Notes under the pieces: generated by a model | What the model was told of the DNA's origin: nothing | Databases searched by the model: none | The model's input: only the letters and a program-made list of their open reading frames with translations | Translations under genes and position numbers: made by a program | Assembly: GCF_026626665.1 (NCBI RefSeq) | Contig: NZ_JAPNKE010000002.1 | Location: 3,757,168 to 3,821,167 of the forward strand | From: Nannocystis pusilla | GTDB lineage: Bacteria > Myxococcota_A > Polyangia > Nannocystales > Nannocystaceae | Length of the DNA: 64,000 bases | Direction: 5' to 3' | Part shown: positions 1-64,000 of the stretch, piece by piece | How the letters are laid out: the number at the start of each line of letters is the position of its first letter | Numbering within the stretch: the stretch's first letter is position 1

Positions 1-123
1 TCGAGCACCATCGCCTGGTCGTCGACGAGAATCACTCGCGGTCGCATGCAACCATCCTTGAACACCGTACCCGATCGATCATGAAGTTCAAGCACGTGCC
101 CGCTCCTCGTGAGACATGGGGCC

Positions 124-741
124 TCAGCGACCCGGAAGCAACCCGTGTTCGACCGCGTAGCGCGTCAGCTCGGCGACGGTGCGCAGGCCCAGCACTCGCA
201 TGAGTCGCGCCTTGTGAAACTCGACCGTCTTGCGCGAGATGCCGAGGATGTCGCCGATCTCGCGAGCCGGTCGGCCCTCCGCGACCAGCTGCAGCACCTC
301 GCGCTGGCGCGTCGACAACTCGCCCCCCGCCAGCCCCTCTTCGAGCGCGCCGGGCCGCGGGTCGTAGACCAGCCCCGGCGACACGAACGTGCCGCCGGCC
401 AGCACCCGACGCACTGCCAGCACCAGCTCCGACGACGCGGCCGTCTTCACCACGTAGCCGTGGGCCCCGGCGCGAAACGCCTCCTGCACGTAATCCGGCT
501 CGGCGTGGACGGTGACGAAGATGATCCGCCCCCGCGGACACACTCGCTGCAGCTGACGCGCCGCGTCGAAGCCGTTGAGCAGCGGCATCGTCACGTCGAC
601 GAGCACCACGTCGGGTTGACATTGTTCGGCCGCGGTGACGAGCGCGCGGCCGTCGGCCACCGCCCCCACGATCTCGAGCTCGGCCGCCAGCAAGCGCATC
701 AGGCCCTCGCGGACCAGGGTGTGGTCGTCGGCCAACAACAC
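124..741 (-). CDS. NarL/FixJ-family two-component response regulator (REC + LuxR-type HTH)
   Basis: Track ORF 124..870. The REC motif RVLLADDH opens the domain, followed by the C-terminal LuxR HTH (REIGDILGISRKTVEFHKARLMRVLG). A GTG 43 codons into the track ORF gives a typical ~206-aa protein. Confidence 0.8.
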   Translation of the reverse strand: MLLADDHTLVREGLMRLLAAELEIVGAVADGRALVTAAEQCQPDVVLVDVTMPLLNGFDAARQLQRVCPRGRIIFVTVHAEPDYVQEAFRAGAHGYVVKTAASSELVLAVRRVLAGGTFVSPGLVYDPRPGALEEGLAGGELSTRQREVLQLVAEGRPAREIGDILGISRKTVEFHKARLMRVLGLRTVAELTRYAVEHGLLPGR

Positions 742-909
742 CCGCGGACGCGCCCGTGAGGGCGATATGTCCGCGCCGACCTCCGCCTGACTGGATGCGT
801 CCTCGTTCACCCCAGCTCCGAAGGCGTCGCTGGCCCGGACGTTAACAAACACCTCGATCTCGTTCAGCACGGAAAAACCCCTGACATCGAGCTCGCTTCG
901 TGGACTGGC

Positions 910-1263
910 TCAGTGGCGCCGCTCGTCGCGCGGATCGCCCGCCCGGCAGACGAGGGACGCACTGCAGTTCCTGGCAGGATCCGACGCGTCCTCGCCGTCG
1001 GACTCGGCGCGGACGACCCTCGATCGTTCGAGGAGTCCGCATGCACCGGGGCGATGATAGCCGCCGAACGTCGCGACGCTCGCGACGCCGACCCGGTCCC
1101 CGGTGTGCTCGACGTCGACGAACTCACCCGCCTCGTCCGACTTCGAGCCGCCCCCGAACTCGTCGACGCCGCAAATGCGCGCCCCGCCGCAAGCGCCGCC
1201 TGGAGTGAGCACAAAGGTGATGTCGCCGCCCACGCTCGCGCTCGACGATCTCGGCCCATCCAT
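910..1263 (-). CDS. hypothetical small Gly-rich protein
   Basis: Track ORF of 117 aa with high GC3 over its first ~70 codons. No recognisable family; overlapping ORFs in other frames look like noise. Confidence 0.25.
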   Translation of the reverse strand: MDGPRSSSASVGGDITFVLTPGGACGGARICGVDEFGGGSKSDEAGEFVDVEHTGDRVGVASVATFGGYHRPGACGLLERSRVVRAESDGEDASDPARNCSASLVCRAGDPRDERRH

Positions 1264-1809
1264 GGAGGAGGCGCCCGAATCGCGGGACTCGCGATCGCCC
1301 GCCGCGACGACCGCGCCCCCGAGGGATTTTCCAGGGGGACCCTGCCGTGCGGACTCGACAGGGAGCGCTGCGGCGCGCGGGCCGAATGGACATTCGCGCC
1401 GCGAGCCCCCCGCGGGCCTTGCGCCGATTTTCCCGGCTCGTGCTCGCTTCCTGCGGACTCGGGGCCTGTAGGGCAGTAGCGAATTCGCGCATCGTCGTCC
1501 GGCCTACCTTGGTCGGATCGGTCGGGGCGGCAACCGCTCGGTGCCGTGCGAAAGGGGAATGGGCGGCGCCTTCCCCGGCGGAGGCCGACCTTGAGCAATT
1601 CATCACAGCCCTCGTTTTCCGGGGTTCTTCCCAGACGGGGCGCGATTCGCGGCTGGCGAGGCGAGCGCACCGACGCCCGCCGCTCGAGCGCGCCGCGGAC
1701 CCATTGCCCCGAGTGCCTCGCCGGCCCGCGTCGATGAAATCACGCCGCCTTGCATCCCGCGCGCCCTCTCCCAAGATTCCGCCGCAGTCGTCGGCCTCGC
1801 GAGCTCTCG

Positions 1810-2345
1810 GGACTATGCATACCCGCTGCGGAGCAGGCAGGCACAGGCCGACGACTGCGAGCGACGAACCGCCGCGAGCCCACCGCAGACCTCGGCCGCG
1901 AGACGATGCAGTCGCTTCATGGAAGTCACACCGGAATAGCGACGGCTACCCGGGGCCCACATCCCCTGCGGAGCGAGCCGGCGACGGCCCGCCCGCGAGT
2001 CCACCGCAGACCTCGGCCGCGAGGCGATGCCCACATCCCCTGCGGAGCGAGCCGGCGAAGGCCGGCCCGCGAGTCCACCGCAGACCTCGGCCGCGAGGCG
2101 ATGCCCATATTTCCTGCGGAGCGAGCCGGCGAAGGCCCGCGAGCCCCCGCTGCGACGGAACCACGCGCACCGCTGCAGAGCGAGCCGCCGCAGGCCGACG
2201 ACTGCCGGCAAGGAGCCGTCCCCCGACGCGGCAGCACGATTCTCACGCCTCACGCGATCGTGCACGGACCCGCTGCGAGCGAGCGGCCGACGACCGACGA
2301 TTGCGAGCGACGAGTCGCCGCGGCCGGCCGACCTCGACCTGCTCG
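1810..2345. repeat. degenerate tandem repeat array, unit ~74 bp (core ...CTGCGGAGCGAGCCGGCG...CCACCGCAGACCTCGGCCGCGAGGCGATGC)
   Basis: Direct reading shows 5-6 head-to-tail copies. The two central copies are near-identical and the outer copies diverge progressively. The region is intergenic and is covered by many short ORFs in all frames. Confidence 0.7.
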
Positions 2346-2647
2346 AAAGACCAGGTGAGAGCCCACCGCTCCCGACGCGCCGCCATGAAAAACGCGGAAC
2401 TTCGATCGCCGTCCGCCGAGATCCGAGCACCCCTGCGCTCCTCCTCGCCGCCGCGAAGCGCCGAGCCGAGCCCGGAAAACCCCCAGTCCCCGGCTCCCCC
2501 CACCGCCCATCGGACCCATTATCAAACTGTCCCAAAGTACAGGCGCTCCTCGATCGCGCCTCGCGCATCACCGACGGCCGCGACCCGAAGAGCCATTCCG
2601 CCGGCGCTCGCACATGCGTCTCGCCGCAATCTCGCCGCAGACGAACA

Positions 2648-3598
2648 ATGATTCGTCCGACCCGCGACTTGCGACCTCCCGCGCTCCCGGACACGCTGGT
2701 CTTCAGCGCCGTCATGACCCCCGCCCGCTCCCCGGCTGTTTCTCCGCGCGCGCTGGCACCGGCGGGACGGGACCGTCCCCTCGACGCGCTGCCCGTCTCG
2801 CGCCTCCCGTCCACCAGCCCGGCCGTCCGCTGCTTCGAGCTGCGCGCCGACCTGTGGCGCGCGCTGCTCGGTCAGCCCGCAGCGCTCGCCTCGATCGCCG
2901 AGCTCGCGCACCGGGCCCTGCACCCCGAACTGCGCCCCGACGGCCCCCTGCGGCGCCTCGAAGCCGCCGCCCGGGACCTCGGCCGCAACGACGACCTCGG
3001 CGCGCGCCTGGCCTACGAAGCCGCGCGTCGGGCCGCCTCCGAGGCGCTGGGGCCCGCCGATCCCGACCGCTGTGTGGTCCGCCGCCTCGTCGGCGACATC
3101 CTCGCCCGTCGCTCGGTCCCTGTCGCCGAGCCCACCCTCGGCCGCTGGTGCGACATCCTGGAGCGGCGCCAGGCGGCCCTGGACGCCGCCCTGAACCTCC
3201 TGCGCGCCCGCGACGAGCAGATCGGCCGCCTCGTCCGCGCCCTGCGGCCGCCCGGGCGCGGCTGCGCCGAGCTGGTCGTCGCCGCTAGCCAGGGGCTGCA
3301 GTGGGCCGTGGGGCGCTACGATCCCCGCCGCGGCGTCCGCTTCGACCGCTTCGCCGAGTGGTGGATCCGGCACATGATCCGCCGCCACCTCGCGCCGCCG
3401 CCGGCGCCCGGCCCTCGCCCGCGAGCCGAACTCCGCAGCACCTGCGCGCAATTCACCACCCTCCACGGACGGCCCCCGACCGAGGAGGAACTGATGGCAT
3501 TGACGGGCGAACCGCTGGAGCAGGTCCGCCTTGCCCGGGCGCTCGACTCGCACCATCGCTACGCCCGCGACAGAGACATCGACCCCGCGCCCCCATGA
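2648..3598 (+). CDS. sigma-70 family-like protein with regions 2 and 3 only (no region 4)
   Basis: The C-terminal half holds a canonical sigma-70 region 2 motif (GRYDPRRGVRFDRFAEWWIRHMIRRHL) and a region-3-like segment. The ORF stops before any region 4 HTH. An ATG (MIRPTRDL) lies 207 codons into track ORF 2027..3598. Confidence 0.55.
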   Translation: MIRPTRDLRPPALPDTLVFSAVMTPARSPAVSPRALAPAGRDRPLDALPVSRLPSTSPAVRCFELRADLWRALLGQPAALASIAELAHRALHPELRPDGPLRRLEAAARDLGRNDDLGARLAYEAARRAASEALGPADPDRCVVRRLVGDILARRSVPVAEPTLGRWCDILERRQAALDAALNLLRARDEQIGRLVRALRPPGRGCAELVVAASQGLQWAVGRYDPRRGVRFDRFAEWWIRHMIRRHLAPPPAPGPRPRAELRSTCAQFTTLHGRPPTEEELMALTGEPLEQVRLARALDSHHRYARDRDIDPAPP

Positions 3599-4154
3599 CG
3601 CCGCCACCGGTCGTGCCATCGGGACGCGCACGAGAAAGGAACCGACCATGCGCTCCCTTCGAACCTCCCCCTCCGGCTCGGCCTCGCCAGCCTGATCGCG
3701 CTCGCGGCCTGCGGCGACCGCACCAAAGAGCCTCCGCCGGCCAGCCGCAATCAACCGCCGGGGGCCCGGCGCCGACCGACACCCGCACCAACCCTCATCC
3801 CACGGCCCAGCCCGCGAACAGCGGCACCCCCGGGCCCTCCGCCGGCGCCGCCAACCCGAGCAACGTCCACACCCCCGATCCCGGCCACGAGCCGCCCGGC
3901 GGGGCCCGGGCGCCGCCTCGCCCGACAAGCCCGCCGGCGAGCCCGCCCCGACCCCGAGCCAGCCCCATTAGCAGCCCGCCGTTCGCGGGCCCACGCGGCC
4001 GGCCCACGCCTGAGCGCGTCGGCCGGCCGAGTCGCGACACGCGAGCGCCGCAGCGCGAGCACCCTCGTCGGCACGCCGCGCGGCCTCGCCGTCTGCGACG
4101 AATCACGGCCCGGCGGCCCCCGCATTCTCATCGCCGCCCCTGATGCCGGGCTCG

Positions 4155-4530
4155 GACGTATCACCGGTCTCCGCCCCGCACTTCGGTGGGACGCGCATTC
4201 TCGTCACCGCCCCCACGCCGCCCCCGCGATCGGACGAATCGCCGGTCTCCACCCCGCACTTCGGGTGGGACGCGCATTCTCGTCACCGTCCCCACGCCAC
4301 CCCCGCGATCGGACGAATCGCCGGTCTCCACCCCGCACTTCGGGTGAGACGCGCATTCTCGTCACCGTCCCCACGCCACCCCCGCGATCGGACGAATCGC
4401 CGGTCTCCACCCCGCACTTCGGGTGAGACGCGTATTCTCGTCACCGTCCCCACGCCACCCCCGCGATCGGACGAATCGCCGGTCTCCGCTTCGAGTTTGG
4501 CGGGACGCGCATTCATATCACCGGCAGCCG
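4155..4530. repeat. tandem repeat array, 81-bp unit x ~4.5 copies, ~95% identity
   Basis: The unit GAATCGCCGGTCTCCACCCCGCACTTCGGGTGAGACGCGCATTCTCGTCACCGTCCCCACGCCACCCCCGCGATCGGAC repeats head-to-tail. Each unit contains a short imperfect hairpin (CACCCCGCACTTCGGGTG). Confidence 0.85.
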
Positions 4531-4951
4531 AATCACCGCCCGGAGGCTGCAGCCCGACGCTTTGCCCCCTCGCCTCGCGCCCCTCCTTGGCCGCGCGCGA
4601 CCTTCGGCGCACCTCCGGCGATCGCTGCAGTGGACCACCGCGAGGAGCCGACGCGGCAGCGGCCATTCGTCTCCGTCGTCTCTATCTTAAAAGCCAATGG
4701 ATTGTCCGAGGTCGCGTCCTGCGCGCGAAGCTCGACCGTGCTCGCAGTGACCTTCGTCGTCGCGCTCGCAGCGGCGGGCTCTTCCGGCTCGCTTCGCCGC
4801 GGCTTGGTCCCATCGAGCGATCGACCGCCGCTGCGCGCGACCGCGTCGTCGTTCGGTCGCCGTCTCTTGCCCATGCAACAAATCCGCGCACCCTCGTTCC
4901 AGGCCGCCGGGTCGGCATCGCCGAGCTCGGGGCGGCCGGAGGAGCGTCATC

Positions 4952-5462
4952 ATGGCCTCGATCTTCCAGCACCTGCGCGAGGAGCACGAGCGGCTCCGGC
5001 GCTCGATCGTCCGCCTCCGCGGCGTCGAGCCCGGGGCGGACCGACTGCAGCCCTTCAACCAGCTGCGCCGCCAGTACGTCGCCTACGCGCGCCGCCGCCG
5101 GCGTCCTCTACAGCTACCTGATCCACGTCAAGACCACCCAGCAGCGGGCCCTCCAGGGCCTCGAAGAGCACAAGCGCCTCGAAGTGCGCCTCCTCGACGC
5201 CGAGCGCGCCCTCGCCGACGACGACCATTGGCGCCCCACGATCGCCTCGCTGTGCGAGGAGCTGGCCCGGCACCTGCACGACGAGGAGCGCAGCCTCTTC
5301 TCGACGGCGAGGGTCGCGCTCAGCGATCGCGAGGCCACCGGCCTCGGCGCCTGCTTCGCGGCCGAGCGCGCCCGCTTGCACGGCGATCTCAGCAACCTGA
5401 CCGGCGGCCCCTCCGAGCCCCTCGCATCCGCGACCGGGACCGGACGACTGCCGATCCAATGA
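4952..5462 (+). CDS. hemerythrin HHE cation-binding domain protein (apparent 1-nt frameshift ~5095)
   Basis: N-terminus MASIFQHLREEHERLRRSI... lies in the frame of ORF 4952. It continues ...VLYSYLIHVKTTQQRALQGLEEHKRLEV...HLHDEERSLFSTAR in the frame of ORF 4143..5462. The break falls in a GCCGCCGCCGG run. Confidence 0.6.
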
Positions 5463-5485
5463 CCCCAGCCCCGAGGAACACGACC

Positions 5486-6027
5486 ATGCCCAAGACCAAA
5501 TCCGGGACCCAGCCCGAGACCCAGCCCGAGATCTACGCCATCCTGAAGCGCGAACACGAGGAAGTGAGCGAGCTGCTGCACCAGCTCAAGGAGGCCAAGG
5601 GCAACGCCGCCCAGAGCTGTTCGCCGAGGTCCAGCTCAAGCTCGTGCCGCACTCGCGCGGCGAGGAGTCGACCGTCTATTCGCGGCTGCTGAACGAGAAG
5701 AGCGCCTCGGAGAAGATCCGCGTCAGCATCGAGGAGCACCGGCAGGTCGACGTCCTGCTCGAGGAGCTGGCCGACATGTCCCCGCGCGACGAGGAGTGGT
5801 CGGCGAAGGTCCACGTGCTCGCCGACATGGTCGGCCACCACGTCGACGAGGAGGAGGGCGAGCTGTTCCCGATGGCTCGCGCAGTGCTCTCCGCCCGCGA
5901 GGCCGCCCAGATCGCCGCGGAGTACGAGCAAGCCCGCGACGAGGCCATGCAAGCCATGATCGGCGAGTTCGAAGAGGCCGAAGAAGTCGAAGAAGTCGAA
6001 GGGGAGGAAGAGCGCGGCGCCGCATGA
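5486..6027 (+). CDS. hemerythrin HHE domain protein with acidic C-terminal tail (apparent 1-nt frameshift ~5613)
   Basis: N-terminus MPKTKSG...IYAILKREHEEVSELLHQLKE. Restoring one base gives ...AAQELFAEVQLKLVPHSRGEESTVYSRLL, which joins to ORF 5644..6027 (HRQVDVLLEEL...HHVDEEEGELFP). Confidence 0.6.
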
Positions 6028-6171
6028 CCGCGAGCGCTTGACCGCGCTCGCCCGACTCCCGCGCGGGCCCTCGCCACGAGCCCGCCGAGCCCTGCCGGGC
6101 GAGTCCTCGGCGGGGTGAACCTGTCCCCAAAGCCATTGACGACAGTCCGCGACCACGCGGACCCCGGTTGC

Positions 6172-6525
6172 TCACTCCCCGAACACGCACGACAGCCCGT
6201 CGCGCGACAGCAGCTCGCGCGACACCGATTGACCGGTCATCCACGTCAGCGTGACCGCGGCCACGCGCTCGTACGACCCGTCCTGCCACGGCCGCAGATC
6301 GGCTCCGTCGCGGTCGCGCGTCTCCACCGAGTACGTCGGCGCCCAGCCGGAATGGAACCAGTGATTCGCCCGGCACAGCGCCTCCGTCTCTTCCGTCGCC
6401 GTGCTGGCCGCCGCGATCGAGCGCGCCAGCAGAGCCACCACCGCGTACGGGTAGACGAAGTACGCCCCCGCCACGAGCCCGACGACGATGGCGATCACGA
6501 GCTTGCGGGCGCGCGGACGAGCCAT
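6172..6525 (-). CDS. hypothetical membrane-anchored protein
   Basis: MARPRARKLVIAIVVGLVAGAYFVYPYAVVALLA forms an N-terminal TM helix. GC3 is good. The ATG is the 23rd codon of track ORF 6172..6591. Confidence 0.5.
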   Translation of the reverse strand: MARPRARKLVIAIVVGLVAGAYFVYPYAVVALLARSIAAASTATEETEALCRANHWFHSGWAPTYSVETRDRDGADLRPWQDGSYERVAAVTLTWMTGQSVSRELLSRDGLSCVFGE

Positions 6526-6946
6526 GGGCGTCCAGTCTAGCACTGCGCCGCCGCGGCCTGGTGGTGCGCACGCCACTCGGCCGCGACGCACCAGCTCGCG
6601 TCCTCGTCACGGTGCCGTCTCGTCCGTGGAGCCGCGCCAGGGCCCGAGCGTGATACCCTGCCCGTCATGCTGATGACGGTGTCCTGCTCGCGCTGGTCCG
6701 ACGTCGACCCCGCCCGGCACGAGTTCGATCTCGAGCCGGCGCGGCGGATCGTCGGGCGCCTCTCGCCCGCCTGACCGCGGCAAGACCACGAATCACCGCA
6801 CCACCGCATTGCATGCGGTGCCCTCGATCGTCGCTACCCGCGAATGGGCCGAGACCGGCGCTCCAAAATGCGCGCGGACGATCGACGGATCGGTCGCATA
6901 TTTGACCTAGCAACATCGTCGATCGCGGCGGGTTATACGCCTCGTC

Positions 6947-8796
6947 ATGAACTGGACTCCTCTGCTGCTCCTCTCCCCTGTCGTGCTCGCTGCCTGTCCA
7001 GGCGGGTCGGTGGCGTCGACCGACACCGATCCGGCCGACACCAGCGGTCCGACGACCACGACTGTCGCCACCGATCCGTCGCCCCCGCCCACGACCACCG
7101 GCCCGGCCACCGAGACCGGCCCCGATCCCACCACCACGACGACGGGCGAAAACACCACCGCGGTCGATCCCACCACCGGCGATCCCACCATCGATCCCAC
7201 GACCCTCGACACCACCACGCTCGACACCACCACCGAAACCACGTCCACCACGTCCACCACGTCCACCACGTCCACCACCGACACCACCGATGGCACCGAC
7301 ACCGGCGTCGTCGGCGAATGTGTCCCCGGGGACATCCAGAGCTGTTACGGCGGGCCCGACGGCACCCTCGACGTCGGCGAGTGCGTCGCCGGGCAGCAGG
7401 AGTGCGGCCGCGACGAGACCTGGGGCCCCTGCCTCGGCGAGGTCGTGCCCGCGCCCGACACCTGCGACGAGCCGGGCGACGAGAGCTGCGACGGCCTCGA
7501 CCCGTGCCAGGGCGACGGCGAGTTCGCCTGGGGGCTCACCTTCGGCGAGGCCGGCGACGACGAGGGCGCGCGGGTCGTCTTCGACGGCGCCGGCAACGTC
7601 GTCGTCGCCGCGTGGGGCAACGGCGACATCGACTTCGGCGACGGCCCGCTCGTCCACGCCGGCTACGACGTCTTCCTCGCCAAGTTCGCGCCCGACGGCG
7701 CCATCCTGTGGAGCCAGCGCTTCGGCGACGGCGACTACCAGGGCGGCCCGGAATACGGCCTCGCCATCGCCGACGACGGCGACATCGTGCTCAGCGGCAT
7801 CTTCAACGGCGACATCGACTTCGGCGGCGGCCCGCTGCAAAACCCCACGCTCAAGACCGGCCTCTTCCTCGCGCGCCTCGACGGCGACGGCCAGCACGTG
7901 TGGAGCAAGTCCTTCATCGCCGGCGAGGACGTGACCCCCCTCGATCTGGCGCTCGACGCCGGCGGCAACATCCTGCTCACCGGCGCCTTCTACGGCACGC
8001 TCCCGCTCGGCGGCGCGCCGCTCGTCAGCGCCGGCGGCAACGACCTCTTCGTCGCCAAGTTCACCGGCGCCGGCGCCCACCTGTGGAGCCGCGGCTTCGG
8101 CGACCCCGAGTGGCAGGTCGGCATGGGCATCGCCCCCGACCCCGCGGGCAACATCTTCGTCAGCGGCGGCCTGCGCGGCAGCTTCGACCCCGGCACGGGC
8201 CCGCTCACCAGCGCCGGCTCCGAGGACATCTTCCTCATCAAGTTCGACCCGGCCGGCGCCACCCTGTGGGGCAAGCGCTGGGGCGACGCCGGCAGCCAGA
8301 ACGTCGGCAGCCTCGCGGTCGACAGCAAGGGCCGCGTCGCCCTCGCCGGCGGCACCAGCGGCGTCCTCGACTTCGGCGGCGGCCCGCTCCAGGGCAACAT
8401 CGTCGTCAGCTACCTCGCCCAGCTCGACGGCAACGGCGACCACCTGTGGAGCCGCGAGCTGTGCGAGGGCGGATCGATCGCCGAGAACGTCGCCGTCGAC
8501 GGCCTCGACAACCTCGTCACCATCGGCACCTTCCGCAACACCTGCGACCTCGGCAGCGGCCCCCTCACCGCCGTCGAGTACCGCGACGTGTTCGTCGCCA
8601 AGTTCAGCCCCGGCGGCCAGCCCGGGTGGAGCAAGCGCCTCGGCGGCCCGCAGGAGCAGTACGGGGCCCACGTCACCGCGTCCGCCGCCGGCTCCGTGGC
8701 CGCCGTCGGCAATTCTACAATGCCATCGACCTCGGCGAGGGCGCCCAGACCAGCCAGGGCGGCCGCGACGGCTTCGTCGTCGTCCTCGACCCGTAA
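6947..8796 (+). CDS. lipoprotein with Thr/Pro-rich linker, Cys-rich module and SBBP-type beta-propeller repeats (frameshift ~8712)
   Basis: Signal peptide plus lipobox (LAAC), then a long T/P-rich linker. Repeats of the form GxxxDxGxxVxxDxxGNxxxxG...DxFxAKFxxxGxxxWS match the SBBP beta-propeller repeat. The last ~30 aa (..NFYNAIDLGEGAQTSQGGRDGFVVVLDP) lie in the frame of ORF 6844..8796 after an AATT(T)CTAC homopolymer indel. Confidence 0.75.
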
Positions 8797-8800
8797 CCTC

Positions 8801-8965
8801 GAGAACATGCCTCATGGGACATGCCCGTTCAGCCATCGCCGGCGCCGGGGCGCCCTGAACCAAGGAGCGAGCATGTCCCAAAGGCCATGCGGCCCCCTGC
8901 GGCCGCCGTCCTCGAGCCTCGTCGCCATGTCCGCACGAGCATGTCCTCAAGGACATGCTCCGAGG
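8801..8965. repeat. array of GGACATGTCC-family palindromic motifs (>=5 degenerate copies) between convergent gene ends
   Basis: The motifs GGGACATGCCC, GAGCATGTCCC and GAGCATGTCCTCAAGGACATGCTCCGAG are read directly. They lie between the 3' ends of 6947..8796(+) and 8985..10292(-). Confidence 0.7.
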
Positions 8966-8984
8966 GCCAGCCCGTGGCCCGCCG

Positions 8985-10292
8985 TCACCGACGGTGGATC
9001 GCCCCGCCCTTCATCACGAAGCGGACCTGCCGCAGCGCCCCGATCGAGCGCGTCGGGTCGCCCTCGACGGCGACCAGGTCGGCGAGCAGCCCGACCTTGA
9101 CCTGGCCGATGCTGTCGGCCAGGTGCAGCATCTTCGCGTTCACCGCCGTGGCCGCGCGCAGCGCCTGGACCGGCTTCATCCCGTAGTCGACCATCAGCTC
9201 GAGCTCGCGGACGTTGTCGCCGTGGCTGAACACCCCGACGTCGCTGCCGTTGCAGATCGGCACCCCCGCCTTGAGGGCCGCGCGGAAGGTGGCTCGCTTG
9301 TCGCGGATCGCCTGCGGCTCCGGGGCCGCGCCCTTCTTCCACCCGGCGTACTGCTGGATCGCGTCGGTCGCCGCCAGCGTCGGGCAGTAGTACACCCCGC
9401 GCTTGGCCATCAGTTTGAGAATTTCGGGCGTCCCGCCGTCGCCGTGCTCGATCGTCTCGGCCCCGGCCAGCACCGCGCGGCGCATCCCCTCGGGCGTGCT
9501 CGCGTGGACCACCACCGGCCGTCGACCGTCGCGCGCGGTCGCCACGATCCGCTCCATCTCCGCCTGCGAGAACGTCGGCAGCGCCTGGCCTCTCGGGCCC
9601 CACGAGTAATCGCCGTACACCTTGATCCAGTCGGCCCCGCGGGCGATCTGGCCGCGCACCACCCGGATCAGATCCTCGCCGTCGGCCTCCTCCGCGCCCT
9701 GCGGCACGTGCCACTCCGGCGCGAAGCCCTTCGGCGCGTACGTCCCGGTGGCGACGATCGCCCGCGTCGTCGTCAGCACCCGCGGCCCCGGGATGATGCC
9801 CTGCTGGATCGCCTGCTTGAGGCCGACGTCGGCCTCGGCCGCGCCCTCCGTGCCGAGGTCGCGCACCGTCGTGAAGCCGGCCAGCAGCGTCTCGCGGGCG
9901 TGGTTCGTCGCCCTCGCCACGCGCACCGTCAGCGGCTCGCGCAGCACCTGGTCGTTCCACGTCGTCTCGTCGTAGGGGTGCAGCAGCAGGTGCGAGTGCC
10001 CCTCGATGAGCCCCGGCAGCAGCGTCGTGTTCGGCAGCTCGACCACCTCGGCGTCGGCCGGCGCGCCGACCTGCGCCGCCGGCCCGACCGCGGCGATGCG
10101 CTCGCCGCGGACCAGCACCACCCAGCCCTCGCGCGGCTGCTCGCTCGCGCCCTCGAACACCCGCGCCGGGCGCAGCAGGTACGCCTTGGCGGGCGCCGGC
10201 GCCGGCGGCGGCGCGGCCGCGGCGAGGTCGGGCTGTCCCCAGAGACATGTGACTGCGAGCGCGAGGACGGCGAGGGCGGCGAGGCGGCGCAT
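8985..10292 (-). CDS. secreted metal-dependent amidohydrolase (imidazolonepropionase/Xaa-Pro-dipeptidase-like superfamily)
   Basis: Signal peptide [19 protein letters not shown]. Motifs [11 protein letters not shown] (HxH metal site) and ...HASTPEG...[12 protein letters not shown] fit the amidohydrolase fold. Start is codon 98 of the track ORF. Confidence 0.8.
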
Positions 10293-10354
10293 GACGGCCC
10301 GCGATCGTAGAACGATTGCCGCCCCCCGTCCATGTCCCGAGGGACAGCCGGCCC

Positions 10355-10876
10355 TCACTCGACCTCGAAGAGCTCGTCGTTCCACACCAGCTCGGCCTTG
10401 ACCGCGTCGACGGTGCCGTGGAACGACTCGCCCTCGGCCTCGGCGACGATCGCCCCGGCCTCGCAGGTGTAGGCCCCGCCGATCCCGTAGTCGCCGCTCT
10501 GGTACGCGAACTCGTCCGCGCTCTGGAACCGGACGCGGTCGGGGCAGGTCTCGACCGGCACGTCGTCGGGCTGCGGCCCGCACGGGTACTGCTTCTTCGA
10601 CACGAACTCCTTGCCGATCACGAACGCGCAGGCCTCGTCGAGCGGCGCCGTCGTGCTGCCGCTCGCGGTCCCGGTCGTCTCGTCCGGCTCGCCGGTGGAG
10701 GTGGGCTCCGTCGCGCTCGTCGTCGTCGTCGTCGTCGAGTCGTCACCGGTGGTCGCGCTGTCCGGCGCGGTGGTGCTCGAGGTGTCCGCGGTCTCGCTCT
10801 CGGTGCCCGGGTCGCTGCCCTTGTCGGTACACCCCGGGAGCGCCACGAAGAGGATCGAACAAGCCAAATACTTCAT
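10355..10876 (-). CDS. lipoprotein with Thr-rich linker
   Basis: [18 protein letters not shown] has a lipobox, followed by a T/S/D-rich linker and a small C-terminal domain. Confidence 0.6.
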
Positions 10877-11120
10877 ACACGCGAGGATAGCGCGAAGGAC
10901 CCGGCCGCGCACACGAACTGCAGGCAAGCCGTGCTGCCCGCCGCCCGCAGCGGCCCCTCGGGCCCGGTCCGCCTGCGGCAGCGGCTCGAGGATGCGGCCG
11001 AACCGGGCGCGGGTCGATGCGACCGACCGACTCGCCCTGCACCCCGCGCCCGGGCCCGTCACCTGAGGTGATCGCCCGATGGCCAAGCGACTGCAACAAT
11101 AAGATGGTCGGCGTCCCCCC

Positions 11121-13303
11121 ATGTCCACCGCCATTCATTCCGTCAAGGTCGCCGCGCTCAAGGGCGCCGAGATCAAGCTGACCGTGCGCTCGCTCGCGAA
11201 GGGCGTCACCGTCTCGTTCTGCCCGATCCTCGCCCTGCGCCTGCTGTCCGCTCTCGGCGCCGGCGCCCCCTCGATCGCGCCGACTTCGTCGACGCCCACG
11301 CCAGCCCCGGCGAGCTCCACGAATTCGTCGCCGAGTGCCTCGAGTCGGCGCGCAGCAGCGTGCCCAAGGCCAGCGTCACCTTCACCCTCGCGGTGCGCGA
11401 CGCCGCCTGGCTGAAGGGCATCAAGAAGGGCGACAGCACCGACACCGCCGCCTACGCCGCCCCCGCGCGGCGGCTCGGCGCGGCCTTCACCGCCGACGGC
11501 GCCCGGGTCGTGGTCGGCTGGGACAGCGGCGCGGTCGAGGCCCACGAGGTGACGCAGAAGCGCGGCCGGACCGCCCTGGGCAAGCCCGTGTGGGCCGCCC
11601 AGCACCTCGGTCTCCTGAGCTTCACCCTGCTCGCCGAGGACGTGCTCGTCACGGCCGGACGCACCGAGCTGCGCGCCCATCGCGACGGCGAGCCGGTCGG
11701 CGAGGTGTCTCTCGAGACAGATGCGAGGGTGACCGCGCTCGCGGCCGACGGCACGCGCGCCCTGATCGGCTTCGCCGACGGCAGCGTCGCCGCCTGGCAA
11801 CCGGGCGGCGCCCTGGTCCGCCTCGGCGGCCTCGACGGCCCGATCGTCGGCCTCGCCGCGATCGCCAGGGACACCGTCGCGGCGGCCACCGCGGGCGCTG
11901 CCGCGGTGCTGCGCGGCGGCGTGATCGCCAGGACCCTCCCGTCGACCGATGGCCCGATCACCGCCCTCGCCCGGGGCACTTCCGCCGGCGCGTTCGTGTG
12001 GGGCACCGCCGCCGGCGCCGTCGTCTGGGCCGACGCGAGCGGCGAGGTCACGCGCAAGCAACAGCTGCAGGTCCAGCAGGACTCGCACCTCGGCCTGCTG
12101 CACCGCGACGGCCGCGGCAACCTCCTCTCCCTCGCGCGTCGCGGCAAGCAGCTGTTCGTCACCACGCTCGAGCCGACCGGCCTGCGCTTCGCCGGTCCGG
12201 CCGCCGAGGTCGACGACTTCAGCTCGGCCCCCGCCACGGACGGCCTGGTCGCGCGCGTCAACGACAACCAGCTGATGTACCTCGGCCAGGACGCCGCGGT
12301 GCGCTTCACCCAGGAGCTGCCGAAGGGCGCCGTCCGGGCCGCGCACATGTCCCCGCCGTCGTACGAGCCGCGGGTCACCCGCGACGGCAGCGCGCTGATC
12401 CTCGGCCTCTCCGATCAGCGGGCCGCCGAGCTGCGCTCGACCACCGGCGCCGTGCTGGCGCGCGCCGACAACTTTTCCGGCTACTTCGCCGGCGCCCTCG
12501 CCCTCGGGCAGGACGCCGCGCTGGTGTGGTTCCGCGGCGACGCGTTCCGCTTCACCGCCGCCGGCAGCGAGCCGCTGCCGCTGAAGGTCCTCGACGCCGC
12601 GCCGATCGAGCGCACCGGCGGCGCCTTCGTCCTGGTCCGCACCGAGGACGACACCGGGCGCCTGATCGAGCTCGACGCCGCGGGCCGCGAGGTCGCCGAG
12701 ATCGCCACGATCGCCGCCGACGACGTCGGCAGCACCAGCGGCCTGTTCGTCAGCGAGGACGGCTCGCTGTTCAAGGCCTCGGTCTACGACTCCACCCGCG
12801 GCGAGCACGTCCCGCGCTGCTGGCTGCGCGAGGGCGCGACCTTCCGCGCCTCCCCGGCCCCCTGGACCGGCCACGACTGGCCCTGCATCTCGCCCGACGG
12901 TCGGCGCGCCGCCTGGCAGTCGGGCGACGCCTGGCTCGTCCACGACACGCACGACGGCCGCGAGCTCGCCCGCATCCCGCTGAAGGACGCCTGGCTCGGC
13001 GAGTTCGACGGCGCCGGCCGCCTGGTCTTGAAGAGCCAGGGCCGGCTCCACTGGTTCGACGCCGACGGCCAGCCGCTCGCCGAGGTCGCCCTCCCGGGCA
13101 AGGAGCGGGTCACGCCGCCGGTCACGCGCCTCCTCGCCCTCGGGGGCAAGCTCGTGGTCCTCGCCGTCACCCCGCTGGGCGCCTTCGCCCTCGGCGCCAA
13201 GGGCGATCCGGCCCCGCTCGCCCACCCGGCCGCCCTGGCCGCCACCCACTCGCTGGTGGCCGTAGGTCGCGGCTGGCCGCTCGAGGTCGCCGACCTCCAC
13301 TGA
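11121..13303 (+). CDS. hypothetical beta-propeller-like repeat protein (frameshift ~11267)
   Basis: The high-GC3 N-terminus MSTAIHSVKVAALKG... in ORF 11121 switches into the frame of ORF 11360..13303 at a C-run (GGCGCCCCCTCG). The body has repeated ...GxxxxWD/AxxG... propeller-like segments. Confidence 0.55.
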
Positions 13304-13359
13304 GCCCGGTCAGGCGGCCGCCATCGCCTCACGGGCGGCCGTCCGCCGCGGCTGGCGCC

Positions 13360-13430
13360 CGGGACATGCCCTCCAGAGCATGTCCTAAAAACATGTTCTC
13401 CGACGCATGCCCTTCGGGACATGCCCCTCG
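13360..13430. repeat. array of GGACATGTCC-family motifs (5-6 copies, ~11-bp phasing) between convergent gene ends
   Basis: The sequence GGGACATGCCCTCCAGAGCATGTCCTAAAAACATGTTCTCCGACGCATGCCCTTCGGGACATGCCCCTCG is read directly. Confidence 0.75.
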
Positions 13431-13439
13431 AACAGCCCG

Positions 13440-14276
<837 letters not shown>

Positions 14277-14372
14277 GTCGTCTCCTGCGCCGCATGATGC
14301 CCGCGGGACGAGGACGACGCGACGGCGATCGTCCGCTCGATCGCCGCCGCGTCGCGGGCCCTCACGCGCGGC

Positions 14373-15878
14373 TCAGGGCGTGAAGCACCACAGCGTCGAG
14401 CGGTCGATGCCGGCCTTGTAGGCCACGTAGCCGGCCGTCTGCGGCGCCTCGCAGTGCGACGGCGCCGGCAGGAACGGCAGGCACGTCGAGGCCAGCGGGC
14501 CCTCGGCGTCGTCGTCGTAGCAGTGGCCCGGGCGGCCGTCGCCGCCGCAGTAGAGCGCGGTCGGGTTGTCGACGCACGGCTCGCCGAGCGGCGCCGGGTC
14601 GACGCCGCTCATCTGCAGCAGCTCGTGCGGCAGGCACAGGTTGTAGCCGCCGCCGCAGTGGGTGTCCTCGGCGCAGCCGGGCGCGTCCGACAGCACGTCG
14701 CAGACCTTGCCGCACTCGTGCCCGTCGCCGAAGTCGACGCAGCGCAGGCCGAGCGCGCAGTCCGAGTCCCAGCCGTTCGGGTCGACCAGCGCGCAGGCCT
14801 CGCCCTCCGCCTTCTCGCCGCCGGCGACGCACACGCCGTCGGTGCCGATCGCGTTGACCGGCATGCAGAACTGCTCCGCGGGGCAGGCGTCGTCCGTGTA
14901 CGGCGTGCAGCCGTTCGGCCGCCGCACGTCGTACTCCGCCTCCTGAATCCAGTAGCAGGTCCCGCCATCCACCGGCTCGAGCAGGTCGCCGTTCTTCACC
15001 ATCTCGCGCAGCTCGACGTGGCGCACGCGGCCGTGCGTCTGGTGCGACGACAGCATGTCGAAGACCTCGAGCTCGCCGGCCACCGCGACGAACGTCTTCT
15101 TGTAGGTCTGGCCCTCGAGGTCCTCCTGGTACGTGACCGTCGCGCTGCTGACCGTCACGTACTGGTTGACGAAGTTGGGGATCGCGTGGTTCGGGTCCGG
15201 GTCCAGCGGATGCACGCCGACGGCGACGTCGCCGTCGAACATGATGCGCAGCAGGTCGAACAGCGCCTCGTCGGCGGTGATGCTCGTCTGCGTCGCCGGC
15301 GTGCGGATTAGCGGCACCGGGGCGGCGCTCTCGAGCTGGAACTCCTGCTGGCTGAGCAGCTCGATGCCGAGGATCGGCAGCTCCTCGCAGTCCTCGGGCT
15401 TGATGGGGCCGCCGGTGTCCGTCGTCTCGCCGGTCTCGGTCTCGCCGGTCTCGGTCTCGGTCCCGGTGGTCGTGGTCTCCTCGACCACGCCGGTGGTGGT
15501 CGTGGTCTCGCCGTCCGTCGTCGTCGTCGTCGTCTCGCCGTTCGTCGTCGTCTCGACCGCCGTCGTCTCGCCGTCCGTCGTCGTCGTCGTCTCGGACGTC
15601 GTGGTCGTCGTCGACGTCGGACCGGTGGTGGTCTCGGGCTCGGTGGTCGTGGTGGTGGTGGTGGTCGTCGTCGTCGTCTCGCCGGTCTCGGTCGGGTCGA
15701 CGCTCGACGTCGTCGGGCCGGCGGTGTCGGTGCCGGTGTCGCTGTCGGTCTCGGTCCCGGTCATCGTCGTATCACCGGAGTCCGCGGGGCAACCCGCCGA
15801 CAGCAGCGCGCCGCTCAATGTAAACAAGACGCCGGCCGAGAGGCGCGGCAGGGCGTATGCGGAGATGGATTTAATCAT
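14373..15878 (-). CDS. lipoprotein with long poly-Thr linker and Cys-rich C-terminal domain
   Basis: MIKSISAYALPRLSAGVLFTLSGALLSAGC has a lipobox, followed by more than 100 aa of T/E/G-rich linker. The C-terminal half has more than 20 Cys. Confidence 0.7.
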   Translation of the reverse strand: MIKSISAYALPRLSAGVLFTLSGALLSAGCPADSGDTTMTGTETDSDTGTDTAGPTTSSVDPTETGETTTTTTTTTTTTEPETTTGPTSTTTTTSETTTTTDGETTAVETTTNGETTTTTTDGETTTTTGVVEETTTTGTETETGETETGETTDTGGPIKPEDCEELPILGIELLSQQEFQLESAAPVPLIRTPATQTSITADEALFDLLRIMFDGDVAVGVHPLDPDPNHAIPNFVNQYVTVSSATVTYQEDLEGQTYKKTFVAVAGELEVFDMLSSHQTHGRVRHVELREMVKNGDLLEPVDGGTCYWIQEAEYDVRRPNGCTPYTDDACPAEQFCMPVNAIGTDGVCVAGGEKAEGEACALVDPNGWDSDCALGLRCVDFGDGHECGKVCDVLSDAPGCAEDTHCGGGYNLCLPHELLQMSGVDPAPLGEPCVDNPTALYCGGDGRPGHCYDDDAEGPLASTCLPFLPAPSHCEAPQTAGYVAYKAGIDRSTLWCFTP

Positions 15879-16263
15879 GTGGGCGGTCCATATCCGTCAA
15901 GCGCCGCGAATTGGCAATGGCGGCCCTCGGGAATTTCGCCGGAGGGCGCGCGCGCGAATGCAAGCACCCGCGCTTTGGCCCGATCGCCGGCTGAATCGTC
16001 GCATTTGCGCGGGCCCGCCCTGCCCGCTCGCGCGCGCCGGGGCGGCGAATCGACAATGTGCTCGGCGCCCGACCCGGCGCGCGACAGGGCGATACCCCGA
16101 GCACCAGCATGGGCGTGCGCCCTCGCCGTGCCGCCGCTGCGCCGGCGTTGCGGTCGACCCCGGCCATTGGCCGGAGTTCCCGCACGGGCCGGCGCCGACC
16201 TCATGCGTACCTCGGCGCAATGCGACGAGTGACCGCGGGATCGCCCGCAGGGCGGCCGGTCGC

Positions 16264-17373
16264 TCACATCCCGAGGGCCACCGCGCTGGCCTCGACCGTC
16301 GCGCGCGTGACCGCGGCCGCGAACTCGAGGTCCAGGTTGGCGACCTCGTCGGGGCCGGCCATGCAATGATAATTGGCGTAGCGGAACTCGCTGGTGTCCG
16401 TCAGGAACACCGCCGGATAGCCCGCGTCCCAGAACGGCGCGTGATCGGAGCGCCGCAGGTCGGCGAACAGGTCCGACGTCTCCTGGCCTCCGGGCAGCTC
16501 GATCAGCGCCCGGCGCAGGCCGATGCGGTCGGCCGCCGCCGCGTAGGCGGCCGCGTGCGCGTTCGCCTTGGCGCTGCTCATCACGGCGACGAAGTCGCCG
16601 CGGAACCCGTTGGCCTCGAGCTCGGCGTAGGCCTCGGGGAACACCAGCTCGAACCCGACCGGCACCGTCTGGCTGTTCTCGGCGGCCGACGTGAAGGCGA
16701 TCATGTCGAAGTTGAAGTCGACGACGATGTCGTCGCCGGCCGCCTTGGCCGCCGCCACGTACGCCTCGGAGCCGATGAGCCCGTCCTCCTCCTCGTCCCA
16801 GCAGGCCACGTGGACCGTGCGGTCGAACTCCGTCTTGGCGAGCAGCCGCGCGATCTCGAGGGTCGCCGCCACCCCGCTGGCGTTGTCGTCGGCGCCGCGA
16901 CAATCGGCGATGTGATCGTAGTGCGCCGCGACCACCACGATCTGCTCCGGCGTGGCCTTGCCGAGCCGCCGCCCGACCACGTTCACCCCGGTGCCGTAGT
17001 CCATCAACACGACCTGGTACCCGAGCTCGCTCAGCCGATCGGCGCACAGGTCCTGCACCGCCTTCCAGTGCGGCGTCCCGGGCGTGCGCACGTCGGCGAT
17101 GAATTGCAGGTCCTCGGCGTACGCCGCCGGGTCGATGCAATCGGCCAGCGCCTGCGGCGACGCGGCGCACGGGTCGGGCTCGCCGGTGGTCGGCTCCGCC
17201 GTCGTGCTGCTACCGGTCGGCGTGACCGTCGTGCCGCCGGTGGTGGTGGTCGTCGTCGTCGCCTCGCCTTCGGTCGTCGATCCCGTCGGCGCCGTCGCGC
17301 TCCCGCCCGTCTGCCCGCAACCGAGGCCACACACGAGCACGAGCCAGGAGATCCGCCGCAAATCGTTCGTCAT
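16264..17373 (-). CDS. M28-family aminopeptidase lipoprotein
   Basis: Lipobox VLVCGLGCGQ plus Thr linker. M28 zinc-site motifs AHYDH...DDNASGVAATLE and CWDEEEDGLIGS are present. Start is codon 36 of the track ORF. Confidence 0.85.
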   Translation of the reverse strand: MTNDLRRISWLVLVCGLGCGQTGGSATAPTGSTTEGEATTTTTTTGGTTVTPTGSSTTAEPTTGEPDPCAASPQALADCIDPAAYAEDLQFIADVRTPGTPHWKAVQDLCADRLSELGYQVVLMDYGTGVNVVGRRLGKATPEQIVVVAAHYDHIADCRGADDNASGVAATLEIARLLAKTEFDRTVHVACWDEEEDGLIGSEAYVAAAKAAGDDIVVDFNFDMIAFTSAAENSQTVPVGFELVFPEAYAELEANGFRGDFVAVMSSAKANAHAAAYAAAADRIGLRRALIELPGGQETSDLFADLRRSDHAPFWDAGYPAVFLTDTSEFRYANYHCMAGPDEVANLDLEFAAAVTRATVEASAVALGM

Positions 17374-17632
17374 CGCGGCGCGGATCCTACCACGCCCCCC
17401 TCCGCGCAAGCGCGTGACCTGACGCCGCGCGAACGCGCCGGCGCAGCGCGAGGCAGACGTCGCAGCCGCGCCCTGCACGGCCTCGCGCCCGGGTGCAGGG
17501 CCGACGTCGCAGCGGCCGCGTGCTCACGCGCTGCCCATCCTCGTCGTCACCGACGACGCACCGCCCTCGTCATCGGGCTGCGAACGCCCGTCCGCGCGAC
17601 TCGCCCGCGGCATCGGGCTATCCTGGCCGCCG

Positions 17633-18758
17633 ATGCTCGCCGTCCCGCGCTCCTATCATTCGCTCGTCCGCGCCGCCTCGCACGCCGCCCTGCTCGCCCT
17701 CGCCGGTTGCAGCGACGACGGCAGCGCCAGCGAGGCGAGCACCACCGCTGCAAGCACCGGCAGCGCCGGCGAGACCACGACCAGCACCACCGACCCAGAA
17801 GCCCCGACCGAGCCGGCCGATCCGGGCACCACGACGACCGCCACCACCGATATCGGCACCACCGACGCGAGCACCGGCACCACCCATTCCAACCCCACCA
17901 CCGGCACCACCGGCACCACCGGCGATCCACTCGGCTCCCCTGGTTGTGGCCTCGCTCCGCCCGATGCGCCCGACGGCGTCAACGTCACGATCGACGTCGG
18001 GCCCGAGGGCGACGGCCTGCGTCGGTTTTATCTCCGCCGTTCGCCCGACTACGACCCGGACGTCCCGCACCGCCTGATCTTCGGCTTCGCCGGCACCAAC
18101 TGGGTCGGCGACATGATCGAGCCCTATTTCGGGCTGCAGGGCGACGAGGTCGAGCCGCGGCCCGACGAGATCTTCGTCTACCCCGATCCGCTGTGGCGCG
18201 ACTTCGACGGCTGGGGCAACCTCGGCGGCTGGGTGCTCGGCCCGTACGCCGCGCCCGCCGACGGCGAGCAGGACCTCGTGTTCGTCGAGGCGGTGATCGC
18301 CTACATGGAGGCGAACTATTGCATCGACCGCGAGCGCGTGTTCGCCACCGGTCAGCTAGGGCGGCGACATGGCCCAGGTCGTCGCCTGCTTCCTCGGCGA
18401 CAGGTTCCGCGCCACCGTCCCGGTCGCCGCCAACTCCCCCTATTGGTTCGAGGACCGCGGCGGCTTCATCGATTGCGTCGGCGACACCGCCGTGTGGACC
18501 ATGTTCGGCCAGGCCGACGAGCACTTCGGCAGCCAGGACCCCGGCCTCGAGTGCCGCGATTTCTGGCTCGACGAGCGCGGCTGCGACGGCGTCGACGGGG
18601 CCGTCGGCCTCGACCTCGGCGACGCCCCCGACGAGTGCGTCGAATATCAGGGTTGCTCGGCCACCACCCGCTTCTGCCTCTACGGCGCGCAGTACGGCCA
18701 CCAGATCCCCGGCGACTACTTCGCCGCGGCCACCATGGCCTTCTTCCGCTCGTTCTGA
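17633..18758 (+). CDS. PHB-depolymerase/LpqC-like esterase lipoprotein (in-frame TAG/frameshift ~18360)
   Basis: Lipobox ALAGCSD plus Thr linker, then ...RVFATGQ; the second ORF 18369..18758 begins ...DMAQVVACFLGDRFRATVPVAANSPYW. The catalytic GxSxGG, expected where the two ORFs abut, is disrupted. Confidence 0.65.
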
Positions 18759-18787
18759 GCCCCCGGGCGGCGTGCTACCGTCGCCCC

Positions 18788-19717
18788 GTGATCCGCGACC
18801 TCGAAGAGTTTCGCCGGCTGTTCCGCCTCCACATCCCCGCGGCCGAGCACCTCGCGTACTACCTCGAGACCCTCGCGCGCTCGCCCCAATACGCCGACCT
18901 GCCGGCCCTCGCCGGGCGCTTCGCCGCCTTCGAGCAGCGGCTCGCCGCGCAGGGCCTGACGGTCGCCGACTACCGCCAGCAGCAGCTCCTCGCCCTGCGC
19001 GACGAGCTCGCCGCCGTCCCCGCGCTCTCCCGCCTGTGCGCCGCCGCCGTCGGGCCGGCGCCGGCGACCCGCAATCGCCTGTCCGAACAGACAGGTGCGT
19101 GGTTCGTCTCGCTCGACCTGCGCGAGGCCAACTTCAGCGTCCTCAAGCTGTACGACGACGAGGGCGTCCTCGGCGACGGCCCGTGGGCCGAGTTCTGCGC
19201 CGCCCGCGGGGTCGACCCGGTGCTCGCCAGCTCCAAGGCCTTCCGCCAGGCGCTGTTCGGCTACCTCGAGCCGAAGAAGGTCCAGCGCGTGCAGCTCGGC
19301 CTGACCGCCGCCCTCGCCGACGACCTCCGCAAGGGCGGCCTCGACGAGCGCCGGATCGCCGTCCTCTCGCACGACGAGCTCATCCTCGGCTTCCCCGGCG
19401 ACGACGCCGGCCTCGCCGAGCTGCGCGCCGTCCTGGCCCGCCTCGCCGCCGCCCCGCGCCGCCCGGCCCTCCGCGCCAGCGTGTTCCGCAGCGCCGTCGT
19501 CGAGCCGGGCATCGACCTGCGCGCGTTCTACGACCTCGCGGGCGACGGGCCGCCCGCCCTGCGCCACCGCGCCCTCGTCGGCGTCCCCGGCAACCTGTTC
19601 TACGTCTACTTCAAGCGCCACGTCCTGGCCGCGCCGCTCGATCGCCGCGACCTCTACTTCCGCGTCGAGCACCGCCTGGCCCAATGGGTCGTCGACGACC
19701 TGCCGCCTGCCTCTTGA
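18788..19717 (+). CDS. hypothetical protein
   Basis: GTG start in the frame of the long 17633..19717 ORF, with good GC3. No family recognised. Confidence 0.45.
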   Translation: MIRDLEEFRRLFRLHIPAAEHLAYYLETLARSPQYADLPALAGRFAAFEQRLAAQGLTVADYRQQQLLALRDELAAVPALSRLCAAAVGPAPATRNRLSEQTGAWFVSLDLREANFSVLKLYDDEGVLGDGPWAEFCAARGVDPVLASSKAFRQALFGYLEPKKVQRVQLGLTAALADDLRKGGLDERRIAVLSHDELILGFPGDDAGLAELRAVLARLAAAPRRPALRASVFRSAVVEPGIDLRAFYDLAGDGPPALRHRALVGVPGNLFYVYFKRHVLAAPLDRRDLYFRVEHRLAQWVVDDLPPAS

Positions 19718-19852
19718 ATCCCGTCGCCCGACTCCTATCATTCGCCGCCGGGGTCCACTCGCAAACCTGCAGTCGCCTGCTCGCCCCGAAGCGGCCGCAA
19801 TTGACGGCCCCGGCCTTGCGCCCGCCCGCGGAGTTGGTCTAGTCCCTCTCGC

Positions 19853-21131
19853 ATGCCCCCCGACACCCATCGCGCCATTCACGCCGTCTGGCGCCTCGAG
19901 TCGGCCAGGCTGATCGCCGGGCTCACGCGATTCGTCCGCGACCTCGGCATCGCCGAGGAGCTGGCCCAGGACGCGCTGGTCGCCGCGCTCGAGCAGTGGC
20001 CGACCGCGGGCGTGCCGAACAACCCCGGCGCGTGGCTCATGACCACCGCCAAGCACCGCGCCATCGATCACCTGCGGCGCGTCGAGCGGCACGGCCGCAA
20101 GCACGTCGAGCTCGGCCACGCCATCGACGCCCGCCAGGACTCGCCCGCGGCCGTGCTCGACGCGGCGCTCGACGACGACGTCGGCGACGACCTGCTGCGC
20201 CTGGTGTTCACCTCGTGTCACCCCGCGCTGTCGAGCGAGGCCCGCGTCGCGCTGACGCTGCGCCTGCTCGGCGGCCTCACGACCCAGGAGATCGCCCGCG
20301 CCTACCTCGTGCCCGAGCCGACGATCGCCCAGCGGATCGTGCGGGCCAAGCGGACCCTCGCCGAGGAGAACGTGCCCTTCGAGGTCCCCCGCGGCCCCGA
20401 GCTGGCCGCGCGCCTGGCCTCCGTGCTCGAGGTCATCTATCTCATCTTCAACGAGGGTTACTCGGCCACCTCCGGCGACGACTGGATGCGCCCGGCCCTG
20501 TGCGAGGAGGCCCTGCGCCTCGGCCGGATCGTCGCCCAGCTGATGCCGAACGAGCCCGAGGTCCACGGCCTGGTCGCGCTGATGGAGATCCAGGCCTCGC
20601 GCGCGGGCGCGGGTCGGCCCCGGCGGCCAGCCGGTCCTCCTCAACGATCAGAACCGTGCGCTGTGGGACCGCCTGTTGATCCGCCGCGGCCTGGCCGCGC
20701 TCGAGCGCATCGACGCTCTCGGCGGCGCGCGCGGCCCCTACGCCCTGCAGGCCGCCATCGCCGCCTGCCACGCCCGCGCCCTCACCCCCGAGGCCACCGA
20801 CTGGGCCACCATCGCCGCCCTCTACGCCGCCCTCTATCAGCTGTTGCCATCGCCGGTCATCGAGCTCAACCGCGCGGTCGCGGTCGCCATGGCCGAGGGC
20901 CCCGCGGCCGGCCTGGCGATCGTCGACCGCCTCACCGGCGAGCCCGCCCTCGCCCGCTATCACTTGCTGCCGGGCGTGCGCGGCGACTTCCTGTTCAAGC
21001 TCGGCCGCTTCGCCGAGGCCCGCGTCGACCTCGAGCGCGCCGCCTCGCTGACCCGCAACGCCCGCGAGCGCGACCTCCTGCGCGAGCGCGTCGCCGCCTG
21101 CGACCGCGCCCTCGCCGGCGAATCGACCTGA
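19853..21131 (+). CDS. ECF-type sigma-70 factor with long C-terminal extension (frameshift ~20600)
   Basis: Sigma region 2 (LAQDALVAALEQW...) and region 4 (LGGLTTQEIARAYLVPEPTIAQRIVRAKRTL) are present. The C-terminal extension continues in the frame of ORF 20676..21131 (...VLLNDQNRALWDRLLIRRGLAALER...). Confidence 0.8.
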
Positions 21132-21174
21132 GCCGCCAATCACCGCAGCGCGCGGCGAATGAGAGCACCGCCGT

Positions 21175-22053
21175 TCAGCGGCCGACGGGCGCGATCCGCA
21201 GCTTGCGCAGCGCCAGCGCGTGGGCGATCCCGTGCTGCAGCGAGCTCAGCGTCTTGAGGCTCGCCAGGTCCACGCCGAGGTCGACGATCGTCTGGGCCAC
21301 GCCCGGCGACAGACCAACCAGCAGCAGCTGCGCCCCGAGCAGGCGCACCGCCTGGCTGGTGCGGACGATCAGCTGCGCCGCGTCGCTGTCGAACAGCGGC
21401 ACCCCCGAGATGTCGACGATCACCACGCTCGCGCGCGCCTCGCCGATCGCGTGCAGCAGCCGCTCGGTCAGCAGCTGCGCGCGCTGGGCGTCGAACATCC
21501 CGACCAGCGGCACCACCACGATGCCCTCGTGGACCGGCGCGATCGGGGTCGACGCCTGGCGGATGACGTCGAGCAGGCGCGTCTTCTCTTCGAAGGCCGC
21601 CTTGAGCTCCTCGAGCTGCGACTCCAGCTGGCGCACCTCGAGCTGGGCCGCCTGCTCCTGGAACGTCTGCTCGCGCTGGGCCACGAACCGCATCGCCCCG
21701 ACGAGCACCAGCTGGAACAGCCAGTCCTCGACGCGCTGGCGCTCCGCCGGCTCGGCCTCGGTCGCCGCGGCCAGCACCAGCTGTCGCAGCGTGGTCGACA
21801 GGTGGCGCAGGTCGGCGTAGCCGAGCGACCCCGAGAATCGCTGCACCAGCGCCAGCATCGCCTCGCGCCCGGCGGTGTCCTTGCCGCTCGCCGCGTCGGC
21901 GACCAGCGCCGCGATCACGCTGTCGGCGATCGCCTCGCAGGTGGCCGCGCCGGCGCTGCGGAACACGCTGCCCGCGCGACGACCGAGGCGCTCGGCCAGC
22001 TCCGCGACGAGGCCCGCCCGCGCGCCCTCGATCCAGCTGAAAGACGTCTGCAT
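21175..22053 (-). CDS. STAS-domain protein (RsbR/anti-sigma-antagonist-like)
   Basis: The C-terminal STAS fold (...IVVVPLVGMFDAQRAQLLTERLLHAIGEARASVVIVDISGVPLFDSDAAQLIV...) follows an N-terminal coiled/sensor region. Confidence 0.8.
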   Translation of the reverse strand: MQTSFSWIEGARAGLVAELAERLGRRAGSVFRSAGAATCEAIADSVIAALVADAASGKDTAGREAMLALVQRFSGSLGYADLRHLSTTLRQLVLAAATEAEPAERQRVEDWLFQLVLVGAMRFVAQREQTFQEQAAQLEVRQLESQLEELKAAFEEKTRLLDVIRQASTPIAPVHEGIVVVPLVGMFDAQRAQLLTERLLHAIGEARASVVIVDISGVPLFDSDAAQLIVRTSQAVRLLGAQLLLVGLSPGVAQTIVDLGVDLASLKTLSSLQHGIAHALALRKLRIAPVGR

Positions 22054-22066
22054 CGTCGGTCCGCCG

Positions 22067-22585
22067 TCAGAAGCTCACCAGGTACGTGCAGGACGAGCCG
22101 CCCTCGTCCATGCAGCCGCCCGCGCCGTGCTCGACCAGCGCCGGCGCGCCCACGCGAGAGCAGCAGCCCTCGATGATGCCGACGTTGAGCGGGCACGGCC
22201 CGAGCGTGGTCCACACCAGAGTCGCGCTGTTGTCGTCGTCGAATTCGCAGGTGATGGTGCCCATGTCGGCGGCGCGGGCGTTCATGCGATAGGCCGCGTC
22301 GAGGCCCATCAGCAGGCTCTTCACGTCGTCGAGGCCGGGCGGGAACGGGGCCGTCTCGATCATCTTCTTGCCGACGGCGATCATCGCCCCGCGGCCGATC
22401 TTCTCGTAGATGGCGTAGTAGATTTCCATCGCCCAGTTGATGTCGTACCAGCGCGTCGGATCGATGCGATCGACGCCGGCGTCGCGCAGCACCTTCTGCA
22501 CGAGCGCCTCCGAATGACCCAAGCCGAGCAAGAAAGAATAGAGCGCCGCGCCGTTGTATTGTCCGCCCGACTTGCTGGTTCGCAT
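22067..22585 (-). CDS. hypothetical small Cys-containing protein, operonic with STAS gene
   Basis: 173 aa from MRTSKSGGQYNG... It ends 14 nt upstream of the STAS gene on the same strand. No family recognised. Confidence 0.5.
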   Translation of the reverse strand: MRTSKSGGQYNGAALYSFLLGLGHSEALVQKVLRDAGVDRIDPTRWYDINWAMEIYYAIYEKIGRGAMIAVGKKMIETAPFPPGLDDVKSLLMGLDAAYRMNARAADMGTITCEFDDDNSATLVWTTLGPCPLNVGIIEGCCSRVGAPALVEHGAGGCMDEGGSSCTYLVSF

Positions 22586-23116
22586 GAATCCTCCGACCGC
22601 TGGCGCCTCCGCGCGCGACCCGACGCCTCGAAGCATCGAAAGCGCCGCGCACGACCCTTCCCCGTGTACCGCGAACCCCGCCTCAATGTCCAGCTCGCTG
22701 CACGGGCTGCGCTGGATTGCGCCGCGTCTTCGTCGGCCTCTTCAATTGGCGGGACCCGTCGACGCGGGCCGCGGGACGTCCCCCGATGAGGCGGCCGGGC
22801 CGCCCCGCGGTCGCTTCGTTGGCGCTTGCGGAGCGACTTCGCCGCGAAGCTTCACCCGACGGGCGAATCTCGCCTCGGAACGCGTTCTATCGCCGCTGCC
22901 GGCGCCGCGTGGTCGGGTGTGCCGAAGCGGCGCACCCGCCGCCGCCGCGGACCGGCGCCCGCACCGGCGCGACCCATCGTGCCGCGAATGAACAATGACT
23001 CATGGAAGTCGCTCGCACCACAATCATGAGGCGTCCGCGCCGCCGGCGAACCCACGATTCGCCGGTCCCGCCATTTCGCTCCGCCGCGAATCATCGCTGG
23101 CGCGATCGTCCGCCCG

Positions 23117-24160
23117 CTACGTCGCCAGCCCTGCCTCGCGCACCAGCAGCGCCACCAGCTCCTCCGCCGGCAGCGCCCGACCCATCGGCGCGCCCTGCCC
23201 GGCCCACAGCTGCATGAGGTCGGCCCGCCCCTGCGCCGCCGCGGCCGCGCGGACGTCCCGGGTGAGGCCTTGCTGCTGCGGGAACGGGGCCGCCTCGACC
23301 GCCGCGAACGCCTCGCTGAAGCGATTGCGAACGCCTCGCGCCGGCCGGCCGCTGAACGCCCGCGTCACCACCGTGCGCCACGCCGTCGCCAGCGCGGCGC
23401 GGTGCGCCTCGCTCGTGCCGGCTTCGGGGCAGGTCATGAACGCGGTGCCGAGCTGCACCCCCGCCGCGCCGATGTCGAGCATCGCCCGGATCGCGCGACC
23501 CTCCATGATCCCGCCGGCCGCGATCACCGGCACCTGCACGCGCGCCGCGATCTGGGGCACCAGAGTGATGGTCCCGACCAGCCCGTCCTCGAACGCGCCG
23601 AGGAAGGTCCCGCGATGCCCGCCCGCCTCGGCCCCCTGCGCACACACGGCGTCGACCCCGAGCGCCGCCAGCACCACCGCCTCCTCGACCGTCGTCGCCG
23701 TCCCGATCACCGCGATCGAGCGCGCGTGCAGGGCCTCGATCTGGGCCCGCGTCGGCGCCCCGAACGTGAAGCTGAACACCGCCGGCCGGATCTGCAGCAC
23801 CGCCTCGAGCTGCGCCTCGAACTCCGGCGCCGCGCGGCCGGGCGGCGCCGGCGAGGGCAAGCCGAGCTCGCGGCGGAACTCGGCCAGGACGGGCGACACG
23901 CGCGCCGTCGCCGCCGGATCGTCGGGCGCGTCGGCGCGGACGAACAGGTTGAGCGCGAACGGCTGCGACGTCAGCGAGCGCAACTTCGCCGCCGTCGCCT
24001 CGATCTCCTGCGGCATCATGTAAGCGCAGCCCAGCGAGCCCAGCCCGCCCGCGTTCGACACCGCGGCCGCGAGCGCGGGCGTGTCGGGCCCGCCCGCCAT
24101 CGGCGCCTGTACGATCGGCCATCTCGTCGGCAACGCGGGCGTCGTTCGTCGGTCGGTCAT
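23117..24160 (-). CDS. nitronate monooxygenase (NMO/2-nitropropane dioxygenase family)
   Basis: WPIVQAPMAGG is the FMN-binding N-terminal motif, ...GAEAGGHRG... the active-site region, and AGGIMEGRAIRAMLDIGAAGVQLGTAF the C-terminal barrel. Confidence 0.85.
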   Translation of the reverse strand: MTDRRTTPALPTRWPIVQAPMAGGPDTPALAAAVSNAGGLGSLGCAYMMPQEIEATAAKLRSLTSQPFALNLFVRADAPDDPAATARVSPVLAEFRRELGLPSPAPPGRAAPEFEAQLEAVLQIRPAVFSFTFGAPTRAQIEALHARSIAVIGTATTVEEAVVLAALGVDAVCAQGAEAGGHRGTFLGAFEDGLVGTITLVPQIAARVQVPVIAAGGIMEGRAIRAMLDIGAAGVQLGTAFMTCPEAGTSEAHRAALATAWRTVVTRAFSGRPARGVRNRFSEAFAAVEAAPFPQQQGLTRDVRAAAAAQGRADLMQLWAGQGAPMGRALPAEELVALLVREAGLAT

Positions 24161-24271
24161 CGCCGACGAGCATGCATCACCCTCGGGCGTCCGCCCACGA
24201 CGAACTCTTCCGTCTTCTTCGTGACCCGTGCGATTCGGGCCTGCGGCCGTCGCATCGCGTAAGGTGAGCCC

Positions 24272-25270
24272 GTGGTCCCGTTCTCCGTCCTCGACCTCGC
24301 ACCGATCGCCCAGGGCACCGACGCCGGCACGGCCCTGCGCAGCACGCTCGAACTCGCCCGGCACGCCGAGAAGCTCGGCTTTCACCGCTTCTGGCTGGCC
24401 GAGCACCACAACATGCCGGGCATCGCCAGCGCCGCGACCGCCGTCGTCATCGCCCACGTCGCCGGCGGCACCAGCAAGATCCGCGTCGGCGCCGGCGGCA
24501 TCATGTTGCCCAACCACGCGCCGCTCGTCATCGCCGAGCAGTTCGGCACCCTCGACGCATTGTTCCCCGGCCGCATCGACCTCGGCCTCGGCCGCGCCCC
24601 CGGCACCGACATGCGGACCACCCGCGCCTTGCGGCGCAACCTCGCCGGCGACGTCGACAACTTCCCCGAAGACGTCGGCGAGCTGCTCGGCTACTTCCGC
24701 CCGGTCGCGCCCGGTCAGGCCGTCCAGGCGGTCCCGGGGGCCGGCGCCGACATCGAGGTGTGGCTGCTCGGCTCGAGCCTCTACGGGGCCCAGCTCGCCG
24801 GCATGCTCGGCCTGCCGTACGCCTTCGCCTCGCACTTCGCCCCGGCGGCGCTGATGCGGGCCATCGAAGTCTATCGCCATCACTTCCGCCCGAGCGAGCG
24901 GCTCGACCGGCCGCACCTCATGGTCGCCGCCAACGTCATCGCCGCCGACACCGACGCCGAGGCGCGGCGCTTGCTCAGCTCGCTGCAGCAGATGTTCGTC
25001 TCGCTGCGGACCGGTCGGCCCGGTCTGTTGCCGCCGCCGATCGAGGGCTACGACGCCCGCCTGGCCCCGCACGAGCGCGCGATCCTCGACGAGGTCCTGT
25101 CGTGCTCGTTCATCGGCGCGCCCGACACGGTCCACGCCGGCCTGCAGGGCTTCTTGGCCCGCACCGGCGCCGATGAGCTCATCATCACCGCGCAGATCTT
25201 CGACCCGGCCGCCCGCCTGCGCTCCTACGAGATCGCCGCCGACGTCCGCGACCGCCTCCACCATTGGTAG
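24272..25270 (+). CDS. LLM-class (luciferase-like) flavin-dependent oxidoreductase
   Basis: [11 protein letters not shown] and [12 protein letters not shown] are signature LLM motifs. The track ORF uses a GTG start. Confidence 0.85.
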
Positions 25271-25322
25271 ATCCTACTTTCCTTTCCGCATGAGGCGGAG
25301 AAGTTGGGCAAGACCCCCGTTC

Positions 25323-25355
25323 AAACCGTGCATGCGAATTTCCCGCACACGGCTT
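25323..25355 (-). other. group II intron domain V (catalytic hairpin)
   Basis: The minus-strand RNA AAGCCGUGUGCGG-GAAA-UUCGCAUGCACGGUUU is a 34-nt hairpin with the AGC triad and a GNRA-like loop. Confidence 0.8.
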
Positions 25356-25380
25356 ACCGGTGGTCTCTCGGGCCGTCGCA

Positions 25381-26730
25381 TTACGCGGCCTCCGGGTACT
25401 GCACGGTCCCACGTAGTCGGTGGAGCCCGTGGTCATGGAAGAAGTCGCTTGTCCAACCTTCGACGTCGTTGGCTCGCAGGTGTCGGCCATGGCGCCGCAC
25501 CATGAAGTGCGTGAGCCGGCGCCATACGTACGTGTCGATCTGATTGAATTTCGCGGCGGCGTTCCCGGTGCGGAAGTAGTTACCCCAGCCGTGCAGCACG
25601 GGGTTGATGTCGCGGATGAGCACCCGGACATCTTTGACCCCGTTGCGGTTCGAGCCAGTTAGCTCCTTCACGCGGTGCCGAACCCGCGTCATGCTGCGCT
25701 GCGAAGGCCAGCGCTGGAGGAAGTACACCCTGCGATGCTCCTTCTCCCAGATCGGCCCGGACATGCGCTTGCGCAGGTGACAGCCGAGGAAGTCGAAGCC
25801 TTGCCGTCCCCGGCTCAGCTCGACGCGCCTCGTCTTTTCGGGATGCAGCTCCAGCTTGAGCCGTCGCAGGATCTCGCGGACCCTGACCTCGGCCTCCTCG
25901 CACGCCTTCGCGGTCCTGCACAGGATCACGAAGTCGTCGCAGTAGCGCACAAGCTCGCCCAGGTGGGCGTGTCGTCGCTGCCACAGCTTGTCGAGGACGC
26001 CGAGGTAGATGTTCGACAGCAGCGGTGAGATGACGCCGCCCTGGGGTGTCCCCGAGAGCATCGCCGTCACTTCGCTGTCCTCCATCACACCGGCTTCGAG
26101 CCACTGCCGCACCAGCTTGAGGACCCTGCGATCCGAGATTCGCATCGCCACGAGCTTCATCAGTCGCTCGTGATCGATGCTGCCGAAGTAGTCGCGGATG
26201 TCGGCGTCGAGCACGTGGTTCCCACCGCGCGCTCCCAGCACGCGCAAGCGCTCGAGCGCCTGCGTCGCACTGCGCTTCGGCCGGAAGCCGTACGAGCACG
26301 GAAGGAAGTCCGCCTCGAATATCGGCTCCAGCACCAGCTTCGCCGCCATCTGCACCACTCGGTCCCGGACTGTCGGGATCCCCAGCGGCCGCTTCTTCCC
26401 GTCCGCCTTCGGGATGTACCGCCGCATGACCGCGCTCGGCCGGTACGTCCCGCCCTTGAGTTCGTCGGCGATCTCTTCGAGGAAGCGATCGACGCCGTAC
26501 TCCTCCACCTCGGCCAGCGTCTGTCTGTCGACGCCCGCCGAGCCCCTGTTCCTCTTCACCCGCCTCCATGCTTCCCTCAGGACGTCACGCCTGAAGATGC
26601 GGTCGTACAGCGCATGGAAGCGGCGACCCGGATGCCGCTTGGCCGCGGCCCACAGTCGGCGTCGAAGTTCTCGCACTTTGTCACGCGGCCTGCGCCGCGT
26701 GGGGTTGTTGGGACCTGTCCTGCAGGCCAT
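25381..26730 (-). CDS. group II intron-encoded reverse transcriptase/maturase
   Basis: RT domains 0-7 are present (RRLW...GVD..., PLGIPTVRDRVVQ, YCDDFVIL = YxDD). The maturase/X domain reads FLGCHL...WGNYFR. An alternative upstream ATG lies at 26808. Confidence 0.9.
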   Translation of the reverse strand: MACRTGPNNPTRRRPRDKVRELRRRLWAAAKRHPGRRFHALYDRIFRRDVLREAWRRVKRNRGSAGVDRQTLAEVEEYGVDRFLEEIADELKGGTYRPSAVMRRYIPKADGKKRPLGIPTVRDRVVQMAAKLVLEPIFEADFLPCSYGFRPKRSATQALERLRVLGARGGNHVLDADIRDYFGSIDHERLMKLVAMRISDRRVLKLVRQWLEAGVMEDSEVTAMLSGTPQGGVISPLLSNIYLGVLDKLWQRRHAHLGELVRYCDDFVILCRTAKACEEAEVRVREILRRLKLELHPEKTRRVELSRGRQGFDFLGCHLRKRMSGPIWEKEHRRVYFLQRWPSQRSMTRVRHRVKELTGSNRNGVKDVRVLIRDINPVLHGWGNYFRTGNAAAKFNQIDTYVWRRLTHFMVRRHGRHLRANDVEGWTSDFFHDHGLHRLRGTVQYPEAA

Positions 26731-27299
26731 GCCCTCGCGCTTACCTTCTTCTCCGACACGACCACCCCAGGGGCCCTTCCCTCCGGCGGCGTTGTTCTGC
26801 GCCGCCATCGCCGGTACTACGACCCCCTCGGACTCCCGCTGCACAGCGCTCGACTTCGCCTTCGGCTTATACGAGTCGCCTCGCCCCGACACGGGCCGTG
26901 CAGACGGGCCTCTCCTGTTCCGCATCGCTCCTTGAACGCGTGCTGCGCCCCGTACCCCGGGAGGACCCACCGCGCTTTCTGATCCGGATGACTGCGCGGT
27001 GGACGTGGCCTTCGCCGTGACATGAGCGGCTCGGCTCCTCCATTGTTTCTCTGTCGAGGCTGCAGGCTTCACTTCATGTTGCGGCCCGCGTTCTTGCTCC
27101 CTCCGTAGAGGCTTTTGACGCCCCGCTCGGGCCGCGAGAATCTCTCCTCGCGCCTGGGGCCTGCTACCGGGCGCTCCGGCGCCTACCCGGGCGGGACTCT
27201 CACCCGCTGGAACGGTGCAGCATGACGCGGCCGAGCCGCCCCCTTCGGGGTCCTGCTCGCCCTCGTCTTCAGGACGCACCACGCCGCCAGGTGATCCAC

Positions 27300-28046
27300 A
27301 TGTCCACCGCCAACGTCGCCGCCGATCACTACGAGCTGTACTACTGGCCGGGCATCCCCGGCCGCGGCGAGTTCGTGCGCCTCGTGTGCGAGGACGCCGG
27401 CGCCCCCTACCTCGACGTCGCCCGTCGGCCCGCCTCCGAGGGCGGCGGCGAGGCGGCGGTGGTCCGCGCGCTCGAGTCGCTGCCTGGCCTGCCCGCCTTC
27501 GCCCCGCCGCTCCTCCGCGCCGGCGAGCTGGTGATCGCCCAGACCGCCAACATCTGCGGCTTCCTCGGCGATCGCCACGACCTGTCCCCGGGGACAGAAG
27601 GCGGCCGCGCCGAGGCCATGCAGCTGCAGCTCACCGTCTCCGACCTCGTCGCCGAGGTCCACGACACGCACCACCCGATCTCCACCGCCCAGTACTACGA
27701 GGAGCAGCGCGACGCCGCCGCGCTGCGGTCCGCCGCCTTCCGCGACCAGCGGCTGCCCAAGTTCCTCGCCTACTTCGAGCGCGTCCTGCAGCGCAGCGGC
27801 GGCCCCTGGCTGCTCGGCGACGCCTGCAGCCACGCCGACCTGTCGCTGCTGCAGGCCCTGCTCGGCCTCGAGTACGCGTTCCCCCGCGCGTTCGCCCGCC
27901 AGGCCCGCCGCGTCCCCGAGCTGCTGCGCCTGCGCGACCGCGTCGCCGAGCGCCCGCGGATCGCCGCCTACCTGGCCTCGCCGCGCCGGCTGGCCTTCAA
28001 CGAGAACGGCATCTTCCGCCGCTACCCCGAGCTCGACCCGGCCTGA
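27300..28046 (+). CDS. glutathione S-transferase family protein
   Basis: MSTANVAADHYELYYWPGIPGRGEFVRLV is a GST N-terminal thioredoxin-like fold. Length ~248 aa. Confidence 0.8.
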   Translation: MSTANVAADHYELYYWPGIPGRGEFVRLVCEDAGAPYLDVARRPASEGGGEAAVVRALESLPGLPAFAPPLLRAGELVIAQTANICGFLGDRHDLSPGTEGGRAEAMQLQLTVSDLVAEVHDTHHPISTAQYYEEQRDAAALRSAAFRDQRLPKFLAYFERVLQRSGGPWLLGDACSHADLSLLQALLGLEYAFPRAFARQARRVPELLRLRDRVAERPRIAAYLASPRRLAFNENGIFRRYPELDPA

Positions 28047-28062
28047 ACGCAGTCGGCTCGCG

Positions 28063-28101
28063 TGCATGTTCTTGAGGACATGTCCTGAGAGACATGTCCA
28101 T
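28063..28101. repeat. GGACATGTCC motif x3 (GCATGTTCTTGAGGACATGTCCTGAGAGACATGTCCATCG) between convergent genes
   Basis: Read directly from the sequence. The palindromic copies can pair as hairpins. Confidence 0.8.
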
Positions 28102-28126
28102 CGATCCGAGCGTCCCGCCGCGCTCG

Positions 28127-28849
28127 CTACGCCCCGATCCCGCAGCACGACAGCGCCTTGGCCTCGAGCTGCTCGAAGGAGTCGCAGATCGGCTCCGACG
28201 CGCACTCGCCGAACTTGACGTCGTCCTCGAAGCACTCGCAGGCCGCCTCGGTGCAGCGCATCGTCAGCGTCGGCTCGCCGGCGCACTCGCGCGACCACTC
28301 GCACATCGACCCGCTGCCGCCGCCGCCGATCGAGCACGAGTTGCCGAAGCCGCACACGTCCTCCTGGGCGATGGCCTCGTCGGTGCAGGGCCCCTCCTTG
28401 CCCTGCTCCATGTCGTCGATCTGCTGGCACGTCAGGCCCGCCTGACAGTCCATCGTCGCCGTCGCGGCCGCCTGGCACTCGCCCTCGAGCTCGGCCAGGT
28501 CCGCCTCACAATCCTCCGGACAGGTCATCGCCTCTTCGGGCGTGAGGCCGACGCACTTGGCCAGCATCACGCAGTACTTCTGACAGGTCGTCGCCGGTGG
28601 CTCGCCGGCGCTCGTGCTGGTCTCGCCGGGGTCCGTCGACTCGGACTCGCCGGTGGTCGCCGGCGTCGTCGGTGACATCGTCGTGGTCGGCTCCGTGGCG
28701 CCGTCGGTCGACGTCCCCGACTCGGTCGCCGACGCAGTGTCGCCGCCGCTCGTCGACGGCTCCGTGGCGCCGTCGGTGTCGTTCTTCTCGCCGGGACAGG
28801 CCCCGAGCAGCAGGGCCGTGAGGATGAGTCCGTGTCTGTGATGAAGCAT
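28127..28849 (-). CDS. lipoprotein with Thr-rich linker and Cys-rich domain
   Basis: MLHHRHGLILTALLLGACPG has a lipobox, followed by a T/E/S-rich linker. The C-terminal domain has ~20 Cys. Confidence 0.65.
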   Translation of the reverse strand: MLHHRHGLILTALLLGACPGEKNDTDGATEPSTSGGDTASATESGTSTDGATEPTTTMSPTTPATTGESESTDPGETSTSAGEPPATTCQKYCVMLAKCVGLTPEEAMTCPEDCEADLAELEGECQAAATATMDCQAGLTCQQIDDMEQGKEGPCTDEAIAQEDVCGFGNSCSIGGGGSGSMCEWSRECAGEPTLTMRCTEAACECFEDDVKFGECASEPICDSFEQLEAKALSCCGIGA

Positions 28850-29008
28850 GTCGGTTCTCGCTGGCCCGCGGCCTGGCAACCCGGCGCGCGGCGACCCCCG
28901 AAACCGCGCGCCCCCGCAGGCCATTCCTGTGGGTCCGATCGGCGTCGGGTCGGAACTGCTCGCGCCCCTTCACCCTCGCAGTGGCCGTACATCGGTTATT
29001 CTGTCGCC

Positions 29009-29974
29009 ATGGTCTGGGGCGGAGCCACGTTCGACGCCATCGCGCGCCTGAAGCGGGAGCAGAGCGCCCTCGCCAGCAAGCGCAGCTCGATCCGCCCGCA
29101 CGCACTGGGCGCGAGTCCGAAGAAGGAATCGTTCGACTGCATGTTCCTGTGCGACGTCTGCGGTTACCTCAGCGACACCGATCCGCCCTGTCCCTCGTGC
29201 GGTCGCCAGGCCTGGATCGACCTCGACTATTGGGGCCTCGCGGAGGCGCTGCGCGCCCGTGAAGAGGAGGAGCGGCGACACCCGCCCGATCGCCTGAAGT
29301 GGCAGATCCGGCTCGCCTCCCTGGCCGCCGGCGCGGCGATCGGCGTCGGCTGTGCCGCCGGCCTCGCGCTCGCCGGCGTCGCCGCGCTCGGCTGGCCCTC
29401 GCTGCTCGGTCTGGGCGGCGGCGCCACGGCGCTCACCCACCGCCTCGGCCGGCGCCGGATCGGTCGCAGCTTGATGCTCCGCGGAGGCGCTCGCCCGACC
29501 CGCTGGCACATGCCGCTGCCGCTGGTCGCCGAGGACGCCGTCGTCGCCGCGCGCGTCGTCGGCCAGCCGCAGCCGCGCGGCGCCCTGCTCACCGCCCCGT
29601 TCTCCGGCCGCCCCTGCCTCGGCTACGAGCTCGGCGTCCTGTTCGACGCGCCCGGCGACGCCTGGCCGCCGATCTGGGTCCTCCGCGAGATGCGTTCGTG
29701 CGCCTTCGACGTCCACGACCGCCACGTCGAGGCCGACGCCGTCACCCTCGCCCTGCCCATCACCCCTGTCGCCCTGCCGTTCATGACCGAGAGCGCCCGC
29801 CAGCGGTTCCTCCGCCAGCGCGGCCTCTTCCTCCTCGACGGCCGCTTCGACCTGTTCGAGGCCATCCTCGAGCCCGGCGCAGTGTACGAGCTGCAGTGGG
29901 CCTCGGCGCCGCAGGGCGCCCCTCCCGTCATTCACGCCACCAGCGGCATCCTGCCGCGCGGCGCCTACCGCTGA
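29009..29974 (+). CDS. hypothetical membrane protein with N-terminal zinc ribbon (CDVCGY...CPSCG)
   Basis: ATG is codon 60 of track ORF 28832..29974. Two predicted TM helices (AAGAAIGVGCAAGLALAGVAALGW) are followed by a soluble C-terminal domain. Confidence 0.45.
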   Translation: MVWGGATFDAIARLKREQSALASKRSSIRPHALGASPKKESFDCMFLCDVCGYLSDTDPPCPSCGRQAWIDLDYWGLAEALRAREEEERRHPPDRLKWQIRLASLAAGAAIGVGCAAGLALAGVAALGWPSLLGLGGGATALTHRLGRRRIGRSLMLRGGARPTRWHMPLPLVAEDAVVAARVVGQPQPRGALLTAPFSGRPCLGYELGVLFDAPGDAWPPIWVLREMRSCAFDVHDRHVEADAVTLALPITPVALPFMTESARQRFLRQRGLFLLDGRFDLFEAILEPGAVYELQWASAPQGAPPVIHATSGILPRGAYR

Positions 29975-30157
29975 GGCGCAGCGCTGCGACATGTCTTCAC
30001 GGACATGTCCCATTCGCCATATCACGGCCCGCGCGCGCGGCTGATGAATCGCCACCGACCCGCGAGCGCGTCGTCTCCGCGACCGCGAACACCGGTCCGC
30101 CCGCCGACTGCACCTCGCTTTCTCCCACCCCGCTCCGCCTCGTATCATTCGCGGCGC

Positions 30158-31270
30158 ATGACCACCCGCCGGCGCTTCCTCGCGCTCACCGCCGCCCTCC
30201 CGGCAGCAGCTTGCAGACCGCGAGCCACGGCCGCCCCGCCCGAGGAGCCGCCTCGCCCGCCCGAGCCTCCCCCGCGCCCGCTGTCCATGCTGGTCTTCGG
30301 CGGCACCGGCTTCATCGGCCCGCACCTCGTGCGCCACGCCGTCGCCCGCGGCCACAGCGTCACGATCTTCACCCGCGGCCGGCGCAAGGTCGACCTGCCC
30401 GACAGCGTCGAGCGGCTGCTCGGCGACCGCGACGGTCAGCTCGGCGTCCTCGAAGGCCGGCGCTGGGACGTCGTCGTCGACGACTCCGCGACCCGCCCCG
30501 AGTGGGTCCAGCAATCGACGCAGTTATTGAAGGACCAGGTCGGCCGCTATCTCTACACCTCCTCGACCGGCGTCTACTACCCCTATTTGAAGCCCGGCGC
30601 CGACGAGACCTGGCCGGTGCGCACCGAGGTCACCGATCCCGAGGACGGCTCCGAGGCCTACGGCGTGGCCAAGGCCCGCTGCGAGCGCGAGGTCCTGCAG
30701 ACCTTCGGCGAGCGCGGCCTCGTCGTCCGGCCGACCTACATCGTCGGCCCCGGCGATACCACCGACAGGTTCCCCTACTGGCCCGTCCGCCTGCAGCGCG
30801 GCGGTGACGTGCTCGCCCCCGGGCGCAAGGGCGACCCGGTCCAGCTCATCGACGTCCGCGACCTCGCCGAGTTCATGCTGCGGCTGCTCGAGGACGGCCG
30901 CAGCGGCATCTACAACGCGGTCGGCCCGCGCGAGCCGATCACCATGCCGCAATTCCTCGAGGCCGCGCGGGCCGCGGTCAACCCCGAGGCGCGCCTGGTA
31001 TGGGTCGACGACTACGCCTTCCTCGAGGCCCACGGCATCAGCGATGCTGTCCCATGGGTCATGTTGAAGGGCAACGACCTCGGCCACATGTCGACGCGCA
31101 ACGCCAGGGCAGTCGCCGCCGGCCTGCGGTTCCGCCCGCTGGCCGACACGGTGCGCGACACCCTCGCCTGGTGGCCCACCGTCCCCGCCGAGCGGCGCGA
31201 CGCGGCGCAGTTCGCCATCACCCCCGAGCAGGAGGCGAAGGCGCTGGCCGACTGGCGCGCGCGGAGCTGA
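30158..31270 (+). CDS. Tat-secreted NAD(P)-dependent epimerase/dehydratase family protein
   Basis: Twin-arginine signal MTTRRRFLALTAALPAAA, then a Rossmann motif VFGGTGFIGPHLV. Confidence 0.8.
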   Translation: MTTRRRFLALTAALPAAACRPRATAAPPEEPPRPPEPPPRPLSMLVFGGTGFIGPHLVRHAVARGHSVTIFTRGRRKVDLPDSVERLLGDRDGQLGVLEGRRWDVVVDDSATRPEWVQQSTQLLKDQVGRYLYTSSTGVYYPYLKPGADETWPVRTEVTDPEDGSEAYGVAKARCEREVLQTFGERGLVVRPTYIVGPGDTTDRFPYWPVRLQRGGDVLAPGRKGDPVQLIDVRDLAEFMLRLLEDGRSGIYNAVGPREPITMPQFLEAARAAVNPEARLVWVDDYAFLEAHGISDAVPWVMLKGNDLGHMSTRNARAVAAGLRFRPLADTVRDTLAWWPTVPAERRDAAQFAITPEQEAKALADWRARS

Positions 31271-31297
31271 CCGCCCGCGGCGCCTCCGCCTCGGGGT

Positions 31298-31930
31298 TCA
31301 GGTCGGCCGCCGGCGCGGCGCTCCGGACATGTCCTTCAGGCCAGGTTCATCCCGCGGCACCAGCGCGACGCGCACCAGCTGCAGCTCGCCGCGGTGCGCC
31401 GCGAGGAAGCGGACCAGGCGGTCGAAGCGGCGGTGATCGCCGCCCTGCCGCGACCACGGCACGTCGACCCGCAGCGTCGCCGGCCCCGTCCACGCCAGCC
31501 GCGCGTCGGGCTCGACCAATCGCACCGCCGCCACCGCGAGCTCGCTCGGCTGGCGCAGCACCAGCTCGACCTTGCCGAACCACACCGCCCCGTGCAGCAG
31601 CCACGGCTTCAGATCGCCGACCGGCACGGGATAGCGGGCGATCCGGCGCCGCAGCCAGACGTCGGCCGCGACCTCGCGGGCGACCGCGCTGCGGGCCAGC
31701 GCGACCACGTTCCACAGCAGGAACGCCGCGAACAGCTGCGGCACCATGGCCACGCCGAACACGACCGCGGTGAACACCCCCGCCACGCGCGCGGCGCCCC
31801 AGAACTCGTGCGGCGGCCCAGGCTCGGCCCAGGCCGGCAGCCCCTCCCGCAGCGCCCGCTCGAGCGCGGTCTCGACGAAGCTGCGATACGGCTCGCGGGC
31901 GACGGGGGGCTGTCCTTCGAGCGCACGCAT
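31298..31930 (-). CDS. hypothetical protein
   Basis: Track ORF with good GC3 and internal TM-like segments. The C-terminal tail overlaps a GGACATGTCC motif, so the true stop may be earlier. Confidence 0.4.
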   Translation of the reverse strand: MRALEGQPPVAREPYRSFVETALERALREGLPAWAEPGPPHEFWGAARVAGVFTAVVFGVAMVPQLFAAFLLWNVVALARSAVAREVAADVWLRRRIARYPVPVGDLKPWLLHGAVWFGKVELVLRQPSELAVAAVRLVEPDARLAWTGPATLRVDVPWSRQGGDHRRFDRLVRFLAAHRGELQLVRVALVPRDEPGLKDMSGAPRRRPT

Positions 31931-32005
31931 CGAGCCGCTCCAAGGCTAGCAGCCACCCCCGGGCCGCGCACGCGCGCCGAAGCGAGGCGCGGCCGGAGCG
32001 GCCGG

Positions 32006-34614
32006 TCACGACAACAAATCACTGGCCGCGATCGGTGCGATGACCTGCTCGCGGAACAGCGCATAGCACACGCTGCCCGCCGGCAGCTCGAGGTCGCCGC
32101 GGACCAGCGCCGCGAACACCGGCGGCCCCGCGGCCGCGGGCAACACCGCCGGGCTCGCCCCCTCGCCGGCGCGGATCCGCCGCAAGAACGCCTCCGCCGA
32201 TTCATTGGCCGTACGGACGAACCCGCGCGCCCCGCCCGCCCCGCGCACGATCACCTGCCGACCGCGCGCCGCCGCGTGCAGCAGCGCCAGCTCGTACATC
32301 GAGATCCGCACGCCGCTGGCGAAGTAATCGATCATCTCCGGACAGATCTTCGTGATCGCCCCGTTCGACGTCGCCACGTTGTTCATGGCGAACTGCCCCG
32401 TCGAATAGACGTCGAGCCAGTGCATCGTCGATTCGGCGACGTCGAGCACCAGCGGCATGAACACCCCGTTGTCGCCCTGCAGGTCGAACTTGAGCTCGAC
32501 CTTGCGCGGGTCGAATTGCTTCCCCCCGAGGTCGGCGCGCAGCATCATCCCGGCCCACGCCCGCTCGAGCCGCGAGAACGGCATGCCCGCGTAGTTGTTG
32601 ACGACCATCACCGCGTAGCGGATCCCGCGGGCCCGGGCGCGCTCGCGGTGGACGTCGACGAACTCGGCCGCGCCGTCGGGGAACGGCCCGCTGCGCAGGT
32701 CGCCCGAGCTCTGCGCGATCGGCTGACCGTCGGGCCCGTCGAACCGCAATTGATAATAGGAGCACACACCGAGGTACTCCCACTTTTCATCGTAGAAGGC
32801 GACCGACAGGTCGATGTCGGTGGTGTGGCCGTCCTGCGGCTGGCACCAGTGCAGGAACAGCCGCACCACCTCGCCGGCCGGGAGCGCCACCCGCGAGCCG
32901 CGCGGCAGCGACACCGCGGCGCGGCTGGCCGTGCGCTCGTTGAACGGCACGACGACGTCGCGCAGGCCCTCGTCGAGCACGCAGACGTCGAACCCGGGCT
33001 TGCCTTCCAGCCGGCGCAGCAGCTCGCGCAGGGCCGCCTCGCTCGCCGCCGCGATCGCCCGCGGGGCCAGCGGGGCCCGCCGGTCCGGGGTCGACGTGCC
33101 CTTCGTGACCTGTCCCTTGGGCCAGAACACACGCACCGCCGCCGGCCGCCCGCGGGTCGGCAGGTGGCCGTGCAGCGTCAGCAGCAGCGGGTTCTGCAGC
33201 CGCGGCGCCGCCGCGACGAACGCCGAGATCACCACGTCCTGCGCGCCCGCGTCGGCGCCCGCGACCCGCAGCGCGTGGTCGAAGCGCCGGCCCAGCTCGC
33301 CCGGCCGCGCCCGCAGCCGCTCGATCATCGCCGCCGCGTCGCCGGCCCGCGCCGCCGCCTCGATCGCCGCGTGGAAGCCGACGAACCGCGGCGCCGGCGT
33401 GCCGTCGGGCGCCTTCTTGCGGACCACCGCGAACGCCCGCGCGACGTTGGGGAACCGCTCGGCGAACTCGTGCGGATGGAGGAACTGCCCCAGCCACTGC
33501 CAGTACGAGCGGTGGCGCAGCATGTCCTCGACGAGTCCGTCGGGGTGCATCGACTCGAGGTGGGCCAGCACCGCCCGGCGCAGCGGCCGGCGCAGCGGCG
33601 CCACCTTGAAGCGATACTTGTGGATCGTCAGCGCCACCATCTTGGCCTTCGGCAGCGTGCTCGCGCCGCCGAACACCTGCTTGAGCTTGGCCGCGAACCC
33701 GCCGGCGAGGCTCCCCCGGGCGGCTGCTCGACCCACCGCTTCTCGCTCGTCCCCTGCAGCGACGGGTCGGCGTCGGAGTAGACCGCCAGCGTGCGCAGCA
33801 CGTCGGTCGCGGTCGCCAGGTGGGCCCGCGCCACCGCGAAGGTCGCCGGCGCGTTGCACTTGCGCAGCAGCACGCCGAAGATCCGCGCCACGTTCTCGCG
33901 CACCGCGATCGTGTCCGGCAGCCACGCCAGCACCTGCTCGCCGAACTCGTTCACCAGCGTCCCGAGGTCGCCGGCGTCGATCGGCGACATCACCTGCTTG
34001 CCCGCGCAGAACGACTCGAACAGCGCCCGCGCCGCGGTCGGCAGGTCCTCGCCGAGGTCGAGCAGCTTGAAGCGGACCTTCTCGCGCGGCAGGCTGCGCT
34101 CGAGGAACCGCCCCGGCTTGAAGAACGGCGACTCGCGGTCGACGTGGCGCTCGCACACCGGGCACGCGCTGTAGTTGGCGCCGTCGAAGCAGTGGTCGCA
34201 GACCACGTGCATGCACGGGCTCAGCACGTGGGTCGTGCCGACCCGCCGGCAGAACACGCACGCCTGGCCCTCGGTCTGCAGGAAGTGGCACAGCACCTTG
34301 CGCAGGTACAGCTCCGACGTGTCCTTCGGGACATCCTCCGGGAACTTCCGGAACAGCGGCGTGTAGCGGACGTTGCCGCCGACCTGGGCCGCCAGCGCGG
34401 TCGCCACGGAGCGCGGCTGCAGCGCGAGCTGGTCGGGGGTCAGGGTCGCCAGGCGCTGTCGCAGCCGCCTCGACACCACGTAGCCGAGCTGCGCCAGCTC
34501 GAGCTCGATCGCCTGCAGGTGCCGCTCGCTCGCGGTCGCCCCGCCCGGCGCCACGAACACCAGCCCCTGGCGGCGCAGCAGCACCTCGCGGGTGGCGGTG
34601 TACGTGGCGTCCAT
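32006..34614 (-). CDS. large hypothetical protein with canonical C3HC4 RING-finger motif near N-terminus (frameshift ~33715)
   Basis: CVFC-x11-CMHVVCDHC-x8-CPVC matches C-x2-C-x11-C-x-H-x2-C-x2-C-x8-C-x2-C. The N-terminal 300 aa lie in the frame of ORF 33628..34947 and the remaining ~570 aa in the frame of ORF 32006..34705. The junction is a CCCCCGGG run. Confidence 0.6.
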
Positions 34615-34792
34615 GGCGGCTCGAGAAAAGGTGGAGGTAAGCGTCCGAGCTGTTTTTCTGAAAAGAGTGAGAAGGAAGCCCGGACTGAGCCTCCGCGGCC
34701 AACATAGAGCGGCCGCGACGGCGACGTCAAGCCGCGCGGCCGCTCGCTGCGCGCGTGCACCCTCGCGCGATCTTTTGCTACGAAGGGCGACG

Positions 34793-35470
34793 ATGCTGCG
34801 AAAGCGCGCCCGAACGATCCTCGCCTGGAGCGGCGGCAAGGACTCTGCGTGGGCCGGCGTCGCGCTCGCCCGCGACCCTGCGGTCGAGCTCGTCGGCCTG
34901 CTCACCACCACGCGCGAGGACGACGCGCGGGTCGTCATGCACCGCACCCCGCACGCGGCTTTGCAGGCCCAGGCCGACGCGCTCGGCCTGCCGCTGTGGG
35001 AGGTCGCCCTGCCCGACCCGTGCCCTAACGCGATCTACGAGGCCAGGATGTCCGCAGTGATCGCCCGCGCCCGCGCCGAGCAGGTCGAGGCGATCGCGTT
35101 CGGCGACCTGTTCCTGGCCGACATCCGGGCTTACCGCGAGGACATGCTCCGAGGGACAGGTCTGCGCGCCGTCTTCCCGCTGTGGGGCGAGGACACCGCC
35201 GCGCTCGCGCAGGCGATGATCGCCGGCGGCTTGCGGGCCACCGTGGTCGCCGTCGACCTCGCGCGCCTGTCCGCCGCCTGGCTCGGCCGCAGCTTCGACC
35301 GCGATCTCCTGGCCGCGCTGCCGCCCGACGTCGACCCCTGCGGCGAGCGCGGAGAGTTCCACACCCTCGTCACCGACCTGCCCGGCTTCGCCCGCCCGCT
35401 CGCGCTCCGCCCCGGCGCCGTGTTCGAACGCGACGGCCACGCCTACCTCGACGTCCAGCTCGACGCCTAG
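34793..35470 (+). CDS. PP-loop ATP pyrophosphatase, Dph6/MJ0570-related family
   Basis: ILAWSGGKDSAWAG is a PP-loop SGGxDS motif. Length 225 aa. Confidence 0.8.
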   Translation: MLRKRARTILAWSGGKDSAWAGVALARDPAVELVGLLTTTREDDARVVMHRTPHAALQAQADALGLPLWEVALPDPCPNAIYEARMSAVIARARAEQVEAIAFGDLFLADIRAYREDMLRGTGLRAVFPLWGEDTAALAQAMIAGGLRATVVAVDLARLSAAWLGRSFDRDLLAALPPDVDPCGERGEFHTLVTDLPGFARPLALRPGAVFERDGHAYLDVQLDA

Positions 35471-35471
35471 G

Positions 35472-35498
35472 CCACATGTCCTCCTGGACATGTCCCGA
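35472..35498. repeat. GGACATGTCC motif x2 (CCACATGTCCTCCTGGACATGTCCC) between convergent genes
   Basis: Read directly from the sequence. Confidence 0.8.
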
Positions 35499-35613
35499 GT
35501 ATCACCCCACCGCGCGCGCCCTCACGGCGTCACGCTCACGCACCTGTCGGGTCGGGACACCCCACCACCGCCTCGACCTGTCCCGCAGGACACGTCGCGG
35601 TCCCGCCCGGCGC

Positions 35614-36297
35614 TCACGCCATCGCCTTGGTCGGCGACTTGGCGAGGATCCAGCTGGCCAGCCAGCTCTCGTGCCCGGGCGCGATCGCGGCGACCGTCTC
35701 GGGGCGCACGCCGAGCCGCCGGCGCGCCTCCGCCAGCGGGACGGTCAGCAGGTCCTCGAGCCGCGCCTCGAGCATCGGCTCGGCCTCCTTCGCCATGCGC
35801 AGGCCGACGCGCACGTTGTGCCACACCCCGGGCACGTGCAGCGGCATCAGCAGCGAGTAGATCACGGTGCTCGACCACAGCATCGCCCGTGACGCGCCGA
35901 AGCCCTGGCCGATCATGAACGCGAACACCCCGATCTCGCCGGCCGGCGTGGTCGGGAAGCCGGTCAGCACGTGGACCAGGTCGTGCGTGGTCGTGTAGCG
36001 CAGCGCCAGCGGGTTTTGGGCCAGGCGCTGCTTCATGTCGTCGCTGATCACCAGCGGCTCGAGCTTGTTGCGATCGAGCTGGTGGGCGAACGCGCGGCCG
36101 ACGGTGCCCTCGGGCAGCGCCCGCAGCTCGGCCAGGTCGACCTCGAGGCAGGGCGTCGGCAGCGTGTGCAGGCGGTCGTTGCCGGTGTGCTCCGGCCCCG
36201 CCAAAACGGAGAACTTCAGCGCCGCGATGTCGCCGATCGAGCGGCCCTCGCGCTGCATGCGGCTGAGCTCGCGGATGTCACTCCACTTCATCTTCAT
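35614..36297 (-). CDS. Coq4-family protein (HDxxH-x11-E zinc motif)
   Basis: HDLVHVLTGFPTTPAGE matches the Coq4 signature. The start MKMKWSD is the first ATG with good downstream GC3. Confidence 0.6.
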   Translation of the reverse strand: MKMKWSDIRELSRMQREGRSIGDIAALKFSVLAGPEHTGNDRLHTLPTPCLEVDLAELRALPEGTVGRAFAHQLDRNKLEPLVISDDMKQRLAQNPLALRYTTTHDLVHVLTGFPTTPAGEIGVFAFMIGQGFGASRAMLWSSTVIYSLLMPLHVPGVWHNVRVGLRMAKEAEPMLEARLEDLLTVPLAEARRRLGVRPETVAAIAPGHESWLASWILAKSPTKAMA

Positions 36298-36479
36298 GTC
36301 TCCTGGGGCCCGCGCGGGCGTCGGAGCGGGCGCGCGTTTTCGCGCCGACATCGGCTCCAAACGGTCTCCCCGGCGGGCTCCAGAACAATATTGACTAACT
36401 GACCGACTAAGTCAAACTGGTCAGCACATGAATTTCGAGACCCTCGCCGAGATGCGCGCTCTCCTCGCGGAGGCGGTGG

Positions 36480-37100
36480 GTGACGTCGACCCGGAGCAGC
36501 AAGGGCAAGAAGCGGCTGAAGATCCTCGAGGCCGCGATCGGGCTGTTCGTCGCGCACGGCTACCGCAAGACCAGCATCGACGACATCGCGCGCGCCGCCG
36601 GCATCGCCAAGGGCACCGTCTACCTCTACTTCGCGACCAAGCTCGACGTCCTCTACGTGGCCTGCGCCTACGAGAAGCTGCGGCTGTTCGCCGTGCTCGA
36701 CGGCATCGAGGCCCCCACCCTCGACGCGCGCGATCGCCTGCGCCAGTGGGTGCGCGCCTCGATCCTCATGGTCGCCGCCTCGCCGCTGCTCACCCGCGCG
36801 TCCGCCGGCGACCCCGACATGCTGGCCGCCCTGATCGAGGCCATGCCCGAGCGCGTCGGCGCGGCCATGGCCGACGCCAACAGCTTCATCGGTCACCTGC
36901 TCGACGCCGCCGTCGCGCCGGCGCAGTGGACCGATGACGAGCGCCACGCCCGCGCCATCGTCCTGCAGGCGCTGACGCGCTTCGCCCCGCTGGTCGGCGA
37001 CGACCCGCTGCGCCAGGGCCTGAGCATCGAGCAGTTCGCCGAGACCCTCGCCGACGTGTTCGTCGACGGCATGCGCGTCCCCGATCGCGCGCGCGCCTGA
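36480..37100 (+). CDS. TetR/AcrR-family transcriptional regulator
   Basis: KRLKILEAAIGLFVAHGYRKTSIDDIARAAGIAKGTVYLYF is a TetR N-terminal HTH. GTG start. Confidence 0.85.
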   Translation: MTSTRSSKGKKRLKILEAAIGLFVAHGYRKTSIDDIARAAGIAKGTVYLYFATKLDVLYVACAYEKLRLFAVLDGIEAPTLDARDRLRQWVRASILMVAASPLLTRASAGDPDMLAALIEAMPERVGAAMADANSFIGHLLDAAVAPAQWTDDERHARAIVLQALTRFAPLVGDDPLRQGLSIEQFAETLADVFVDGMRVPDRARA

Positions 37101-37200
37101 GGCGCGAGCGCGACGCGCCGGCGCCCGCGCTCGCATCTGTCCTTCGAGACAGCCCCGGCCGTCGCCTGGCCTGTCTCTCGGGACATCTGCCGCGGCGCGC

Positions 37201-37845
37201 CTACGCGCGCACCGCCGCCAGCTCGAGCAGCACCGGCTGGCCGCGGCGGCGGGCCAGCTTGGCGCTGGCCGACGGGTCCGCGTACCAGTCGGTCGCCGAC
37301 ACCAGCGTCCACGCCGCGCCCATCGCCGCCTGGAGCTCCGCCGAGTCGTGAAGGTAGCTCGGCAGGTACAGGTCTTCGCCCTCGTGGGCGAAGTGGGCGC
37401 GGCCGCCGTCGGCCCGCCAGCGCGGGTGGATCTCGAAGATGTGCAGCCAGCCGCCGGGCCGCACCGCTCGCGCCGCCGCGGCCAGCAGCGGCGCCACGTC
37501 CTCCGCGTGCTCGAGCACCAGGCTCAGCAGCGCGCCGTCGAATTCGGCCAGCTCCAGCGCCTCGGCGGCGTCGCTGCGGACGAAGCGGGCCCGCGGATCG
37601 GGCACGTTGCGGGCCGCCTGCGCCAGCATCCCCGGCGACACGTCGACGCCGACGTACTCCGAAAACCCGCGCGCCAGCAGGAACGGCGCGTTGCGGCCCG
37701 TCCCGCACCCCAGCTCGAGCACGCGCCGCCCCTCCGGGTGCCAGCGCCGCATCGCCACTGCCGTCATCGCCACCAGCGGGTTGTCGATGCGGTCGTACGT
37801 GGACGCCCACAGATCATAGCCTTGAACGACGTCGGTGGTCCTCAT
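37201..37845 (-). CDS. class I SAM-dependent methyltransferase
   Basis: VLELGCGTGRN (motif I), ...FDGALLSLVLEH..., and PGGWLHIFE are present. Confidence 0.85.
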   Translation of the reverse strand: MRTTDVVQGYDLWASTYDRIDNPLVAMTAVAMRRWHPEGRRVLELGCGTGRNAPFLLARGFSEYVGVDVSPGMLAQAARNVPDPRARFVRSDAAEALELAEFDGALLSLVLEHAEDVAPLLAAAARAVRPGGWLHIFEIHPRWRADGGRAHFAHEGEDLYLPSYLHDSAELQAAMGAAWTLVSATDWYADPSASAKLARRRGQPVLLELAAVRA

Positions 37846-38127
37846 GTGTCCTCCCTCGGGGTTACCCGGTCGCGTCGCGCGATTGGGGGCACTTTGCGTC
37901 CGCCAGACGTGCTCGCGGTATAGTCAATCCGCGCCGCCCTCGCAACGCGCCGCAGCGAACGGTCGCCCGTCCGCCCGTGCGCCGCGTCACGCCGCAGCGC
38001 GCGCGAATCGCCGGCCGGCGAGGCATGTCTCTTCGGCCAGCTCATCGGATAGCGCGGCGCCCGTCGGCGCGGGCGCGGCTCGCAACCTGTCCCCGCGGAC
38101 ATCCGCGAGCCGCGCCCGGCGTCGGCC

Positions 38128-39255
38128 TCACATGGGGATCGGCACCAGGTCGGCCGCGAAGCGGAAGATGAGGTACTGGTGGTCGGGGTTGCCGCCGCCG
38201 CCCGGCCACAGGAACGGGCTCTGCGGCGGCTTCACGTTGGGCGGATCCCAGTTGAACCACATCCACTTCGCCTCCTCCGGCATGTCCATCGGGCACACCA
38301 GCGGGAACTCGTTGCCGGCCATCGGCCCGCCGTTGTACGGCGTCGTGTTGGGCTCGCCGAACGCGACCGCGCCGTACTGCGTGCCGACCTCGTCGACCCA
38401 GCCCACGCTGGTGGTGTTCGGGTCGAGCGCGCCCTGGTTGCACTTGACGATGTGGTCGTTGATGACCTGCAAGGACGGCCCGCCGCTGCCGGGCTGGTAG
38501 TCGACCCCGGTCGCGCACACCTCCCAGCCCTCGGTGCCGGTGAACACGTCCTCGCCGAAGTTGCCGCCGCCGTCCTTGCGGCGGAACCGGGCCAGCACGC
38601 CCTGCGTCGTCGACGAGTCGGCCCAGGCGATGACGTAGAGGAAGCTGGCGTTGTCGGCCTCCTCGTACGGCACCACGTACTTCTCCGGCCCCTCGCCGCA
38701 GTTGAAGATCTGCCCCGCGGTGGTGTTCTCGATCCCGCCCCAGTACATCGAGATGTTGTCGTCGGTGCCGTAGGCGAACCCGTAGGCGTTGTCGGCGGTG
38801 ATCACGATCTCGATGTCGCTGGCCGGCTCCGGCTCCCCGGTCGTGTCCGTGGTCTCGCCCGTCGTCGTCGTCGTCGTCTCGCCCGTCGTCGTCGTCGTCG
38901 TCGCGTCCGTCGTGCTCGTCGTCGTCCCGGGCTCGCTGGTGCTGGTGGTCGTCGTGTCCGAGGTCGTCGTGTCGACGCCCTGCGTCGTCGTCGAAGTCGC
39001 GTCGGTGGTCGTCAGACCGGTGCCCTCGGTGCCGACCGTGCTGGTCCCGCCGGTCGGATCGTCGGTCGACTGCGTCGTCGTCGTCGGGTTCACGTTGCCG
39101 GTCGTCGGATCGGTCGCGGCGCCCGTCATCGTCGACGTCTCGGTCGCCGACCCGCTGCTCGGATCGCCGGAGTCCGGACACCCGCTCGACAGCAGCGACA
39201 TCACGGCGATCGGGAGCGACGATTGAACTACTTTCAAGGAGCAGATTCTCAACAT
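38128..39255 (-). CDS. lipoprotein with long Thr-rich linker
   Basis: MLRICSLKVVQSSLPIAVMSLLSSGCPD, then ~120 aa of T/D/G-rich linker and a C-terminal globular domain. Confidence 0.65.
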   Translation of the reverse strand: MLRICSLKVVQSSLPIAVMSLLSSGCPDSGDPSSGSATETSTMTGAATDPTTGNVNPTTTTQSTDDPTGGTSTVGTEGTGLTTTDATSTTTQGVDTTTSDTTTTSTSEPGTTTSTTDATTTTTTGETTTTTTGETTDTTGEPEPASDIEIVITADNAYGFAYGTDDNISMYWGGIENTTAGQIFNCGEGPEKYVVPYEEADNASFLYVIAWADSSTTQGVLARFRRKDGGGNFGEDVFTGTEGWEVCATGVDYQPGSGGPSLQVINDHIVKCNQGALDPNTTSVGWVDEVGTQYGAVAFGEPNTTPYNGGPMAGNEFPLVCPMDMPEEAKWMWFNWDPPNVKPPQSPFLWPGGGGNPDHQYLIFRFAADLVPIPM

Positions 39256-39600
39256 GACGCCACGATACCCGAAAGGGCGCACGCCGGCGCCCGCTCCTCG
39301 TCGCTCGCGCCCGCGTCGCGCGGTCACGATCGCGCCGGCCGGCGCGAACACCTCCGATTCGCCCTGATTCGGGCGTCCCCCGGCTCCGCGGTCCGCCTGG
39401 CCGAAGGACGCTCGCGGGGACATCCACGGGTCTGCCGACGCGAAGACGAAGGCGCCGGTCGCCTGGCCGCGAAAAGCGCGAGGGACCGATTCGCAGTAGT
39501 GCGAATCGGTCCGACGCGCCACCTTGCGGTCAGGCCGCCAGGCCGCGGCTCGGGCGGCCGTCGCAGCGCGCGCGACCGCGGTCACGCGCGCCGTCGCGGG

Positions 39601-40858
39601 TCACATCCCGCCGCCGGCCGCTTGCATGAGCTGCTCCACCTCGGAGTAGCGGACCACGCCGGCCACGGTCGTGTCCTTCTTCGCCATCGGCCGCCACACG
39701 AAGTCGGGGTGGCGGCGCTTCGACTTGCCGACCCACTCGCCGCCGATGACGCGGCCGACGCCATCGAGTTCGACGATGTAGTCGTAGACCTCGGTGAACG
39801 TGAAGGTCGCCACGTTGTCGACCAGCTGCTGGTTATAGCCGGGGCCCGCCTCGTTGATCCAGTACACCTCGGTGCGGACGCGCCGCAGCTCGACGGCGTT
39901 CGGGTTGAAGCGGTACTGCGAGCCGCCGCTGCTGATCATGTCGTTCGCGGTCGCGCCCGAGACCTGCTCGTTGCGCGTCACCTTGTAGCCGACCACCGGG
40001 TGGTTCCAGACCTCGCGGTCGTAGGTGCGGTCGAACACGAACGACTCGCCGCGGAGCCCGAGCATGTTGGTCAGCGCCACGTGGAAGCTGCCGGCGTTGG
40101 TGTCCTGGCACGCCTGGCTCTTGATGCTGCCCGACGAGTTGCAGCGCAGCGACATGAAGCGGACCGACAGGCCCTCGGTGTACGCCAGGCTGATGAGCGC
40201 CTTGAGGTCGGAGATCTCGAACCGCACCCCGTTGAAGGTGACGCCCTGCTTGGGCTCGCGCTCCATGATGGCCGCCGGCGCCCACGCGTGGCAGATGCCC
40301 ATCCACGTCTCGATGCAGCGCCCGCGCGACTCGCCGCGCCGGCGGCCGCACGCGGCCGCCCACGTTGGAGCAGTCGGAGTCGTACCTGCACGCCTTGGTG
40401 CCGCCGATGCTGCCGACGCCGAAGCGGTTGGAGATGACCGTCCCGACCCCCTTGCGGCCGAACGCGGCCCCGTACTTCTCGGCCGGCGAGCGGATCTTCG
40501 AGCCCGCCCAGCGGTAGTTGATCGAGTCGTTGTAGGTCGGCCAGTAGTAGCCGGGCCACGGCACGCGCTTGGCCCAGCCCGAGGCCGGCAGCTCGTCGAG
40601 CTCGAAGTTGAAGTCCTTGCTGAGGAGGCGGGGGTCGTCCGCCTTCGTCCAACCCTCGCGGTAGAGCAACGCCTCCTCCTGCTCCTCGGAGAGCGCCGGC
40701 TCGTCTTCCTCGGCGGCGGCGAGCTCGTCGGTCGCGTCGACCGGCTCGTCACAGGCGGACAGCCCCGAGCAGAGCATGCCGAGCGCCAGCGCGGCGCGGA
40801 AGGTGAGACGGCCCGCGAGACGGCTCGCGGAGGATGAGGATGGAATCGTGAATGACAT
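39601..40858 (-). CDS. lipoprotein with distant papain-like (C1-like) cysteine peptidase signatures (frameshift ~40360)
   Basis: Lipobox MLCSGLSAC. After the frameshift (GGCGGCC GCG run) the sequence reads ...GICHAWAPAA (Cys-Trp-Ala like the papain nucleophile motif), NHPVVGYKV (His motif) and YWINEAG. Confidence 0.45.
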
Positions 40859-41440
40859 GAGACACCTCGAAAATGGTCTGACCGATTCGCACGTTCTCCG
40901 TCGTCGTCAGCGGCAGGATCGCCGCTGGGTCCTCGGGAGGGACATCGAGGCGGAGCGGTCGTCACGCAGCGTCGAACGACAGCCTCGCATGATTCTCCTC
41001 TCGTCTCGTGGCGAGAGCCCGCCGAAGCGGTCCCCTGCGTGAGCGCGATTCACAGGACCGACGCGTCGATCCGGACAATGACGGCAGTGCGACGGCTTCC
41101 GCGTCGGCTCGCCGAGACGACAGGCGAGGACGGCGGGACATGGGTCGCACGGAGGAGACCGGCGGGGGTTCCATCCCGTCGAGGTCAGCGTGACGGTCGC
41201 CGGTGAAGGTTCGACGAGTCGCGGGGCCCTGCCCTCGCGGGGGTCGTCGCCGAGTCGTCGAAGCGCGCTCGATCTGCCGCTCGAGCGCTGCGCCTGGGCG
41301 CGTGGACTCGGTGAATAAGTCCGAGGTGCGGCGGCGAGGCGAGCCTCGCCGCTCGCAGCGGAGCGCTCGAGGGACCTCGAGCGCTCCGCTTCAGGCGGGG
41401 CCGGCGGGCGCGATCGTCCTGCCGGTCCGCCGTGGTCGGC

Positions 41441-42706
41441 TCACTTGCCGACGTTCTTGCCGACGCCCTTGCCGACGCCCTTGCCGACGCCCTGCGTCAC
41501 GAGCATCGCGCACTCCGAGCCGACCACGTACACCAGCTCCTGCTCGAACTGGCCCGGGGTGACCGGCGTGGGCTCCTTGCCGAAGCCCTGATCGAAGCCC
41601 GGCTTGCCCCAGCGCTTGCCGAACCCCGGCTTGCCGATGGTCTGGTCCTTGCCGAAGCCCTGGCCGTAGTCCTTGCCGAAGTGCTGGTCGACGTCCTTGC
41701 CGAAGCCCTGGTCGACGTCCTTGCCGAAGCCCTGCTGGTGCTCCTTGCCGAAGCCCTGCTGGTGCTCCTTGCCGAAGCCCTGGTCGTAGTCCTTGCCGAA
41801 GCCCTGCTGGCCGTAGCCCTGCTGGCCGTAGCCCTGCTGATTACCCCAGCGCTTGGTGAAGCCCGGCTTGCCGATCGTCTGGTCGAGCTCCTGCAGGATC
41901 TCCTGCTCGAGATCCTGGTCGATGTTCTTGCCGACGTGCTTGCCGATCGTCTGATCGAGCTCCTGCTCGATGTCCTGCAGCAGGTCCTGCTCGAGGTCCT
42001 GGCCGATGTTCTGGTCGAGGTCCTGCACGAGCTCCTGCACGAGCTCCTGCTCGACCGTCTTGCCGATGTTCTGCTCGAGGCCCTGCTCGAGCTGCTGCAT
42101 GATGTCCTGCTCCAGCTCCTGCTCGAGCTTGCCGACGTTCTTGCCGATGTTCTTGCCGACGTCCTTGCCGATGGTCTGGTCGAGCTCCTGCAGCAGCTCC
42201 TCCTCGACCTTGCCGACCTCCTTGCCGATGCCCTGGCCCATGTCGCCCTTGCCGAAGCCCTGGCCCATGTCGCCCTTGCCGAAGCCCTGGCCGAGGTCCA
42301 CGCCCTGACCGGTCGGTTTGCCCGGCATCACGCCCTGATCGGGATAGACGTGCTTGCCGATGTCTTTGCCGATGCCCTGGCCGACATCCTGGCCGATGCC
42401 CTGATTGCCGCCCCAGCGGTCACAGATCGCCACGCCGGCGTCGGAGCACGCGCTGCGGCAGCGGTTGGCGTCGCCGGAGTCCGCGGCCACGTCGCACGCG
42501 GCGAGGCACTCCTCGGCGTCGAGGATCGTGCACGAACGGTTCTGCGTCAGCTGCTCCACCTCGGCCAGGCAGGTCTCGAGCTCGAGCAGTTCGTTCTGAC
42601 CGTAGCCCTGTTGGCTACCTCCCCATCGAGCTTCGTCCGACGCCGTCGCGGTGACGGGCATCGAGAACGCGAGCGCGGGGAACAACACAAGAATGGTACG
42701 CAACAT
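41441..42706 (-). CDS. secreted Gly/Gln/Lys/Asp-rich repeat protein (GrrA/OscA-like candidate RiPP precursor)
   Basis: Signal peptide MLRTILVLFPALAFSMPVTATA, then an N-terminal Cys-rich segment. After that come >300 aa of short repeats: QGFGKD/E ~8 times, QGFGKG twice, QGYGQQ twice, RWGNQ, RWGKP, HFGKD, IGKNVGK/IGKDVGK and acidic ELxQ spacers. GC3 is high throughout. Confidence 0.7.
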   Translation of the reverse strand: MLRTILVLFPALAFSMPVTATASDEARWGGSQQGYGQNELLELETCLAEVEQLTQNRSCTILDAEECLAACDVAADSGDANRCRSACSDAGVAICDRWGGNQGIGQDVGQGIGKDIGKHVYPDQGVMPGKPTGQGVDLGQGFGKGDMGQGFGKGDMGQGIGKEVGKVEEELLQELDQTIGKDVGKNIGKNVGKLEQELEQDIMQQLEQGLEQNIGKTVEQELVQELVQDLDQNIGQDLEQDLLQDIEQELDQTIGKHVGKNIDQDLEQEILQELDQTIGKPGFTKRWGNQQGYGQQGYGQQGFGKDYDQGFGKEHQQGFGKEHQQGFGKDVDQGFGKDVDQHFGKDYGQGFGKDQTIGKPGFGKRWGKPGFDQGFGKEPTPVTPGQFEQELVYVVGSECAMLVTQGVGKGVGKGVGKNVGK

Positions 42707-44136
42707 GGGAGGGTTTCCTTTCTCTGTCTCGAAAGCAGCCGGCGGGTCAATCCCGCCTGAGCTCTTCCGGACGAACTATTGGTTGGTAGTCCCGGGTAGG
42801 CAAAGCTACGGTGTGGTGAAGCGCAAACGACGAAGACGTCCCATTCCGCGATACCCCCCTCTACGAGGCCTTGCAGCCGCGAATTCAGGGAATTGCCGGG
42901 GTCCCGCGGACCCGGCGGGGCGCGCGAGGAACCGCTCGAACAGGCACGATTTCCGCCGCCGCGGCCGCCTCGCCCACTGCTATCAATGTCGTCCGCCTGC
43001 CGCGGCCGTCCGCCGCGCCGGAGTCGTCCGCGCCTGCGCGATATCGAATGCCGCGAGCGATCGATCGCGCGAATATGACAGTACATCGCCCCGGCGATGT
43101 ATCTGACAGCGCACCCGACATTGCCGCGACCGGGCGACGATATCACGAACGGTTTATCAAACATCGCAGCGGCCCGCCCTGCCCGCGGCCCGTCTTGTCC
43201 TTCGCCTCATGCCGCGCGCCCCATGCCCGTCGTGCGCTCGCGCGGCGGACTCTCGATATCCGCCTGGTCGTCACCTCGCTGGGGCTCGCCTCGCGCGACC
43301 GTCGTCCGTCGCAAGCCTGCAGCTGCCCGTCCAGGGTCGTGCGCGTGAACCCGAGCCCTGCTCGCGTCACGCCGGCCGCCTCGTCGCCGCTCCCACCGGC
43401 CAGCCGCCGGGAGGAGCCGTGCGCGGCAGCCGACGTCGCCGGCGCGTCCCGCCCGACCGCGCACCCGCGAGCGAACGCCTGCGAGCGCGACGGCGCCGGT
43501 CGTCCGGCGTCGTCACGCCGAGCCCGACGCGCTCGCTACCTCGCCGCGCGCTACCGATGAGCCGCGTACCGCTTCGACATCCGCCGGCCCGGGTCGCGGC
43601 GCGCAGCGCCGCAGCCACCCCTCGCAGCGAAGATGTCGCCCGGGACACGTCCAATCAACATGACCTTATGCACATGTCCTTCCGGACATTCATACGCCCG
43701 CGGCCGACCGAGCGCCCACGCCGATGCGAGCAGCGCTCACGGACGCAGCGGACCGCGCTAGCGCCCGCGCCGCGAGCGTCGCGCTCGCACGAGCCACGGC
43801 AACGCCAGCAGCAGCCCGCCCGCGCCGTCATCCTGCTGTGAGTCTGCATCGTCGCCGGTAGCGACAATCGCCGCGACCGCCCGGCTCCGCCCCCGCGCAG
43901 GTCCGCATCGTCCATGACGGCGATTCATCACTCCGTACTGCCGACAATCGCTCCACCCGCCGCCCCGCCATCCCCGACCGCCGCGATTCATCCTGGGACG
44001 TCTCCCCTCGCATCCTACCGGCGCGCTCTGCCGCCCTCGGACGCGACCATGCACGTCAGACCTGTCCCATGAGCCAGCGTCCCCTGCGCGGACGAGCGAG
44101 CCCGCCGGCGCGCCATCGGCCGACCTGCCCTCTCGC

Positions 44137-44337
44137 TCAGCCCTCCGCCGCGCCCGGCCCTTCATGCTCCCAGCGCACGATCGGCCGCCCGTGCAGCGGC
44201 AGGCGCGTCCCGCGGTTCTCGCATTGCGGGCAGCGCAGCGCCTCCGGCGTCGGCATCGGCGCGCACGCGCTGCCGCGGCCGGCGGTCACCTGCACTTCGG
44301 GACAGCCGCACCGCGGGCACCTCGGCGCCTCGCTCAC
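44137..44337 (-). CDS. 66-aa zinc-ribbon protein (CPRCGC...CPQCE), translationally coupled to rSAM/SPASM gene
   Basis: The GTG start overlaps the TGA stop of the upstream gene (GTGA). GC3 is high. Two CxxC pairs lie 30 residues apart. Confidence 0.6.
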   Translation of the reverse strand: MSEAPRCPRCGCPEVQVTAGRGSACAPMPTPEALRCPQCENRGTRLPLHGRPIVRWEHEGPGAAEG

Positions 44338-45287
44338 GGCGACCCCGAGCGCTTGCGCAGGCGCTCGCGCAGCTCGGCCGGCACCGACTCGTGGCGCCGT
44401 GGGTCGGACAGCGGGCGCACCAGGTCCTCCGGCGCGATCAGCCACGGCGGCTCGGGCACCTCGTCGAGCTCGTAGAACCCGCCGCAGAAGCACGCGTGCG
44501 GGCACGACGCGCACACCGGCTTGCGGACCCGGCGCTCGGCCAGGTACTGCGCCAGGTTGACCGTCTCGTTGTTGACGAACGCCATGTGGCGCTCGAGCTT
44601 GCCGAGGTCGCCCTGCATCAGCGCCTCGTGGCCCGGCATGAAGCAGAACGGCAGGTTGATGATCTGCAGCTTCATCCGCGCCTGCCAGGCGTCGATCACC
44701 GCGCTCAGGGCCGCCGCCGCGCGGGCCGTGTCGGGTGCCAGCATCGCGGTCGCCCGCCCGAACGGCGTCAGAATTGATAGTTCACCCAGCGCAGCCCGAG
44801 CGACCACGCCAGCGCCGTGATGTCCGCCAGCTGCCCCTCGTTGTGCTTCGTGATCGTCACGTTGAGGCCGAGCTCGACCCCGCGCGGGGCCAGGCGGACC
44901 GCGTTGCGCACCCCCGCCAGCGTCTGCTCGAAGGCCTCCGCGACCCCGACGTTCTGCGCGTGCGTGCGGGCGTCGGCCCCGTGCACGCTGAACAGCAGCG
45001 ACGACAGCCCCGAGTTGACCAGGCGGGCCGCGAACGCCTCGTACGCGCACAGCCGGCCGTTCGTCGTCACGTTGATCGCCCGGTAGCCGAGCGCGCGCGT
45101 GGCGAATCAAGCCCAGCAGGTCCGGGTGCAGCGTCGGCTCGCCGCCGTCGATGTCGAGCAGCTCCACCCCTTGCTTGCGGTAGTGCGCCAGCTGCTCGCG
45201 CAGGCGCTCGCCGTCGCCGTGGAGCTGCGTGCGCGTGCCCACCGCGCAGAAGCTGCAGTGGTTGTTGCACGCGTAGGTCGCGTTCAT
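44334..45287 (-). CDS. radical SAM/SPASM-domain protein (GrrM/3-residue-cyclophane-forming-enzyme-like candidate), two apparent frameshifts (~45085, ~44775)
   Basis: CNNHCSFC is the CxxxCxxC rSAM cluster. The middle segment (...LGYRAINVTTNGRLCAYEAFAAR...GADARTH...) lies in the frame of ORF 44768..45070. The C-terminal SPASM motif is CASCPHACFCGG. Confidence 0.75.
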   Translation of the reverse strand: MNATYACNNHCSFCAVGTRTQLHGDGERLREQLAHYRKQGVELLDIDGGEPTLHPDLLGLIRHARARLPGDQRDDERPAVRVRGVRGPPGQLGAVVAAVQRARGRRPHARAERRGRGGLRADAGGGAQRGPPGPARGRARPQRDDHEAQRGAAGGHHGAGVVARAALGELSILTPFGRATAMLAPDTARAAAALSAVIDAWQARMKLQIINLPFCFMPGHEALMQGDLGKLERHMAFVNNETVNLAQYLAERRVRKPVCASCPHACFCGGFYELDEVPEPPWLIAPEDLVRPLSDPRRHESVPAELRERLRKRSGSP

Positions 45288-46799
45288 CACCAGCTTGCGC
45301 GGCCCCTGCGACGCGCGCACCCGCTGCTCGAACGTCCAGCGGAACTTCTCCAGCAGCTCGGCCGGCACCGTCGCCCCGGTCGGCGCCCGCTGGAACCGCG
45401 GCCCCCAGTCGCCGTCCTCCGGCGGCGGCGCCAGCGGCAGCGACCGGGCCAGCCGCGTGCCCGGCAGCGGCGTCGCGAACTGCACCGCCGGCCACGCCTT
45501 GAACCTGTCCCACAGATCCAGCGCGAAGCTCAGCGTCTGATTGATCTCCGCCGCCGACTCGCCCGGCTGACCGATGATGTAGTGGATCATCAGCGGCACG
45601 CCGGCCGCCGCCGCCGACTCCGCCGCGCGCACGATCGCCGCCAGGTCGAGCCGCTTGCCGACCACCTCGTCGACCACCCGCTGCGATCCGCTCTCGGCGC
45701 TGACGCTGAGCGTCGTGATCCGCCCGCGCATCGCCTGCAGGTGCCGCGGCTCGAGGTAATCGGCGCGCAGCCCGTTCGGCAGCTCGAAGCGCAGGCCCAG
45801 CGCCTGGATGTCCCCCAGGACATGATCGAAGTGCGCCGGGTGGACGTTGATCAGCTCGTCGAGCACGAACACCCGCTCGGCCCCGTGCTCGCGCGCCAGC
45901 GCCGTCAACAGCTGCGCCAGCGACGTCCGCGAGTGCCGCCGCTGCGTCTTCGGCCGGCCCGCCGCCACGTCCGGGTTCGAGCTGCAGTGCGCGCACTGGA
46001 ACGGGCACCCGCGGCTCGTCACCGCCGGCAGCGTGCGGCCGTCGATCGGGAACGCCCAGCCGCCGCGGCCGAGCCCGCGGACCACCGCCGCGCGGAACTC
46101 GTGGTGCGCCTCGAGGTCGACTTTGGACCATGCCGGAACGGGCAGGTCCTCGAGGACAGGTTGCTCCCCGCGGTGGAGCCCGCGCGGCGCCGGCCCGCCG
46201 GTCAAGTACGCCTGCAGCAGCGCCGGCACCGTCACCTCGGCCTCGAACTGCACGTACGCGTCGGCCTCCGGGTAGCTGGCGAGCAGCTGCGGCGCCGCCA
46301 CGTAGTGCTGCCCCGACTGGTAGCAGTCGGCCAGCACGATCGGCACCGCCGCCCCGTGGCGCGCCCGCAGCCCGGCGAGGAGGTCGGCGAGGAGGTCGTC
46401 GCGCGCCGGCGGCCGGTGGAACGGCGTGACCGCCACCACGATCGCCACGGCCGAGCCTGGGCACGCCGCCAGAGTCGCCGCGACCGTCGCCCCCAGGTGC
46501 GCCCGCCCGTCGCTGCGCCACGTCATTCCCGACGCCGCGTGACGCACCTCGCCCGGCGAGTCGTCCGCCTCGTTCGCGCCTCGCAGCCCGCTCGCCCGCC
46601 CGTCCGCCGCGTCTACGCCCCGCGGCGTCGTCAGCCTCGCCGGCAGCGCGTACGCGTCGACCAGGTCGCACTCGATCCCTCGCGCCTCGAGCACCGCTGC
46701 CAGCTGCACCGCCCCGAGGTCGACGAAGTACGGGTAGTCGATGAAGTCCCGCGCCACCGACACGGGCGGATGGACGACGAGGACGCGGCCGGGGCGCAC
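45288..46799 (-). CDS. B12-binding-domain radical SAM protein
   Basis: An N-terminal B12-binding domain (RVLVVHPPVS...DLVDAYAL) precedes an rSAM core with CPFQCAHCS. A GTG start at ~46799 is in frame. No stop separates it from the downstream rSAM/SPASM gene, so the 3' boundary is uncertain. Confidence 0.7.
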
Positions 46800-46857
46800 G
46801 GCCGGCGACGTTAGCACGCTTGCGGCCTGCGCGGGGCGCCGGGTACATTGCCCCGGA

Positions 46858-48783
46858 ATGGACGCTCTCCCCGCCACCGCGGTGCAGCACGAAGAGGCGG
46901 CGCACGAGCGGCGCAACTGGGTCCGGCTGACGTTCGACTGCAACGACCGCTGCGTGTTCTGCCTCGACGCCCACACGCACGACGGCACCAACCGCGACCG
47001 CGACGAGATCAAGGCCCAGATCCTCGACGGTCGCCGGCGCGGCGCCACCCGCCTCATCCTCTCCGGCGGCGAGCCCACCATTCACCCCAACTTCGTCGAC
47101 TTCGTGCGTCTCGGGCGGCGCGCCGGCTATCGCAAGATCCAGACCGTCACCAACGGCCGCATGTTCGCCTATCCGGCCTTCCTGCGGGCCGCCCTCGACG
47201 CCGGCCTCAGCGAGATCACGTTCTCGATCCACGGCCCCAACGCCCGGATCCACGACGCCCTCGTCGGCACCAAGGGCGCCTTCGACGAGGAGGTCAAGGG
47301 CCTGCAGGGCGCGCTCGCCGACGGTCGGCCGGTCGTCAACATCGACGTCTGCGTCAACCGCGGCAACGTCAAGCAGCTGCCCGAGCTCATGGCCACCTTC
47401 ACCGCCATGGGCGTGCGCGAGTTCGACCTGCTGCACGTCATCCCGTTCGGGCGCGCCTACAGCGAGGGCCGCGAGATCCTCTTCTACGACCTCGAGGCCA
47501 TGCGGCCCTACCTGCTGGAGGCCTTCGCCTACGCGCGCAAGCCCGGCATCCACGTCTGGCTCAACCGGTTCCCGCCGCAGCACCTCGAGGGCTTCGAGGA
47601 CCTGATCCAGGACCCGCACAAGCTGATCGAGGAGGTCCGCGGGCGCAAGGAGGAGTACGCGCTGCTGCTCGAGCACGACATCCCGCTCGACTGCCGCGCC
47701 CCCGAGCGCTGCAAGCACTGCTACTTGCAGCCGCTGTGCGACCGCCTCGACGACGTCCGGGCCGACCTCGCCGGCCAGGCCTTCGCGGTCCTGCGCGTCG
47801 ACGCCGGCGCCGACCGGCACGCCCCCGTCGCCTACGGCGGGGACCCGGCCAGCCGCCAGCACGCCGCTGCCCGCCTGCGCCGCGTCCTCGCCGAGCGGGC
47901 CCTCGCCGCCGGTCCCTCGGGACATGTCCCCGAGGACAGCGAAGACGCGTGGGCCGGCACCGCCGACGAGGCCGCCGCCGCGATGGCCGAGGCCCGCGCG
48001 GCAGCGCCGCTCGCCCCGCCGCGCCGAATCCGCCTGCCGCTGCTCGGCGCCGGCCCCTCGCTCCCGGCCGCCCCCGCGCGCCCGCGCCTCGACGCCCGCG
48101 CCCTCGCGGCCGCCGCCAAGCCCCGCGCGCTGTGGCTGCTCGCGCCCGACCTCGCGGCCGCCGAGGCGCTCGCCGCCGAGTTCCCCGACGTCCCCGAGCT
48201 CGAGCTCGAGCTGGCCGACCCGGCCGCCCTCCTCGCCCGCCTTTCGGACATGTCCGCCACATCATGTCCCGAAGGCCAGCCGATCACGATCGCCGGCAAG
48301 CGCCTCGCCCGCGTCGTCGTCGCCGACCCGGCCGCCGCGGCCGCCCTCCTCGACCTGAACCTCGACCTCGACGTCGTCCTCCTGCTCTCGCGCGCCGCCG
48401 AGCCGTGGCTGCTCGCGCTGGACCGCGCCCCCCCGCGCCTGGTCCTGCGCCAGCCCGCGCGCGAGCGTCTGACCGAGTCCGCCGAGCTCGACCTCGACCT
48501 CGTGCCCTTCTTCGCCGCCTTCCGCCACCCCGTCCCCGTCGAGGCCGTGCCCGCCTGCGTCCTCGGCCGCCCGCCGCGCGAGCGCCCCTCGGTGTTCGAC
48601 GCCGCCCAGCTCGGCCCCGACGGCGGCCTCGAGATCTTCCGCTACGCCCGCCGCTTCATCGACGACGGCTTCCACGTCAAGAGCCTGCGCTGCAAGACAT
48701 GTTCGTACGACCATGGCTGCAAGGGCATGCACATCAACTACGTGCGCGCCCACGGCTTCGCCGCCATGCGACCTGTCCCCTGA
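46858..48783 (+). CDS. radical SAM protein with ~300-aa C-terminal extension ending in a Cys-rich motif
   Basis: WVRLTFDCNDRCVFCLD is the CxxxCxxC motif, then GGEPT and a MoaA/PqqE-like core. The C-terminus reads ...LRCKTCSYDHGCKGMHINYV. The gene is divergent from the B12-rSAM operon. Confidence 0.8.
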   Translation: MDALPATAVQHEEAAHERRNWVRLTFDCNDRCVFCLDAHTHDGTNRDRDEIKAQILDGRRRGATRLILSGGEPTIHPNFVDFVRLGRRAGYRKIQTVTNGRMFAYPAFLRAALDAGLSEITFSIHGPNARIHDALVGTKGAFDEEVKGLQGALADGRPVVNIDVCVNRGNVKQLPELMATFTAMGVREFDLLHVIPFGRAYSEGREILFYDLEAMRPYLLEAFAYARKPGIHVWLNRFPPQHLEGFEDLIQDPHKLIEEVRGRKEEYALLLEHDIPLDCRAPERCKHCYLQPLCDRLDDVRADLAGQAFAVLRVDAGADRHAPVAYGGDPASRQHAAARLRRVLAERALAAGPSGHVPEDSEDAWAGTADEAAAAMAEARAAAPLAPPRRIRLPLLGAGPSLPAAPARPRLDARALAAAAKPRALWLLAPDLAAAEALAAEFPDVPELELELADPAALLARLSDMSATSCPEGQPITIAGKRLARVVVADPAAAAALLDLNLDLDVVLLLSRAAEPWLLALDRAPPRLVLRQPARERLTESAELDLDLVPFFAAFRHPVPVEAVPACVLGRPPRERPSVFDAAQLGPDGGLEIFRYARRFIDDGFHVKSLRCKTCSYDHGCKGMHINYVRAHGFAAMRPVP

Positions 48784-48866
48784 GCCATGCGCTCGCCCGC
48801 CGCCGCCACGCTCGCCGCTCGGCCAGGCCAGGCCCGTTCACCGCGCCGCCCGGCCCGCAGGAGCTC

Positions 48867-50920
48867 GTGACGCGCGCGTTGCCACCTCCGGCTCGGCGCC
48901 TGCAAGCGGCGCTCGACGCCGGCGACCTCGACGCTCACGACCCGCGCCTCGGCGCCCGCGGCTCCCTGCTGCGCGCCGTCGCTCTCGCTCGCCACGGCCG
49001 CCTGGCCCAGGCCCGCGCGGCGGCCGAAGCTGCCCTGAAGGACAGACCCGACGACGCCGCGGTCGCCCTCGCCGCCGCCGCCGTCTTGCGCGCCACCCAC
49101 GACTATCAGCGCTGCCTCGACGCCCTCGCCGCCGCCGCCCGGGCCGCCCCCGCGGCCACCCGCGCCGCGGCCACCCGCCTTGTCGGCTACGCCAGCGCCC
49201 TCGGCTGGGAGCGCGAGGTCGCGGCCGCGATCGCCCTCGGCCGCGCCGCCGACCCCACCGACCCGACCTGGGACGCCTTCGAGGCCCAGCTGCACCTGCG
49301 CAGCGGCGACCTCGAGCTCGCCATCGCCGCAGCCCGCCGCGGCCTGCAGCGCGCCCCCGAGTCGGCCAAGCTGCGCATGGAGCTGGCGGCCGCGCTGGCC
49401 CGCGCCGGCCACGATCACGACTGCGCCATCGAGGTCGCCGCCGCGGTCCGCCTCGCCCCCGCCGACGACGCCGCCTTCTACCACCGCGCCGCAGCGTTCG
49501 CCCTGCTCGAGACCGGCGACCTCGCCGGCGCCGCCCGCCACGGCGAGGCCGGCCTGCGCCTGCGACCCGACGATCCTGCGCTCGCCCTCGCCCTCGCGGA
49601 CATGTCCCTGTGGACAGGCGATCGCGCCGGCGCCCTGGCCCGCGCCGAGGCCGTCCCCGGTTCGCGCGGCCGCGCCGGGGCCTGCCGGATCCGCGGCCAG
49701 CTCTGCTCGCGGAGGGCGACGTCGACGCCGCCCTCCGTGAGCTCGAGCTCGCCTGCTCGGTGCCCGACCCCGCCGCCGAGCTGTCGCGCGCCGAGGCCCT
49801 GATCCGCCTGGGCGCGTGGGAGCCCGCCCACGCCGCGCTCACCCGCGCGACCGCGATCGGCGACGGCTACCTGTTCGCCGCCTGGATGCTGCGCTTCCTC
49901 GCCGCCGCCGGCGAGCGCCCGGCCCCCGACGCCCCCGTCAATCCGCGCCAGATCGAGGAGTTCGCCGAGGCCCTCGCCGAGGTCTCCCCGCACGGCCCGG
50001 CCGCGCTGGCCGCCGACCGCCAGGGCCCGCTGGTCGACGCCACCCGCGACGCCCTCGCGCGCATGGGCTGCAACCGCTCCGCCTTCGCCACCTATCACGA
50101 CGGACATGTCCTTCGGCGCCTGTCCACGAGGACAGGTGTTCGCCACGCCTCGCGCCAGGCGCTGCAGACCATCCGCAGCGCCGACCCGGCCCGCGCCCTC
50201 GCCCTGCTGGACGCCGCCTGCGCCCGCTGGCCGCGCTCCTCGCTGCCGCTGGCGCACCGCGGCGAGCTGCGGATGTGGCTCGGCGACGACGCCGGCGCCC
50301 GCGCCGACCTCGAGGCCGCCATCGCCATCAACCCGCGCACCCGCTGGGCCTACGTCGGCCTCACCCTCCTGGCCCAGAGGACAGGCGACCCCGCCGGCGC
50401 CCTCGCCGTTTCGGCCGCCGGCATCGCCCAGATGCGCGGCACCGTCGGCCCGGCCGTCTACGCCCACCGCGCCGGCGCCAGGGCGGCCACCGGCGACCTC
50501 GCGGGCGCCCTCGCGGACCTCGAGCACGCCGTCGTCAGCCACCCGGCCCGGATCGGCGCATGGGTCGAGCTCGGCCTGACCTACGCGGCCGCCGACGACC
50601 AGGCCGGCCTCGTCCGCGCCTTCGACCACCTCCGCGCCCACGCCCCCGGCCTGGTGTCCGACGCCGCCGCGGCCGTGCAACGACCTGCCTGGGGAGACAT
50701 GTCCTTCACGCCATGCTCCGAAGACCAGGCGACGATCCTCGCCGAGGCGCTGGCCATGGTCCGCGGCAACCGCTCCTCGACCTGCGTCACCTACGTCACC
50801 CGCGCGGGCCAGCTCCGCACGGTCCCCCACGGCCCCGCCGCGGCTCACCCGATGACGCGCATCGACGCCGACCTCACCGGCATCCGCACCATGCTGCTCC
50901 GCTCGCTCGGCGCGAGCTGA
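48867..50920 (+). CDS. TPR-repeat protein (frameshift ~49712)
   Basis: Multiple 34-aa TPR-like helical repeats (...AHDPRLGARGSLLRAVALARHGRLAQARAAAEAAL...). The N-terminal half lies in the frame of ORF 46848..49802 and the C-terminal half in the frame of ORF 48713..50920. Confidence 0.65.
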
Positions 50921-50940
50921 GGCCCGTCGTCATCAGCCGC

Positions 50941-51750
50941 TCACGCGCGATGGCGAATGGCGTCGAAGTCGATCGCGGGGGCGACCTCCCGACGACCGGC
51001 GAGATAGTCGTCGAGGAGCGCGCGCCTCGGTCCCAGCGGATCGGCGTCGAGGTCGTAGCCGGAGAACGAGCCGAGTTCGAGGGCGGCCCCGTCGGGCGGC
51101 GAACCGAGCAGCTGCAACGAGGCCAGGTCGGCGCGAGAGAACGCGACGATCTTCGCGCCCGCGAACACGCGCGCGGGCGACGGGAGCAGCAGCTCGGGCA
51201 TCTTGCGCGGCGCGCGAGCCAGGAGCTTGAGGTTCCCCGCGATCTGCGGACCTGCGACGATGGGCACCTCCGGCTCTCCCCAGAACCCGCGAGCCGTCTC
51301 GGCGTCCGGGTTCGTGTCCCGGAGAGCGCGCCAGACCTCGAGGATCCGCGGCGCATGGGTGCCGCGGGTCCAGTTGCCGCCCTGACACACGCCGGCGACG
51401 CCGGGCCGGCTGACGGCGATGTTCCAGTTGCAGATCGTCGACGCCTCGTCGCTCAGCGGCCCCGTCGGCACCACGAGCATCGCGTGCGGACAGGCCGGCG
51501 CGCGGGCCGGCTGGAGCTGCGCGCCGAGGATCGGCAGGTCCTCCGGGGAGGCCCCTCTGCGCGGGAGATAGAAGTGGACGAACCGCGAGAACCCCAGCTT
51601 GCGATCGAGGTCGCCGGTGGTGCGACGAATATGTCCGAGCGCGCCGAGGTCGTCCTTTCCGTGCAACGCGCCGAGGCGCCAAATGGACCGGGCTGCCGTC
51701 AATGGAAAGACGTGATAGGCGAACGGATGGGTCGACGAGTATGAGGCCAC
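50941..51750 (-). CDS. hypothetical protein
   Basis: The C-terminal 269 codons of ORF 50941..52551 have high GC3, from a GTG (VASYSSTHPF...). Upstream codons look non-coding. Confidence 0.5.
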   Translation of the reverse strand: MASYSSTHPFAYHVFPLTAARSIWRLGALHGKDDLGALGHIRRTTGDLDRKLGFSRFVHFYLPRRGASPEDLPILGAQLQPARAPACPHAMLVVPTGPLSDEASTICNWNIAVSRPGVAGVCQGGNWTRGTHAPRILEVWRALRDTNPDAETARGFWGEPEVPIVAGPQIAGNLKLLARAPRKMPELLLPSPARVFAGAKIVAFSRADLASLQLLGSPPDGAALELGSFSGYDLDADPLGPRRALLDDYLAGRREVAPAIDFDAIRHRA

Positions 51751-52706
51751 GGCGCTCCGTCGACGTCCTCGACGGTCCCTTCGAGACAAGGTAGCAGGTT
51801 CATCGAGCGCAGCGGACCTGCGGCACGGGCCAGACGAGGCCGGACTTCCGCCGCGGCAGCGGCCGCGCATGGGGTGTAGGACGCTCGGAGCCCCTGAGGC
51901 GCACTCGACGTCGTGCGATCGCTCGGCCACGCGGAGGCTCCGGACCTCGCCTTCGAACCTGCCCGCGGCCGCTGCGAACGCCAGCAAGAGCCGCGAGCCC
52001 GGACCCTCGCCCAGGCCGCCGACGTGGCCACACGTAGGTGCGCCGCCCTGTCGAGCGACGCGCTCCTTTTGCATCGGACGATCGACGTCCCGCGGGCCGC
52101 TGCGGAGCCGCCACGCTCCGGCGCGCGGTCGAAGTCGACGCATTCGCCGACGGCGCGCGCATGGTGTCGATCGCGTCATCGCTTTTGCCCAACCGGCCGT
52201 GAGCAGCCCGGAATGCCGTCGAACGACTGCCTCCGCCGGCGTGGACGGTCTGAATCGACGTCGCATTGGCGGGCTCGGTGCGCCGCTTCGAGCCGGCGGC
52301 GCGAGCGCATCAAGTCGCGATCGAGGTGCTCTCGTCGCGCCGTGGGCGGCGTCACCATGGCTCGATTCGCTGACGGCGCCGCCTGCGGCGGAAGAGCGTG
52401 AAGGCACCTTTAGCGCGTGGTGTCGGTATTCCGCCCAGTCGACGACCGAGGATGTAGTACGAATGTCCGCGCCCGGACAACCGCGATTGCAGGACACATT
52501 GCGCATAAGGTGACGTGCGAATCGGGCGCCGGGGCGCGAGCTTCGCCGCAACAGCGGCTGTTGAGACGCGTGTCACCTGTCCGCCTTGACGTGCCCCGAG
52601 TTTCGGGGGCACATCTGTATTTCGCGTGCGAGGCCTCGCCGATGGGCGGGTCTTCGGGGTGGTGGGATTCATGCGCAACAACGATTTTCGCGGGCCCTGG
52701 CGATTC

Positions 52707-53747
52707 ATGCGTGCGACAATGGTGCGCTTCGTCGGCGCGGCCCTGACGCTGTCCGCGGCGGGGGCCTGCGACGGGGAACCGGGCGGAGACGGGAGCACGA
52801 GCGAGCCGGTCGGCGTGGGCGACGGCGTCGTCGACGAGCTGGCGGCGCGGTGTCCGGGGGCCAAGAGCGAGCCCATCGTGCTGGCGACGCCGACCGGCGA
52901 CATCGACGGTTCGCTGCTGCTGCCGGCCGGTTGCAGTCCATTCGAAGTGGTGTTGATCCACGCCGGCTCCGGTCCCACGGATCGCGACGGCAACTCCGTC
53001 AAGATGGTCAACGACGCCCTGAAACTGCTGGCCGAGGGGCTGGCCGAGCGCGGCGTGGCGACGGTGCGCTTCGACAAGCGCGGGGTGGCGGCCAGCACCG
53101 CCGCCGGGCCGGCGTCGGAGCGCGACCTTCGCCTCGACACCTACGTCGACGACGCCGCGGCGTGGGTGGAGCTGCTCGCCGAGGACGAGCGCTTCCGCGG
53201 GGTCACGATCGCGGGTCACAGCGAGGGCGCGCTGATCGGGATGTTGGCGGCGCAGCGGAGCCCCGCGGACGCGTTCGTGTCGCTCGCCGGCCCGGGACGG
53301 CCCGCGGAAGAGCTGCTGCGCGAGCAGCTGGCAGTCCGCCTGACGGGGCCGCTGCTCGCCGAGGCCGACGCGATCCTCGACTCGCTCGCGGTCGGAGAGG
53401 AAGTGGCCGAGGTCTCGCCCGAGCTCTACGACCTCTTCCGGCCCAGCGTGCAGCCGTACCTCCTGTCGTGGTTCGCGTACGATCCGGCGGCGATCCTCGC
53501 GCAGCTCGACGTGCCGAGCGCGATCGTCCAGGGCACGACGGACATCCAGGTCGGCATCATCGACGCGGAGCGACTGGCCTCGGCGGCCCCGGCCTCGCAG
53601 GTGCGGATCATCGAGGGGATGAATCACGTGCTCAAGGCGGCGGAGCTCGAGGAGGCGTCGCAGTGGCAGGCTTACTTCGATCCGAGCCTGCCCGTGGTGC
53701 CGGAGCTGCTCGACGGGCTCGTCGAGTGGCTGGGCGAGGTCCGCTAG
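52707..53747 (+). CDS. alpha/beta-hydrolase lipoprotein
   Basis: Lipobox LTLSAAGAC. GHSEGALIG is the GxSxG nucleophile elbow. The HAGSGPTDRDGN loop is present. Confidence 0.8.
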   Translation: MRATMVRFVGAALTLSAAGACDGEPGGDGSTSEPVGVGDGVVDELAARCPGAKSEPIVLATPTGDIDGSLLLPAGCSPFEVVLIHAGSGPTDRDGNSVKMVNDALKLLAEGLAERGVATVRFDKRGVAASTAAGPASERDLRLDTYVDDAAAWVELLAEDERFRGVTIAGHSEGALIGMLAAQRSPADAFVSLAGPGRPAEELLREQLAVRLTGPLLAEADAILDSLAVGEEVAEVSPELYDLFRPSVQPYLLSWFAYDPAAILAQLDVPSAIVQGTTDIQVGIIDAERLASAAPASQVRIIEGMNHVLKAAELEEASQWQAYFDPSLPVVPELLDGLVEWLGEVR

Positions 53748-53892
53748 CCCGCTGTCACATTCGGCGGAGCGTCCGCCCCGCCGTCACCACCCGCAAATTC
53801 TCGCTCTGCGACCGACCTCGCGGCAAATTGCGCATTCCGCTGCAGCCTCCAGCGCGGGCGGCCGGCCGTCGGTTATAGTCGCGCGCGTCACC

Positions 53893-55995
53893 ATGCCGAC
53901 CTCGCACCGCGTCTGTCTCCTCCTCCTCGCCGCTGCTGCCTGTGACGCTCCGCCGTCGAAGGACGCGCCGAAGGTCGCCACGATCCAGGCCAAGCGCGTC
54001 GAGCCGACCGACCAGGCCGACGCCCCGCCCGCCACCGACAAGGCGCGCGACGGCAAGTCCGACGCCCCGCCCGTCATCGTCCCGGGCCCGCCCGTCTCCG
54101 ACGACATCGTCAACATGCCCGACAGCTTGACCGCGGAGAACATCCCGCCGATCCCGCGGGCCATCGCCGACGGCGTCGGCACCTACTCCGAGGCGCGCTC
54201 GGCCGCCGCGCTCGAGTGGCACCCCAAGGAGCATTCGCTGCTGATCCGCACCCGTTTCGCCGAAGCCCCCCAGATCCACGAGGTCAAGATGGCGGGCGGC
54301 GACCGTCGCCAGCTCACCTTCTTCAACGACAGCGTCGGCGGGGCCATTTATCCGCCGGTCGGCGACGGCAGCTTCTTCGTGTTGTCGAAGGACATCGGCG
54401 GCAACGAGTTCGCGCAGAACTGGCGCTTCGATCGCGCCGACGGCAAGCTCACCCTCCTCACCGACGGCGCGTCGAAGAACAGCCTCGGCCCGTGGACCCG
54501 CGGCGGCGAAAAGTTCGCCTACACCTCGACCCGACGCAACAAGAAGGACACCGACTTCTACGTCGTCGACCCGCGCGACCCGACCACCGACAAGCTGGTC
54601 GCCGAGGTCGAGGGCGGCGGTTGGTCGCCCTCGGACTTCTCGGCCGACGGCAACCAGCTCCTCGCGGAGGAGTACGTCTCGGTCAACGAGAGCTACCTGT
54701 GGCTGTTCGACCTGGCCACCGGCCAGCGCACCAAGCTGACCGAAAAGACCGGCGATGTCCCGGTCGTCTGGTCGGGCGCCAGCTTCACCGCCGACGGCAA
54801 GGGCGTCATCACCACCACCGACGGCCAGGGCGAGTTCCGCGAGCTCGTCACCCTCGACCTCGCCACCAAGCAGGTGAGCCCGCTCGGCCCGCCGGTGCAG
54901 TGGGACGTCGAGAGCTTCGCCGTCAGCCACGACCGCAAGAAGCTGGCCTCGATCGTCAACGAGGCCGGCGTCGACCGCCTGCGGCTGCACGACCTCCCGA
55001 GCGGGCGCGAGCGGCCGATCAAGACCCGCCTGCCGGCCGGCACGATCGGCGGCCTCAATTTCCACCCCGACGGCAAGCTGCTGGCCTTCAGCCTGTCGTC
55101 GGCGCGCTCGCCCGCCGACACCTACGTGCTCGACGTCCAGAGCGGCGTCATCGAGCGCTGGACCGAGAGCGAGGTCGGCACCCTCAACCCCGGCACCTTC
55201 AGCGAGCCCGAGCTCGTGACGTGGAAGAGCTTCGACGACCGCGAGATCTCCGGCTTCTACTACAAGCCCCCGGCGCGGTTCGCCGGCAAGCGCCCGGTCG
55301 TCGTCATCGTCCACGGCGGGCCCGAGGGCCAGTCGCAGCCCGGCTTCATCGCCCGCAACAACTACTACCTCGACGAGCTCGGCGTCGCCCTGCTCTACCC
55401 CAACGTGCGCGGCTCGACCGGCTACGGCAAGACCTTCGTGCGGCTCGACAACGGCGCCCAGCGCGAGGACTCGGTCAAGGACCTCGGGGCCGCGCTCGAC
55501 TGGATCGCCAGCCGGCCCGAGCTCGACGCCGATCGCATCATGGTCATGGGCGGCTCGTACGGCGGCTACATGACCCTCGCCGCCTCGGTCCACTTCGCCG
55601 ACCGGATCCGCTGCGCCGTCGACATCGTCGGCATCAGCAACTTCGTCACCTTCCTCGAGAACACCGAGGCCTACCGCCGCGACCTCCGCCGCGTCGAGTA
55701 CGGCGACGAGCGCGACCCGGAGATGCGCAAGAAGCTGCTCGAGATCTCGCCGCTCACCCGCGCCGCCGAGATCAAGAAGCCGCTGTTCGTCATCCAGGGC
55801 AAGAACGACCCGCGCGTGCCGGCCAGCGAGGCGCACCAGATCGTCGCCACCCTCAAGCAGGGCGGCACGCCGGTGTGGTACCTCGAGGGCAAGGACGAGG
55901 GCCACGGCTTCCAGAAGAAGCGCAACCAGGACTACCAGATGTACGCCACGATCCTGTTCATGAAGAAGTTCCTGCTCGACGGAGTGACCGAGTGA
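53893..55995 (+). CDS. S9-family serine peptidase (prolyl oligopeptidase/dipeptidyl-peptidase type) with N-terminal beta-propeller
   Basis: 700 aa. The C-terminal catalytic domain has GGSYGGYMT (GxSxGG), ...GKNDPRVP... and ...DEGHGF (catalytic Asp/His). Confidence 0.9.
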   Translation: MPTSHRVCLLLLAAAACDAPPSKDAPKVATIQAKRVEPTDQADAPPATDKARDGKSDAPPVIVPGPPVSDDIVNMPDSLTAENIPPIPRAIADGVGTYSEARSAAALEWHPKEHSLLIRTRFAEAPQIHEVKMAGGDRRQLTFFNDSVGGAIYPPVGDGSFFVLSKDIGGNEFAQNWRFDRADGKLTLLTDGASKNSLGPWTRGGEKFAYTSTRRNKKDTDFYVVDPRDPTTDKLVAEVEGGGWSPSDFSADGNQLLAEEYVSVNESYLWLFDLATGQRTKLTEKTGDVPVVWSGASFTADGKGVITTTDGQGEFRELVTLDLATKQVSPLGPPVQWDVESFAVSHDRKKLASIVNEAGVDRLRLHDLPSGRERPIKTRLPAGTIGGLNFHPDGKLLAFSLSSARSPADTYVLDVQSGVIERWTESEVGTLNPGTFSEPELVTWKSFDDREISGFYYKPPARFAGKRPVVVIVHGGPEGQSQPGFIARNNYYLDELGVALLYPNVRGSTGYGKTFVRLDNGAQREDSVKDLGAALDWIASRPELDADRIMVMGGSYGGYMTLAASVHFADRIRCAVDIVGISNFVTFLENTEAYRRDLRRVEYGDERDPEMRKKLLEISPLTRAAEIKKPLFVIQGKNDPRVPASEAHQIVATLKQGGTPVWYLEGKDEGHGFQKKRNQDYQMYATILFMKKFLLDGVTE

Positions 55996-56052
55996 GCGGA
56001 GAGCCGCAGATGAACGCCGACAGGATCATCGGCGCGCAGGCCTGATCATTGT

Positions 56053-56080
56053 CGAGACATGTCCGCCCGGACATGTCTCG
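56053..56080. terminator. perfect inverted repeat CGAGACATGTCCG-CC-CGGACATGTCTCG built from two GGACATGTCC-type motifs; putative bidirectional terminator between convergent genes
   Basis: The two 13-nt arms are exact reverse complements. It lies between the 3' ends of 53893..55995(+) and 56088..56672(-). Confidence 0.6.
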
Positions 56081-56087
56081 CCGATCG

Positions 56088-56672
56088 TCAGACGCACTGG
56101 TTGTTCTCGCAGCTCATCAGGTCCATGCAGTCCTTGACAAACTCGCACGGGTCGAACTCGCTGCCGTCGTAGCACGCCCCGTACACGCAGTGCTTCGAGC
56201 CCTCGGCGCAGTCGGTGTCGGTCTTGCAGGGGTCGCCCTCGCTGCCGTCGTAGCAGACGCCCATGATGCAGCGCGGGGCCGCGGCGCTGCACTCCTCGTG
56301 GAACTCGCACGGGTCGCCCTCGCTGCCGTCGTGGCACTCGCCGAACACGCAGAACTGCGCGGACTCCGGGCAGTCGGCGATGAATTGACAGCTCTGTCCC
56401 TCGGTCTCCGCGGGCGGCACGCCGGTGGTCATCTCGCCGGTGGTCGTCGCCGGCGCCGTCGTGCCCTCGCCGGTCGTCGACGTCGTCGGCACCGCGCTGC
56501 TGGTCCCCGTGGTCGTGGACGTGCTCGTGGACGTGGTCGTGCCGGTCTCCATGATCGGCACCATCGGCCCCTGCTCGGTGTCGCCGTCGGTGACGGCCAC
56601 CCCTTGTTTCTCCTTCTCACCGCAGGACGCCGTGAGCGCCACGGCGAGGTACAGGACGACGTTGGCACGCAT
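56088..56672 (-). CDS. lipoprotein with Thr-rich linker and three Cys-rich DGSEGDPCE repeats
   Basis: MRANVVLYLAVALTASCG has a lipobox, followed by a T/S-rich linker. CxxGxCxDGSEGDPC occurs three times. Confidence 0.7.
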   Translation of the reverse strand: MRANVVLYLAVALTASCGEKEKQGVAVTDGDTEQGPMVPIMETGTTTSTSTSTTTGTSSAVPTTSTTGEGTTAPATTTGEMTTGVPPAETEGQSCQFIADCPESAQFCVFGECHDGSEGDPCEFHEECSAAAPRCIMGVCYDGSEGDPCKTDTDCAEGSKHCVYGACYDGSEFDPCEFVKDCMDLMSCENNQCV

Positions 56673-57053
56673 GATCGATCGGAAAGATGGCGACGGTCGG
56701 CCGGGCGGCACCTCAATTTCCATTGATGTGACTCGAACGACGTTCGCCTGGCAAAGCCCGCCAAACCAGCATCCGTGCGTGATTTCGGGAAAAATCGGCC
56801 GCGGCGGCGAGCGGCGGCGCGCCGTGATCGCGACCACGGTCCGTGCCCACATTCGCGGTCAATGCATGCACTCGCCGCCGCCGCCCCGTCGGCGCATTCC
56901 TTCGCTCACGGGCGCGCCGCCCGGCTCGGCGAGCGCGACGCGGGCTGGCGGCGAGCGAGGCCCGAGGCGACGGACATGTCCTTTCGCGCATCTTGGATGA
57001 CGCCGGCCGCTCCGCACCCGACCGCCAGGCCCGCGGCTCCGTCTTGACCGCGC

Positions 57054-58884
57054 TCAGCGCAGGCGGTGCTCGAGCCGCTGCGCGGTGTCCTCGAGGACCG
57101 CGCGGTGCTCGGCCGGCACGAACTCGATCTGGCGGCGCAGGTACGGCAGGAGCTCCGAGTTGGGCAGCTCGCTGATGGCGGTGCTGGCGACCTTGACGAA
57201 CGGCTGCTCGCCCTCGCGGAGGCGGTCGCACAGGAAGTCGAGCGCCTCGACGCTGCCGATCTTGCCGATCGCAGTCAGCGCAGCCTTGCGGGCCGCCTCC
57301 GGGTCGGGCAGGTCGCGGGCCTCGAAGATCCGGCGCAGCGGCTCGAACGCGTGGGGGAACACCAGCCGCTCGACCGAGGCCGCCGCGGCCTTGCGGACCG
57401 GCGCGCTCGGGTCGCGCAACGCCTGCGACACCAGGCCGAAGCTGCGCTTGAAGCGGAGCGCCCCCATCGCCGCCGCCACCGACTCGCGCAGCGACGCGTC
57501 GCCGTGGCGGTACATCGCCTCGAGGCCGGCGATCACCGGGTAGGCGCGGACCACCGCCAGGCTCTTCACGATCTCGAGCGGCGGCACCGCCTGCCCGCGG
57601 CGCTCGAGCTCGAGCACCAGCAGCAGCGCGTGGCGGCGCACGTAGTCGGGGAAGCGGCGGTCGGCCATCACGCCGGCGGCCACCAGGGCCGGGTCGCCGC
57701 CGAGCTCCCACTCGGCCAGGTCGACGTACCAGACCTCCTCGTAGTCGGCGCTGGCGCAGGAACTCGGGTACCGGCATCGGCCGCGGCGCGTCCTGGGGCC
57801 CGTCGCCGAGGCGACGGATCAGCCGCAGCGCGCGCTCGCGGTTCTTGGCCGGCAGGTCGAGCGTGGTGATCTTGCGGTACGACTCGGCGACCTGGCGGAA
57901 CGCCCGCACCGACGCGAACGCCTCGGCCGCGGCCAGGCACGCGTTCTCGATGATCTGCGGCGGGTGGCCGGCGGCCAGCGCCTCGGTCGCCGCCTTGATC
58001 CACGCCTCCGCGCTGCGCCAGCGCAGGTCGTCGGCGTACGGCAGGCCCGAGCGGGTGCAGTAGTCGGCGGCCTCGCGCAGGATCGACGCCACCGCGTGGA
58101 ACTCGCCGGCCTCGCGGGCCATGGCGATGAACGTCTCGTACAGGCGCAGCGCGTCGAGCTTGAGCCCGTCGTCGCGGAGGATCCGGACGCTGTTGAGGTA
58201 GCCCTCGGCCACGTTCTCGAACGCCCGCGTCTCCGAGCCGAGGCGGGCGATCAGCTGGTAGCAGTCGAACGCGCGCTCGCGCAGGCCCTCGCTCTCGAAC
58301 GCGTCGGCGACCTCCTCGACGCTGGTGGTCGCGTCGGCGATCGCCTGCCGCGCGCGCTCGTGGCCGAGGCGGCGCAGGCACAGCGCGTAGTTGATCTTCA
58401 TCAGCGCGCGCTCGTAGTCGCGGTCGACCAGCGCGTCGCCGGCCAGCATGCGGGCCCACAGCTGCGACGCGGCCGCGTCGTCGCCCGCGCGCTCGAGCGC
58501 GATCGCCCGGTGCACCGGCATCCCGCCGAGCTCGAACCACGAGGCCGCCGGGCGGTGCTGGCCCGCGCGCGACAGATAGATCGCGTACAGGCGCACCGTG
58601 CGGATCGCGTCGGCGTCGCCGGCCTGGGCCCGCTGCGCGTACAGCCGCATGATGTCGGGCCCCGGCATCTCGCGCGCGCCGAGGTACGACAGGCAGGCCA
58701 TGCCCTCGCCCCAGTTGCCGGTCGCGCGCAGCGAGTCGACGTAGGCGCGCAGCCACTCCTCGTACTCGAAGTCGATGCGGTCGACCACCTGGACCAGTTG
58801 GCGCAGGTAGATCTGGGCGTCGGCGTGGCGGCCGGCCCGCAGCGCCCCCTCGGCGCGGATCCACAGCACGTTGGTGTCGATCAC
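57054..58884 (-). CDS. TPR/HEAT-repeat protein, last gene of MoxR-vWA operon (frameshift ~57745)
   Basis: The N-terminal ~380 aa (TPR-like helices) lie in the frame of ORF 56713..60822 and the C-terminal ~230 aa (HEAT-like) in the frame of ORF 57054..57683. The GTG start overlaps the vWA stop (GTGA). Confidence 0.6.
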
Positions 58885-60494
58885 CGCCGCCTCCGCCCCT
58901 GTCCCTTCAACCCTGTCCCGACGGACATGGTCTTCGGGGCACCCGTCTTGCGCCGGGTCGGCTGGGCCTGGCGATGGCCGGCCTCGACGTCGCTGATGAT
59001 CTGGCGGGCGCGCTGGGCCCGGCGGCCGTGGCTTATCGCCTGGTCGTCGATCACGTGCACGCGGTAGAACAGGTCGAGGTAGCCGAGGTCGAGCACGCCC
59101 GAGCTCGGCAGGATGAACACCCCGTAGATCGGCGCGCGCGCGGCCAGGGCGGCGACGTCGTCGGGCGGCAGCTGGCACTCGCCGTGGGTCAGCAGGTAGA
59201 CCAGCACCTTGCCGCCGCCGCCCCCGCCCGAGCGGCGCGGGGCCGACAGCTCGGCGTTGATCTGGCGGATCACGCGGGCGTAGTTGCGGCCGTGCTCGGC
59301 GCGGAACTGCAGCACGTAGGGCACCTCGGCGTGGCCCTGCGCGCCGACCTTGACGCCCTCGTACAGGCGGCTGTCGAAGAAGCGCAGGATCACGTGCTCG
59401 CCGAGCAGCGCCAGCCGCTTGCACAGCGCCAGCGCCAGGCCGCGGGCGAACACCTCCCGCACCCCGCGCATCGACGCCGAGCCGTCGACCAGCACGTAGT
59501 GGGTGCGGTGCTCGTTCTCGACCTGCTTCTCGTGGGTAAAGTAGAACAGCTCGTCGTCGATGAACTTCTGTTCGAAGATGTCTTCGTCGTAGGCGAGCTG
59601 CGACAGCTCGAGGTCGTCGACCCCGCCGAAGCGCTCGATCGACGCGTAGCCGTCGATCGAGAACACCTGCTGGCCGGCCTCGCGCTTGACCTCGAGGATC
59701 GACGGCAGCAGCTCCATCGAGAAGTCGATCACGTCGGCCAGCGCCGGGCTGACCATCACGTTGTAGAGGTCGGCCAGGTCGACGCCCGCGGCCGCCTCGC
59801 CGGGCCCGCCGCGGAACAGGCCGAACAGGCGCAGCGCGTCGACGTCGATCTGCTCGACCGCCAGCAGCGGCAGGAGCCGATGCGTCGTCAGCGTCTGCAG
59901 CCACGCGATCGTCTGCCGCTGGTCGTAGCGGGTGTACGCCGAGCTCGGCTCGACCTTCGCGTAGTGGACCGCGTCGACCGGCAGCTCGATCGGCCGCAGC
60001 ACCCGCACGTCGTCGGGCAGCTGCGGGACCACCGGCGCGAACACCCGCGCCAGGACCACGCCGATCATCTGGTCGCGGTGCTTCCAGCCGGCCTGCGCGC
60101 GCACCAGGTCGCTCTCGCCGAGCTCGACGAGCAGCCCACGCCAGGCCTCGCACAGCTCCGACTCGGCGATGCCCTTGACCACCGGGCCGGGGCCGCCCAG
60201 GCCCGTGATGAGACAGCCGAGGTCGTGCAGGATCACCAGCGGCACGGCCACGCCGAGGCGCGCCAGGATCCCCTGCCACACCAGCGCGCGCATCATCGCC
60301 AGCGCGCCGGCGCCGTCGATCTGCGACAGCGCCAGGCTGCCGACCTGGCGCTCGAGCTCGGCCACGTTGGGCGTCACCCGCGGCGCCTGGGCCTGGCCGC
60401 CCGCGGCGGGCCGCGACGTCCGCGGCGCCGGTGGCTGAGGCGGGGCCGCGCGCGGCGGCGGGGGCTTGCGGACGTCGGCCATGGAGGCGGGCAC
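58881..60494 (-). CDS. von Willebrand factor A (vWA) domain protein
   Basis: The MIDAS motif HYVLVDGSASM is present. Length 537 aa. The gene lies directly downstream of the MoxR ATPase. Confidence 0.8.
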   Translation of the reverse strand: MPASMADVRKPPPPRAAPPQPPAPRTSRPAAGGQAQAPRVTPNVAELERQVGSLALSQIDGAGALAMMRALVWQGILARLGVAVPLVILHDLGCLITGLGGPGPVVKGIAESELCEAWRGLLVELGESDLVRAQAGWKHRDQMIGVVLARVFAPVVPQLPDDVRVLRPIELPVDAVHYAKVEPSSAYTRYDQRQTIAWLQTLTTHRLLPLLAVEQIDVDALRLFGLFRGGPGEAAAGVDLADLYNVMVSPALADVIDFSMELLPSILEVKREAGQQVFSIDGYASIERFGGVDDLELSQLAYDEDIFEQKFIDDELFYFTHEKQVENEHRTHYVLVDGSASMRGVREVFARGLALALCKRLALLGEHVILRFFDSRLYEGVKVGAQGHAEVPYVLQFRAEHGRNYARVIRQINAELSAPRRSGGGGGGKVLVYLLTHGECQLPPDDVAALAARAPIYGVFILPSSGVLDLGYLDLFYRVHVIDDQAISHGRRAQRARQIISDVEAGHRQAQPTRRKTGAPKTMSVGTGLKGQGRRRR

Positions 60495-60497
60495 CTC

Positions 60498-61685
60498 TTA
60501 CGCGAAGCGGCTCGACGCGAACATCGTCTCCAGCAGCTTGTCGACCTCGCCGACCATGCGCTGGGCCGTCGGGCTGTCCTGCATGCGCAGCAGCGCCGCC
60601 TTGATGTCGCCGAGGTTGCGCAGCTGGCTGAACAGCTGCATGTCCGACAGCACCTGGCTGCCGGTGAGCGTCTCGCGGATGACCCGCAGCTCCTCGAGCA
60701 GGTCCTGCAGGCTCGTCGGCGTCGCGCCGATCCGGCCGTGGTCCGGGTGCGACTCGTACCAGCGGTCGAGCACCGGGCCGACGATCTCCTGGAGAATCTC
60801 CTCCTGCTCCGGCGTGTTCCACACGTGGCGGAGGATGAACAGGTCGGCGTCGGTCACGTGGTCGCGGCCGTCGAACAGCGCCGAGTTGGCGAACACCTTG
60901 AGCAGCTTGACCACGCGGCGGTCGGACAGGCCGATGCCCTCCGAGCGGATCTGGAACACCATGCCCTTGAAGGTGGTGAGGAACTCCTCGCTCATCTTCA
61001 CGTGCGAGCCGAAGTCGCGCTGGATCGTCAGCAGCTCGGCCGCGGTCGCCACCTTGCGCCCGACCTGCTGGTCGGCCATCTGCTGCACCTCGAGCTGGAT
61101 GCCCTTCTGCAGCAGGCCGCGGAAGTGATAGCTGTCGAGGTAGTCGCAGCGCACGCGCAGCAGGAAGCGGTCGAAGATGGCCGACAGCGCCTCGTCGGTC
61201 GGCACCTCGTTGCTCGCCGCGAAGAGGCTGATGAGCGGCACCCGCACCGTGCTCGTGCCGTGGGTGAAGCGGCGCGCGTTGACCAGCGTGAGCAGGCTGT
61301 TCAAGATGGCGTTGTTGGCCTTGAAGATCTCGTCGAGGAACACGACCTCGGCCTCGGGCAGCATCTTCTCGATGCGCCGGCGGTACGTGCCCTGGCGGAA
61401 CGCCTGGATGTCGACCGGCCCGAAGATCTCGTTGGGCTCGGTGAAGCGGGTCAGCAGGTAGTCGAAGAAGCGGGCGTCGATCACCTGCGCGAACGCGCGG
61501 ACGATCGCGCTCTTGGCGGTGCCGGGCGGCCCGACCATCACCATGTGTTCGCCGGCCAGGGCCGAGATGAAGAGGAGGCGGATGATCTCCTCCTTGCCGA
61601 GGAACTGCTGCTCGAGCTGGCGCGCCCCGTCCTGCAGGCGGCGGGCGAGGTCGCTGATCGAGAAGGTGGCCGGGGTGGTGCTCAT
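60498..61685 (-). CDS. MoxR-family AAA+ ATPase
   Basis: Walker A GPPGTAKS, Walker B VVFLDEIFKAN and sensor motifs are present. The ATG is at MSTTPATF. Confidence 0.85.
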   Translation of the reverse strand: MSTTPATFSISDLARRLQDGARQLEQQFLGKEEIIRLLFISALAGEHMVMVGPPGTAKSAIVRAFAQVIDARFFDYLLTRFTEPNEIFGPVDIQAFRQGTYRRRIEKMLPEAEVVFLDEIFKANNAILNSLLTLVNARRFTHGTSTVRVPLISLFAASNEVPTDEALSAIFDRFLLRVRCDYLDSYHFRGLLQKGIQLEVQQMADQQVGRKVATAAELLTIQRDFGSHVKMSEEFLTTFKGMVFQIRSEGIGLSDRRVVKLLKVFANSALFDGRDHVTDADLFILRHVWNTPEQEEILQEIVGPVLDRWYESHPDHGRIGATPTSLQDLLEELRVIRETLTGSQVLSDMQLFSQLRNLGDIKAALLRMQDSPTAQRMVGEVDKLLETMFASSRFA

Positions 61686-61687
61686 GG

Positions 61688-62884
61688 CTATGTTTCGGCT
61701 TTTACGACGCGCGGGACGAGCGTCGCCAGGAGATTTTCGACGACCGAGCGCGGGATGAGCTCGCCGAGGTGATCGATATACTCGATCCAGCGCCGCTCCA
61801 CTTGCGCGTCGAAGCCGAGGCTGGCGGCCCCGCCGAGCGGCGAGCCCAGCACGTCCCCCAGCGCGGGCAGCAGGAGCGGCAGCGCCAGGAACATCTGCAC
61901 CGGCCGGTCGCGGCTGGTGGGCGCGACGCCGAGCCGGGCGCCGAGCTCGAGCACGCGGAGGAAGTGGACGTGGATGAGGGCCGCGACCAGGGCCGCGACG
62001 TCCTCGGGCCCGGCGCTGTCGACGGGGGCCGGCAGGGCCAGCATCGGCCGGGCGCCGGCGGTCTGCGCGCCCGTCGCTCCCGAGGTCGGCGTCGGACCCG
62101 ACAGCGGGCGGCCGGTCAGCGAGAACAGCAGCGAGCCGAGGACGGTGCCGCCGATCTCGATCCAGTGCCGCGACGACGCCCACGCGTGGCAGACCGCGCG
62201 GGCGAACGCCCGGTGGCGCAGGAAGCTCGCCCCCTCGAGCGGGCTGTAGCCCGGCGGGGCCATCAACGGGCGCAGGAGGCAGGTCACCGGGCTGGCCCAA
62301 AGGACATCTTGCAGCAGCGCCGAGACCTCGGCCACGTGCGCGGTCGACCACCAGTTGACCGTCTCCTCGCGCACCGACAGCGCCCCCGGCACCGTCCAGC
62401 GCAGGCGCCGGCGCGGGATCTCCTGGCCGACGAAGCGCAGCTCGCCCTCGGCGCCGCTCAGGATCTGGTCGCGGCGCGACAGCTCCAGGAACGCCCCCAC
62501 CGCCGCGTGGTTGGCTAGCGCCGCCGAGAAGCCCTCGGGCCGGCTGAACAGCAGCCAGTAGCGGGCGGCCGACTCGACCCGCCGCCACGTCGCCTGGCGG
62601 GCCCACACGCGGCTGCGGTCGGGGTGGTCGAGCACGAGCAGGTTGTAGAGCGCCACCCACAGCGCCAGCTCCTCGGCCCCGGGCTCGTGCAGGTCGGGCT
62701 CGGCCACCAGCTGTTGCGCGCGCTGCAGGCGGAGCGCCGCGACCTCGCTGGTGCGCAGCGTCGCCAGCGCTCCGCACATCGCCCGGAAGTCCGCCGGCCG
62801 CACCGGCGCGGCCACGTGGACCGTCCCGCCCCCGAGCAGGGGCGCCACGAAGCGCGCGCAGAACTCGCCGAGGTCCCGGGTCAC
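61688..62884 (-). CDS. hypothetical protein, first in-operon partner upstream of MoxR
   Basis: The GTG start overlaps the stop of the upstream gene (GTGA). It ends 2 nt before the MoxR ATG. GC3 is good. Confidence 0.5.
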   Translation of the reverse strand: MTRDLGEFCARFVAPLLGGGTVHVAAPVRPADFRAMCGALATLRTSEVAALRLQRAQQLVAEPDLHEPGAEELALWVALYNLLVLDHPDRSRVWARQATWRRVESAARYWLLFSRPEGFSAALANHAAVGAFLELSRRDQILSGAEGELRFVGQEIPRRRLRWTVPGALSVREETVNWWSTAHVAEVSALLQDVLWASPVTCLLRPLMAPPGYSPLEGASFLRHRAFARAVCHAWASSRHWIEIGGTVLGSLLFSLTGRPLSGPTPTSGATGAQTAGARPMLALPAPVDSAGPEDVAALVAALIHVHFLRVLELGARLGVAPTSRDRPVQMFLALPLLLPALGDVLGSPLGGAASLGFDAQVERRWIEYIDHLGELIPRSVVENLLATLVPRVVKAET

Positions 62885-63918
62885 GACTCTCGTCCCGGCG
62901 GCAGCTCCGGCGTCCCGCTGGTCTCCTCGACCGCGGGCCGACCTCCGCGCCCCGCCTCGCCGAAGCCCCACAGCGCGAACCGGCCGAGCCGCTCGTTGAG
63001 CAGCGTCGCCGGCCCCGACGTCGGCGAGTCCGACGGGCTCGCCTCGATTACCGCCAGCTCGAGCCGGCTCATCATCGCCGCGTCGAGCGGCGCCAGGTGG
63101 TCGGGCCGCAGGCGCAGCGGGCTCTGATCTGTCCCGAGGAACAGGGCGTGATCGGCCGCCTCGAGCCCCAGCAGCTCGCGCACCAGCTGCGGGCGCACGT
63201 GCGGCCACAGCTCGAACCCGTCGGGCACCAGCACCCCGGGCGCGACCTCGACGATGCGCATCCCCAGCGGGATGATCGCCGCCGCGCCGACCCCCGCCGC
63301 CAGCCCGGCCGTGCCGCCGAGCGACGACCCGGTCAGCACCAGCATCCCTTGCGGCAGCACCGCCAGCCGCGCCGCCGCCAGCGCCATCGGCGGGATCAGA
63401 TAAATCAAGCGCCGCAGCAGGCCCGCCTGCTCCCAGCGGATCAGCGCCCCGCGCGGCTCGCGGATTGACGCCGTCGGCCGCAGCCGCAGCTCGACCTTCA
63501 GCGCCTGCACCGCGGTGCCGCGGGCGTCGCCCGGCTCGTGAGCCCGCGCGGCCACGTCGCTGCGCACGAGGTGGGCCCCGTCGATGAACTGCGGCGCCCC
63601 GTCGAGGCGCTCGACCCGGCCGACGCGGCCACGGAACAGGTACATCTCGTCGCCCGGCAGGCACGACGACGCCGACGCCAAATGAATCGGGTGGCGATAC
63701 CCGATCTCGACCGCCGCGCGCTGCGACACCGGCGCCAGCAGCTCGACCCCCGGGATCCCGTGCAGCACGTCGAGCACCTGCCCGCTCGGCTGGCGCAGCC
63801 GCAGCAGCAGGCTGGCCCGCCGTTCGCCGGCCAGCGCCACGCGGACCCCCGCCAGCGCTACCTGGTTGCCCCACAAGTAGCTCAGGATCCTGTCCGAAAG
63901 GCCAGGTGCCACCAGCAC
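62881..63918 (-). CDS. hypothetical protein with weak cNMP-binding-like and GxSxG (GSSLGG) motifs; 5' end may extend beyond window
   Basis: Track ORF. The motif matches are weak. It is in the same operon as the MoxR/vWA genes. Confidence 0.3.
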   Translation of the reverse strand: MLVAPGLSDRILSYLWGNQVALAGVRVALAGERRASLLLRLRQPSGQVLDVLHGIPGVELLAPVSQRAAVEIGYRHPIHLASASSCLPGDEMYLFRGRVGRVERLDGAPQFIDGAHLVRSDVAARAHEPGDARGTAVQALKVELRLRPTASIREPRGALIRWEQAGLLRRLIYLIPPMALAAARLAVLPQGMLVLTGSSLGGTAGLAAGVGAAAIIPLGMRIVEVAPGVLVPDGFELWPHVRPQLVRELLGLEAADHALFLGTDQSPLRLRPDHLAPLDAAMMSRLELAVIEASPSDSPTSGPATLLNERLGRFALWGFGEAGRGGRPAVEETSGTPELPPGRES

Positions 63919-64000
63919 CAGCGCGATCTCGTGGAGCCCGCACAGTTGCGGGTCGGAGGCGATGCCGGCGAGCGGCAGCGGGATCTGGCGCAGCGACAGC

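Follow-up and report, generated by a model that had tools for sequence, protein, structure and literature searches.

A 79-bp intergenic tandem array upstream of hemerythrin genes in Nannocystis pusilla, probably a neutral and strain-variable minisatellite

Intergenic variable-number tandem repeats (VNTRs) of high-GC bacteria, such as the exact tandem repeats and the MIRU-VNTR loci of Mycobacterium tuberculosis, are built from units of approximately 50-100 bp, and the MIRUs constitute a dispersed family that occupies dozens of loci. REP/BIME elements of the enterobacteria consist of palindromic units in alternating orientation, which are dispersed genome-wide. Type III toxin-antitoxin (ToxI-like) arrays comprise repeats of ~34-45 nt located upstream of a gene for a ToxN/AbiQ-type toxin, with a terminator between the two, and in CRISPR arrays repeats of 23-50 nt are interspersed with unique spacers of similar length. 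A search of the published literature for intergenic tandem repeats in Nannocystis or other myxobacteria found nothing relevant. Here we examine an array in a 64-kb stretch of Nannocystis pusilla DNA (hereafter the window, to which all positions refer unless another locus is named) that a sequence-only reading had described as 4.5 near-perfect copies of an 81-bp unit. A high-identity tandem array is indeed present at this place: TRF reports it at 4152-4487 with 4.3 copies, 96% matches, 0% indels and a score of 609, the highest among the tandem repeats of the window. The period, however, is 79 rather than 81, as given both by TRF and by the spacing of the unit starts, which lie 78, 79, 79 and 79 nt apart when the array is cut in register and compared by blastn-short. 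On the evidence set out below, we consider the array to be a minisatellite (VNTR) that is locus-specific and non-coding, and probably neutral.

The units, all of which are oriented on the + strand, are designated U0 to U5 from left to right. U0 (~4097-4137) is degenerate and gives a weak match to the family HMM (E 0.23); it reads GACGAATCACGG ... CGCATTCTCATCGCCG, without the central hairpin, and its CGCATTCTCATCGCCG motif is found at 4121-4136 with one mismatch. U1 (4152-4229) is an older unit of 78 nt that lacks 1 nt in a run of G, is 91% identical to U3 and is colinear with the orthologous sequence of N. pusilla L026. It is followed by three amplified units of 79 nt each, namely U2 (4230-4308), U3 (4309-4387; defined by TRF, blastn-short and the family HMM and taken as the reference copy) and U4 (4388-4466; defined by blastn-short and the family HMM), the last of which carries a single C>T difference (GCGTATTC). 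Pairwise identity among these three units (4230-4466) is 98.7-100%, with U2 at 98.7% to U3. The right-hand end is formed by a chimeric unit, U5 (4467-4524), the first 21 nt of which are identical to those of U2-U4; thereafter a different hairpin (CCGCTTCGAGTTTGGCGG), another small palindrome, stands in place of the central one, and past that only GACGCGCATTC is retained. The 3′ part of U5 is orthologous to a terminal degenerate unit found elsewhere (L031, 5583-5650; L088, 6740-6800). The description of the array as near-perfect is therefore accurate for U2-U4, but not for U1, with its 91% identity, or for U5, which diverges after 21 nt.

The imperfect hairpin that had been proposed within each unit, CACCC-N8-GGGTG, is present in U2-U4. 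This palindrome, CACCC-CGCACTTC-GGGTG (4250-4267 on the + strand in U2, and recurring in U3 and U4), sits inside a longer imperfect hairpin of the form GACGA..GC..GTCTC.ACCC/GGGT.GAGAC..GC..TCGTC. For two conserved sub-motifs, GACGAATCRCCGG and CGCATTCTCRTCACCG, 5-6 occurrences were counted in the array compared with 0.2-0.7 expected per whole window, and since the observed count was matched by none of 100 shuffles, a chance origin of the array is excluded. The array is non-coding, in keeping with the intergenic location previously assigned to it: 79 is not divisible by 3, and across 4000-4900 the GC3 frame plot is flat, without coding signal. Within the read-through ORF that spans 4143..5462, every unit is translated in a different frame. 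A coding repeat was ruled out by the period of 79, by the absence of GC3 signal and by the periods of 76-79 in other strains.

Alignment to the very close strain L089 reveals that the assembly of the window systematically lacks 1-2 nt in homopolymer and dinucleotide runs, and in a map based on GC3 many genes are split over consecutive frames. Near the array, these errors comprise three indels within the lipoprotein gene (3666, 3764 and 3904), a deletion of 2 nt at ~5085 in the first hemerythrin gene and a frameshift at 5614 in the second, all located by alignment to L089. Because homopolymers are under-called, the apparent pseudogenes around the array are, on the strength of these alignments, artefacts, and users of this N. 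pusilla assembly should be warned that the same holds for many of its apparent pseudogenes. Owing to the deletions in homopolymer and dinucleotide runs, the true unit could also be 1-2 nt longer than 79.

Gene order around the array is syntenic in ten Nannocystis loci (the window and nine others, from cultured strains and metagenomes). It runs from a CheB/CheR-PAS protein, a HisKA_3 kinase and two LuxR-type response regulators (one of which was assigned to 124-870 by domain search) across a long non-coding stretch to a sigma-region-2 protein, a Pro-rich lipoprotein, the spacer that holds the array and two hemerythrin-domain genes. The sigma-like gene (2714-3598, + strand), which had been taken for truncated, proved to be intact: it is full length in comparison with its orthologues, and its product of 294 aa is identical to N. 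pusilla P0016 (OV079_16515), which belongs to the same 90% cluster. The sole domain of this protein is sigma-70 region 2, recognised by a weak match to Pfam Sigma70_r2 (E 5e-5), and its homologues are all from Nannocystis (91% in N. pusilla, 80% in N. exedens and 66% in N. punicea). Upstream of this gene, tblastn detected no remnant of a Cu/Zn-SOD in the window. The left neighbour of the array is not this gene, as originally thought, but the small Pro-rich lipoprotein-like gene (3649-3971, + strand), which is broken here by 1-nt homopolymer deletions and has intact orthologues of 104-108 aa in L026, L088, L089 and L032. Two palindromes lie past its stop codon. The right neighbour was identified correctly as a hemerythrin gene; this hemerythrin-like gene 1 (4952-5462, + strand) is frameshifted here by the 2-nt deletion, and the annotated 92-aa hemerythrin fragment P0022 (OV079_16520) is identical to the window; the exact matches of P0016 and P0022 assign the window to the N. 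pusilla assembly in which both are annotated. Hemerythrin-domain gene 2 follows as its syntenic neighbour at 5487-6027.

Directly before the ATG of hemerythrin-1, alignments delineate an ungapped non-coding block of ~255 nt (4697-4951, + strand), whose strong conservation extends over all ten loci, those of N. exedens and N. punicea included, and which is kept even where repeat units are absent. We treat this block as a non-coding leader or operator. The structure that RNAalifold assigns to it is without covariation support (covariation term +2.76). A minus-strand ORF within the block (MGKRRRP...SDNPL, 4874 to ~4695), which is annotated as a gene in L032 and L089, was rejected as coding, since its variable columns are spread over the codon positions as 19/23/19, with no excess at the third, and since a search of 1.8 billion representatives found no homologue outside Nannocystis, the sole homologue being the Nannocystis call itself.

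A profile of the unit family was built from the units of the window, iterated by nhmmer on the orthologous spacers and then run over 196,622 nt of Nannocystis DNA. All significant matches fell within the one orthologous spacer and on the + strand only, with no copies outside it in the 64-kb window (~0.5% of the ~12-Mb genome) or in 133 kb of related loci. The profile counts 5-6 units in the spacer of the window and nine in that of N. pusilla L031 (six at E<=0.01), where they include a TRF array of 76 bp x2.0 with 82% identity. There are four units each in RBIL2 (L088) and ILAH1 (L091), comprising two good adjacent units 77 nt apart plus partial ones, three in L092, and two each, one good and one weak, in N. 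pusilla L026 and L089; L032, L090, N. exedens and N. punicea have none. Unit periods in the other strains are 76-79 bp, and where units are present there, one or two are full and several more are partial or degenerate. The suggestion that copy number varies between strains is thus confirmed, with 0 to 9 units over the orthologous spacers, and near-identical copies are confined to the window among the orthologous spacers compared. L032 and L090, which are without units yet retain the block upstream of hemerythrin, show that the units are dispensable. Beyond Nannocystis, unit patterns gave 25 single matches in GTDB genomes, in unrelated phyla and at about the number expected by chance. A strict 30-mer of the unit had no match in the JGI metagenomes, and a 21-mer had 54 single matches there, none of which extended past the pattern under the unit HMM. 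Unit patterns were likewise without match in IMG/VR viral contigs, and BLAST against plasmid and phage collections revealed no similarity.

These comparisons indicate that the spacer as a whole is a hotspot of duplication, deletion and insertion. The distance between fixed anchors across it ranges from 530 to 2216 bp between loci. In L032 and L090 the units give way to a 494-aa minus-strand gene of lower GC, a Polyketide_cyc2-type gene has been inserted in L092, and the N. exedens spacer contains an unrelated array of 108 bp x2.4 at 96% identity, whose homology with the N. pusilla unit is undetectable by the family HMM. By eye, the units of the two species have short CATCAC-like strings in common. 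The locus in general is prone to repeats: several strains also have high-identity arrays in two of its other spacers, a 74 bp x2.5 array lies upstream of the sigma-like gene, and there are further arrays in other strains. The closest strain, L089, has genes that are ~98-99% identical to those of the window (4/511 differences in hemerythrin-1 and 5/315 in the lipoprotein gene), yet window positions 4122-4615 align to just 241 bp of L089, at ~73% identity. Identity in the unit core is discordant with that in the flanks, being 85-87% to RBIL2/ILAH1 as opposed to 65% to L089, and this discordance suggests either that the spacer core was replaced by recombination or that it has long been polymorphic.

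The amplified units are hybrids. Over the first 21 nt they match U5 exactly and depart from U1 at two positions, whereas from there on (58 nt) they track U1, at four differences, rather than U5. This composition can be read directly from the sequence and is what an exchange between mis-paired neighbouring units would be expected to yield. All N. pusilla-group spacers that have not acquired a gene hold old, degenerate, head-to-tail hairpin units of ~76-79 bp. In the strain of the window, two adjacent diverged units probably mis-paired, by unequal homologous recombination or replication slippage, to yield an exchange product in which the left unit is followed by a hybrid, whose 5′ part comes from the right unit and whose 3′ part comes from the left one, and then by the right unit. 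Later rounds would have amplified the hybrid to three near-identical copies, and the relatives with two units (L088, L092 and L031) represent a plausible ancestral state. As to the previous alternative of recent expansion or concerted evolution, recent expansion is supported by the comparison with L089, which is nearly identical in its genes yet has one good unit, accompanied by a weak one. A deletion also occurred, as indicated by the orthology of the 3′ half of U5 with the terminal degenerate unit of L031 and L088. The array has the hallmarks of a minisatellite or VNTR, in that it is non-coding, its units are of high identity and arranged head to tail, and their number varies between strains. 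Each copy would add 79 bp of C-rich, hairpin-prone DNA between the end of the upstream operon and the hemerythrin control region, the array acting merely as variable spacer DNA. We infer both an origin by recombination or slippage and the absence of any sequence-specific function.

Neutrality has to be weighed against signs of constraint, and these bear on the functional alternatives. One such alternative is that the array forms a transcription insulator or terminator zone, in which every unit provides a GC-rich hairpin and a C-rich, G-poor tract on the + strand RNA. Through Rho-dependent termination and/or pausing at the hairpins, transcripts of the sigma-like/lipoprotein operon would be kept from running on into the hemerythrin control region, with the number of units tuning the efficiency of stopping. 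The position of the array just 3′ of this + strand operon and the two palindromes after the lipoprotein stop speak for such a role, as do several hairpin pairs that are U.G on the + strand and would be C.A mismatches on the - strand. The C/G ratio of the + strand is likewise high in the unit (1.89) and in the whole spacer (1.54) compared with the window (1.19), and it is 1.64 in the non-homologous N. exedens spacer; this C-richness in both species would suit a Rho-utilisation zone and so counts against the neutral reading. The N. punicea spacer, however, is without C bias (C/G 1.00), strains with 0-1 units occur, and U-tract terminators were not found in the spacers; in those of three strains, neither sigma-70-type consensus promoters nor intrinsic terminators were detected. 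Moreover, the stability of the hairpin is no better than that of shuffled sequence. A single unit folds into an extended imperfect hairpin at -24.7 kcal/mol (z -0.8 vs shuffles) and the whole array has a folding z of -0.05 for the + strand and of +1.83 for the - strand, such that neither unit nor array exceeds the folding energy expected from composition. We therefore regard an insulating function as unlikely.

A second line of evidence against neutrality comes from the decamer-like core GAATC(A/G)CCG, which occurs 3-6 times per 470-1400 nt in seven unit-bearing spacers compared with ~1e-4 per position elsewhere, is always on the + strand and is retained even in degenerate units. Its persistence in units that have otherwise degenerated badly may mean constraint and not shared descent. 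It is conceivable that the units are functional C-rich hairpin cassettes with this core, constituting either a copy-number-tunable insulator or a platform for binding a regulator between the sigma-like/lipoprotein operon and the operon for hemerythrin (redox/O2-sensing), but we consider this distinctly improbable. Were it true, strains that gain or lose units by recombination would come to differ heritably in their set-points, and the array would be a locus of the contingency type in a myxobacterium. Selection would then favour repetitiveness as such, and this would account for the independent arrays that recur in the N. exedens spacer and in two further spacers of the locus. The occurrence of independent high-identity arrays in the same spacer of two species could be due to selection rather than to a mutational hotspot, which is a further point against the neutral reading.

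A further alternative is a protein-binding array, in which GACGAATC(A/G)CCGG and CGCATTCTC(A/G)TCACCG are putative sites for a local regulator, for example a NarL/LuxR-type response regulator (two are encoded nearby) or the sigma-region-2 protein, and the array activates or titrates on behalf of the hemerythrin operon. Both motifs are the best-conserved parts of the diverged and degenerate units in all strains, the array is located ~200 bp upstream of the conserved hemerythrin leader, and the neighbourhood encodes candidate partners in the CheB/CheR-PAS histidine kinase, the two LuxR-type regulators and the sigma-like protein. Nevertheless, the 64-kb window and the rest of the loci are otherwise free of the motifs, which are also missing in N. 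exedens and N. punicea even though the regulators and hemerythrins are conserved there. L032 and L090 are without units, and a spacing of 79 bp corresponds to 7.5 helical turns, which would place successive sites out of phase. We know of no NarL-family site that can be recognised in the unit. A binding array is very unlikely on these grounds, and the proposal of the sequence-only reading that this is a regulatory region or binding-site array was not upheld, given the lack of consensus promoters and terminators, the confinement of the motifs to the array and the strains without units.

Equally little credence attaches to an assembly artefact in copy number, whereby the genome would contain a tandem pair and the three near-identical copies would have come from mis-assembly of error-prone long reads. 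The systematic 1-2-nt deletions that break many genes, together with the annotation of the hemerythrin of the source genome as a fragment of only 92 aa, lend some colour to this explanation. An array of 340 bp is, however, far below the length of long reads, making collapse or expansion improbable; specific substitutions distinguish U2, U3 and U4, and tandem pairs of units are present in the independent assemblies of L088, L091, L092 and L031.

The internal hairpin also raised the prospect of an RNA function. Its pairing was assessed in 13 diverged units from 7 loci with 500 shuffles: 80.0% of cells are paired compared with 78.5% in shuffled sets (32/500), three pairs show double changes among the diverged units, and covariation of 0.204 compared with 0.172 in shuffles, reached by 14/500, is weak and not significant by the calibration of the tool. 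Pairing in ~80% of hairpin cells across diverged units, with its three doubly changed pairs, also counts against neutrality. A scan of positions 1-9000 with Rfam 15 cmscan at E<=10 found nothing within U1-U5, only sub-threshold noise from miRNA models, one such match (4080-4117) touching the degenerate U0 only. The small-RNA array envisaged initially, in which the units would themselves be hairpin sRNAs of ~79 nt or would be processed into such RNAs, is compatible with the length of the unit and with a hairpin whose position is kept in most diverged units (80% of cells paired), but is exceedingly unlikely in view of the absence of any Rfam family at E<=10, folding no better than shuffles on either strand, non-significant covariation, the lack of promoter or terminator signatures for each unit, a copy number of 0 to 9 and divergence at about the rate of the neutral flanks.

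If the array is a neutral VNTR, as we favour, it would provide a ready marker for typing strains of the N. pusilla group and a clear case, owing to the preserved hybrid unit, of the birth of a minisatellite from older degenerate repeats by unequal exchange, and it would flag the spacer as a hotspot of recombination and insertion. It would bear on gene regulation in myxobacteria only if copy number modulates read-through or the expression of hemerythrin. Apart from its possible use as a strain marker, the array is ordinary.

In comparison with known repeat systems, the array lacks the features that define CRISPR, REP/BIME, type III antitoxin arrays, iterons or Rfam families. It resembles CRISPR in having short repeated units with an internal palindrome, but the units are 79 nt long and abut one another with no spacers between them, as the sequence-only reading had recognised in setting CRISPR aside, and cas genes were not seen among the called neighbours. 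Similarly to ToxI-like arrays and tandem sRNA clusters, it consists of short, direct, tandem non-coding units upstream of protein genes; the N. pusilla unit, at 79 nt, is nevertheless about twice as long as a ToxI-like repeat, it is followed by hemerythrin-domain genes and not by a ToxN-type endoribonuclease, and promoter and terminator framing is absent. Unlike iterons, it is situated in a chromosomal context (an 11.9-Mb contig), with no rep gene among the neighbours and no similarity to plasmids or phages. With REP/BIME it shares an imperfect palindrome per unit and an extragenic position 3′ of an operon, whereas all N. pusilla units are direct repeats, at a single locus in the DNA scanned, and no RAYT-type transposase is found among the neighbours. 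The unit may differ from MIRUs in its distribution, as it occurs in one spacer only among the ~197 kb of Nannocystis DNA scanned, of which 64 kb are from the ~12-Mb source genome, and the array, in contrast to MIRU-VNTR loci, does not overlap the flanking ORFs. It is otherwise like the VNTRs of M. tuberculosis: a 79-bp non-coding unit is repeated head to tail with high identity in an intergenic region of a high-GC genome, the number of units differs between close strains, and slippage or unequal recombination is a plausible origin. The intergenic VNTR loci of other high-GC bacteria are thus the closest counterparts of the N. pusilla array.

The phylogeny of the array core is discordant with that of its surroundings. 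Whereas the genes flanking the spacer in L089, the strain closest to the window, are ~98-99% identical to those of the window, the core of the 79-bp repeat units (window 4152-4524) shares only 65% identity with L089 (6399-6640), as against 85-87% with the strains RBIL2 (L088 6539-6669) and ILAH1. The discordance suggests that the spacer core was either replaced by recombination or has long been polymorphic. In some relatives the spacer that carries the array in the window holds an inserted gene on the minus strand: a 494-aa gene of lower GC content in two strains (L032 2266-3750; L090 6410-7894) and a 163-aa Polyketide_cyc2/SRPBCC gene in a third (L092 2212-2703). Because of these insertions, the spacer is also a gene-insertion hotspot.

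Downstream of the array, a block of ~255 nt (window 4697-4951) abuts the ATG of hemerythrin-1. Across ten Nannocystis loci it aligns without gaps and shows strong conservation, with a nearly invariant 28-nt core, GTCCGAGGTCGCGTCCTGCGCGCGAAGC. A minus-strand ORF within this block (MGKRRRP...SDNPL) is annotated in two records; it carries no codon-position signal, nor does it have homologues outside Nannocystis. The block is probably a leader or an operator, and no covariation was found in support of RNA structure within it. At window 4615-4665 and 4680-4696, a further conserved element with the overlapping palindromes GGCGATCGCTGCAGCG ... GCCGACGCGGCAGC is followed by an A/T-rich patch whose length varies strongly between strains: it is short in the window, whereas L026, L088 and L032 have about 40-50 nt. 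The hemerythrin promoter may lie here, but a search for a sigma-70 consensus found none.

Intergenic arrays are unusually abundant across this locus. The window contains a second non-coding array (1955-2140; 74 bp x 2.5, 94% identity), with an extra partial copy at 1872-1909, lying within a non-coding stretch of ~1.8 kb located 5' of the sigma-like gene. L089 carries this 74-bp unit too (x 2.1; 4260-4413), and in other strains the gap upstream of the sigma-like gene is occupied by different arrays (L026 9360-9707; L031 2880-3107; L088 4441-4614), that of L088 consisting of 86 bp x 2 with 100% identity. A third array, with 44-52-bp units in 3.7-6.7 copies and the hairpin CCGCTCGCCGAGAGCGG in the units, is placed in other strains between convergent histidine-kinase and response-regulator genes (L088 1678-1880; L089 1533-1838; L031 52-223), a region that corresponds to sequence beyond the window. 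The orthologous spacer of N. exedens (L027 11442-11697) harbours a 108-bp x 2.4 tandem array of 96% identity, which is unrelated to the N. pusilla unit, contains the perfect palindrome GCGAGCGCTCGC and has a plus strand (C/G 1.64) that matches the N. pusilla spacer in C-richness.

Comparison with the near-identical L089 revealed systematic 1-2-nt deletions at homopolymer and dinucleotide runs in the window assembly (window 3666, 3764, 3904, 5085 and 5614). As a result, numerous genes, among them that for the lipoprotein and the two for hemerythrin, are broken up into consecutive frames; further examples of broken frames lie on the minus strand at 44337-46841 and 57057-63894. These apparent pseudogenes stem from assembly error and not from biology.

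The Pro-rich lipoprotein gene always comes next after the sigma-like gene (window 2714-3598). The product of the latter is a member of a small family found almost only in Nannocystis, with the exception of one distant match (37%), and its sole match to a known domain is to Sigma70 region 2, which falls below the Pfam cut-off (23.4 versus 24 bits).

What the first reader, a model, noticed from the sequence alone, without database searches (positions are those of the whole stretch)
8801..58940. Genome-wide-style palindromic element GGACATGTCC in phased arrays at gene 3' ends
The self-complementary 10-mer GGACATGTCC occurs exactly at least 9 times, at ~28073, 30002, 31325, 35486, 47926, 48243, 49606, 50103 and 56978. 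One-mismatch versions (GAGCATGTCC, GGACATGCCC, AGACATGTCC, GGACAGGTC) occur more than 30 times. In a ~70% GC sequence fewer than 0.1 exact copies are expected. Copies occur as 2-6 tandem units with ~10-12 bp (one helical turn) phasing. They sit almost always in short intergenic spacers at gene 3' ends, especially between convergent pairs: 8796/8985, 13303/13440, 28046/28127, 35470/35614, 37100/37201 and 55995/56088. Adjacent copies form perfect long hairpins, for example 56053-56080. This looks like a REP/BIME-like element family, or a bidirectional terminator or nucleoid-protein binding array specific to this lineage. The core coincidentally equals the eukaryotic p53 half-site RRRCATGYYY.
Basis: seen in the sequence. 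Interest (0 to 1): 0.8.

Follow-up and report, generated by a model that had tools for sequence, protein, structure and literature searches.

The report
Nannocystis-specific phased palindromic repeat family
The window comes from a Nannocystis (myxobacterial) chromosome that carries thousands of copies of a tiny, previously undescribed palindromic repeat (TGTCC-N4-GGACA, often abutted in strict 14-bp register), sitting mainly just after gene ends much like the REP/BIME repeats of E. coli; what it does is inferred, not shown.

Summary
GGACATGTCC occurs exactly 9 times (0.03 expected). However, the basic unit is the 14-nt dyad TGTCC-N4-GGACA: 15 exact copies in the window (0.05 expected) and 24 with one mismatch (1.6 expected). 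Phasing is strictly 14 bp, not 10-12. The family is essentially confined to Nannocystis/Nannocystaceae, at about 2-2.5 exact units per 10 kb, which extrapolates to thousands per genome. Units occupy 55% of convergent spacers and 26% of tandem spacers (usually nearer the upstream stop). They are almost absent from short divergent (promoter) spacers (1 of 55). They also occur inside genes, at about nine times the chance rate. In a three-taxon test free of ascertainment bias, the arms are more conserved between species than their flanks, while the loops drift. Covariation between arms is significant but small. There is no U-tract, no strand bias and no G·U tolerance, and isolated units are only weak hairpins. 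Best reading: a new lineage-specific REP/BIME-like dyad element, read in a sequence- and spacing-specific way by an unidentified factor and marking gene ends. Pure terminator, selfish-element and uptake-sequence readings remain possible. No RAYT could be tested for. No literature was found.

The parts
8803..8826 (.). Two phased junction 10-mers (GAACATGCCT catg GGACATGCCC), 7 bp after the stop of ORF 6844-8796(+).
8869..8960 (.). One-mismatch unit at 8874 plus a 3-unit array at 8923-8960. The array includes the exact dyad at 8942 and the perfect arm pair GAGCATGTCC/GGACATGCTC. It lies 25 bp before the stop of the amidohydrolase gene 8985-10583(-).
   Evidence: fold -23.5 kcal/mol, z -3.9
10333..10346 (.). 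Isolated exact unit TGTCCcgagGGACA, 8 nt downstream of the stop of gene 10355-10876(-).
13362..13426 (.). 5-unit array in the convergent spacer 13303/13440.
   Evidence: fold -27.3 kcal/mol, z -3.8
28062..28099 (.). 3-unit array in the convergent spacer 28046/28127. It is present but partly deleted in Nannocystis sp. RBIL2.
29987..30024 (.). 3-unit array 13 bp after the stop of gene 29009-29974(+). It is conserved in RBIL2.
31325..31348 (.). Exact 10-mer plus a one-mismatch unit at the 3' end of ORF 31298-31930(-). Identical in RBIL2.
35472..35495 (.). 2-unit element (exact dyad at 35477) 2 bp after the stop at 35470. The arms are kept and the loop varies across three species (tcct, tcgg, tccg).
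35574..35597 (.). Exact dyad at 35579 next to the stop of gene 35614-36360(-). It is the second, separate element in the same convergent spacer.
37138..37185 (.). Two one-mismatch units (cTGTCCttcgAGACAg and cTGTCTctcgGGACAt) in the convergent spacer 37100/37201. In N. bainbridge these two units flank an extra ~1-kb gene.
38088..38101 (.). Isolated exact unit 27 nt downstream of the stop of gene 38128-39129(-). The arms are conserved in N. bainbridge and the loop differs (ccgc vs ttgc).
43629..43693 (.). 5-unit array (exact dyad at 43675) in the poorly annotated stretch 42.7-44.3 kb.
56055..56078 (.). Perfect 10+4+10 hairpin element (AGACATGTCC gccc GGACATGTCT) in the convergent spacer 55995/56088. 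The orthologous hairpin is kept in N. exedens and N. bainbridge through different compensated changes.
56972..56981 (.). Lone exact junction 10-mer in the spacer 56852/57054.
27583..27596 (.). Exact unit inside the GST-like gene 27222-28046(+). Conserved in RBIL2 apart from one loop change.
34320..34333 (.). Exact unit inside gene 33628-34614(-). Twenty bp are identical in N. bainbridge while the flanking codons diverge.
45804..45827 (.). Unit (exact dyad at 45809) inside the radical-SAM gene 44334-46799(-).
47911..47938 (.). Units in the inter-domain linker of the radical-SAM gene 46741-48783(+). N. bainbridge has 5-6 additional unit-bearing ~52-bp segments at this position.
48246..48278 (.). 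Exact 10-mer plus a one-mismatch unit inside the same radical-SAM gene. Conserved in N. bainbridge and N. radixulma.
49598..49621 (.). Three half-sites (GGACATGTCC ctgt GGACA) inside the TPR gene. Conserved, loop included, apart from single arm changes in N. bainbridge and N. radixulma.
50102..50139 (.). Run of five half-sites inside the TPR gene (exact dyad at 50121).
50681..50718 (.). 3-unit degenerate array inside the TPR gene.
58895..58932 (.). 3-unit array (exact dyad at 58914) overlapping the 3' end of ORF 58881-60494(-).
7321..7334 (.). Exact isolated unit in the uncertainly annotated region 6.5-8.8 kb.

Best explanation
This is a Nannocystaceae-specific, very abundant family of short dyad-symmetric repeats that works like the REP/BIME elements of enterobacteria.

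Anatomy:
- The unit is TGTCC-N4-GGACA, with extended consensus sC-TGTCC-yNNr-GGACA-Gs.
- Units either stand alone or abut with zero spacing. Abutting creates the GGACATGTCC junction and the strict 14-bp register.
- Two or more abutting units can pair as 10-bp-stem hairpins.

Proposed mechanism: a trans-acting factor reads the dyad in a sequence- and spacing-specific way, either as duplex DNA or as an extruded or single-stranded hairpin. The elements are kept just downstream of stop codons, where they act symmetrically, in both directions, as gene-end boundary elements. Candidate roles are 3'-end hairpins or roadblocks, mRNA 3' protection, or a topological or nucleoid site.

Shown here: the family, its anatomy, its taxonomic range, its positional bias, the constraint on arms with free loops, the small covariation, and the turnover of unit number between species.

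Inferred only: the existence and identity of the factor, the boundary function, and how new copies arise. Occasional slippage duplication is seen. Insertion next to existing units is a conjecture.
For: - Over-representation: 15 exact dyads against 0.05 expected, and 24 one-mismatch against 1.6, in the window. There are 19 multi-unit arrays against 0.4 expected.
- Exclusive geometry: the N4 spacing occurs 230 times, against 4, 0 and 1 for N3, N5 and N6. Junction spacing is always 0.
- Lineage restriction: ~90% of 103 genome-scan loci are Nannocystis/Nannocystaceae. Density is 2.0-2.5 exact units per 10 kb in five cultured species and in the window, 0.6-1.0 in more distant Nannocystaceae MAGs, and about 0 elsewhere.
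- Position: 55% of convergent spacers are occupied, 26% of tandem spacers (closer to the upstream stop in 52 cases against 24; median 47 bp), and 1 of 55 divergent spacers under 250 bp.
- Constraint, from the three-taxon design that avoids ascertainment bias: intergenic arms 90.5%, flanks 73.4%, loops 53.6%; coding arms 92.9%, flanks 86.9%.
- Pairing: compensated cells 61 against 36.1±5.2, with 0 of 500 shuffles reaching that. Perfect non-consensus hairpins number 12-13 against 2.8 expected. The orthologous hairpin at 56055 is kept through different compensated changes in three species.
- Recognition rather than stability: isolated units are weak hairpins (z about -1), yet their sequence and spacing are conserved. 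The flanking C/G preference shows no covariation.
- Symmetry: no loop strand bias and no T-tract, and no G·U preference.
- Turnover: unit number differs between species, both in spacers and in a coding linker.
Against: - No partner protein was identified.
- Only 17-20% of arm deviations are compensated, and the commonest variants are uncompensated, including mid-stem ones. So pairing is at most a secondary constraint.
- Conserved copies inside genes are not predicted by a pure gene-end function.
- The conservation test rests on only 22 distinct sites (5 intergenic) and is pseudo-replicated across species triples.
- Gene maps for most loci come from my own crude codon-bias predictor, which called only 78% of the DNA as coding. 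Some 'intergenic' DNA is therefore really coding.
- All loci except the window and L104-L106 were chosen because they contain an array. The seeded arrays were excluded, but local clustering could still inflate densities.
Confidence: 0.45

Rival explanations
1. Factor-independent RNA hairpins. The units are simply the preferred sequence for bidirectional, U-tract-less terminators or 3'-end mRNA stabilisers. Only the RNA structure matters, and no sequence-specific reader is involved.
For: - The units sit just after stop codons and are enriched between convergent genes.
- Multi-unit arrays fold strongly (-14 to -27 kcal/mol, z -2.4 to -6.6).
- Covariation is significant, and the 56055 hairpin is kept by compensated changes.
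- Convergent spacers without units often carry unrelated long perfect hairpins.
- Canonical terminators are not above chance in this genome, so some other 3'-end signal is needed.
Against: - Isolated units, the commonest form, are weak hairpins no better than shuffles in a 72% GC background.
- There is no G·U over A·C preference on the transcribed strand: 23:21 and 17:19.
- Most deviations are uncompensated, including mid-stem ones.
- Loop length is fixed at 4 (230 against 4, 0 and 1), although hairpins tolerate loops of 3-8 nt.
- The arm sequence itself is conserved across thousands of sites.
- Zero of 117 arrays have a T-tract.
- Copies inside genes are under extra constraint.
Confidence: 0.2
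2. A selfish, non-autonomous mobile element: a REPIN-like hairpin mobilised in trans by a RAYT or other HUH transposase. On this view it has no host function and is merely tolerated at gene ends. Abutting arrays would arise because insertion targets existing units.
For: - Copy number runs to thousands per genome.
- Many copies are decayed.
- Unit number differs between species at orthologous spacers, and units have expanded inside a coding linker. Nineteen units in other species lie in insertions relative to the window.
- The pattern is DNA-level and symmetric, with conserved sequence plus some pairing. That is what a hairpin-specific HUH enzyme would impose.
- The vertical, lineage-specific distribution resembles REPIN-RAYT systems as described in PMC3116915 and bioRxiv 10.1101/2021.07.10.451892 (abstracts only).
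Against: - Arms are more conserved than flanks at orthologous sites, including inside genes, and 41 of 51 window units are retained in other species.
- Loops are essentially random among copies, so there is no recent copy-paste signature.
- There is no GTAG/CGTC head.
- At 14 nt the unit is much shorter than known REPs.
- No RAYT homologue turned up in 0.95 Mb of Nannocystaceae DNA, though that covers only a small fraction of any one genome.
- No clean empty-site/filled-site pair with target duplication was seen.
Confidence: 0.2
3. A short word kept by 'molecular drive' or linked to modification. Examples would be a DNA uptake sequence, like Neisseria DUS which is often paired as terminators, or a HIP1-like highly iterated palindrome tied to a methyltransferase or repair system. 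It would be maintained genome-wide at the DNA level.
For: - It is abundant, lineage-specific and strand-symmetric.
- It occurs in coding DNA at about 9 times chance and is conserved there beyond the flanking codons.
- Arrays carry a CATG core.
- The pairing of DUS as inverted repeats at gene ends is a known precedent (my own knowledge).
Against: - The strict N4 and zero-spacing geometry, and the alternating half-site runs, are not expected for an uptake word.
- There is 10-20-fold enrichment at 3' ends relative to coding DNA.
- Isolated units lack the CATG.
- Neither competence nor a cognate methyltransferase could be examined.
Confidence: 0.08
4. Operator sites of a conventional dimeric transcription factor, that is, a large regulon.
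For: A 5-N4-5 dyad with strict spacing and a free spacer is typical of sites for helix-turn-helix dimers.
Against: - Units are virtually absent from short divergent (promoter) spacers (1 of 55) and lie after stop codons.
- There are thousands of sites per genome.
- Arms covary.
Confidence: 0.03
5. A compositional or chance artefact, or a repeated protein-coding motif.
For: None beyond the high GC content and the presence of copies in ORFs.
Against: - Dinucleotide and Markov-1 shuffles give 0.03-0.05 exact copies, against 9-15 observed.
- Coding copies lie in different reading frames.
- Most copies are intergenic.
Confidence: 0.01

Closest known systems
REP/BIME elements (and REPIN-RAYT systems) of Enterobacteria and Pseudomonas
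   Same: - High-copy, lineage-specific, vertically inherited short palindromic repeats.
- They lie mostly after gene ends and between convergent genes, and avoid promoters.
- They occur singly or in clusters of alternating symmetry.
- They can form hairpins, and copy number varies between relatives.
   Different: - The unit is only 14 nt (5-bp arms, 4-nt loop), against 20-40 nt for REPs.
- The arms are fully symmetric, so a unit has no orientation.
- There is no GTAG/CGTC head.
- Units abut with zero spacing in a strict 14-bp register, rather than in BIME or REPIN architectures with specific linkers.
- Loops are unconserved.
- No RAYT was found, though this was not properly testable.
Rho-independent (intrinsic) terminators, including U-tract-less 'I-shaped' hairpins proposed for high-GC bacteria
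   Same: The position just downstream of stop codons. Multi-unit arrays form stable GC-containing hairpins, and their symmetry makes them bidirectional.
   Different: - No U-tract (0 of 117).
- The stem sequence is conserved genome-wide.
- Isolated units are weak hairpins.
- No G·U tolerance.
- Conserved copies occur inside genes.
HIP1 (GCGATCGC), the highly iterated palindrome of cyanobacteria
   Same: A very short palindrome that is hugely over-represented in one lineage. It is present in both coding and non-coding DNA, is conserved beyond neutral expectation, and has an unknown function (my own knowledge).
   Different: HIP1 is a contiguous 8-mer scattered mostly through coding DNA. It has no spaced dyad, no phased arrays and no 3'-end bias.
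Neisseria DNA uptake sequences (DUS) paired as inverted repeats
   Same: An over-represented short word, often found as inverted pairs forming hairpins after genes and also inside genes. It is family-specific (my own knowledge).
   Different: DUS is a non-palindromic 10-12-mer whose pairing and spacing are variable. Here the spacing is invariant and the runs alternate strictly.
Eukaryotic p53 response element (RRRCWWGYYY pairs)
   Same: The junction 10-mer GGACATGTCC is a perfect p53 half-site, and the arrays resemble tandem half-sites (literature).
   Different: This is a coincidence of sequence only. The bacterial unit is the spaced dyad, the spacing is a fixed 4 bp, and no p53-family protein is involved or known in bacteria.

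Membership tests
REP/BIME (REPIN-RAYT) | High-copy extragenic palindromic repeat concentrated at gene 3' ends and between convergent genes | tested here: met
   55% of convergent spacers, 26% of tandem spacers and 1 of 55 short divergent spacers are occupied. Density is about 2-2.5 exact units per 10 kb.
REP/BIME (REPIN-RAYT) | Imperfect palindrome of about 20-40 nt with a conserved GTAG or CGTC tetranucleotide at the hairpin foot | tested here: not met
   The unit is 14 nt. In 117 isolated units the flanks show only a C/G preference and no GTAG/CGTC.
REP/BIME (REPIN-RAYT) | A cognate RAYT (Y1 HUH transposase) gene in the genome, typically flanked by the REPs | tested here: inconclusive
   tblastn with E. 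coli RayT against 0.95 Mb of Nannocystaceae DNA found nothing. The single weak hit is a methyltransferase. This sample is only a small fraction of any one genome, and no whole-genome scan was possible.
REP/BIME (REPIN-RAYT) | REPIN or BIME architecture: inverted REP pairs separated by specific linkers | tested here: not met
   Units abut with zero spacing in a strict 14-bp register.
REP/BIME (REPIN-RAYT) | Recent copy-paste signature: near-identical copies that include the loop | tested here: not met
   Loops are essentially unconserved among copies. Adjacent loops are identical in 7 cases against 2.8 expected.
Intrinsic (Rho-independent) terminator | Stable GC-rich hairpin | tested here: inconclusive
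   Arrays meet this (z -2.4 to -6.6). Isolated units do not (z -1 to -1.9).
Intrinsic (Rho-independent) terminator | U-tract immediately 3' of the hairpin | tested here: not met
   0 of 117 oriented arrays have TTTT within 15 nt downstream.
Intrinsic (Rho-independent) terminator | Transcripts end at the element | not testable with these tools
   No RNA-seq or Term-seq data were available.
Structured RNA element | Pairing maintained through G·U wobble and compensatory changes on the transcribed strand | tested here: inconclusive
   Compensation is significant but small (61 against 36 cells). There is no wobble preference (23:21 and 17:19). No Rfam family matches.
HIP1-like highly iterated palindrome | Contiguous short palindrome spread through coding and non-coding DNA without positional bias | tested here: not met
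   The element is a spaced dyad with 10-20-fold enrichment at 3' ends.
DNA uptake sequence (DUS/USS) | Preferential uptake of DNA that carries the word | not testable with these tools
   This needs transformation or uptake assays.
CRISPR array | Direct repeats of 23-50 nt separated by unique spacers of similar length | tested here: not met
   The period is 14 bp with 4-nt spacers, and the half-sites are inverted rather than direct.
Transcription-factor operator regulon | Sites located in promoter regions | tested here: not met
   Only 1 of 55 short divergent spacers is occupied.

The most novel reading that the evidence does not exclude
Nannocystaceae have a dedicated, lineage-specific system in which a dimeric protein, or a filament-forming one, reads TGTCC-N4-GGACA dyads at thousands of gene ends and at selected intragenic sites. 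It polymerises along abutting half-sites in 14-bp register (three units equal exactly four helical turns). In this way it would define transcription-unit or topological boundaries across a 12-Mb chromosome. That would be a sequence-encoded genome 'punctuation' mechanism with no described bacterial counterpart.
Probability: 0.2. Interest if true: 0.85.

Novelty: new variant of a known kind. Interest (0 to 1): 0.6.

Why it matters
If confirmed, this adds Myxococcota to the few lineages with a genome-wide short palindromic repeat system, and it has an unusually simple and rigid grammar: a 5-bp half-site with alternating 0/4-bp spacing.
- Because the arms are constrained even inside genes while the loops are free, it is a tractable case for asking whether such repeats are host signals, domesticated mobile DNA, or both.
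- It gives an immediate handle for finding the reader protein, by DNA-affinity capture with a 14- or 24-mer.
- It could help with annotating transcription-unit ends in Nannocystis, a genus mined for natural products.
- It could help with designing terminators or insulators for myxobacterial synthetic biology.
- It provides a genus-specific genotyping marker.

Tried and rejected
1. I first treated the 10-mer as the unit. I dropped this once half-site spacing analysis showed that TGTCC-N4-GGACA is commoner and often isolated.
2. UUCG-tetraloop/RNA idea. TTCG is the top loop, but it shows no strand bias relative to transcription (6:6) and there is no wobble preference.
3. Tandem-duplication origin. 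Neighbouring units share no excess of direct changes (12.1% against 12.0%), and identical adjacent loops are only slightly in excess.
4. 'Hypermutable loops'. This was suggested by 63% loop identity against about 90% for other intergenic DNA. The baseline was inflated by unannotated coding DNA, and with local flanks as control the loops are not different overall. A residual hint remains at 5 intergenic sites.
5. My pairwise conservation tests were biased because units were ascertained in one of the two species being compared. I replaced them with the three-taxon design.
6. MFE comparison of spacers does not discriminate at 72% GC.
7. RAYT search. The one weak tblastn hit (L017) is a methyltransferase. 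Recurrent similarity among the fetched loci is plain synteny, not a partner gene.
8. Viral scan. It found one contig with a single array, which is uninformative.
9. An exact-sequence lookup of a window protein found no record.
10. Literature searches for the 10-mer, the dyad, Nannocystis palindromes and myxobacterial REP/RAYT found nothing relevant.
11. No association was seen between the units and the group II intron at 25.3-27.2 kb.

Full report
**1. Checking the observation**

The exact 10-mer GGACATGTCC occurs 9 times in the window, against 0.03 expected from dinucleotide-preserving shuffles. With up to one mismatch there are 21 sites against 1.6 expected, so there are 12 one-mismatch copies, not the '>30' claimed. 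True starts are 28076, 30001, 31325, 35486, 47920, 48246, 49598, 50102 and 56972. The window is about 72% GC throughout.

A PWM built from neighbouring units finds 47 units at >=9 bits against 8.4 expected, and 24 at >=10 bits against 3. Units chain into 19 multi-unit arrays against 0.4 in Markov shuffles.

The spacing between units is not 10-12 bp. It is strictly 14 bp. In the window plus 95 related loci, spacings of 14/28/42/56/70 bp occur 309/98/73/26/12 times, against 3 at 13 bp and 0 at 15 bp.

**2. Where the window comes from, and the taxonomic range**

I scanned one genome per bacterial and archaeal species for the double unit GACATGTCC-N4-RGACATGTC. About 90% of them come from Nannocystis (N. 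exedens, N. bainbridge, N. radixulma, N. punicea, strain RBIL2 and MAGs) or other Nannocystaceae. The remainder are scattered singletons.

Two loci are orthologous to the window: RBIL2 at 92-94% identity and N. bainbridge at 85-89%. The window is therefore a Nannocystis chromosome segment. Its genes are ordinary chromosomal ones.

With the seeded arrays excluded, density is 2.0-2.5 exact units per 10 kb in every cultured Nannocystis species and in the window. It is 0.6-1.0 in more distant Nannocystaceae MAGs and about zero in the unrelated hits. Extrapolated to 11-13 Mb genomes, that is roughly 2,500-3,000 exact units, and about 5,500-8,500 recognisable units when one-mismatch copies are included. 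This is an extrapolation, not a count.

**3. Anatomy: the unit is not the 10-mer**

Half-site analysis shows that the tail-to-tail arrangement TGTCC-N4-GGACA (230 exact copies) is commoner than the head-to-head 10-mer (159 copies). It also often stands alone: 106 isolated copies, against 19 isolated 10-mers. Other spacings are essentially absent: N3 4 times, N5 0 times, N6 once.

In the window there are 15 exact dyads against 0.05 expected, and 24 with one mismatch against 1.6.

In 130 kb of unbiased sequence, the commonest form is the single dyad (22 of 54 runs). Longer runs add half-sites in strict alternation.

The extended consensus of isolated units is sC-TGTCC-yNNr-GGACA-Gs. There is no GTAG or CGTC head, and the flanking C/G pair does not covary. 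The 4-nt loop is essentially unconserved.

**4. Position relative to genes**

I used a codon-bias gene predictor of my own, plus NCBI gene calls for L104-L106. Seeded spacers were excluded.
- Units occupy 55% of convergent spacers.
- They occupy 26% of tandem spacers. There they are closer to the upstream stop in 52 cases against 24, with a median of 47 bp after the stop.
- They occupy only 1 of 55 divergent spacers shorter than 250 bp.
- Convergent spacers often hold two separate elements, one hugging each stop codon (for example 8803 and 8923, 35472 and 35574, 37138 and 37172).
- Copies inside genes occur at about 0.27 per kb (170 units at up to one mismatch in about 634 kb of predicted coding DNA). 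That is roughly nine times the genome-wide shuffle expectation of about 0.03 per kb. They lie in different reading frames.

**5. Structure or sequence?**

Multi-unit arrays fold into strong hairpins. For example, 56048-56085 gives -23.4 kcal/mol with z = -6.6. Isolated units give only about -8 to -9 kcal/mol (z -1 to -1.9), and at 38088 the minimum-energy fold does not even use the unit.

Covariation between arms is statistically clear but small.
- On 150 non-seeded two-unit elements, compensated cells number 61 against 36.1±5.2, with 0 of 500 shuffles reaching that value.
- 17-20% of deviations are mirrored, against 12% expected. Perfect non-consensus 10-bp hairpins number 12-13 against 2.8 expected.
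- At one orthologous site (56055), three species keep a perfect hairpin through different compensated changes.

Against a purely structural reading:
- Most deviations are uncompensated, including mid-stem ones.
- There is no G·U over A·C preference on the transcribed strand: 23:21 in tandem spacers and 17:19 in genes.
- Loops show no strand bias, and 0 of 117 arrays have a T-tract.
- Canonical terminators are not above chance in the window.
- Loop length is invariant, although hairpins would tolerate loops of 3-8 nt.

Convergent spacers without units often carry unrelated long perfect hairpins. Some hairpin at gene ends therefore seems to be general in these genomes.

**6. Evolution**

Window units are mostly retained in other species: 41 of 51 are kept at up to one mismatch. 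At the same time, 19 units in other species lie in insertions relative to the window.

Unit number differs between species in the 35.5-kb spacer. It differs strikingly in the inter-domain linker of a radical-SAM gene, where N. bainbridge has 5-6 extra unit-bearing ~52-bp segments. Occasional slippage duplication is visible.

My first conservation tests were biased, because units were ascertained in one of the two species being compared. I replaced them with an unbiased three-taxon design: the unit is ascertained in species X, and identity is measured between two other species, Y and Z.

| Context | Arms | Flanks | Loops | Distinct sites | Observations |
|---|---|---|---|---|---|
| Intergenic | 90.5% | 73.4% | 53.6% | 5 | 21 |
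| Coding | 92.9% | 86.9% | 86.5% | 17 | 72 |

The nominal p-values are overstated because the observations are pseudo-replicated. Even so, arm divergence is only a third to a half of flank divergence. The arms are constrained and the loops are not.

**7. Partner search and literature**

tblastn with E. coli RayT against 0.95 Mb of Nannocystaceae DNA found nothing real. A viral scan was uninformative. Rfam has no matching family. Literature searches found no description of the 10-mer, the dyad, or any REP/RAYT system in myxobacteria.

**8. Interpretation**

The combination of features is best explained by a REP/BIME-like, lineage-specific dyad element. Those features are a conserved arm sequence, an invariant geometry, free loops, a small pairing signal, DNA-level symmetry, gene-end placement with promoter avoidance, constraint at orthologous sites, and variable unit number.

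On this reading the element is read sequence-specifically by an unidentified factor and acts symmetrically at gene ends (confidence about 0.45).

The rivals are:
- pure RNA hairpin terminators or stabilisers (0.2);
- a selfish RAYT-type mobile element without host function (0.2);
- an uptake or HIP-like word (0.08);
- a conventional regulon (0.03);
- a chance or compositional artefact (0.01).

The element fails the formal REP membership criteria that could be tested (head tetranucleotide, size, REPIN architecture). I therefore classify it as something that works like REP/BIME, not as a member of that family. It is a new variant of a known kind.

Noticed in passing
window 25263-27209 (minus strand): A group II intron. 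Rfam families RF00029, RF02003 and RF02005 match above their gathering scores, and there is a reverse-transcriptase-sized ORF at 25381-27282(-). A weak two-unit 'array' at 26711-26734 lies inside the intron and may be a chance match.
   Followed up: partly
window ~49703 (TPR gene 48.9-50.9 kb): A 1-bp deletion relative to N. bainbridge and N. radixulma. It splits what is a single 685-686-aa TPR gene in those species into two reading frames. This is either a pseudogene or a sequencing error. It lies about 90 bp downstream of a conserved intragenic unit.
   Followed up: yes
window 55995-56050: The short stretch between the S9 peptidase stop and the 56055 hairpin looks like the fused remnant of a ~285-aa methyltransferase gene. 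That gene is intact at this position in N. exedens (L104 12103-12960) and N. radixulma (L106 12103-12957).
   Followed up: partly
window 29046-29723: About 680 bp inside ORF 29009-29974 have no counterpart in the otherwise 92-94% identical locus of Nannocystis sp. RBIL2 (L068). This is an indel within or next to a gene.
   Followed up: no
L026 (N. bainbridge), opposite window 37100-37201: N. bainbridge carries an extra ~1-kb gene between two units that lie side by side in the window's convergent spacer.
   Followed up: partly
L104 2112-6750 (N. exedens): IS66-family genes and a reverse-transcriptase gene occupy the position upstream of the S9 peptidase. In the window, N. bainbridge and N. radixulma that position holds the radical-SAM/radical-SAM/TPR block, so synteny is broken here.
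   Followed up: no
L011 4634-5346 (N. exedens utg4): A 133-bp tandem repeat of about 5 copies at 79-86% identity. Each copy carries one TGTCC-N4-GGACA unit. I did not determine whether it is coding or non-coding.
   Followed up: partly
window 44334-50920: Two divergently transcribed radical-SAM genes followed by a TPR gene form a block that is conserved in N. bainbridge and N. radixulma. The block is unusually rich in intragenic units, and the linker of the second radical-SAM protein varies in length between species (680, 681 and 747 aa).
   Followed up: partly
window-wide, five intergenic unit sites with three-species coverage: Intergenic unit loops appear to diverge faster than their immediate flanks (53.6% against 73.4% identity). 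This could mean that exposed loop bases are mutation-prone, but with so few sites it may be noise.
   Followed up: partly

Follow-up and report, generated by a model that had tools for sequence, protein, structure and literature searches.

A complete group II intron recently inserted in the end of an oxidoreductase gene of Nannocystis pusilla, and its relatives at start codons

Insertion locus and intron boundaries

In the window (the whole stretch of 64,000 nt of Nannocystis pusilla DNA that was analysed), an LLM-class oxidoreductase gene and a glutathione S-transferase (GST) gene follow each other on the plus strand, and their junction is occupied by a group II intron of opposite orientation, on the minus strand (Table 1). 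An earlier note, made from the sequence of this stretch, had described the intron as intact and antisense to the flanking genes; it is indeed intact-looking and full-length, with all six ribozyme domains and a complete reverse transcriptase (RT)/maturase, and the strands of the three features agree with that description.

Table 1 Features of the intron and its insertion locus in the window
Feature	Position	Strand	Evidence or remark
LLM-class oxidoreductase gene	24272–25270	+	Pfam Bac_luciferase, TIGR03558
Whole group II intron, 2,018 nt, 5′ GUGCG ... CUACCAAUG 3′	25262–27279	-	Copy alignment, uninterrupted sites
3′ tail AAUG	25262–25265	-	Terminal triplet AUG at 25264–25262
Domain VI	25266–25318	-	Covariation; bulged adenosine at 25268 (presumed branch point)
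Domain V, 33 nt	25323–25355	-	Rfam, covariation; AGC triad, 2-nt bulge, 5-nt loop GAAAU
RT/maturase in domain IV, 449 aa plus stop	25381–26730	-	TIGR04416, RVT_1, GIIM
Extended open frame, 633 codons	25381–27282	-	From exon GTG (27282–27280) through domains I–III into RT
Domain III	26769–26827	-	RNAalifold consensus
Domain II	26831–26912	-	RNAalifold consensus
Domain I	26913–27274	-	RNAalifold consensus, Rfam D1D4-4 and D1D4-6
EBS1 hairpin	27008–27035	-	Loop CUCAUGUCA at 27026–27018
5′ splice-site consensus GUGCG	27275–27279	-	Invariant in all copies
5′ flank/target site TCACCT GGCGGC GTG	27280–27297	-	Near-match to family target TAnnnT-N6-RTG
GST gene	27300–28046	+	GST_C_3; formerly 5 nt 3′ of the LLM stop

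The ends of the intron were fixed by comparison with uninterrupted sites and with other copies. Two uninterrupted sites (L085 and L184, from Nannocystis sp. RBIL2 and another N. pusilla strain), obtained by protein search and contig look-ups, read CTC CAC CAC GCT GCC AGG TGA tcctc ATG, and their flanks are 98–99.5% identical to those of the window. Because the window minus exactly 2,018 bp reproduces this sequence, the intron spans 25262–27279. An LLM scan of genome contigs gave, among the matches listed, identities of at most 75% throughout and none with an adjoining GST gene. Four independent intron copies show ~93% nucleotide identity over window positions 27281–25262; their flanks are unrelated to those of the window save for a common TG directly 5′ of GUGCG, and the likeness among them continues through GGAUCUACCAAUG and stops at 25262. 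Both junctions carry the 5-nt repeat UGGUG, so the position of the insert is formally ambiguous within the repeat, and the boundary was chosen solely by the canonical GUGCG start and the family comparisons. We ruled out a 3-nt shift of the intron (RUG-GUGCG...CUACCA), since near-identical copies differ in ATG or GTG on the 5′ side whereas the 3′ AUG is constant, and since both uninterrupted sites show GTG, not ATG.

These boundaries put the 3′ end at 25262 and not at ~25271, the end read in the earlier note (25270–27279), and the insertion point falls within the LLM ORF, four codons ahead of the original TGA. The intron is thus neither exactly downstream of the LLM stop codon nor intergenic between LLM and GST, as that note had it. 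An intron that ended at ~25271, in an intergenic spacer after an intact LLM stop and with both genes untouched, would agree with an LLM ORF that is complete by profile (positions 6–333 of a 335-position model matched) and with a domain VI whose end adjoins the TAG. Such a placement is scarcely credible, because all copies stay identical for 9 nt further, through CUACCAAUG, and because the uninterrupted alleles are 334 aa long, end in HHAAR and have 5 nt between their stop and the GST ATG; with only these 5 nt parting the two genes, no spacer was available for insertion.

The GC content is 0.65–0.68 in the intron versus 0.72–0.75 in the flanks. GC skew of the plus strand is negative in 8 of 8 bins of 8 kb, so the sense strand of the intron is the G-rich strand; judged by local GC skew alone, it would be the lagging-strand template.

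Ribozyme and encoded protein

Covariance models from Rfam, which the earlier note had proposed as a check on the fold, matched at gathering level both for the D1–D4 pieces (group-II-D1D4-4, 84 bits; D1D4-6, 50 bits) and for D5–D6 (Intron_gpII RF00029, 42.3 bits versus a gathering score of 40). In the RNAalifold consensus of 21 family members, domains I–III contain 132 consensus pairs, 85 of them with compensatory double changes; domain I measures ~360 nt and the whole 5′ part 549 nt. Alignment of 32 sequences revealed compensatory pairs in domain V and up to 17 double changes in stem pairs of domain VI. The domain V sequence quoted in the earlier note has a single exact match, at the position tabulated (0 expected by chance), and its loop is GAAAU or GAAAA in the family, closed by a covarying pair. 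A25268 is invariant, unpaired and 6 nt ahead of the final base, which fits the 6–8 nt of group II introns. At the other end, GUGCG starts 549 nt upstream of the conserved RT ATG at 26730, close to the ~550 nt first estimated.

In the EBS1 loop, CAUG (27024–27021) pairs with the final nucleotides of the 5′ exon; in the window, GUG faces CAU with one G–U pair. The loop covaries with the last exon triplet, as in GUG/CAC (L089, L093 and L102) and UUG/CAA (L142), and further in UAUG/CAUA (L127) and GAUG/CAUC (L001). As an EBS2 partner for the upstream hexamer, the candidate is GCCACG, which follows the EBS1 hairpin and could form pairs with CGUGGC at some sites; against it, identical introns occupy sites with differing hexamers and with 6- or 7-nt spacers. 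The 3′ end of the intron is UG in place of the AY that group II introns usually have: 30 of 32 aligned 3′ ends, preselected for a UG ending, were AUG and the other 2 were GUG; the end is AAG in one more copy (L096). With a 5′ end at GUGCG, the insert length at the uninterrupted sites requires the final G to be intronic. We also ruled out that the terminal AUG pairs with EBS1, as most introns whose EBS1 is CAC nevertheless have AUG at the end. A conserved Shine–Dalgarno sequence in domain VI was likewise rejected: AGGA is present here, but its position is a variable stem across the family.

The intron ORF matched TIGR04416 at 418 bits (cutoff 300) over model positions 2–353 of 353, together with Pfam RVT_1 and GIIM, and contains YCDD, which bears out the earlier reading of an RT/maturase with YCDD and an X domain. 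No endonuclease/HNH domain was matched in the 449-aa protein, which ends ~30 aa past the X domain. Sequence matches to the PDB entries for GsI-IIC, E.r. IIC, T.el4h and LtrA scored 157–185 bits and do not discriminate the class. There is next to no chance that the ORF is another bacterial RT, for example of a retron or a defence system: the weak matches to retron and Drt models are sub-threshold, far under their cutoffs (e.g. 63 bits versus 235), whereas TIGR04416 is above its own, and ribozyme domains I–VI flank the ORF. The RT is 100% identical to an N. pusilla protein annotated by NCBI as 'group II intron reverse transcriptase/maturase' (P0001). This protein has three GenBank accessions in one genome, indicating at least three identical RT genes.

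The earlier note had overlooked a frame that is open from the GTG at 27282 through domains I–III into the RT. The predicted N-terminal extension of the RT would read MVRPEDEGEQDPEGGG... In 24 of the 32 family introns, the frame joined to the RT has no stops over intron nt 1–480, and the other two frames are always stopped.

Effect on the host genes and age of the insertion

The last 9 nt of the LLM gene (25262–25270) are antisense intron sequence, comprising AT from the final His codon, the TGG codon and the stop TAG. The current stop (25268–25270) and the preceding two codons are therefore wholly or partly intron-derived, and the C terminus has changed from HHAAR to HHW. The domain VI hairpin reported near the LLM stop is indeed there, but the TAG itself is intron sequence, the complement of the domain VI CUA that holds the branch adenosine. 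Two kilobases of antisense intron now part LLM from GST; at L085 and L184 the LLM stop and the GST ATG are 5 nt apart.

The 332-aa LLM allele was found in the N. pusilla genome of the window only. All other Nannocystis genomes examined, among them two further strains of N. pusilla, keep the uninterrupted 334-aa allele, which upholds the recent mobile-element activity proposed in the earlier note. Six other full-length Nannocystis proteins of the cluster end in HHAAR or similar. Because the 332-aa allele is unique to a genome with at least three identical RT genes, the insertion is recent; presence/absence polymorphism among strains and the identical copies are both indirect signs of self-splicing and retromobility.

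The locus promoter and terminator scan was uninformative, and no sigma-70-like promoter was found in it upstream of the intron on the minus strand. Antisense to its hosts and with no recognizable promoter upstream, the intron cannot be removed from LLM/GST mRNA, and its expression at the present site may be poor. The same two points, and a 5′ flank that departs from the family target, would also suit a fossil insertion, that is, a whole-looking copy inactivated by a point lesion or a missing promoter. We consider such a relic improbable: the RT frame is undamaged, with 100% identity among three or more copies in the genome; the AGC triad, the domain V bulge, the bulged A, GUGCG and the EBS1 loop are all intact; and the insertion is missing from strains whose flanks are 98.4–99.5% identical, which leaves little time for decay.

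The terminal ATG of the intron opens a minus-strand ORF of 715 codons (23117–25264), and the 5′ flank is similar to the target of the family, as would be expected of cognate homing, with sense insertion at the start of a real gene encoding 715 aa. It is highly unlikely that this ORF is such a gene, as it runs antisense to both LLM (Pfam E = 5e-45) and a nitronate monooxygenase (E = 6e-85), long antisense ORFs are expected at 72–75% GC, and the uninterrupted locus is a plain LLM–GST pair.

The element is of an ordinary kind, a complete and recently inserted mobile group II intron. On its sequence features, it is very probably a full-length, endonuclease-less intron of 2,018 nt, apparently functional, that recently retrotransposed into an off-target, near-cognate antisense site in the LLM gene. 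The excised lariat–protein particle would have reverse-spliced into the G-rich strand after ...TCACCT-GGCGGC-GUG, and the nascent DNA strand at the replication fork would have primed cDNA synthesis, a mode of priming established for other endonuclease-less introns.

A clade of introns at start codons

An exact-sequence look-up of the RT matched no recorded gene, and relatives of the intron were reached through other protein clusters; they were traced down to ~55% RT identity in myxobacteria, in the actinomycete Embleya and on numerous metagenome contigs. Members of this clade nearly always sit directly after the start codon of ordinary genes. At occupied sites the start codon (ATG/GTG) is preceded, 6–7 nt upstream, by a -10-like TAnnnT, which gives TAnnnT-N6-RTG as the conserved upstream signal; no conserved hairpin was found upstream of the clade insertion sites. 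The introns end in CUACCAAUG, restoring the start codon of the host gene. A Leptospira plasmid intron with 52% RT identity was rejected as a member of the sub-clade, as its 3′ end differs and it lacks a start-codon context. In the window, the 5′ flank has no A of TAnnnT, and the insertion, antisense and near-cognate, is an off-target event.

We tentatively propose, with opinion close to evenly balanced and leaning slightly to doubt, that this is a widespread soil clade specialized for the start codons of leaderless genes, characterized by sense insertion after ATG/GTG/TTG, a CAU-like EBS1, a terminal AUG of its own and stop-free domains I–III. A start codon placed 6–7 nt 3′ of a -10-like (TGn)TAnnnT hexamer would itself be the point where transcription begins. 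EBS1 would read that codon as an anticodon-like CAU (approximately) covarying with it, and the intron's own terminal AUG would give the host ORF its start codon back. Because domains I–III are stop-free in the frame of the captured start codon, the RT could be translated from the host 5′-terminal AUG.

Three target specificities of bacterial group II introns were given in a 2015 review: homing sites, terminators and attC sites (PMC4424553). One IIB1 lineage is known to have a start/stop-codon habit, and its mechanism of colonization is still called unknown (PMC12584367). The present clade is unrelated to that lineage and endonuclease-less, yet has the same habit; in the literature we found no description of such start-codon targeting for this intron clade.

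Comparison with known introns

The closest known introns are endonuclease-less, IIB-like members of the E/F radiation, such as Rh.sp.I1 and Ni.ha.I1 (g3, formerly class F); Rh.sp.I1, from Rhodococcus pRHL1, was 'unclassified' in Toro and Martinez-Abarca 2013 (PMC3552965). The window intron shares with them an RT plus maturase, no DNA-binding/endonuclease region and a ribozyme of ~670 nt. By pairwise comparison only, RT identity is 47% to Rh.sp.I1, 42% to Ni.ha.I1 (g3) and 34–39% to g1 members. A 5-nt domain V loop instead of GNRA is a hallmark of IIE/IIF (PMC3753933), and the GAAAU of the window intron is such a loop. Its YCDD differs from the YADD of the four reference introns compared and from the FADD in RT5 of the g2 variety (Toro and Martinez-Abarca 2013). 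Unlike the clade here, Rh.sp.I1 does not sit at a start codon, and its 3′ end is not CUACCAAUG.

The IIB1 start/stop-codon lineage (Michel et al. 2007, summarized in PMC12584367) has a CL1 RT with a C-terminal endonuclease domain, which the window protein lacks, and its insertion can swap the codon for an equivalent one. The clade here differs from it further in a variable stem of the 5′ part that is just ~44 nt, and absent in some members, in an E/F-type domain V, and in being tied specifically to start codons after a -10-like hexamer. Class C (IIC) introns are alike in their very short IBS1 (3–4 nt) and in finding the target by a generic genomic signal, not a long homing site; they differ in using terminator/attC hairpins and in a much smaller domain I, whereas here no conserved hairpin lies upstream and domain I is of IIB size. 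RmInt1 recognizes its target by a short EBS–IBS pairing and a few upstream positions. This class D intron of Sinorhizobium meliloti encodes, as does the window intron, a protein with no endonuclease domain, and uses lagging-strand-template insertion with fork priming (PMC8914252). It differs in its ORF class, in homing to an insertion sequence and not to start codons, and in its free-standing ORF. In the yeast mitochondrial introns aI1/aI2, the intron frame is continuous with the upstream exon and the protein can be made from the host start codon. They are IIA introns of organelles, carry endonuclease domains and have long exons upstream, whereas here the in-frame 'exon' is the start codon alone.

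Taken by itself, the locus holds an ordinary retroelement that is annotated already, and its value lies mainly in a clean, dated case of an insertion that rewrote the end of a gene and split an operon. If the proposal for the clade is true, the element hijacks promoter and translation start together, and would be a bacterial parallel to the mitochondrial introns with proteins read from the upstream exon. Three readable signals, the covariation of EBS1 with the start codon, the promoter-like hexamer at a fixed distance and the open frame through the ribozyme, would then make the finding of start codons by introns directly testable.

A complete group II intron inserted in the LLM reading frame

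The minus strand of the window carries a group II intron at about 25260 to 27280. The element is real and of a known kind: three parts of the ribozyme matched Rfam, and its 449-aa ORF matched TIGR04416 (group II intron reverse transcriptase/maturase; 418 bits, cutoff 300) as well as Pfam RVT_1 and GIIM. YCDD was read in the ORF, and the domain V quoted in the earlier note occurs as a single exact match at 25323-25355, confirming an intron with a complete RT/maturase, antisense to the flanking plus-strand LLM and GST genes. Neither Pfam and NCBIfam profiles nor sequence inspection revealed an endonuclease domain in the protein. A Nannocystis pusilla record at NCBI matches the protein at 100% identity, so the protein product of the intron has been annotated before. 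Its GC content (0.65–0.68) is lower than that of the flanks (0.72–0.75).

Features of the intron and its flanking genes (window positions)
Feature	Position	Strand	Basis
group-II-D1D4-4	27209-27074	-	Rfam, 84 bits, gathering score or above
group-II-D1D4-6	27061-26954	-	Rfam, 50 bits, gathering score or above
Intron_gpII (domains V-VI)	25357-25263	-	Rfam, 42 bits, gathering score or above
RT/maturase ORF, 449 aa	ATG 26730, stop 25381-25383	-	
Domain I	27274-26913	-	21-member consensus
Domain II	26912-26831	-	21-member consensus
Domain III	26827-26769	-	21-member consensus
EBS1 hairpin	27035-27008	-	loop CUCAUGUCA
LLM-class oxidoreductase	24272-25270	+	flanking gene
GST	true start ATG 27300	+	flanking gene

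To place the ends, we used intron copies and uninterrupted sites. Four independent copies, about 93% identical to the window in nucleotide sequence (L001 in N. bainbridge, L002-L004 in N. punicea), resemble it over 27281-25262 with a sharp break on both sides, and their conservation extends from GUGCG to ...GGAUCUACCAAUG. At the uninterrupted site of Nannocystis sp. RBIL2 (locus L085), which reads CTC CAC CAC GCT GCC AGG TGA tcctc ATG, 5 nt separate the LLM stop from the GST start. The same site is present in another N. pusilla strain (L184), whose flanks are identical to the window at 985/990 and 755/767 positions, and removal of exactly 2,018 bp from the window yields the uninterrupted sequence. 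Both junctions carry a 5-nt repeat (UGGUG on the intron strand), so that the insert could formally be placed in more than one way; with the canonical GUGCG at its 5′ end, the intron spans 27279 to 25262. A 3-nt shift is excluded, as both uninterrupted sites have GTG where the shifted model needs ATG, and near-identical copies have either ATG or GTG on the 5′ side but always AUG at the 3′ end.

Since deletion of the 2,018 bp restores the uninterrupted site, the intron lies inside the LLM frame, four codons ahead of the original TGA. The earlier note had called it intergenic and exactly downstream of the LLM stop codon, a placement that is off by 9 nt and is refuted on both counts. The current LLM stop TAG (25268-25270) is the complement of the domain VI CUA, the A of which (25268) is the bulged adenosine and presumed branch point. 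The 9-nt error matters for the biology. The insertion alters the LLM C terminus: orthologues retrieved by protein search have 334 aa and end in RDRLHHAAR, and the window protein has 332 aa and ends in RDRLHHW. This end is poorly conserved, with other orthologues finishing RDRLR, RDRLASS or HRAAT. The tight LLM–GST junction is now parted by a 2 kb antisense intron.

The sole terminator-like hairpin of the locus (27056-27070, plus strand) lies within this intron; the count is not above chance (1 found versus 0.9 expected), and the hairpin, if functional, would increase polarity on GST. Two conserved minus-strand neighbours lacking a Pfam match are also present at L085: a 189-aa protein (22067-22636) beside a STAS-domain gene, and a Cys-rich predicted lipoprotein with a Thr/Ser/Gly-rich linker (28127-28924).

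Among the Nannocystis proteins compared, the 332-aa LLM allele occurs in this genome only, and the 334-aa allele in N. exedens, N. punicea, Nannocystis sp. ILAH1, sp. RBIL2 and two other N. pusilla strains. The intron RT has three GenBank protein accessions within the same N. pusilla record, and the genome therefore has at least three identical copies. On these two grounds the insertion is judged to be recent.

Ribozyme structure and EBS1

An alignment of 32 family 3′ ends gave a domain V with an AGC triad, a 2-nt bulge, a 5-nt loop and compensatory pairs, and a heavily covarying domain VI with an invariant bulged A and an unpaired AAUG tail. The consensus of 21 family 5′ parts contains 132 pairs, and 85 of these show double compensatory changes. 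The earlier note would have taken the element for a degenerate relic had domains I–III and VI or a 5′ boundary not been found; these domains are resolved and the GUGCG end is placed. We assign the hairpin at 27035-27008 to EBS1 because CAU(N) of its loop covaries with the last 5′-exon nucleotides across the family, the loop/exon pairs being CAC-GUG in L089, L093 and L102, CAA-UUG in L142, CAUA-UAUG in L127 and CAUC-GAUG in L001.

Relatives are inserted at host start codons

Dozens of independent insertion sites came from relatives found with the RT in a metagenome scan (L087-L166) and by additional contig look-ups (L167-L177). At roughly 55% RT identity or above, the intron 3′ end reads ...CUACC(A/U)AUG, with two GUG and one AAG as exceptions, and is directly followed by the N terminus of an ordinary gene. 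Gene callers place the downstream start at the terminal ATG at 3/4 Nannocystis loci and at nine of the ten places returned for RT cluster P0030. Eight host ORFs were translated from this AUG and compared with NCBIfam; six of them match full-length profiles (arginase, RuvC, QueC, Maf, Phd and AroC), with residue 1-10 meeting profile position 1-7. Several others open with a signal peptide.

L095 contains a tandem copy inserted directly behind the ...CUACCAAUG of another (L095:1-2138, 5′ flank ...GGAGUCAGGGUCUACCAAUG|GUGCG), and thus the end of one intron acts as the insertion site of the next. L168 and L175 share the RT and the 5′ exon GCGGGGGGCAAGTGATAGCGTTGCGCGATG and have different downstream ORFs (MSRHPLQ... 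versus MSTDRYH...), which could reflect recombination between two copies of the intron, or a metagenome assembly that is chimeric across the repeat. On an Embleya sp. (actinomycete) plasmid (L182:618-640; RT 63% identical), the intron ends in CUACCAAUG ahead of an ORF, and its first 8 nt are duplicated in the 5′ flank (GTGCGTCC ATG | GTGCGTCC...), which may have been left by a previous insertion or deletion.

We compared 36 distinct 5′ flanks: 25 end in ATG, seven in GTG and one in TTG, and they have T at -15 (20/36), A at -14 (27/36) and T at -10 (27/36). The spacer between TAnnnT and the start codon is 6 nt at 20 sites and 7 nt at seven, and never 0-5 nt in these flanks; nine sites have a TGn extension, and no Shine-Dalgarno-like signal is visible. 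This pattern suggests a -10 promoter element set so that transcription would begin on the start codon's first base, as expected of leaderless genes.

The ribozyme is open in the frame of the captured start codon

Of 32 distinct introns, 24 have no stop within nucleotides 1-480 in the frame of the captured start codon; each of the two remaining frames contains 152 stops and is never stop-free. The frame reaches the RT without a stop in 19/29 introns with both ends defined, and in four lower-GC members 160-163 open codons are followed by one stop and at once by the RT, in the same frame. Where checked, indels in the variable 5′ stem have lengths divisible by three (L088, 24 nt; L104, 42 nt; L113, 45 nt). 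The window instance has a 633-codon ORF starting at GTG 27282. In five relatives (L087, L088, L094, L102 and L128), the long frame continues past domain V to a UAG in GUAGGAUCUACCAAUG, about 10 nt ahead of the terminal AUG; termination beside the host start codon could allow translational coupling there.

The window copy as an off-target event

The window 5′ flank, TCACCT-GGCGGC-GTG, shows the T at -15 and at -10, a C at -4 and a correctly spaced GTG; the A at -14 is missing. Its exon GUG pairs with the EBS1 CAU, one G-U pair included. A 715-codon ORF from 25264 was rejected as a host gene, since it runs antisense to the LLM and nitronate monooxygenase genes. With no real downstream gene on the minus strand, the copy is therefore explained by off-target retrotransposition into a near-cognate sequence. 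This one case speaks for recognition of the DNA sequence rather than of an active promoter. A promoter scan of the locus found no promoter-like site ahead of the intron, so the copy may be expressed by read-through only.

Plus-strand GC skew is negative in 8/8 8-kb bins of the window, so the intron sense strand is the G-rich strand, which would have leading-strand sequence and thus be the template for the lagging strand. Endonuclease-less introns can use the nascent lagging strand as primer (PMC4424553, PMC8914252), and the orientation is as would be expected had such priming occurred here.

Relation to known families

Among the named references compared (list from PMC3552965), the nearest by pairwise RT identity to the window intron are Rh.sp.I1 ('unclassified', 47%) and Ni.ha.I1 (g3, formerly class F, 42%), followed by g1 members (34-39%); a g2 variety is excluded, as g2 has FADD and the window intron YCDD. 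The family shares the 5-nt domain V loop that is a hallmark of IIE/IIF introns (PMC3753933). A 2015 review recognized only three target specificities of bacterial introns, homing sites, terminators and attC sites (PMC4424553). The known start/stop-codon lineage consists of IIB1 introns with a CL1 RT containing an endonuclease domain and a 300-700 nt domain I insertion, and the mechanism of its colonisation is described as unknown (PMC12584367); the window intron's clade has none of these structural features. We found no description of the clade's targeting in the searchable literature, outside which Michel et al. 2007 lies, and priority is uncertain.

The insertion sites and reading frames make a well-supported case that the clade would target start codons at leaderless-type promoters, supply a replacement AUG and keep its ribozyme open in the host frame. 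The single locus is of modest interest; the wider point would be this clade-level pattern, whose mechanism we only propose.

Follow-up and report, generated by a model that had tools for sequence, protein, structure and literature searches.

In vertebrate skin, the precursors of the cornified envelope (involucrin, loricrin and the small proline-rich proteins) are substrates of the transglutaminases TGM1, TGM3 and TGM5, and they are repeat proteins whose repeats bear reactive glutamine and lysine residues. In fibrin, a helical rod aligns flexible Gln- and Lys-containing segments of the gamma-chain for the reciprocal intermolecular isopeptide bonds made by factor XIIIa. In bacteria, Tgl of Bacillus subtilis (with GerQ and SafA) and the transglutaminase of Streptomyces mobaraensis (with SSTI, DAIP and the papain inhibitor) act during development on particular secreted or coat proteins, which they cross-link; to our knowledge, these substrates are neither repeat proteins built of Gln/Lys units nor encoded beside their enzyme. 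Both of these bacterial enzymes belong to families unrelated to PF16683, the family of the cell-wall transglutaminase GP42 of Phytophthora sojae (PDB 3tw5). GP42 is a Ca2+-dependent transglutaminase according to the cited literature, and an unusual Cys-His ('CH') catalytic motif characterizes GP42-type enzymes (PMC10318531). The papers found to name PF16683 are all devoted to oomycetes or closely related plant-pathogen topics, and no dedicated GP42 substrate gene is described.

Here, we describe a repeat-protein gene located in a 64,000-nt stretch of Nannocystis pusilla DNA (the window), together with its downstream neighbour, a transglutaminase gene of the GP42 type. As the constant partner of this gene is a transglutaminase and not a radical SAM enzyme, its product is most likely a dedicated substrate rather than the precursor of a peptide natural product.

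The repeat gene and its product

The repeat gene (41441-42706, minus strand), an open frame of 421 codons plus a stop, is a genuine gene. The GC content of its codon positions 1, 2 and 3 is 0.69, 0.35 and 0.94, respectively, the frame plot gives one coding phase throughout with both flanks devoid of coding signal, and a ribosome-binding site (AAAGGA) is found about 10 nt 5' of the ATG, confirming the claim, made in an earlier note from the high GC3, that the gene is real. A long antisense ORF (41432-42760, plus strand), in which the third codon positions coincide with the phase of lowest GC, only mirrors the repeats and was discarded. In N. pusilla CP185339, the repeat gene is frameshifted. 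Upstream of the gene, positions 42707-43040 (minus strand) are conserved across Nannocystis loci and presumably hold the promoter and the 5' leader: in 10 Nannocystis loci, the 125 nt 5' of the ATG are near-invariant and conserved blocks extend to about -330. An Rfam scan of 40800-44400 returned no match, neither a sigma-70 consensus promoter nor a U-tract terminator was found in 40700-43200, and no sigma-54 -24/-12 element was seen by eye in the conserved leader.

Residues 1-22 of the encoded protein (42641-42706, minus strand), namely MLRTILVLFPALAFSMPVTATA, are predicted to be a Sec (type I) signal peptide, which would be cut after ATA and is followed by SDEARWGG. It has an n/h/c layout (MLR, a hydrophobic core of 15 residues, then ATA before the serine), a Kyte-Doolittle hydropathy of 1.7-2.5 over residues 1-18 and no lipobox, and it is nearly unchanged in the alignment of all family members; from these features, we infer that the protein is exported. 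Residues 40-96 (42419-42589, minus strand) constitute a Cys-rich N-domain, predicted to be helical, with seven cysteines in residues 46-95 (C46, C59, C67, C71, C83, C87 and C95) that include two CX3C motifs; one further cysteine is at residue 399. Across the family, C46, C59 and C71 are invariant and C399 is nearly so (at least 90%). In the AlphaFold2 model, the N-domain has helices at residues 37-57, 64-77 and 80-87 (pLDDT 54-73), and the core of a short homologue, P0047, is modelled with a pLDDT of 65-79.

Beyond this domain, a first Gly-rich array (residues 97-164; 42215-42418, minus strand) contains RWGG, QGIGQ, QGIGK and three copies of GDMGQGFGK, corresponds to a 27-nt tandem repeat and is predicted to be disordered, with a pLDDT mostly below 45. 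It is followed by an acidic Leu/Gln/Glu/Asp-rich region (residues 165-282; 41861-42214, minus strand) with interspersed IGKxVGK units and 60/72-nt DNA repeats, AlphaFold2 modelling a single long helix over residues 160-278 (pLDDT 64-86). The second Gly-rich array (residues 283-378; 41573-41860, minus strand) consists of three QQGYG units, seven xxxQGFGK octapeptides and IGKPGFGKRWGKPGF, encoded by tandem repeats of 24 nt (x7.1) and 15 nt (x3); its pLDDT is about 35-39 and its copy number varies among species. The protein ends with the motif ELVYVVGSEC399AML, conserved in the family, and a tail of four (G/N)VGK units (41444-41572, minus strand). This motif, as Phi-Phi-Phi-x-V-x-x-C-x-x-L/I-G, is common to the distant short homologues, and in the P0047 model it forms a strand plus a helix with a pLDDT of about 73, on a par with the core of the N-domain. 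As a whole, disordered arrays of [Q/K]-G-Phi-G-K pentapeptides are thus predicted either side of an acidic helix of about 120 residues.

The regularity of the repeats is far above expectation. Indeed, when motifs in the mature protein are counted against the mean of 2000 residue shuffles, Phi-G-K is observed 29 times (1.0 in shuffles), QG[FIY]G[KQ] 15 times (0.04), RWG 4 times (0.01), [IV]GKx[IV]GK 9 times (0.0) and [LIV]xQ[ED] 12 times (0.75). Tandem Repeats Finder recovers on the DNA the same arrays as the protein repeats (24 nt x7.1, 27 nt x2.7, 15 nt x3 and 12 nt x4.2), with 60/72-nt units within the acidic part. The earlier description of a signal peptide, a Cys-rich segment behind it and very regular micro-repeats with acidic spacers is hence borne out in all its parts. 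Moreover, 30 of the 31 lysines are preceded by a glycine, and the residue at -4 of the lysine is Gln in 18/31 and Lys in 10/31 cases; over nine orthologues, Gln occupies this position in 139/243. Compared with the other proteins of the window, the repeat protein is enriched in Gln (12.6% vs 2.9%, 4.3-fold) and Lys (7.4% vs 2.0%, 3.8-fold) and depleted in Arg (1.9% vs 8.6%). In a genome of 72% GC, this rise of Lys together with the loss of Arg indicates that lysine itself, and not positive charge, is selected. Searches against Pfam and NCBIfam (E <= 10) returned only unrelated sub-threshold matches for the repeat protein (DUF445, trigger factor and similar).

Radical SAM genes and the downstream transglutaminase

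In the earlier note, the repeat protein had been read as a RiPP precursor; on such a reading, its repeats would be core peptides that the nearby radical SAM enzymes modify before or during export. Like some repeat peptides associated with radical SAM enzymes, among them GRRM/GrrA-type precursors, it has short Gly-rich repeats, and radical SAM genes are located within 1.4-4.2 kb of the repeat gene in four loci: the window, L001 (N. pusilla), L004 and L005 (N. punicea). In the window, two such genes (44340-48783) lie upstream, in a cluster whose end is 1.46 kb away from the start codon of the repeat gene. However, radical SAM genes were found neither within 10 kb upstream of the homologue of Nannocystis sp. 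SCPEA4 (L002) nor within 5 kb on the metagenome contig L003, the 9-kb L007 locus contains none, and the short L091 contig gave no match. Where they are present, the two sets of genes are set apart by opposite-strand genes in L001, by a PI-PLC gene in L005 and by about 1.45 kb without coding signal in the window, and the radical SAM cluster is supplied with its own translationally coupled ORF, a 63-aa zinc ribbon with a CxxC...CxxC pattern. No curated RiPP precursor profile or RiPP repeat family was matched in NCBIfam or Pfam (E <= 10). The loci compared do not share a conserved co-location with a maturase (radical SAM/SPASM) gene, and in place of a short cytoplasmic leader-core peptide free of a secretion signal, the protein has 421 residues, a Sec-type signal and a Cys-rich, disulfide-type folded domain, features that distinguish it from GRRM/GrrA precursors and are atypical of a cytoplasmic radical SAM substrate. 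Synteny largely refutes the RiPP reading, which also does not pass the refutation test set in the earlier note and which we regard as extremely improbable; the invariant neighbour is the transglutaminase gene. Of the broader suggestion that the product is an exported, modified and polymer-like protein, the general idea survives; its modification by the nearby radical SAM genes does not. For a radical SAM gene, a double frameshift that is conserved or programmed was also considered and rejected, as the orthologues are in frame and only the window lacks the 2 + 1 nt.

The transglutaminase gene (39601-40858, minus strand) encodes a lipoprotein of the GP42-type family (PF16683) with a lipobox, LSAC, and is separated from the repeat gene by 582 nt in the window. 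Here its tblastn matches are split over two frames, and DNA alignment places a 2-nt deletion at about 40348. In this, the window differs from all orthologues, which include intact 419-aa proteins at about 95% identity, and because the window carries at least three further indels of this sort, with sites at about 36500, 44772 and 45100, the frameshift is likely, although not proven, to be an assembly error. Once frame-repaired, the protein matches PF16683 with 305.7 bits (cut-off 25; E = 4.7e-91; 348/361 profile positions) and aligns over 330 residues with PDB 3tw5 (E = 2e-67). The catalytic Cys-His pair is kept, GICHAW standing opposite GISHAW of the crystallised 3tw5 chain, in which the cysteine is a serine, and C190, H191, D253 and N255 are unchanged in 14 relatives. 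By its sequence, the neighbour is hence a bona fide GP42 homologue. The likeness to the P. sojae enzyme, which extends to predicted export and cell-surface association, concerns the partner gene only and not the repeat protein, and the bacterial enzyme differs in being a lipoprotein. The lipobox would bring the transglutaminase into the compartment of the exported repeat protein, and both proteins are predicted to be located outside the cytoplasm, be it in the periplasm, at the surface or in the matrix.

The membership of PF16683 in the papain-like superfamily (PMC10318531) also allows the neighbour to be viewed as a processing hydrolase and not as a cross-linker. The repeat protein would then be a polyprotein, cut after each Gly-Lys to release short peptides such as DVDQGFGK or NIGK as signals, antimicrobials or nutrients. 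The strictly regular lysine sites would fit such a processing, as would a weak sub-threshold Pfam match (E = 0.021; 15.8 bits vs a cut-off of 22), the model concerned being one of frog antimicrobial peptides. We nevertheless consider this very unlikely, since GP42 is described as a Ca2+-dependent transglutaminase, the sequence of the units varies between species and lineages, as would not be expected of a specific bioactive peptide, and about 120 residues are engaged in a long predicted helix with few short units bounded by lysines.

A rare family with a conserved neighbour

Orthologues of the repeat protein are present in 11 other Nannocystis-type loci. The transglutaminase-partner family to which it belongs (P0001-P0004, P0045, P0047, P0055, P0062, P0063, P0098 and P0117-P0119) is marked by a signal peptide of the form MLRxI..PALAFxxP, an (E)PRWGG motif, the core cysteines C46/C59/C71, the C-terminal Phi-Phi-Phi-x-V-x-x-C motif and a variable Lys/Gln-rich middle; the window ORF has all of these and matches the N-domain HMM with E = 4e-36. 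When 1.84 billion representatives were searched with HMMER, no relatives came to light beyond these members, most of the 75 full-profile hits being rejected as compositional: they cover the acidic ELEQ region only or correspond to unrelated xGK/xGQ repeat proteins (such as P0044, P0054 and P0067). Overall, the family is very rare and hardly extends beyond Nannocystis. Its distant short members keep the signal peptide, the core Cys domain and the C-terminal motif, and PGKKP and PGQEP(V/I)(Y/F)PDQ repeats replace QGFGK, Lys and Gln still being present.

Conservation of the two ends of the protein while the middle is swapped could mean that the Cys-rich domain is the functional part, which would bind or inhibit the transglutaminase or serve as its chaperone or anchor, the repeats being a spacer or tether; such a domain may be likened to a trans-acting pro-domain or inhibitor module. 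The two CX3C motifs on adjacent helices are reminiscent of alpha-hairpinin inhibitors, and a Foldseek search of the PDB with the P0047 model, which gave no significant match, has BWI-2c and Jug r 2 in its top list with target-normalised TM scores of 0.60-0.64, although these matches have E = 6-9, span 27-28 columns and rest on a low-confidence model. The CX3C pairs are C67/C71 and C83/C87, on the predicted helices 64-77 and 80-87; in the shortest members of the family, all four of these cysteines are missing. A spacer would not need to hold the Gln/Lys enrichment in every lineage, nor a single lysine context, and the growth of the Nannocystis middle to about 300 residues suggests a payload. 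We hold this reading to be unlikely; it is compatible with the substrate idea, as a docking domain may well carry substrate loops.

Of the 16 loci with enough downstream sequence to be informative, 15 have a PF16683 gene directly downstream of the family member and in the same orientation. These 15 comprise the window, the 11 Nannocystis-type loci and three short distant homologues, P0045 (L007/L008), P0118 (L091/L092) and P0117 (L094). Within Nannocystis, the genes further downstream are syntenic as well, so these loci alone would be insufficient as proof of linkage; the upstream neighbours of the repeat gene differ even among them. In the distant lineages, the intergenic gap is 77-148 nt; the L007 pair is in an unrelated genomic context, with Mfd downstream, and the two others are on short contigs. 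One family member, P0055 (L095), has a different small gene downstream. Conversely, N. exedens retains a second transglutaminase copy whose partner gene has been deleted, and the best 80 or so of the more distant PF16683 loci are without such a partner. A metagenome scan with the short-family alignment yielded no confirmed locus, and one with partner-type transglutaminases yielded nine loci, the partner being present in L097 only. This contig, from a close relative of the window, begins within the repeat gene.

The transglutaminase genes devoid of a partner, in N. exedens and in many other PF16683 loci, would be in line with an envelope or matrix protein that functions without covalent modification, being adhesive, Ca2+-binding or hydrogel-like through Phi-Gly contacts, its linkage to the enzyme being incidental or merely regulatory. 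An Asp/Glu-rich helix and aromatic-Gly repeats could indeed bind cations or self-associate. The pairing is however kept, with its short gaps, in the unrelated context of L007 and in two more distant lineages, and we find this alternative quite unlikely.

Between the two genes, three GC-rich stem-loops (41328-41439, minus strand) lie just 3' of the stop codon of the repeat gene, the main one being a 15-bp hairpin (41357-41390) without a U-tract. The cluster has an MFE of -86.6 kcal/mol (z = -7.1 vs shuffles), and all orthologues have a hairpin at this site, as do the distant loci L007, L091 and L094, where its sequence is unrelated.

A putative cross-linking module

We lean, somewhat better than evenly, towards an exported substrate, the glutamines and lysines of which the neighbouring enzyme would link to give a covalently cross-linked material. 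Several points count in favour of it: the pairing with PF16683 is kept in 15/16 loci, including the unrelated L007 context; the neighbour is a GP42 homologue with the Cys-His motif and a lipobox; composition tracks chemistry rather than sequence, as Lys and Gln are retained though the repeats differ between lineages; the units hold both reaction partners, with Gln at -4 of Lys in 18/31 and 139/243 cases; and a hairpin lies between the genes in all lineages, of unrelated sequence in the distant ones. How readily a glutamine reacts with a transglutaminase depends chiefly on disorder, and the Gln and Lys residues are predicted to be exposed in flexible segments, the arrays having a pLDDT below 40. 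Against the substrate reading, a glycine immediately before the acceptor lysine is unfavourable for mammalian transglutaminases, the second N. exedens copy and the best 80 or so distant PF16683 loci have no partner, P0055 precedes a different small gene, and a mere substrate would need no conserved folded domain. The frameshifts in the transglutaminase gene of the window and in the repeat gene of CP185339 would, if real, also count against it, since one of the two partners would then be dispensable; with a real transglutaminase frameshift, the strain of the window would be a knockout made by nature.

If the repeat protein is such a substrate, it would be a small disulfide-bonded domain, made of N-terminal helices and a C-terminal strand with one conserved cysteine, into which a very large disordered insert has been placed, with dozens of [Q/K]-G-Phi-G-K units flanking an acidic helical rod. 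The repeat gene and the transglutaminase gene form a two-gene module; the hairpin between them would allow high expression of the substrate and low expression of the enzyme, and their products would cross the cytoplasmic membrane by means of the signal peptide and the lipobox, respectively. The acyl donor would be the gamma-carboxamide of an exposed Gln, the acceptor the epsilon-amine of a Gly-flanked Lys, and the resulting epsilon-(gamma-glutamyl)lysine isopeptide bonds would link many copies into an insoluble covalent network, to which other envelope or matrix proteins might be joined as well. The conserved Cys-rich domain could contribute to folding, docking or anchoring.

Such a system would be close in its logic to the cornified envelope. 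The Gln/Glu/Leu-rich helical repeats of involucrin recall the ELEQ region, the Gly loops of loricrin, broken by aromatic or aliphatic residues, recall the QGFGK units, and the Pro-rich repeats of small proline-rich proteins, with their Lys and Gln, recall PGKKP and PGQEP of the short homologues. There is however no sequence homology, the enzyme is of the GP42 type and outside the animal transglutaminase fold family, the host is a bacterium, and the genes for enzyme and substrate are adjacent. Fibrin is a possible model for the combination of a helix with QGxGK arrays, by analogy only, as it has one site per chain compared with about 30 here. In its most specific form, the proposal is a compact module in which about 30 Q-G-Phi-G-K units would yield a coat or matrix akin to the cornified envelope or, alternatively, intramolecular isopeptide macrolactams and hence a 'string of rings' polymer, one ring per unit being conceivable because the two glycines fix Gln and Lys at i/i+4; this we advance as a speculation with a rather low chance of being right.

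Whatever its exact function, this locus corrects a tempting mis-assignment, as Gly-rich repeats near radical SAM genes are not necessarily RiPP precursors. If the substrate reading is correct, the repeat protein would provide a concrete natural substrate for bacterial GP42-type transglutaminases, a group well represented in Myxococcota, with 252 matches confirmed in one genome scan, and a simple genetically encoded pair of enzyme and repeat protein for protein hydrogels or Gln/Lys tagging. The substrate reading would also point to covalent protein cross-linking as a route by which myxobacteria build their envelope, matrix or sporangiole wall. Should the coat/matrix or 'string of rings' proposal hold, bacteria would have their first example of a dedicated transglutaminase substrate encoded together with its enzyme, and the function of the bacterial relatives of the oomycete Pep-13 transglutaminase would for the first time become accessible.

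The repeat gene and its relatives

The repeat protein is encoded on the minus strand by an uninterrupted ORF of 421 codons (41441-42706), and a sliding frame plot reveals a single coding phase confined to exactly this interval, with no coding signal for ~500 nt downstream and ~1.45 kb upstream. With GC contents of 0.69/0.35/0.94 at codon positions 1/2/3 and an AAAGGA ribosome-binding site 5' of the ATG, it is a real gene, as proposed in the earlier note. The long opposite-strand ORF (41432-42760) is an artefact that mirrors this gene. The very regular micro-repeats which that note had described are also real and far above chance. Indeed, compared to residue shuffles of the mature protein, Phi-G-K occurs 29 times (1.0 expected), QG[FIY]G[KQ] 15 times (0.04 expected), RWG four times (0.01 expected) and [IV]GKx[IV]GK nine times (0 expected). 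Gly directly precedes 30 of the 31 lysines and position -4 from Lys is mostly Gln (18 cases) or Lys (10 cases), defining [Q/K]-[G/T/N]-[F/I/V]-G-K as the elementary unit. At the DNA level, Tandem Repeats Finder delineates arrays of 24 nt (x7.1), 27 nt (x2.7), 15 nt (x3) and 12 nt (x4.2), as well as 60/72-nt units in the acidic part of the gene.

Regarding the protein architecture, the N-terminus is, as read from the sequence, organised like a type I signal peptide, with ATA/S as its site, and inspection found no lipobox. The Cys-rich segment reported to follow the signal peptide holds seven cysteines (residues 46-95), the eighth being at residue 399. The AlphaFold2 model, built from a shallow family alignment (12 sequences), provides a low-resolution picture only: three helices in the Cys-rich domain (residues 37-87, pLDDT 54-73), one long helix in the acidic Leu/Gln/Glu/Asp region (residues 160-278, pLDDT 64-86) and predicted disorder in the two Gly-rich arrays (residues 96-155 and 278-392, pLDDT mostly <40). 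For the short homologue P0047, confidence is moderate (pLDDT 65-79) only in the helical N-domain and in a C-terminal strand/helix element, the 45 residues separating them being modelled as disordered. Moreover, all family members have C46, C59 and C71, and C399 is nearly invariant (>=90%). Because of this model and of these conserved cysteines, we infer that the repeat region is a huge loop inserted in a small disulfide-bonded domain.

The family is undescribed, very rare and of narrow taxonomic range. The repeat protein has no match in Pfam or NCBIfam. Among 5.8 billion proteins, a word-indexed search retrieved four homologues, two of them from Nannocystis isolates and the other two from metagenomes. 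When 1.84 billion cluster representatives were searched in full with HMMER, no more than a handful of further true relatives emerged, 129-203 aa long (P0045, P0047, P0055, P0062, P0063 and P0098), later joined by P0117-P0119; its remaining matches were compositional. The signal peptide (MLRxI..PALAFALP), an (E)PRWGG motif, the core Cys pattern and, at the C-terminus, LIFVxVExC..G are common to these short relatives, whose middle part contains PGKKP and PGQEP(V/I)(Y/F)PDQ repeats in place of QGFGK. Locus scans disclosed further orthologues in N. punicea, N. exedens, N. radixulma, N. bainbridge and Nannocystis sp. RBIL2, the latter being 81% identical to the window protein. These relatives assign the window to a Nannocystis strain. 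The Nannocystis-type proteins vary in length (348-447 aa) with repeat copy number; the ten intact ones all have 8 Cys and 8 Arg, and 94-100% of their lysines lie within Phi-G-K (e.g., 24/24, 28/28 and 30/32). In N. pusilla CP185339.1, the orthologous gene (L004, 8061-9408) is split over two frames (residues 1-222 and 223-417), owing to a frameshift or else to faulty sequencing of the repeats. Its annotation consists of a 190-aa fragment and, on the other strand, a 269-aa ORF, an example of how this family is mis-annotated.

The radical SAM genes upstream

The earlier note had read the repeat protein as a RiPP precursor modified by nearby radical SAM enzymes. Upstream of the repeat gene are a B12-binding radical SAM gene fused to an HxsC-like one (44340-46799, minus strand) and a divergent HxsC4-like gene (46858-48783, plus strand), both scoring far under NCBIfam cut-offs. 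This linkage is not conserved. Two opposite-strand genes separate the radical SAM cluster from the repeat gene in N. pusilla JAIRAU01, as does a PI-PLC gene in N. punicea. No radical SAM gene is present within 10 kb upstream of the repeat gene in Nannocystis sp. SCPEA4, within 5 kb on the metagenome contig L003 or across 9 kb at the locus of the distant homologue P0045 (L007), and no match was found on the short contig of P0118 (L091). Furthermore, a 63-aa CxxC...CxxC zinc-ribbon-like ORF (44161-44340, minus strand) overlaps the fusion-gene stop and provides the cluster with a small partner of its own. The RiPP reading is therefore unsupported, and the radical SAM cluster (44161-48783) is unrelated to the repeat protein. 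Beyond this cluster, relatives encode a TPR protein.

The intervening ~1.45 kb (42707-44160) lacks a coding-phase signal, and its similarity to relatives is limited to the first ~330 nt plus a patch of ~200 nt (43360-43556). At the same position, other Nannocystis genomes carry a PI-PLC gene, a 755-aa plus a 251-aa gene, or PQQ-repeat, acetyltransferase and sigma-54 activator genes.

A conserved pairing with a transglutaminase gene

In every Nannocystis-type locus, the next downstream gene on the same strand encodes a PF16683 protein ('transglutaminase elicitor'). In the window, this gene (39601-40858, minus strand) encodes 419 aa after repair of a 2-nt deletion, and the frame-repaired protein matches PF16683 (E = 4.7e-91) and the Phytophthora sojae GP42 structure 3tw5 (E = 2e-67 over 330 residues). 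The unusual catalytic arrangement of GP42, a Cys-His pair (PMC10318531), is retained as GICHAW and is invariant in 14 relatives. All partner-type enzymes have a lipobox (LSAC, LPAC, QPGC, TSAC or SPAC).

Compared to every orthologue, including the intact 419-aa ones of ~95% identity (P0005 and L097), the window transglutaminase gene misses 2 nt at ~40348. Likewise, the radical SAM fusion gene has lost 2 nt in a (CG)n run (~44772) and 1 nt 328 nt further (~45100), leaving 109 codons out of frame with the ORF still open, and a TetR gene (~36500) shows a frame change. Within the misread radical SAM segment, between-species substitutions still fall at the third position of the true frame. Misassembly at GC-rich dinucleotide runs is thus a likelier cause than pseudogene formation.

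The pair is present in 15 of the 16 loci with enough downstream sequence, the sole exception, P0055, being on a 1.4-kb contig. As synteny within Nannocystis extends to the next downstream genes too, the linkage argument rests on three distant loci and on upstream variability. The decisive point is that short, distant members are paired in the same way: a PF16683 gene follows P0045 after 148 nt, in a locus whose other flanks are Mfd and an unrelated secreted protein, P0118 after 77 nt and P0117 after 86 nt, at a contig end. Among ~80 loci of more distant PF16683 genes, most from Myxococcota and including a second N. radixulma paralogue, none has the partner family upstream. N. exedens has two copies of the transglutaminase locus, at ~2.31 Mb of NETK01000001.1 and at ~0.27 Mb in the same genome, one with the partner gene; in the second copy, which lies in transposase-rich DNA, a clean deletion from -11 of the ATG to 156 nt upstream of the transglutaminase has removed it, and the conserved leader abuts the transglutaminase gene.

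A Thr-rich lipoprotein of 369 aa (38131-39237, minus strand), with no Pfam or NCBIfam match, always follows the transglutaminase in Nannocystis and is absent from the distant pair loci. Lipoproteins with 32-41 cysteines precede some distant PF16683 genes of ~41-46% identity (L023, 2200-3099; L024, 2824-3822) and may be another partner type.

Non-coding elements flank the repeat gene on both sides. Downstream, a 124-nt region (41320-41443) folds far better than shuffles (z = -7.1), its main hairpin lying at 41357-41390 (minus strand). A strong, perfect GC-rich hairpin follows the partner-gene stop in every lineage (window 41328-41439, minus strand; L007, L091 and the P0117 locus L094), with no U-tract. 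Hairpins of distant lineages are unrelated in sequence, so that what is conserved appears to be an intercistronic structure. It would fit a widespread type of operon, with 'abundant substrate, scarce enzyme'. Upstream, non-coding DNA (42707-43040, minus strand) is conserved above coding sequence: the ~125 nt preceding the ATG hardly vary among 10 Nannocystis loci whose proteins are only ~47-80% identical, so that expression of the repeat gene appears tightly controlled. A repeated CTGTCA(G/T)AT motif is among the other conserved blocks; no match to Rfam or to sigma-70 or sigma-54 consensus was found in this region. Upstream of it, Nannocystis sp. SCPEA4 carries a divergent gene for an FHA/sigma-54 activator.

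A candidate substrate for protein cross-linking

Transglutaminases join Gln side chains to Lys side chains. Compared to other window proteins, the repeat protein is enriched in Gln (4.3-fold) and Lys (3.8-fold) and depleted in Arg (4.5-fold). Essentially every Lys is in one context, predicted to be flexible and usually four residues after Gln, and in other lineages the repeats are swapped for others bearing Lys and Gln. Some functional link between the repeat protein and the transglutaminase is likely. The constant neighbour of the enzyme is predicted to be exported, is rich in Gln and Lys, holds its Lys in one context within arrays predicted to be disordered and has Lys- and Gln-bearing replacements; the simplest reading, towards which we lean slightly, is a dedicated enzyme-substrate pair that would make a protein material with covalent cross-links. 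In such a material, the acidic helix may align the chains, and the Cys-rich domain may serve for docking or anchoring.

In the literature searched, papers naming PF16683 deal solely with oomycetes or closely related plant-pathogen topics, and none links a transglutaminase to Nannocystis or to myxobacterial coats. The closest functional analogues are cornified-envelope precursors and fibrin in eukaryotes and the substrates of Bacillus Tgl and Streptomyces MTG in bacteria, none homologous to the repeat protein and none, to our knowledge, encoded beside its enzyme. While the enzyme family is already known, the novelty would then reside, somewhat more probably than otherwise, in a dedicated and co-encoded repeat substrate for transglutaminase-mediated cross-linking.
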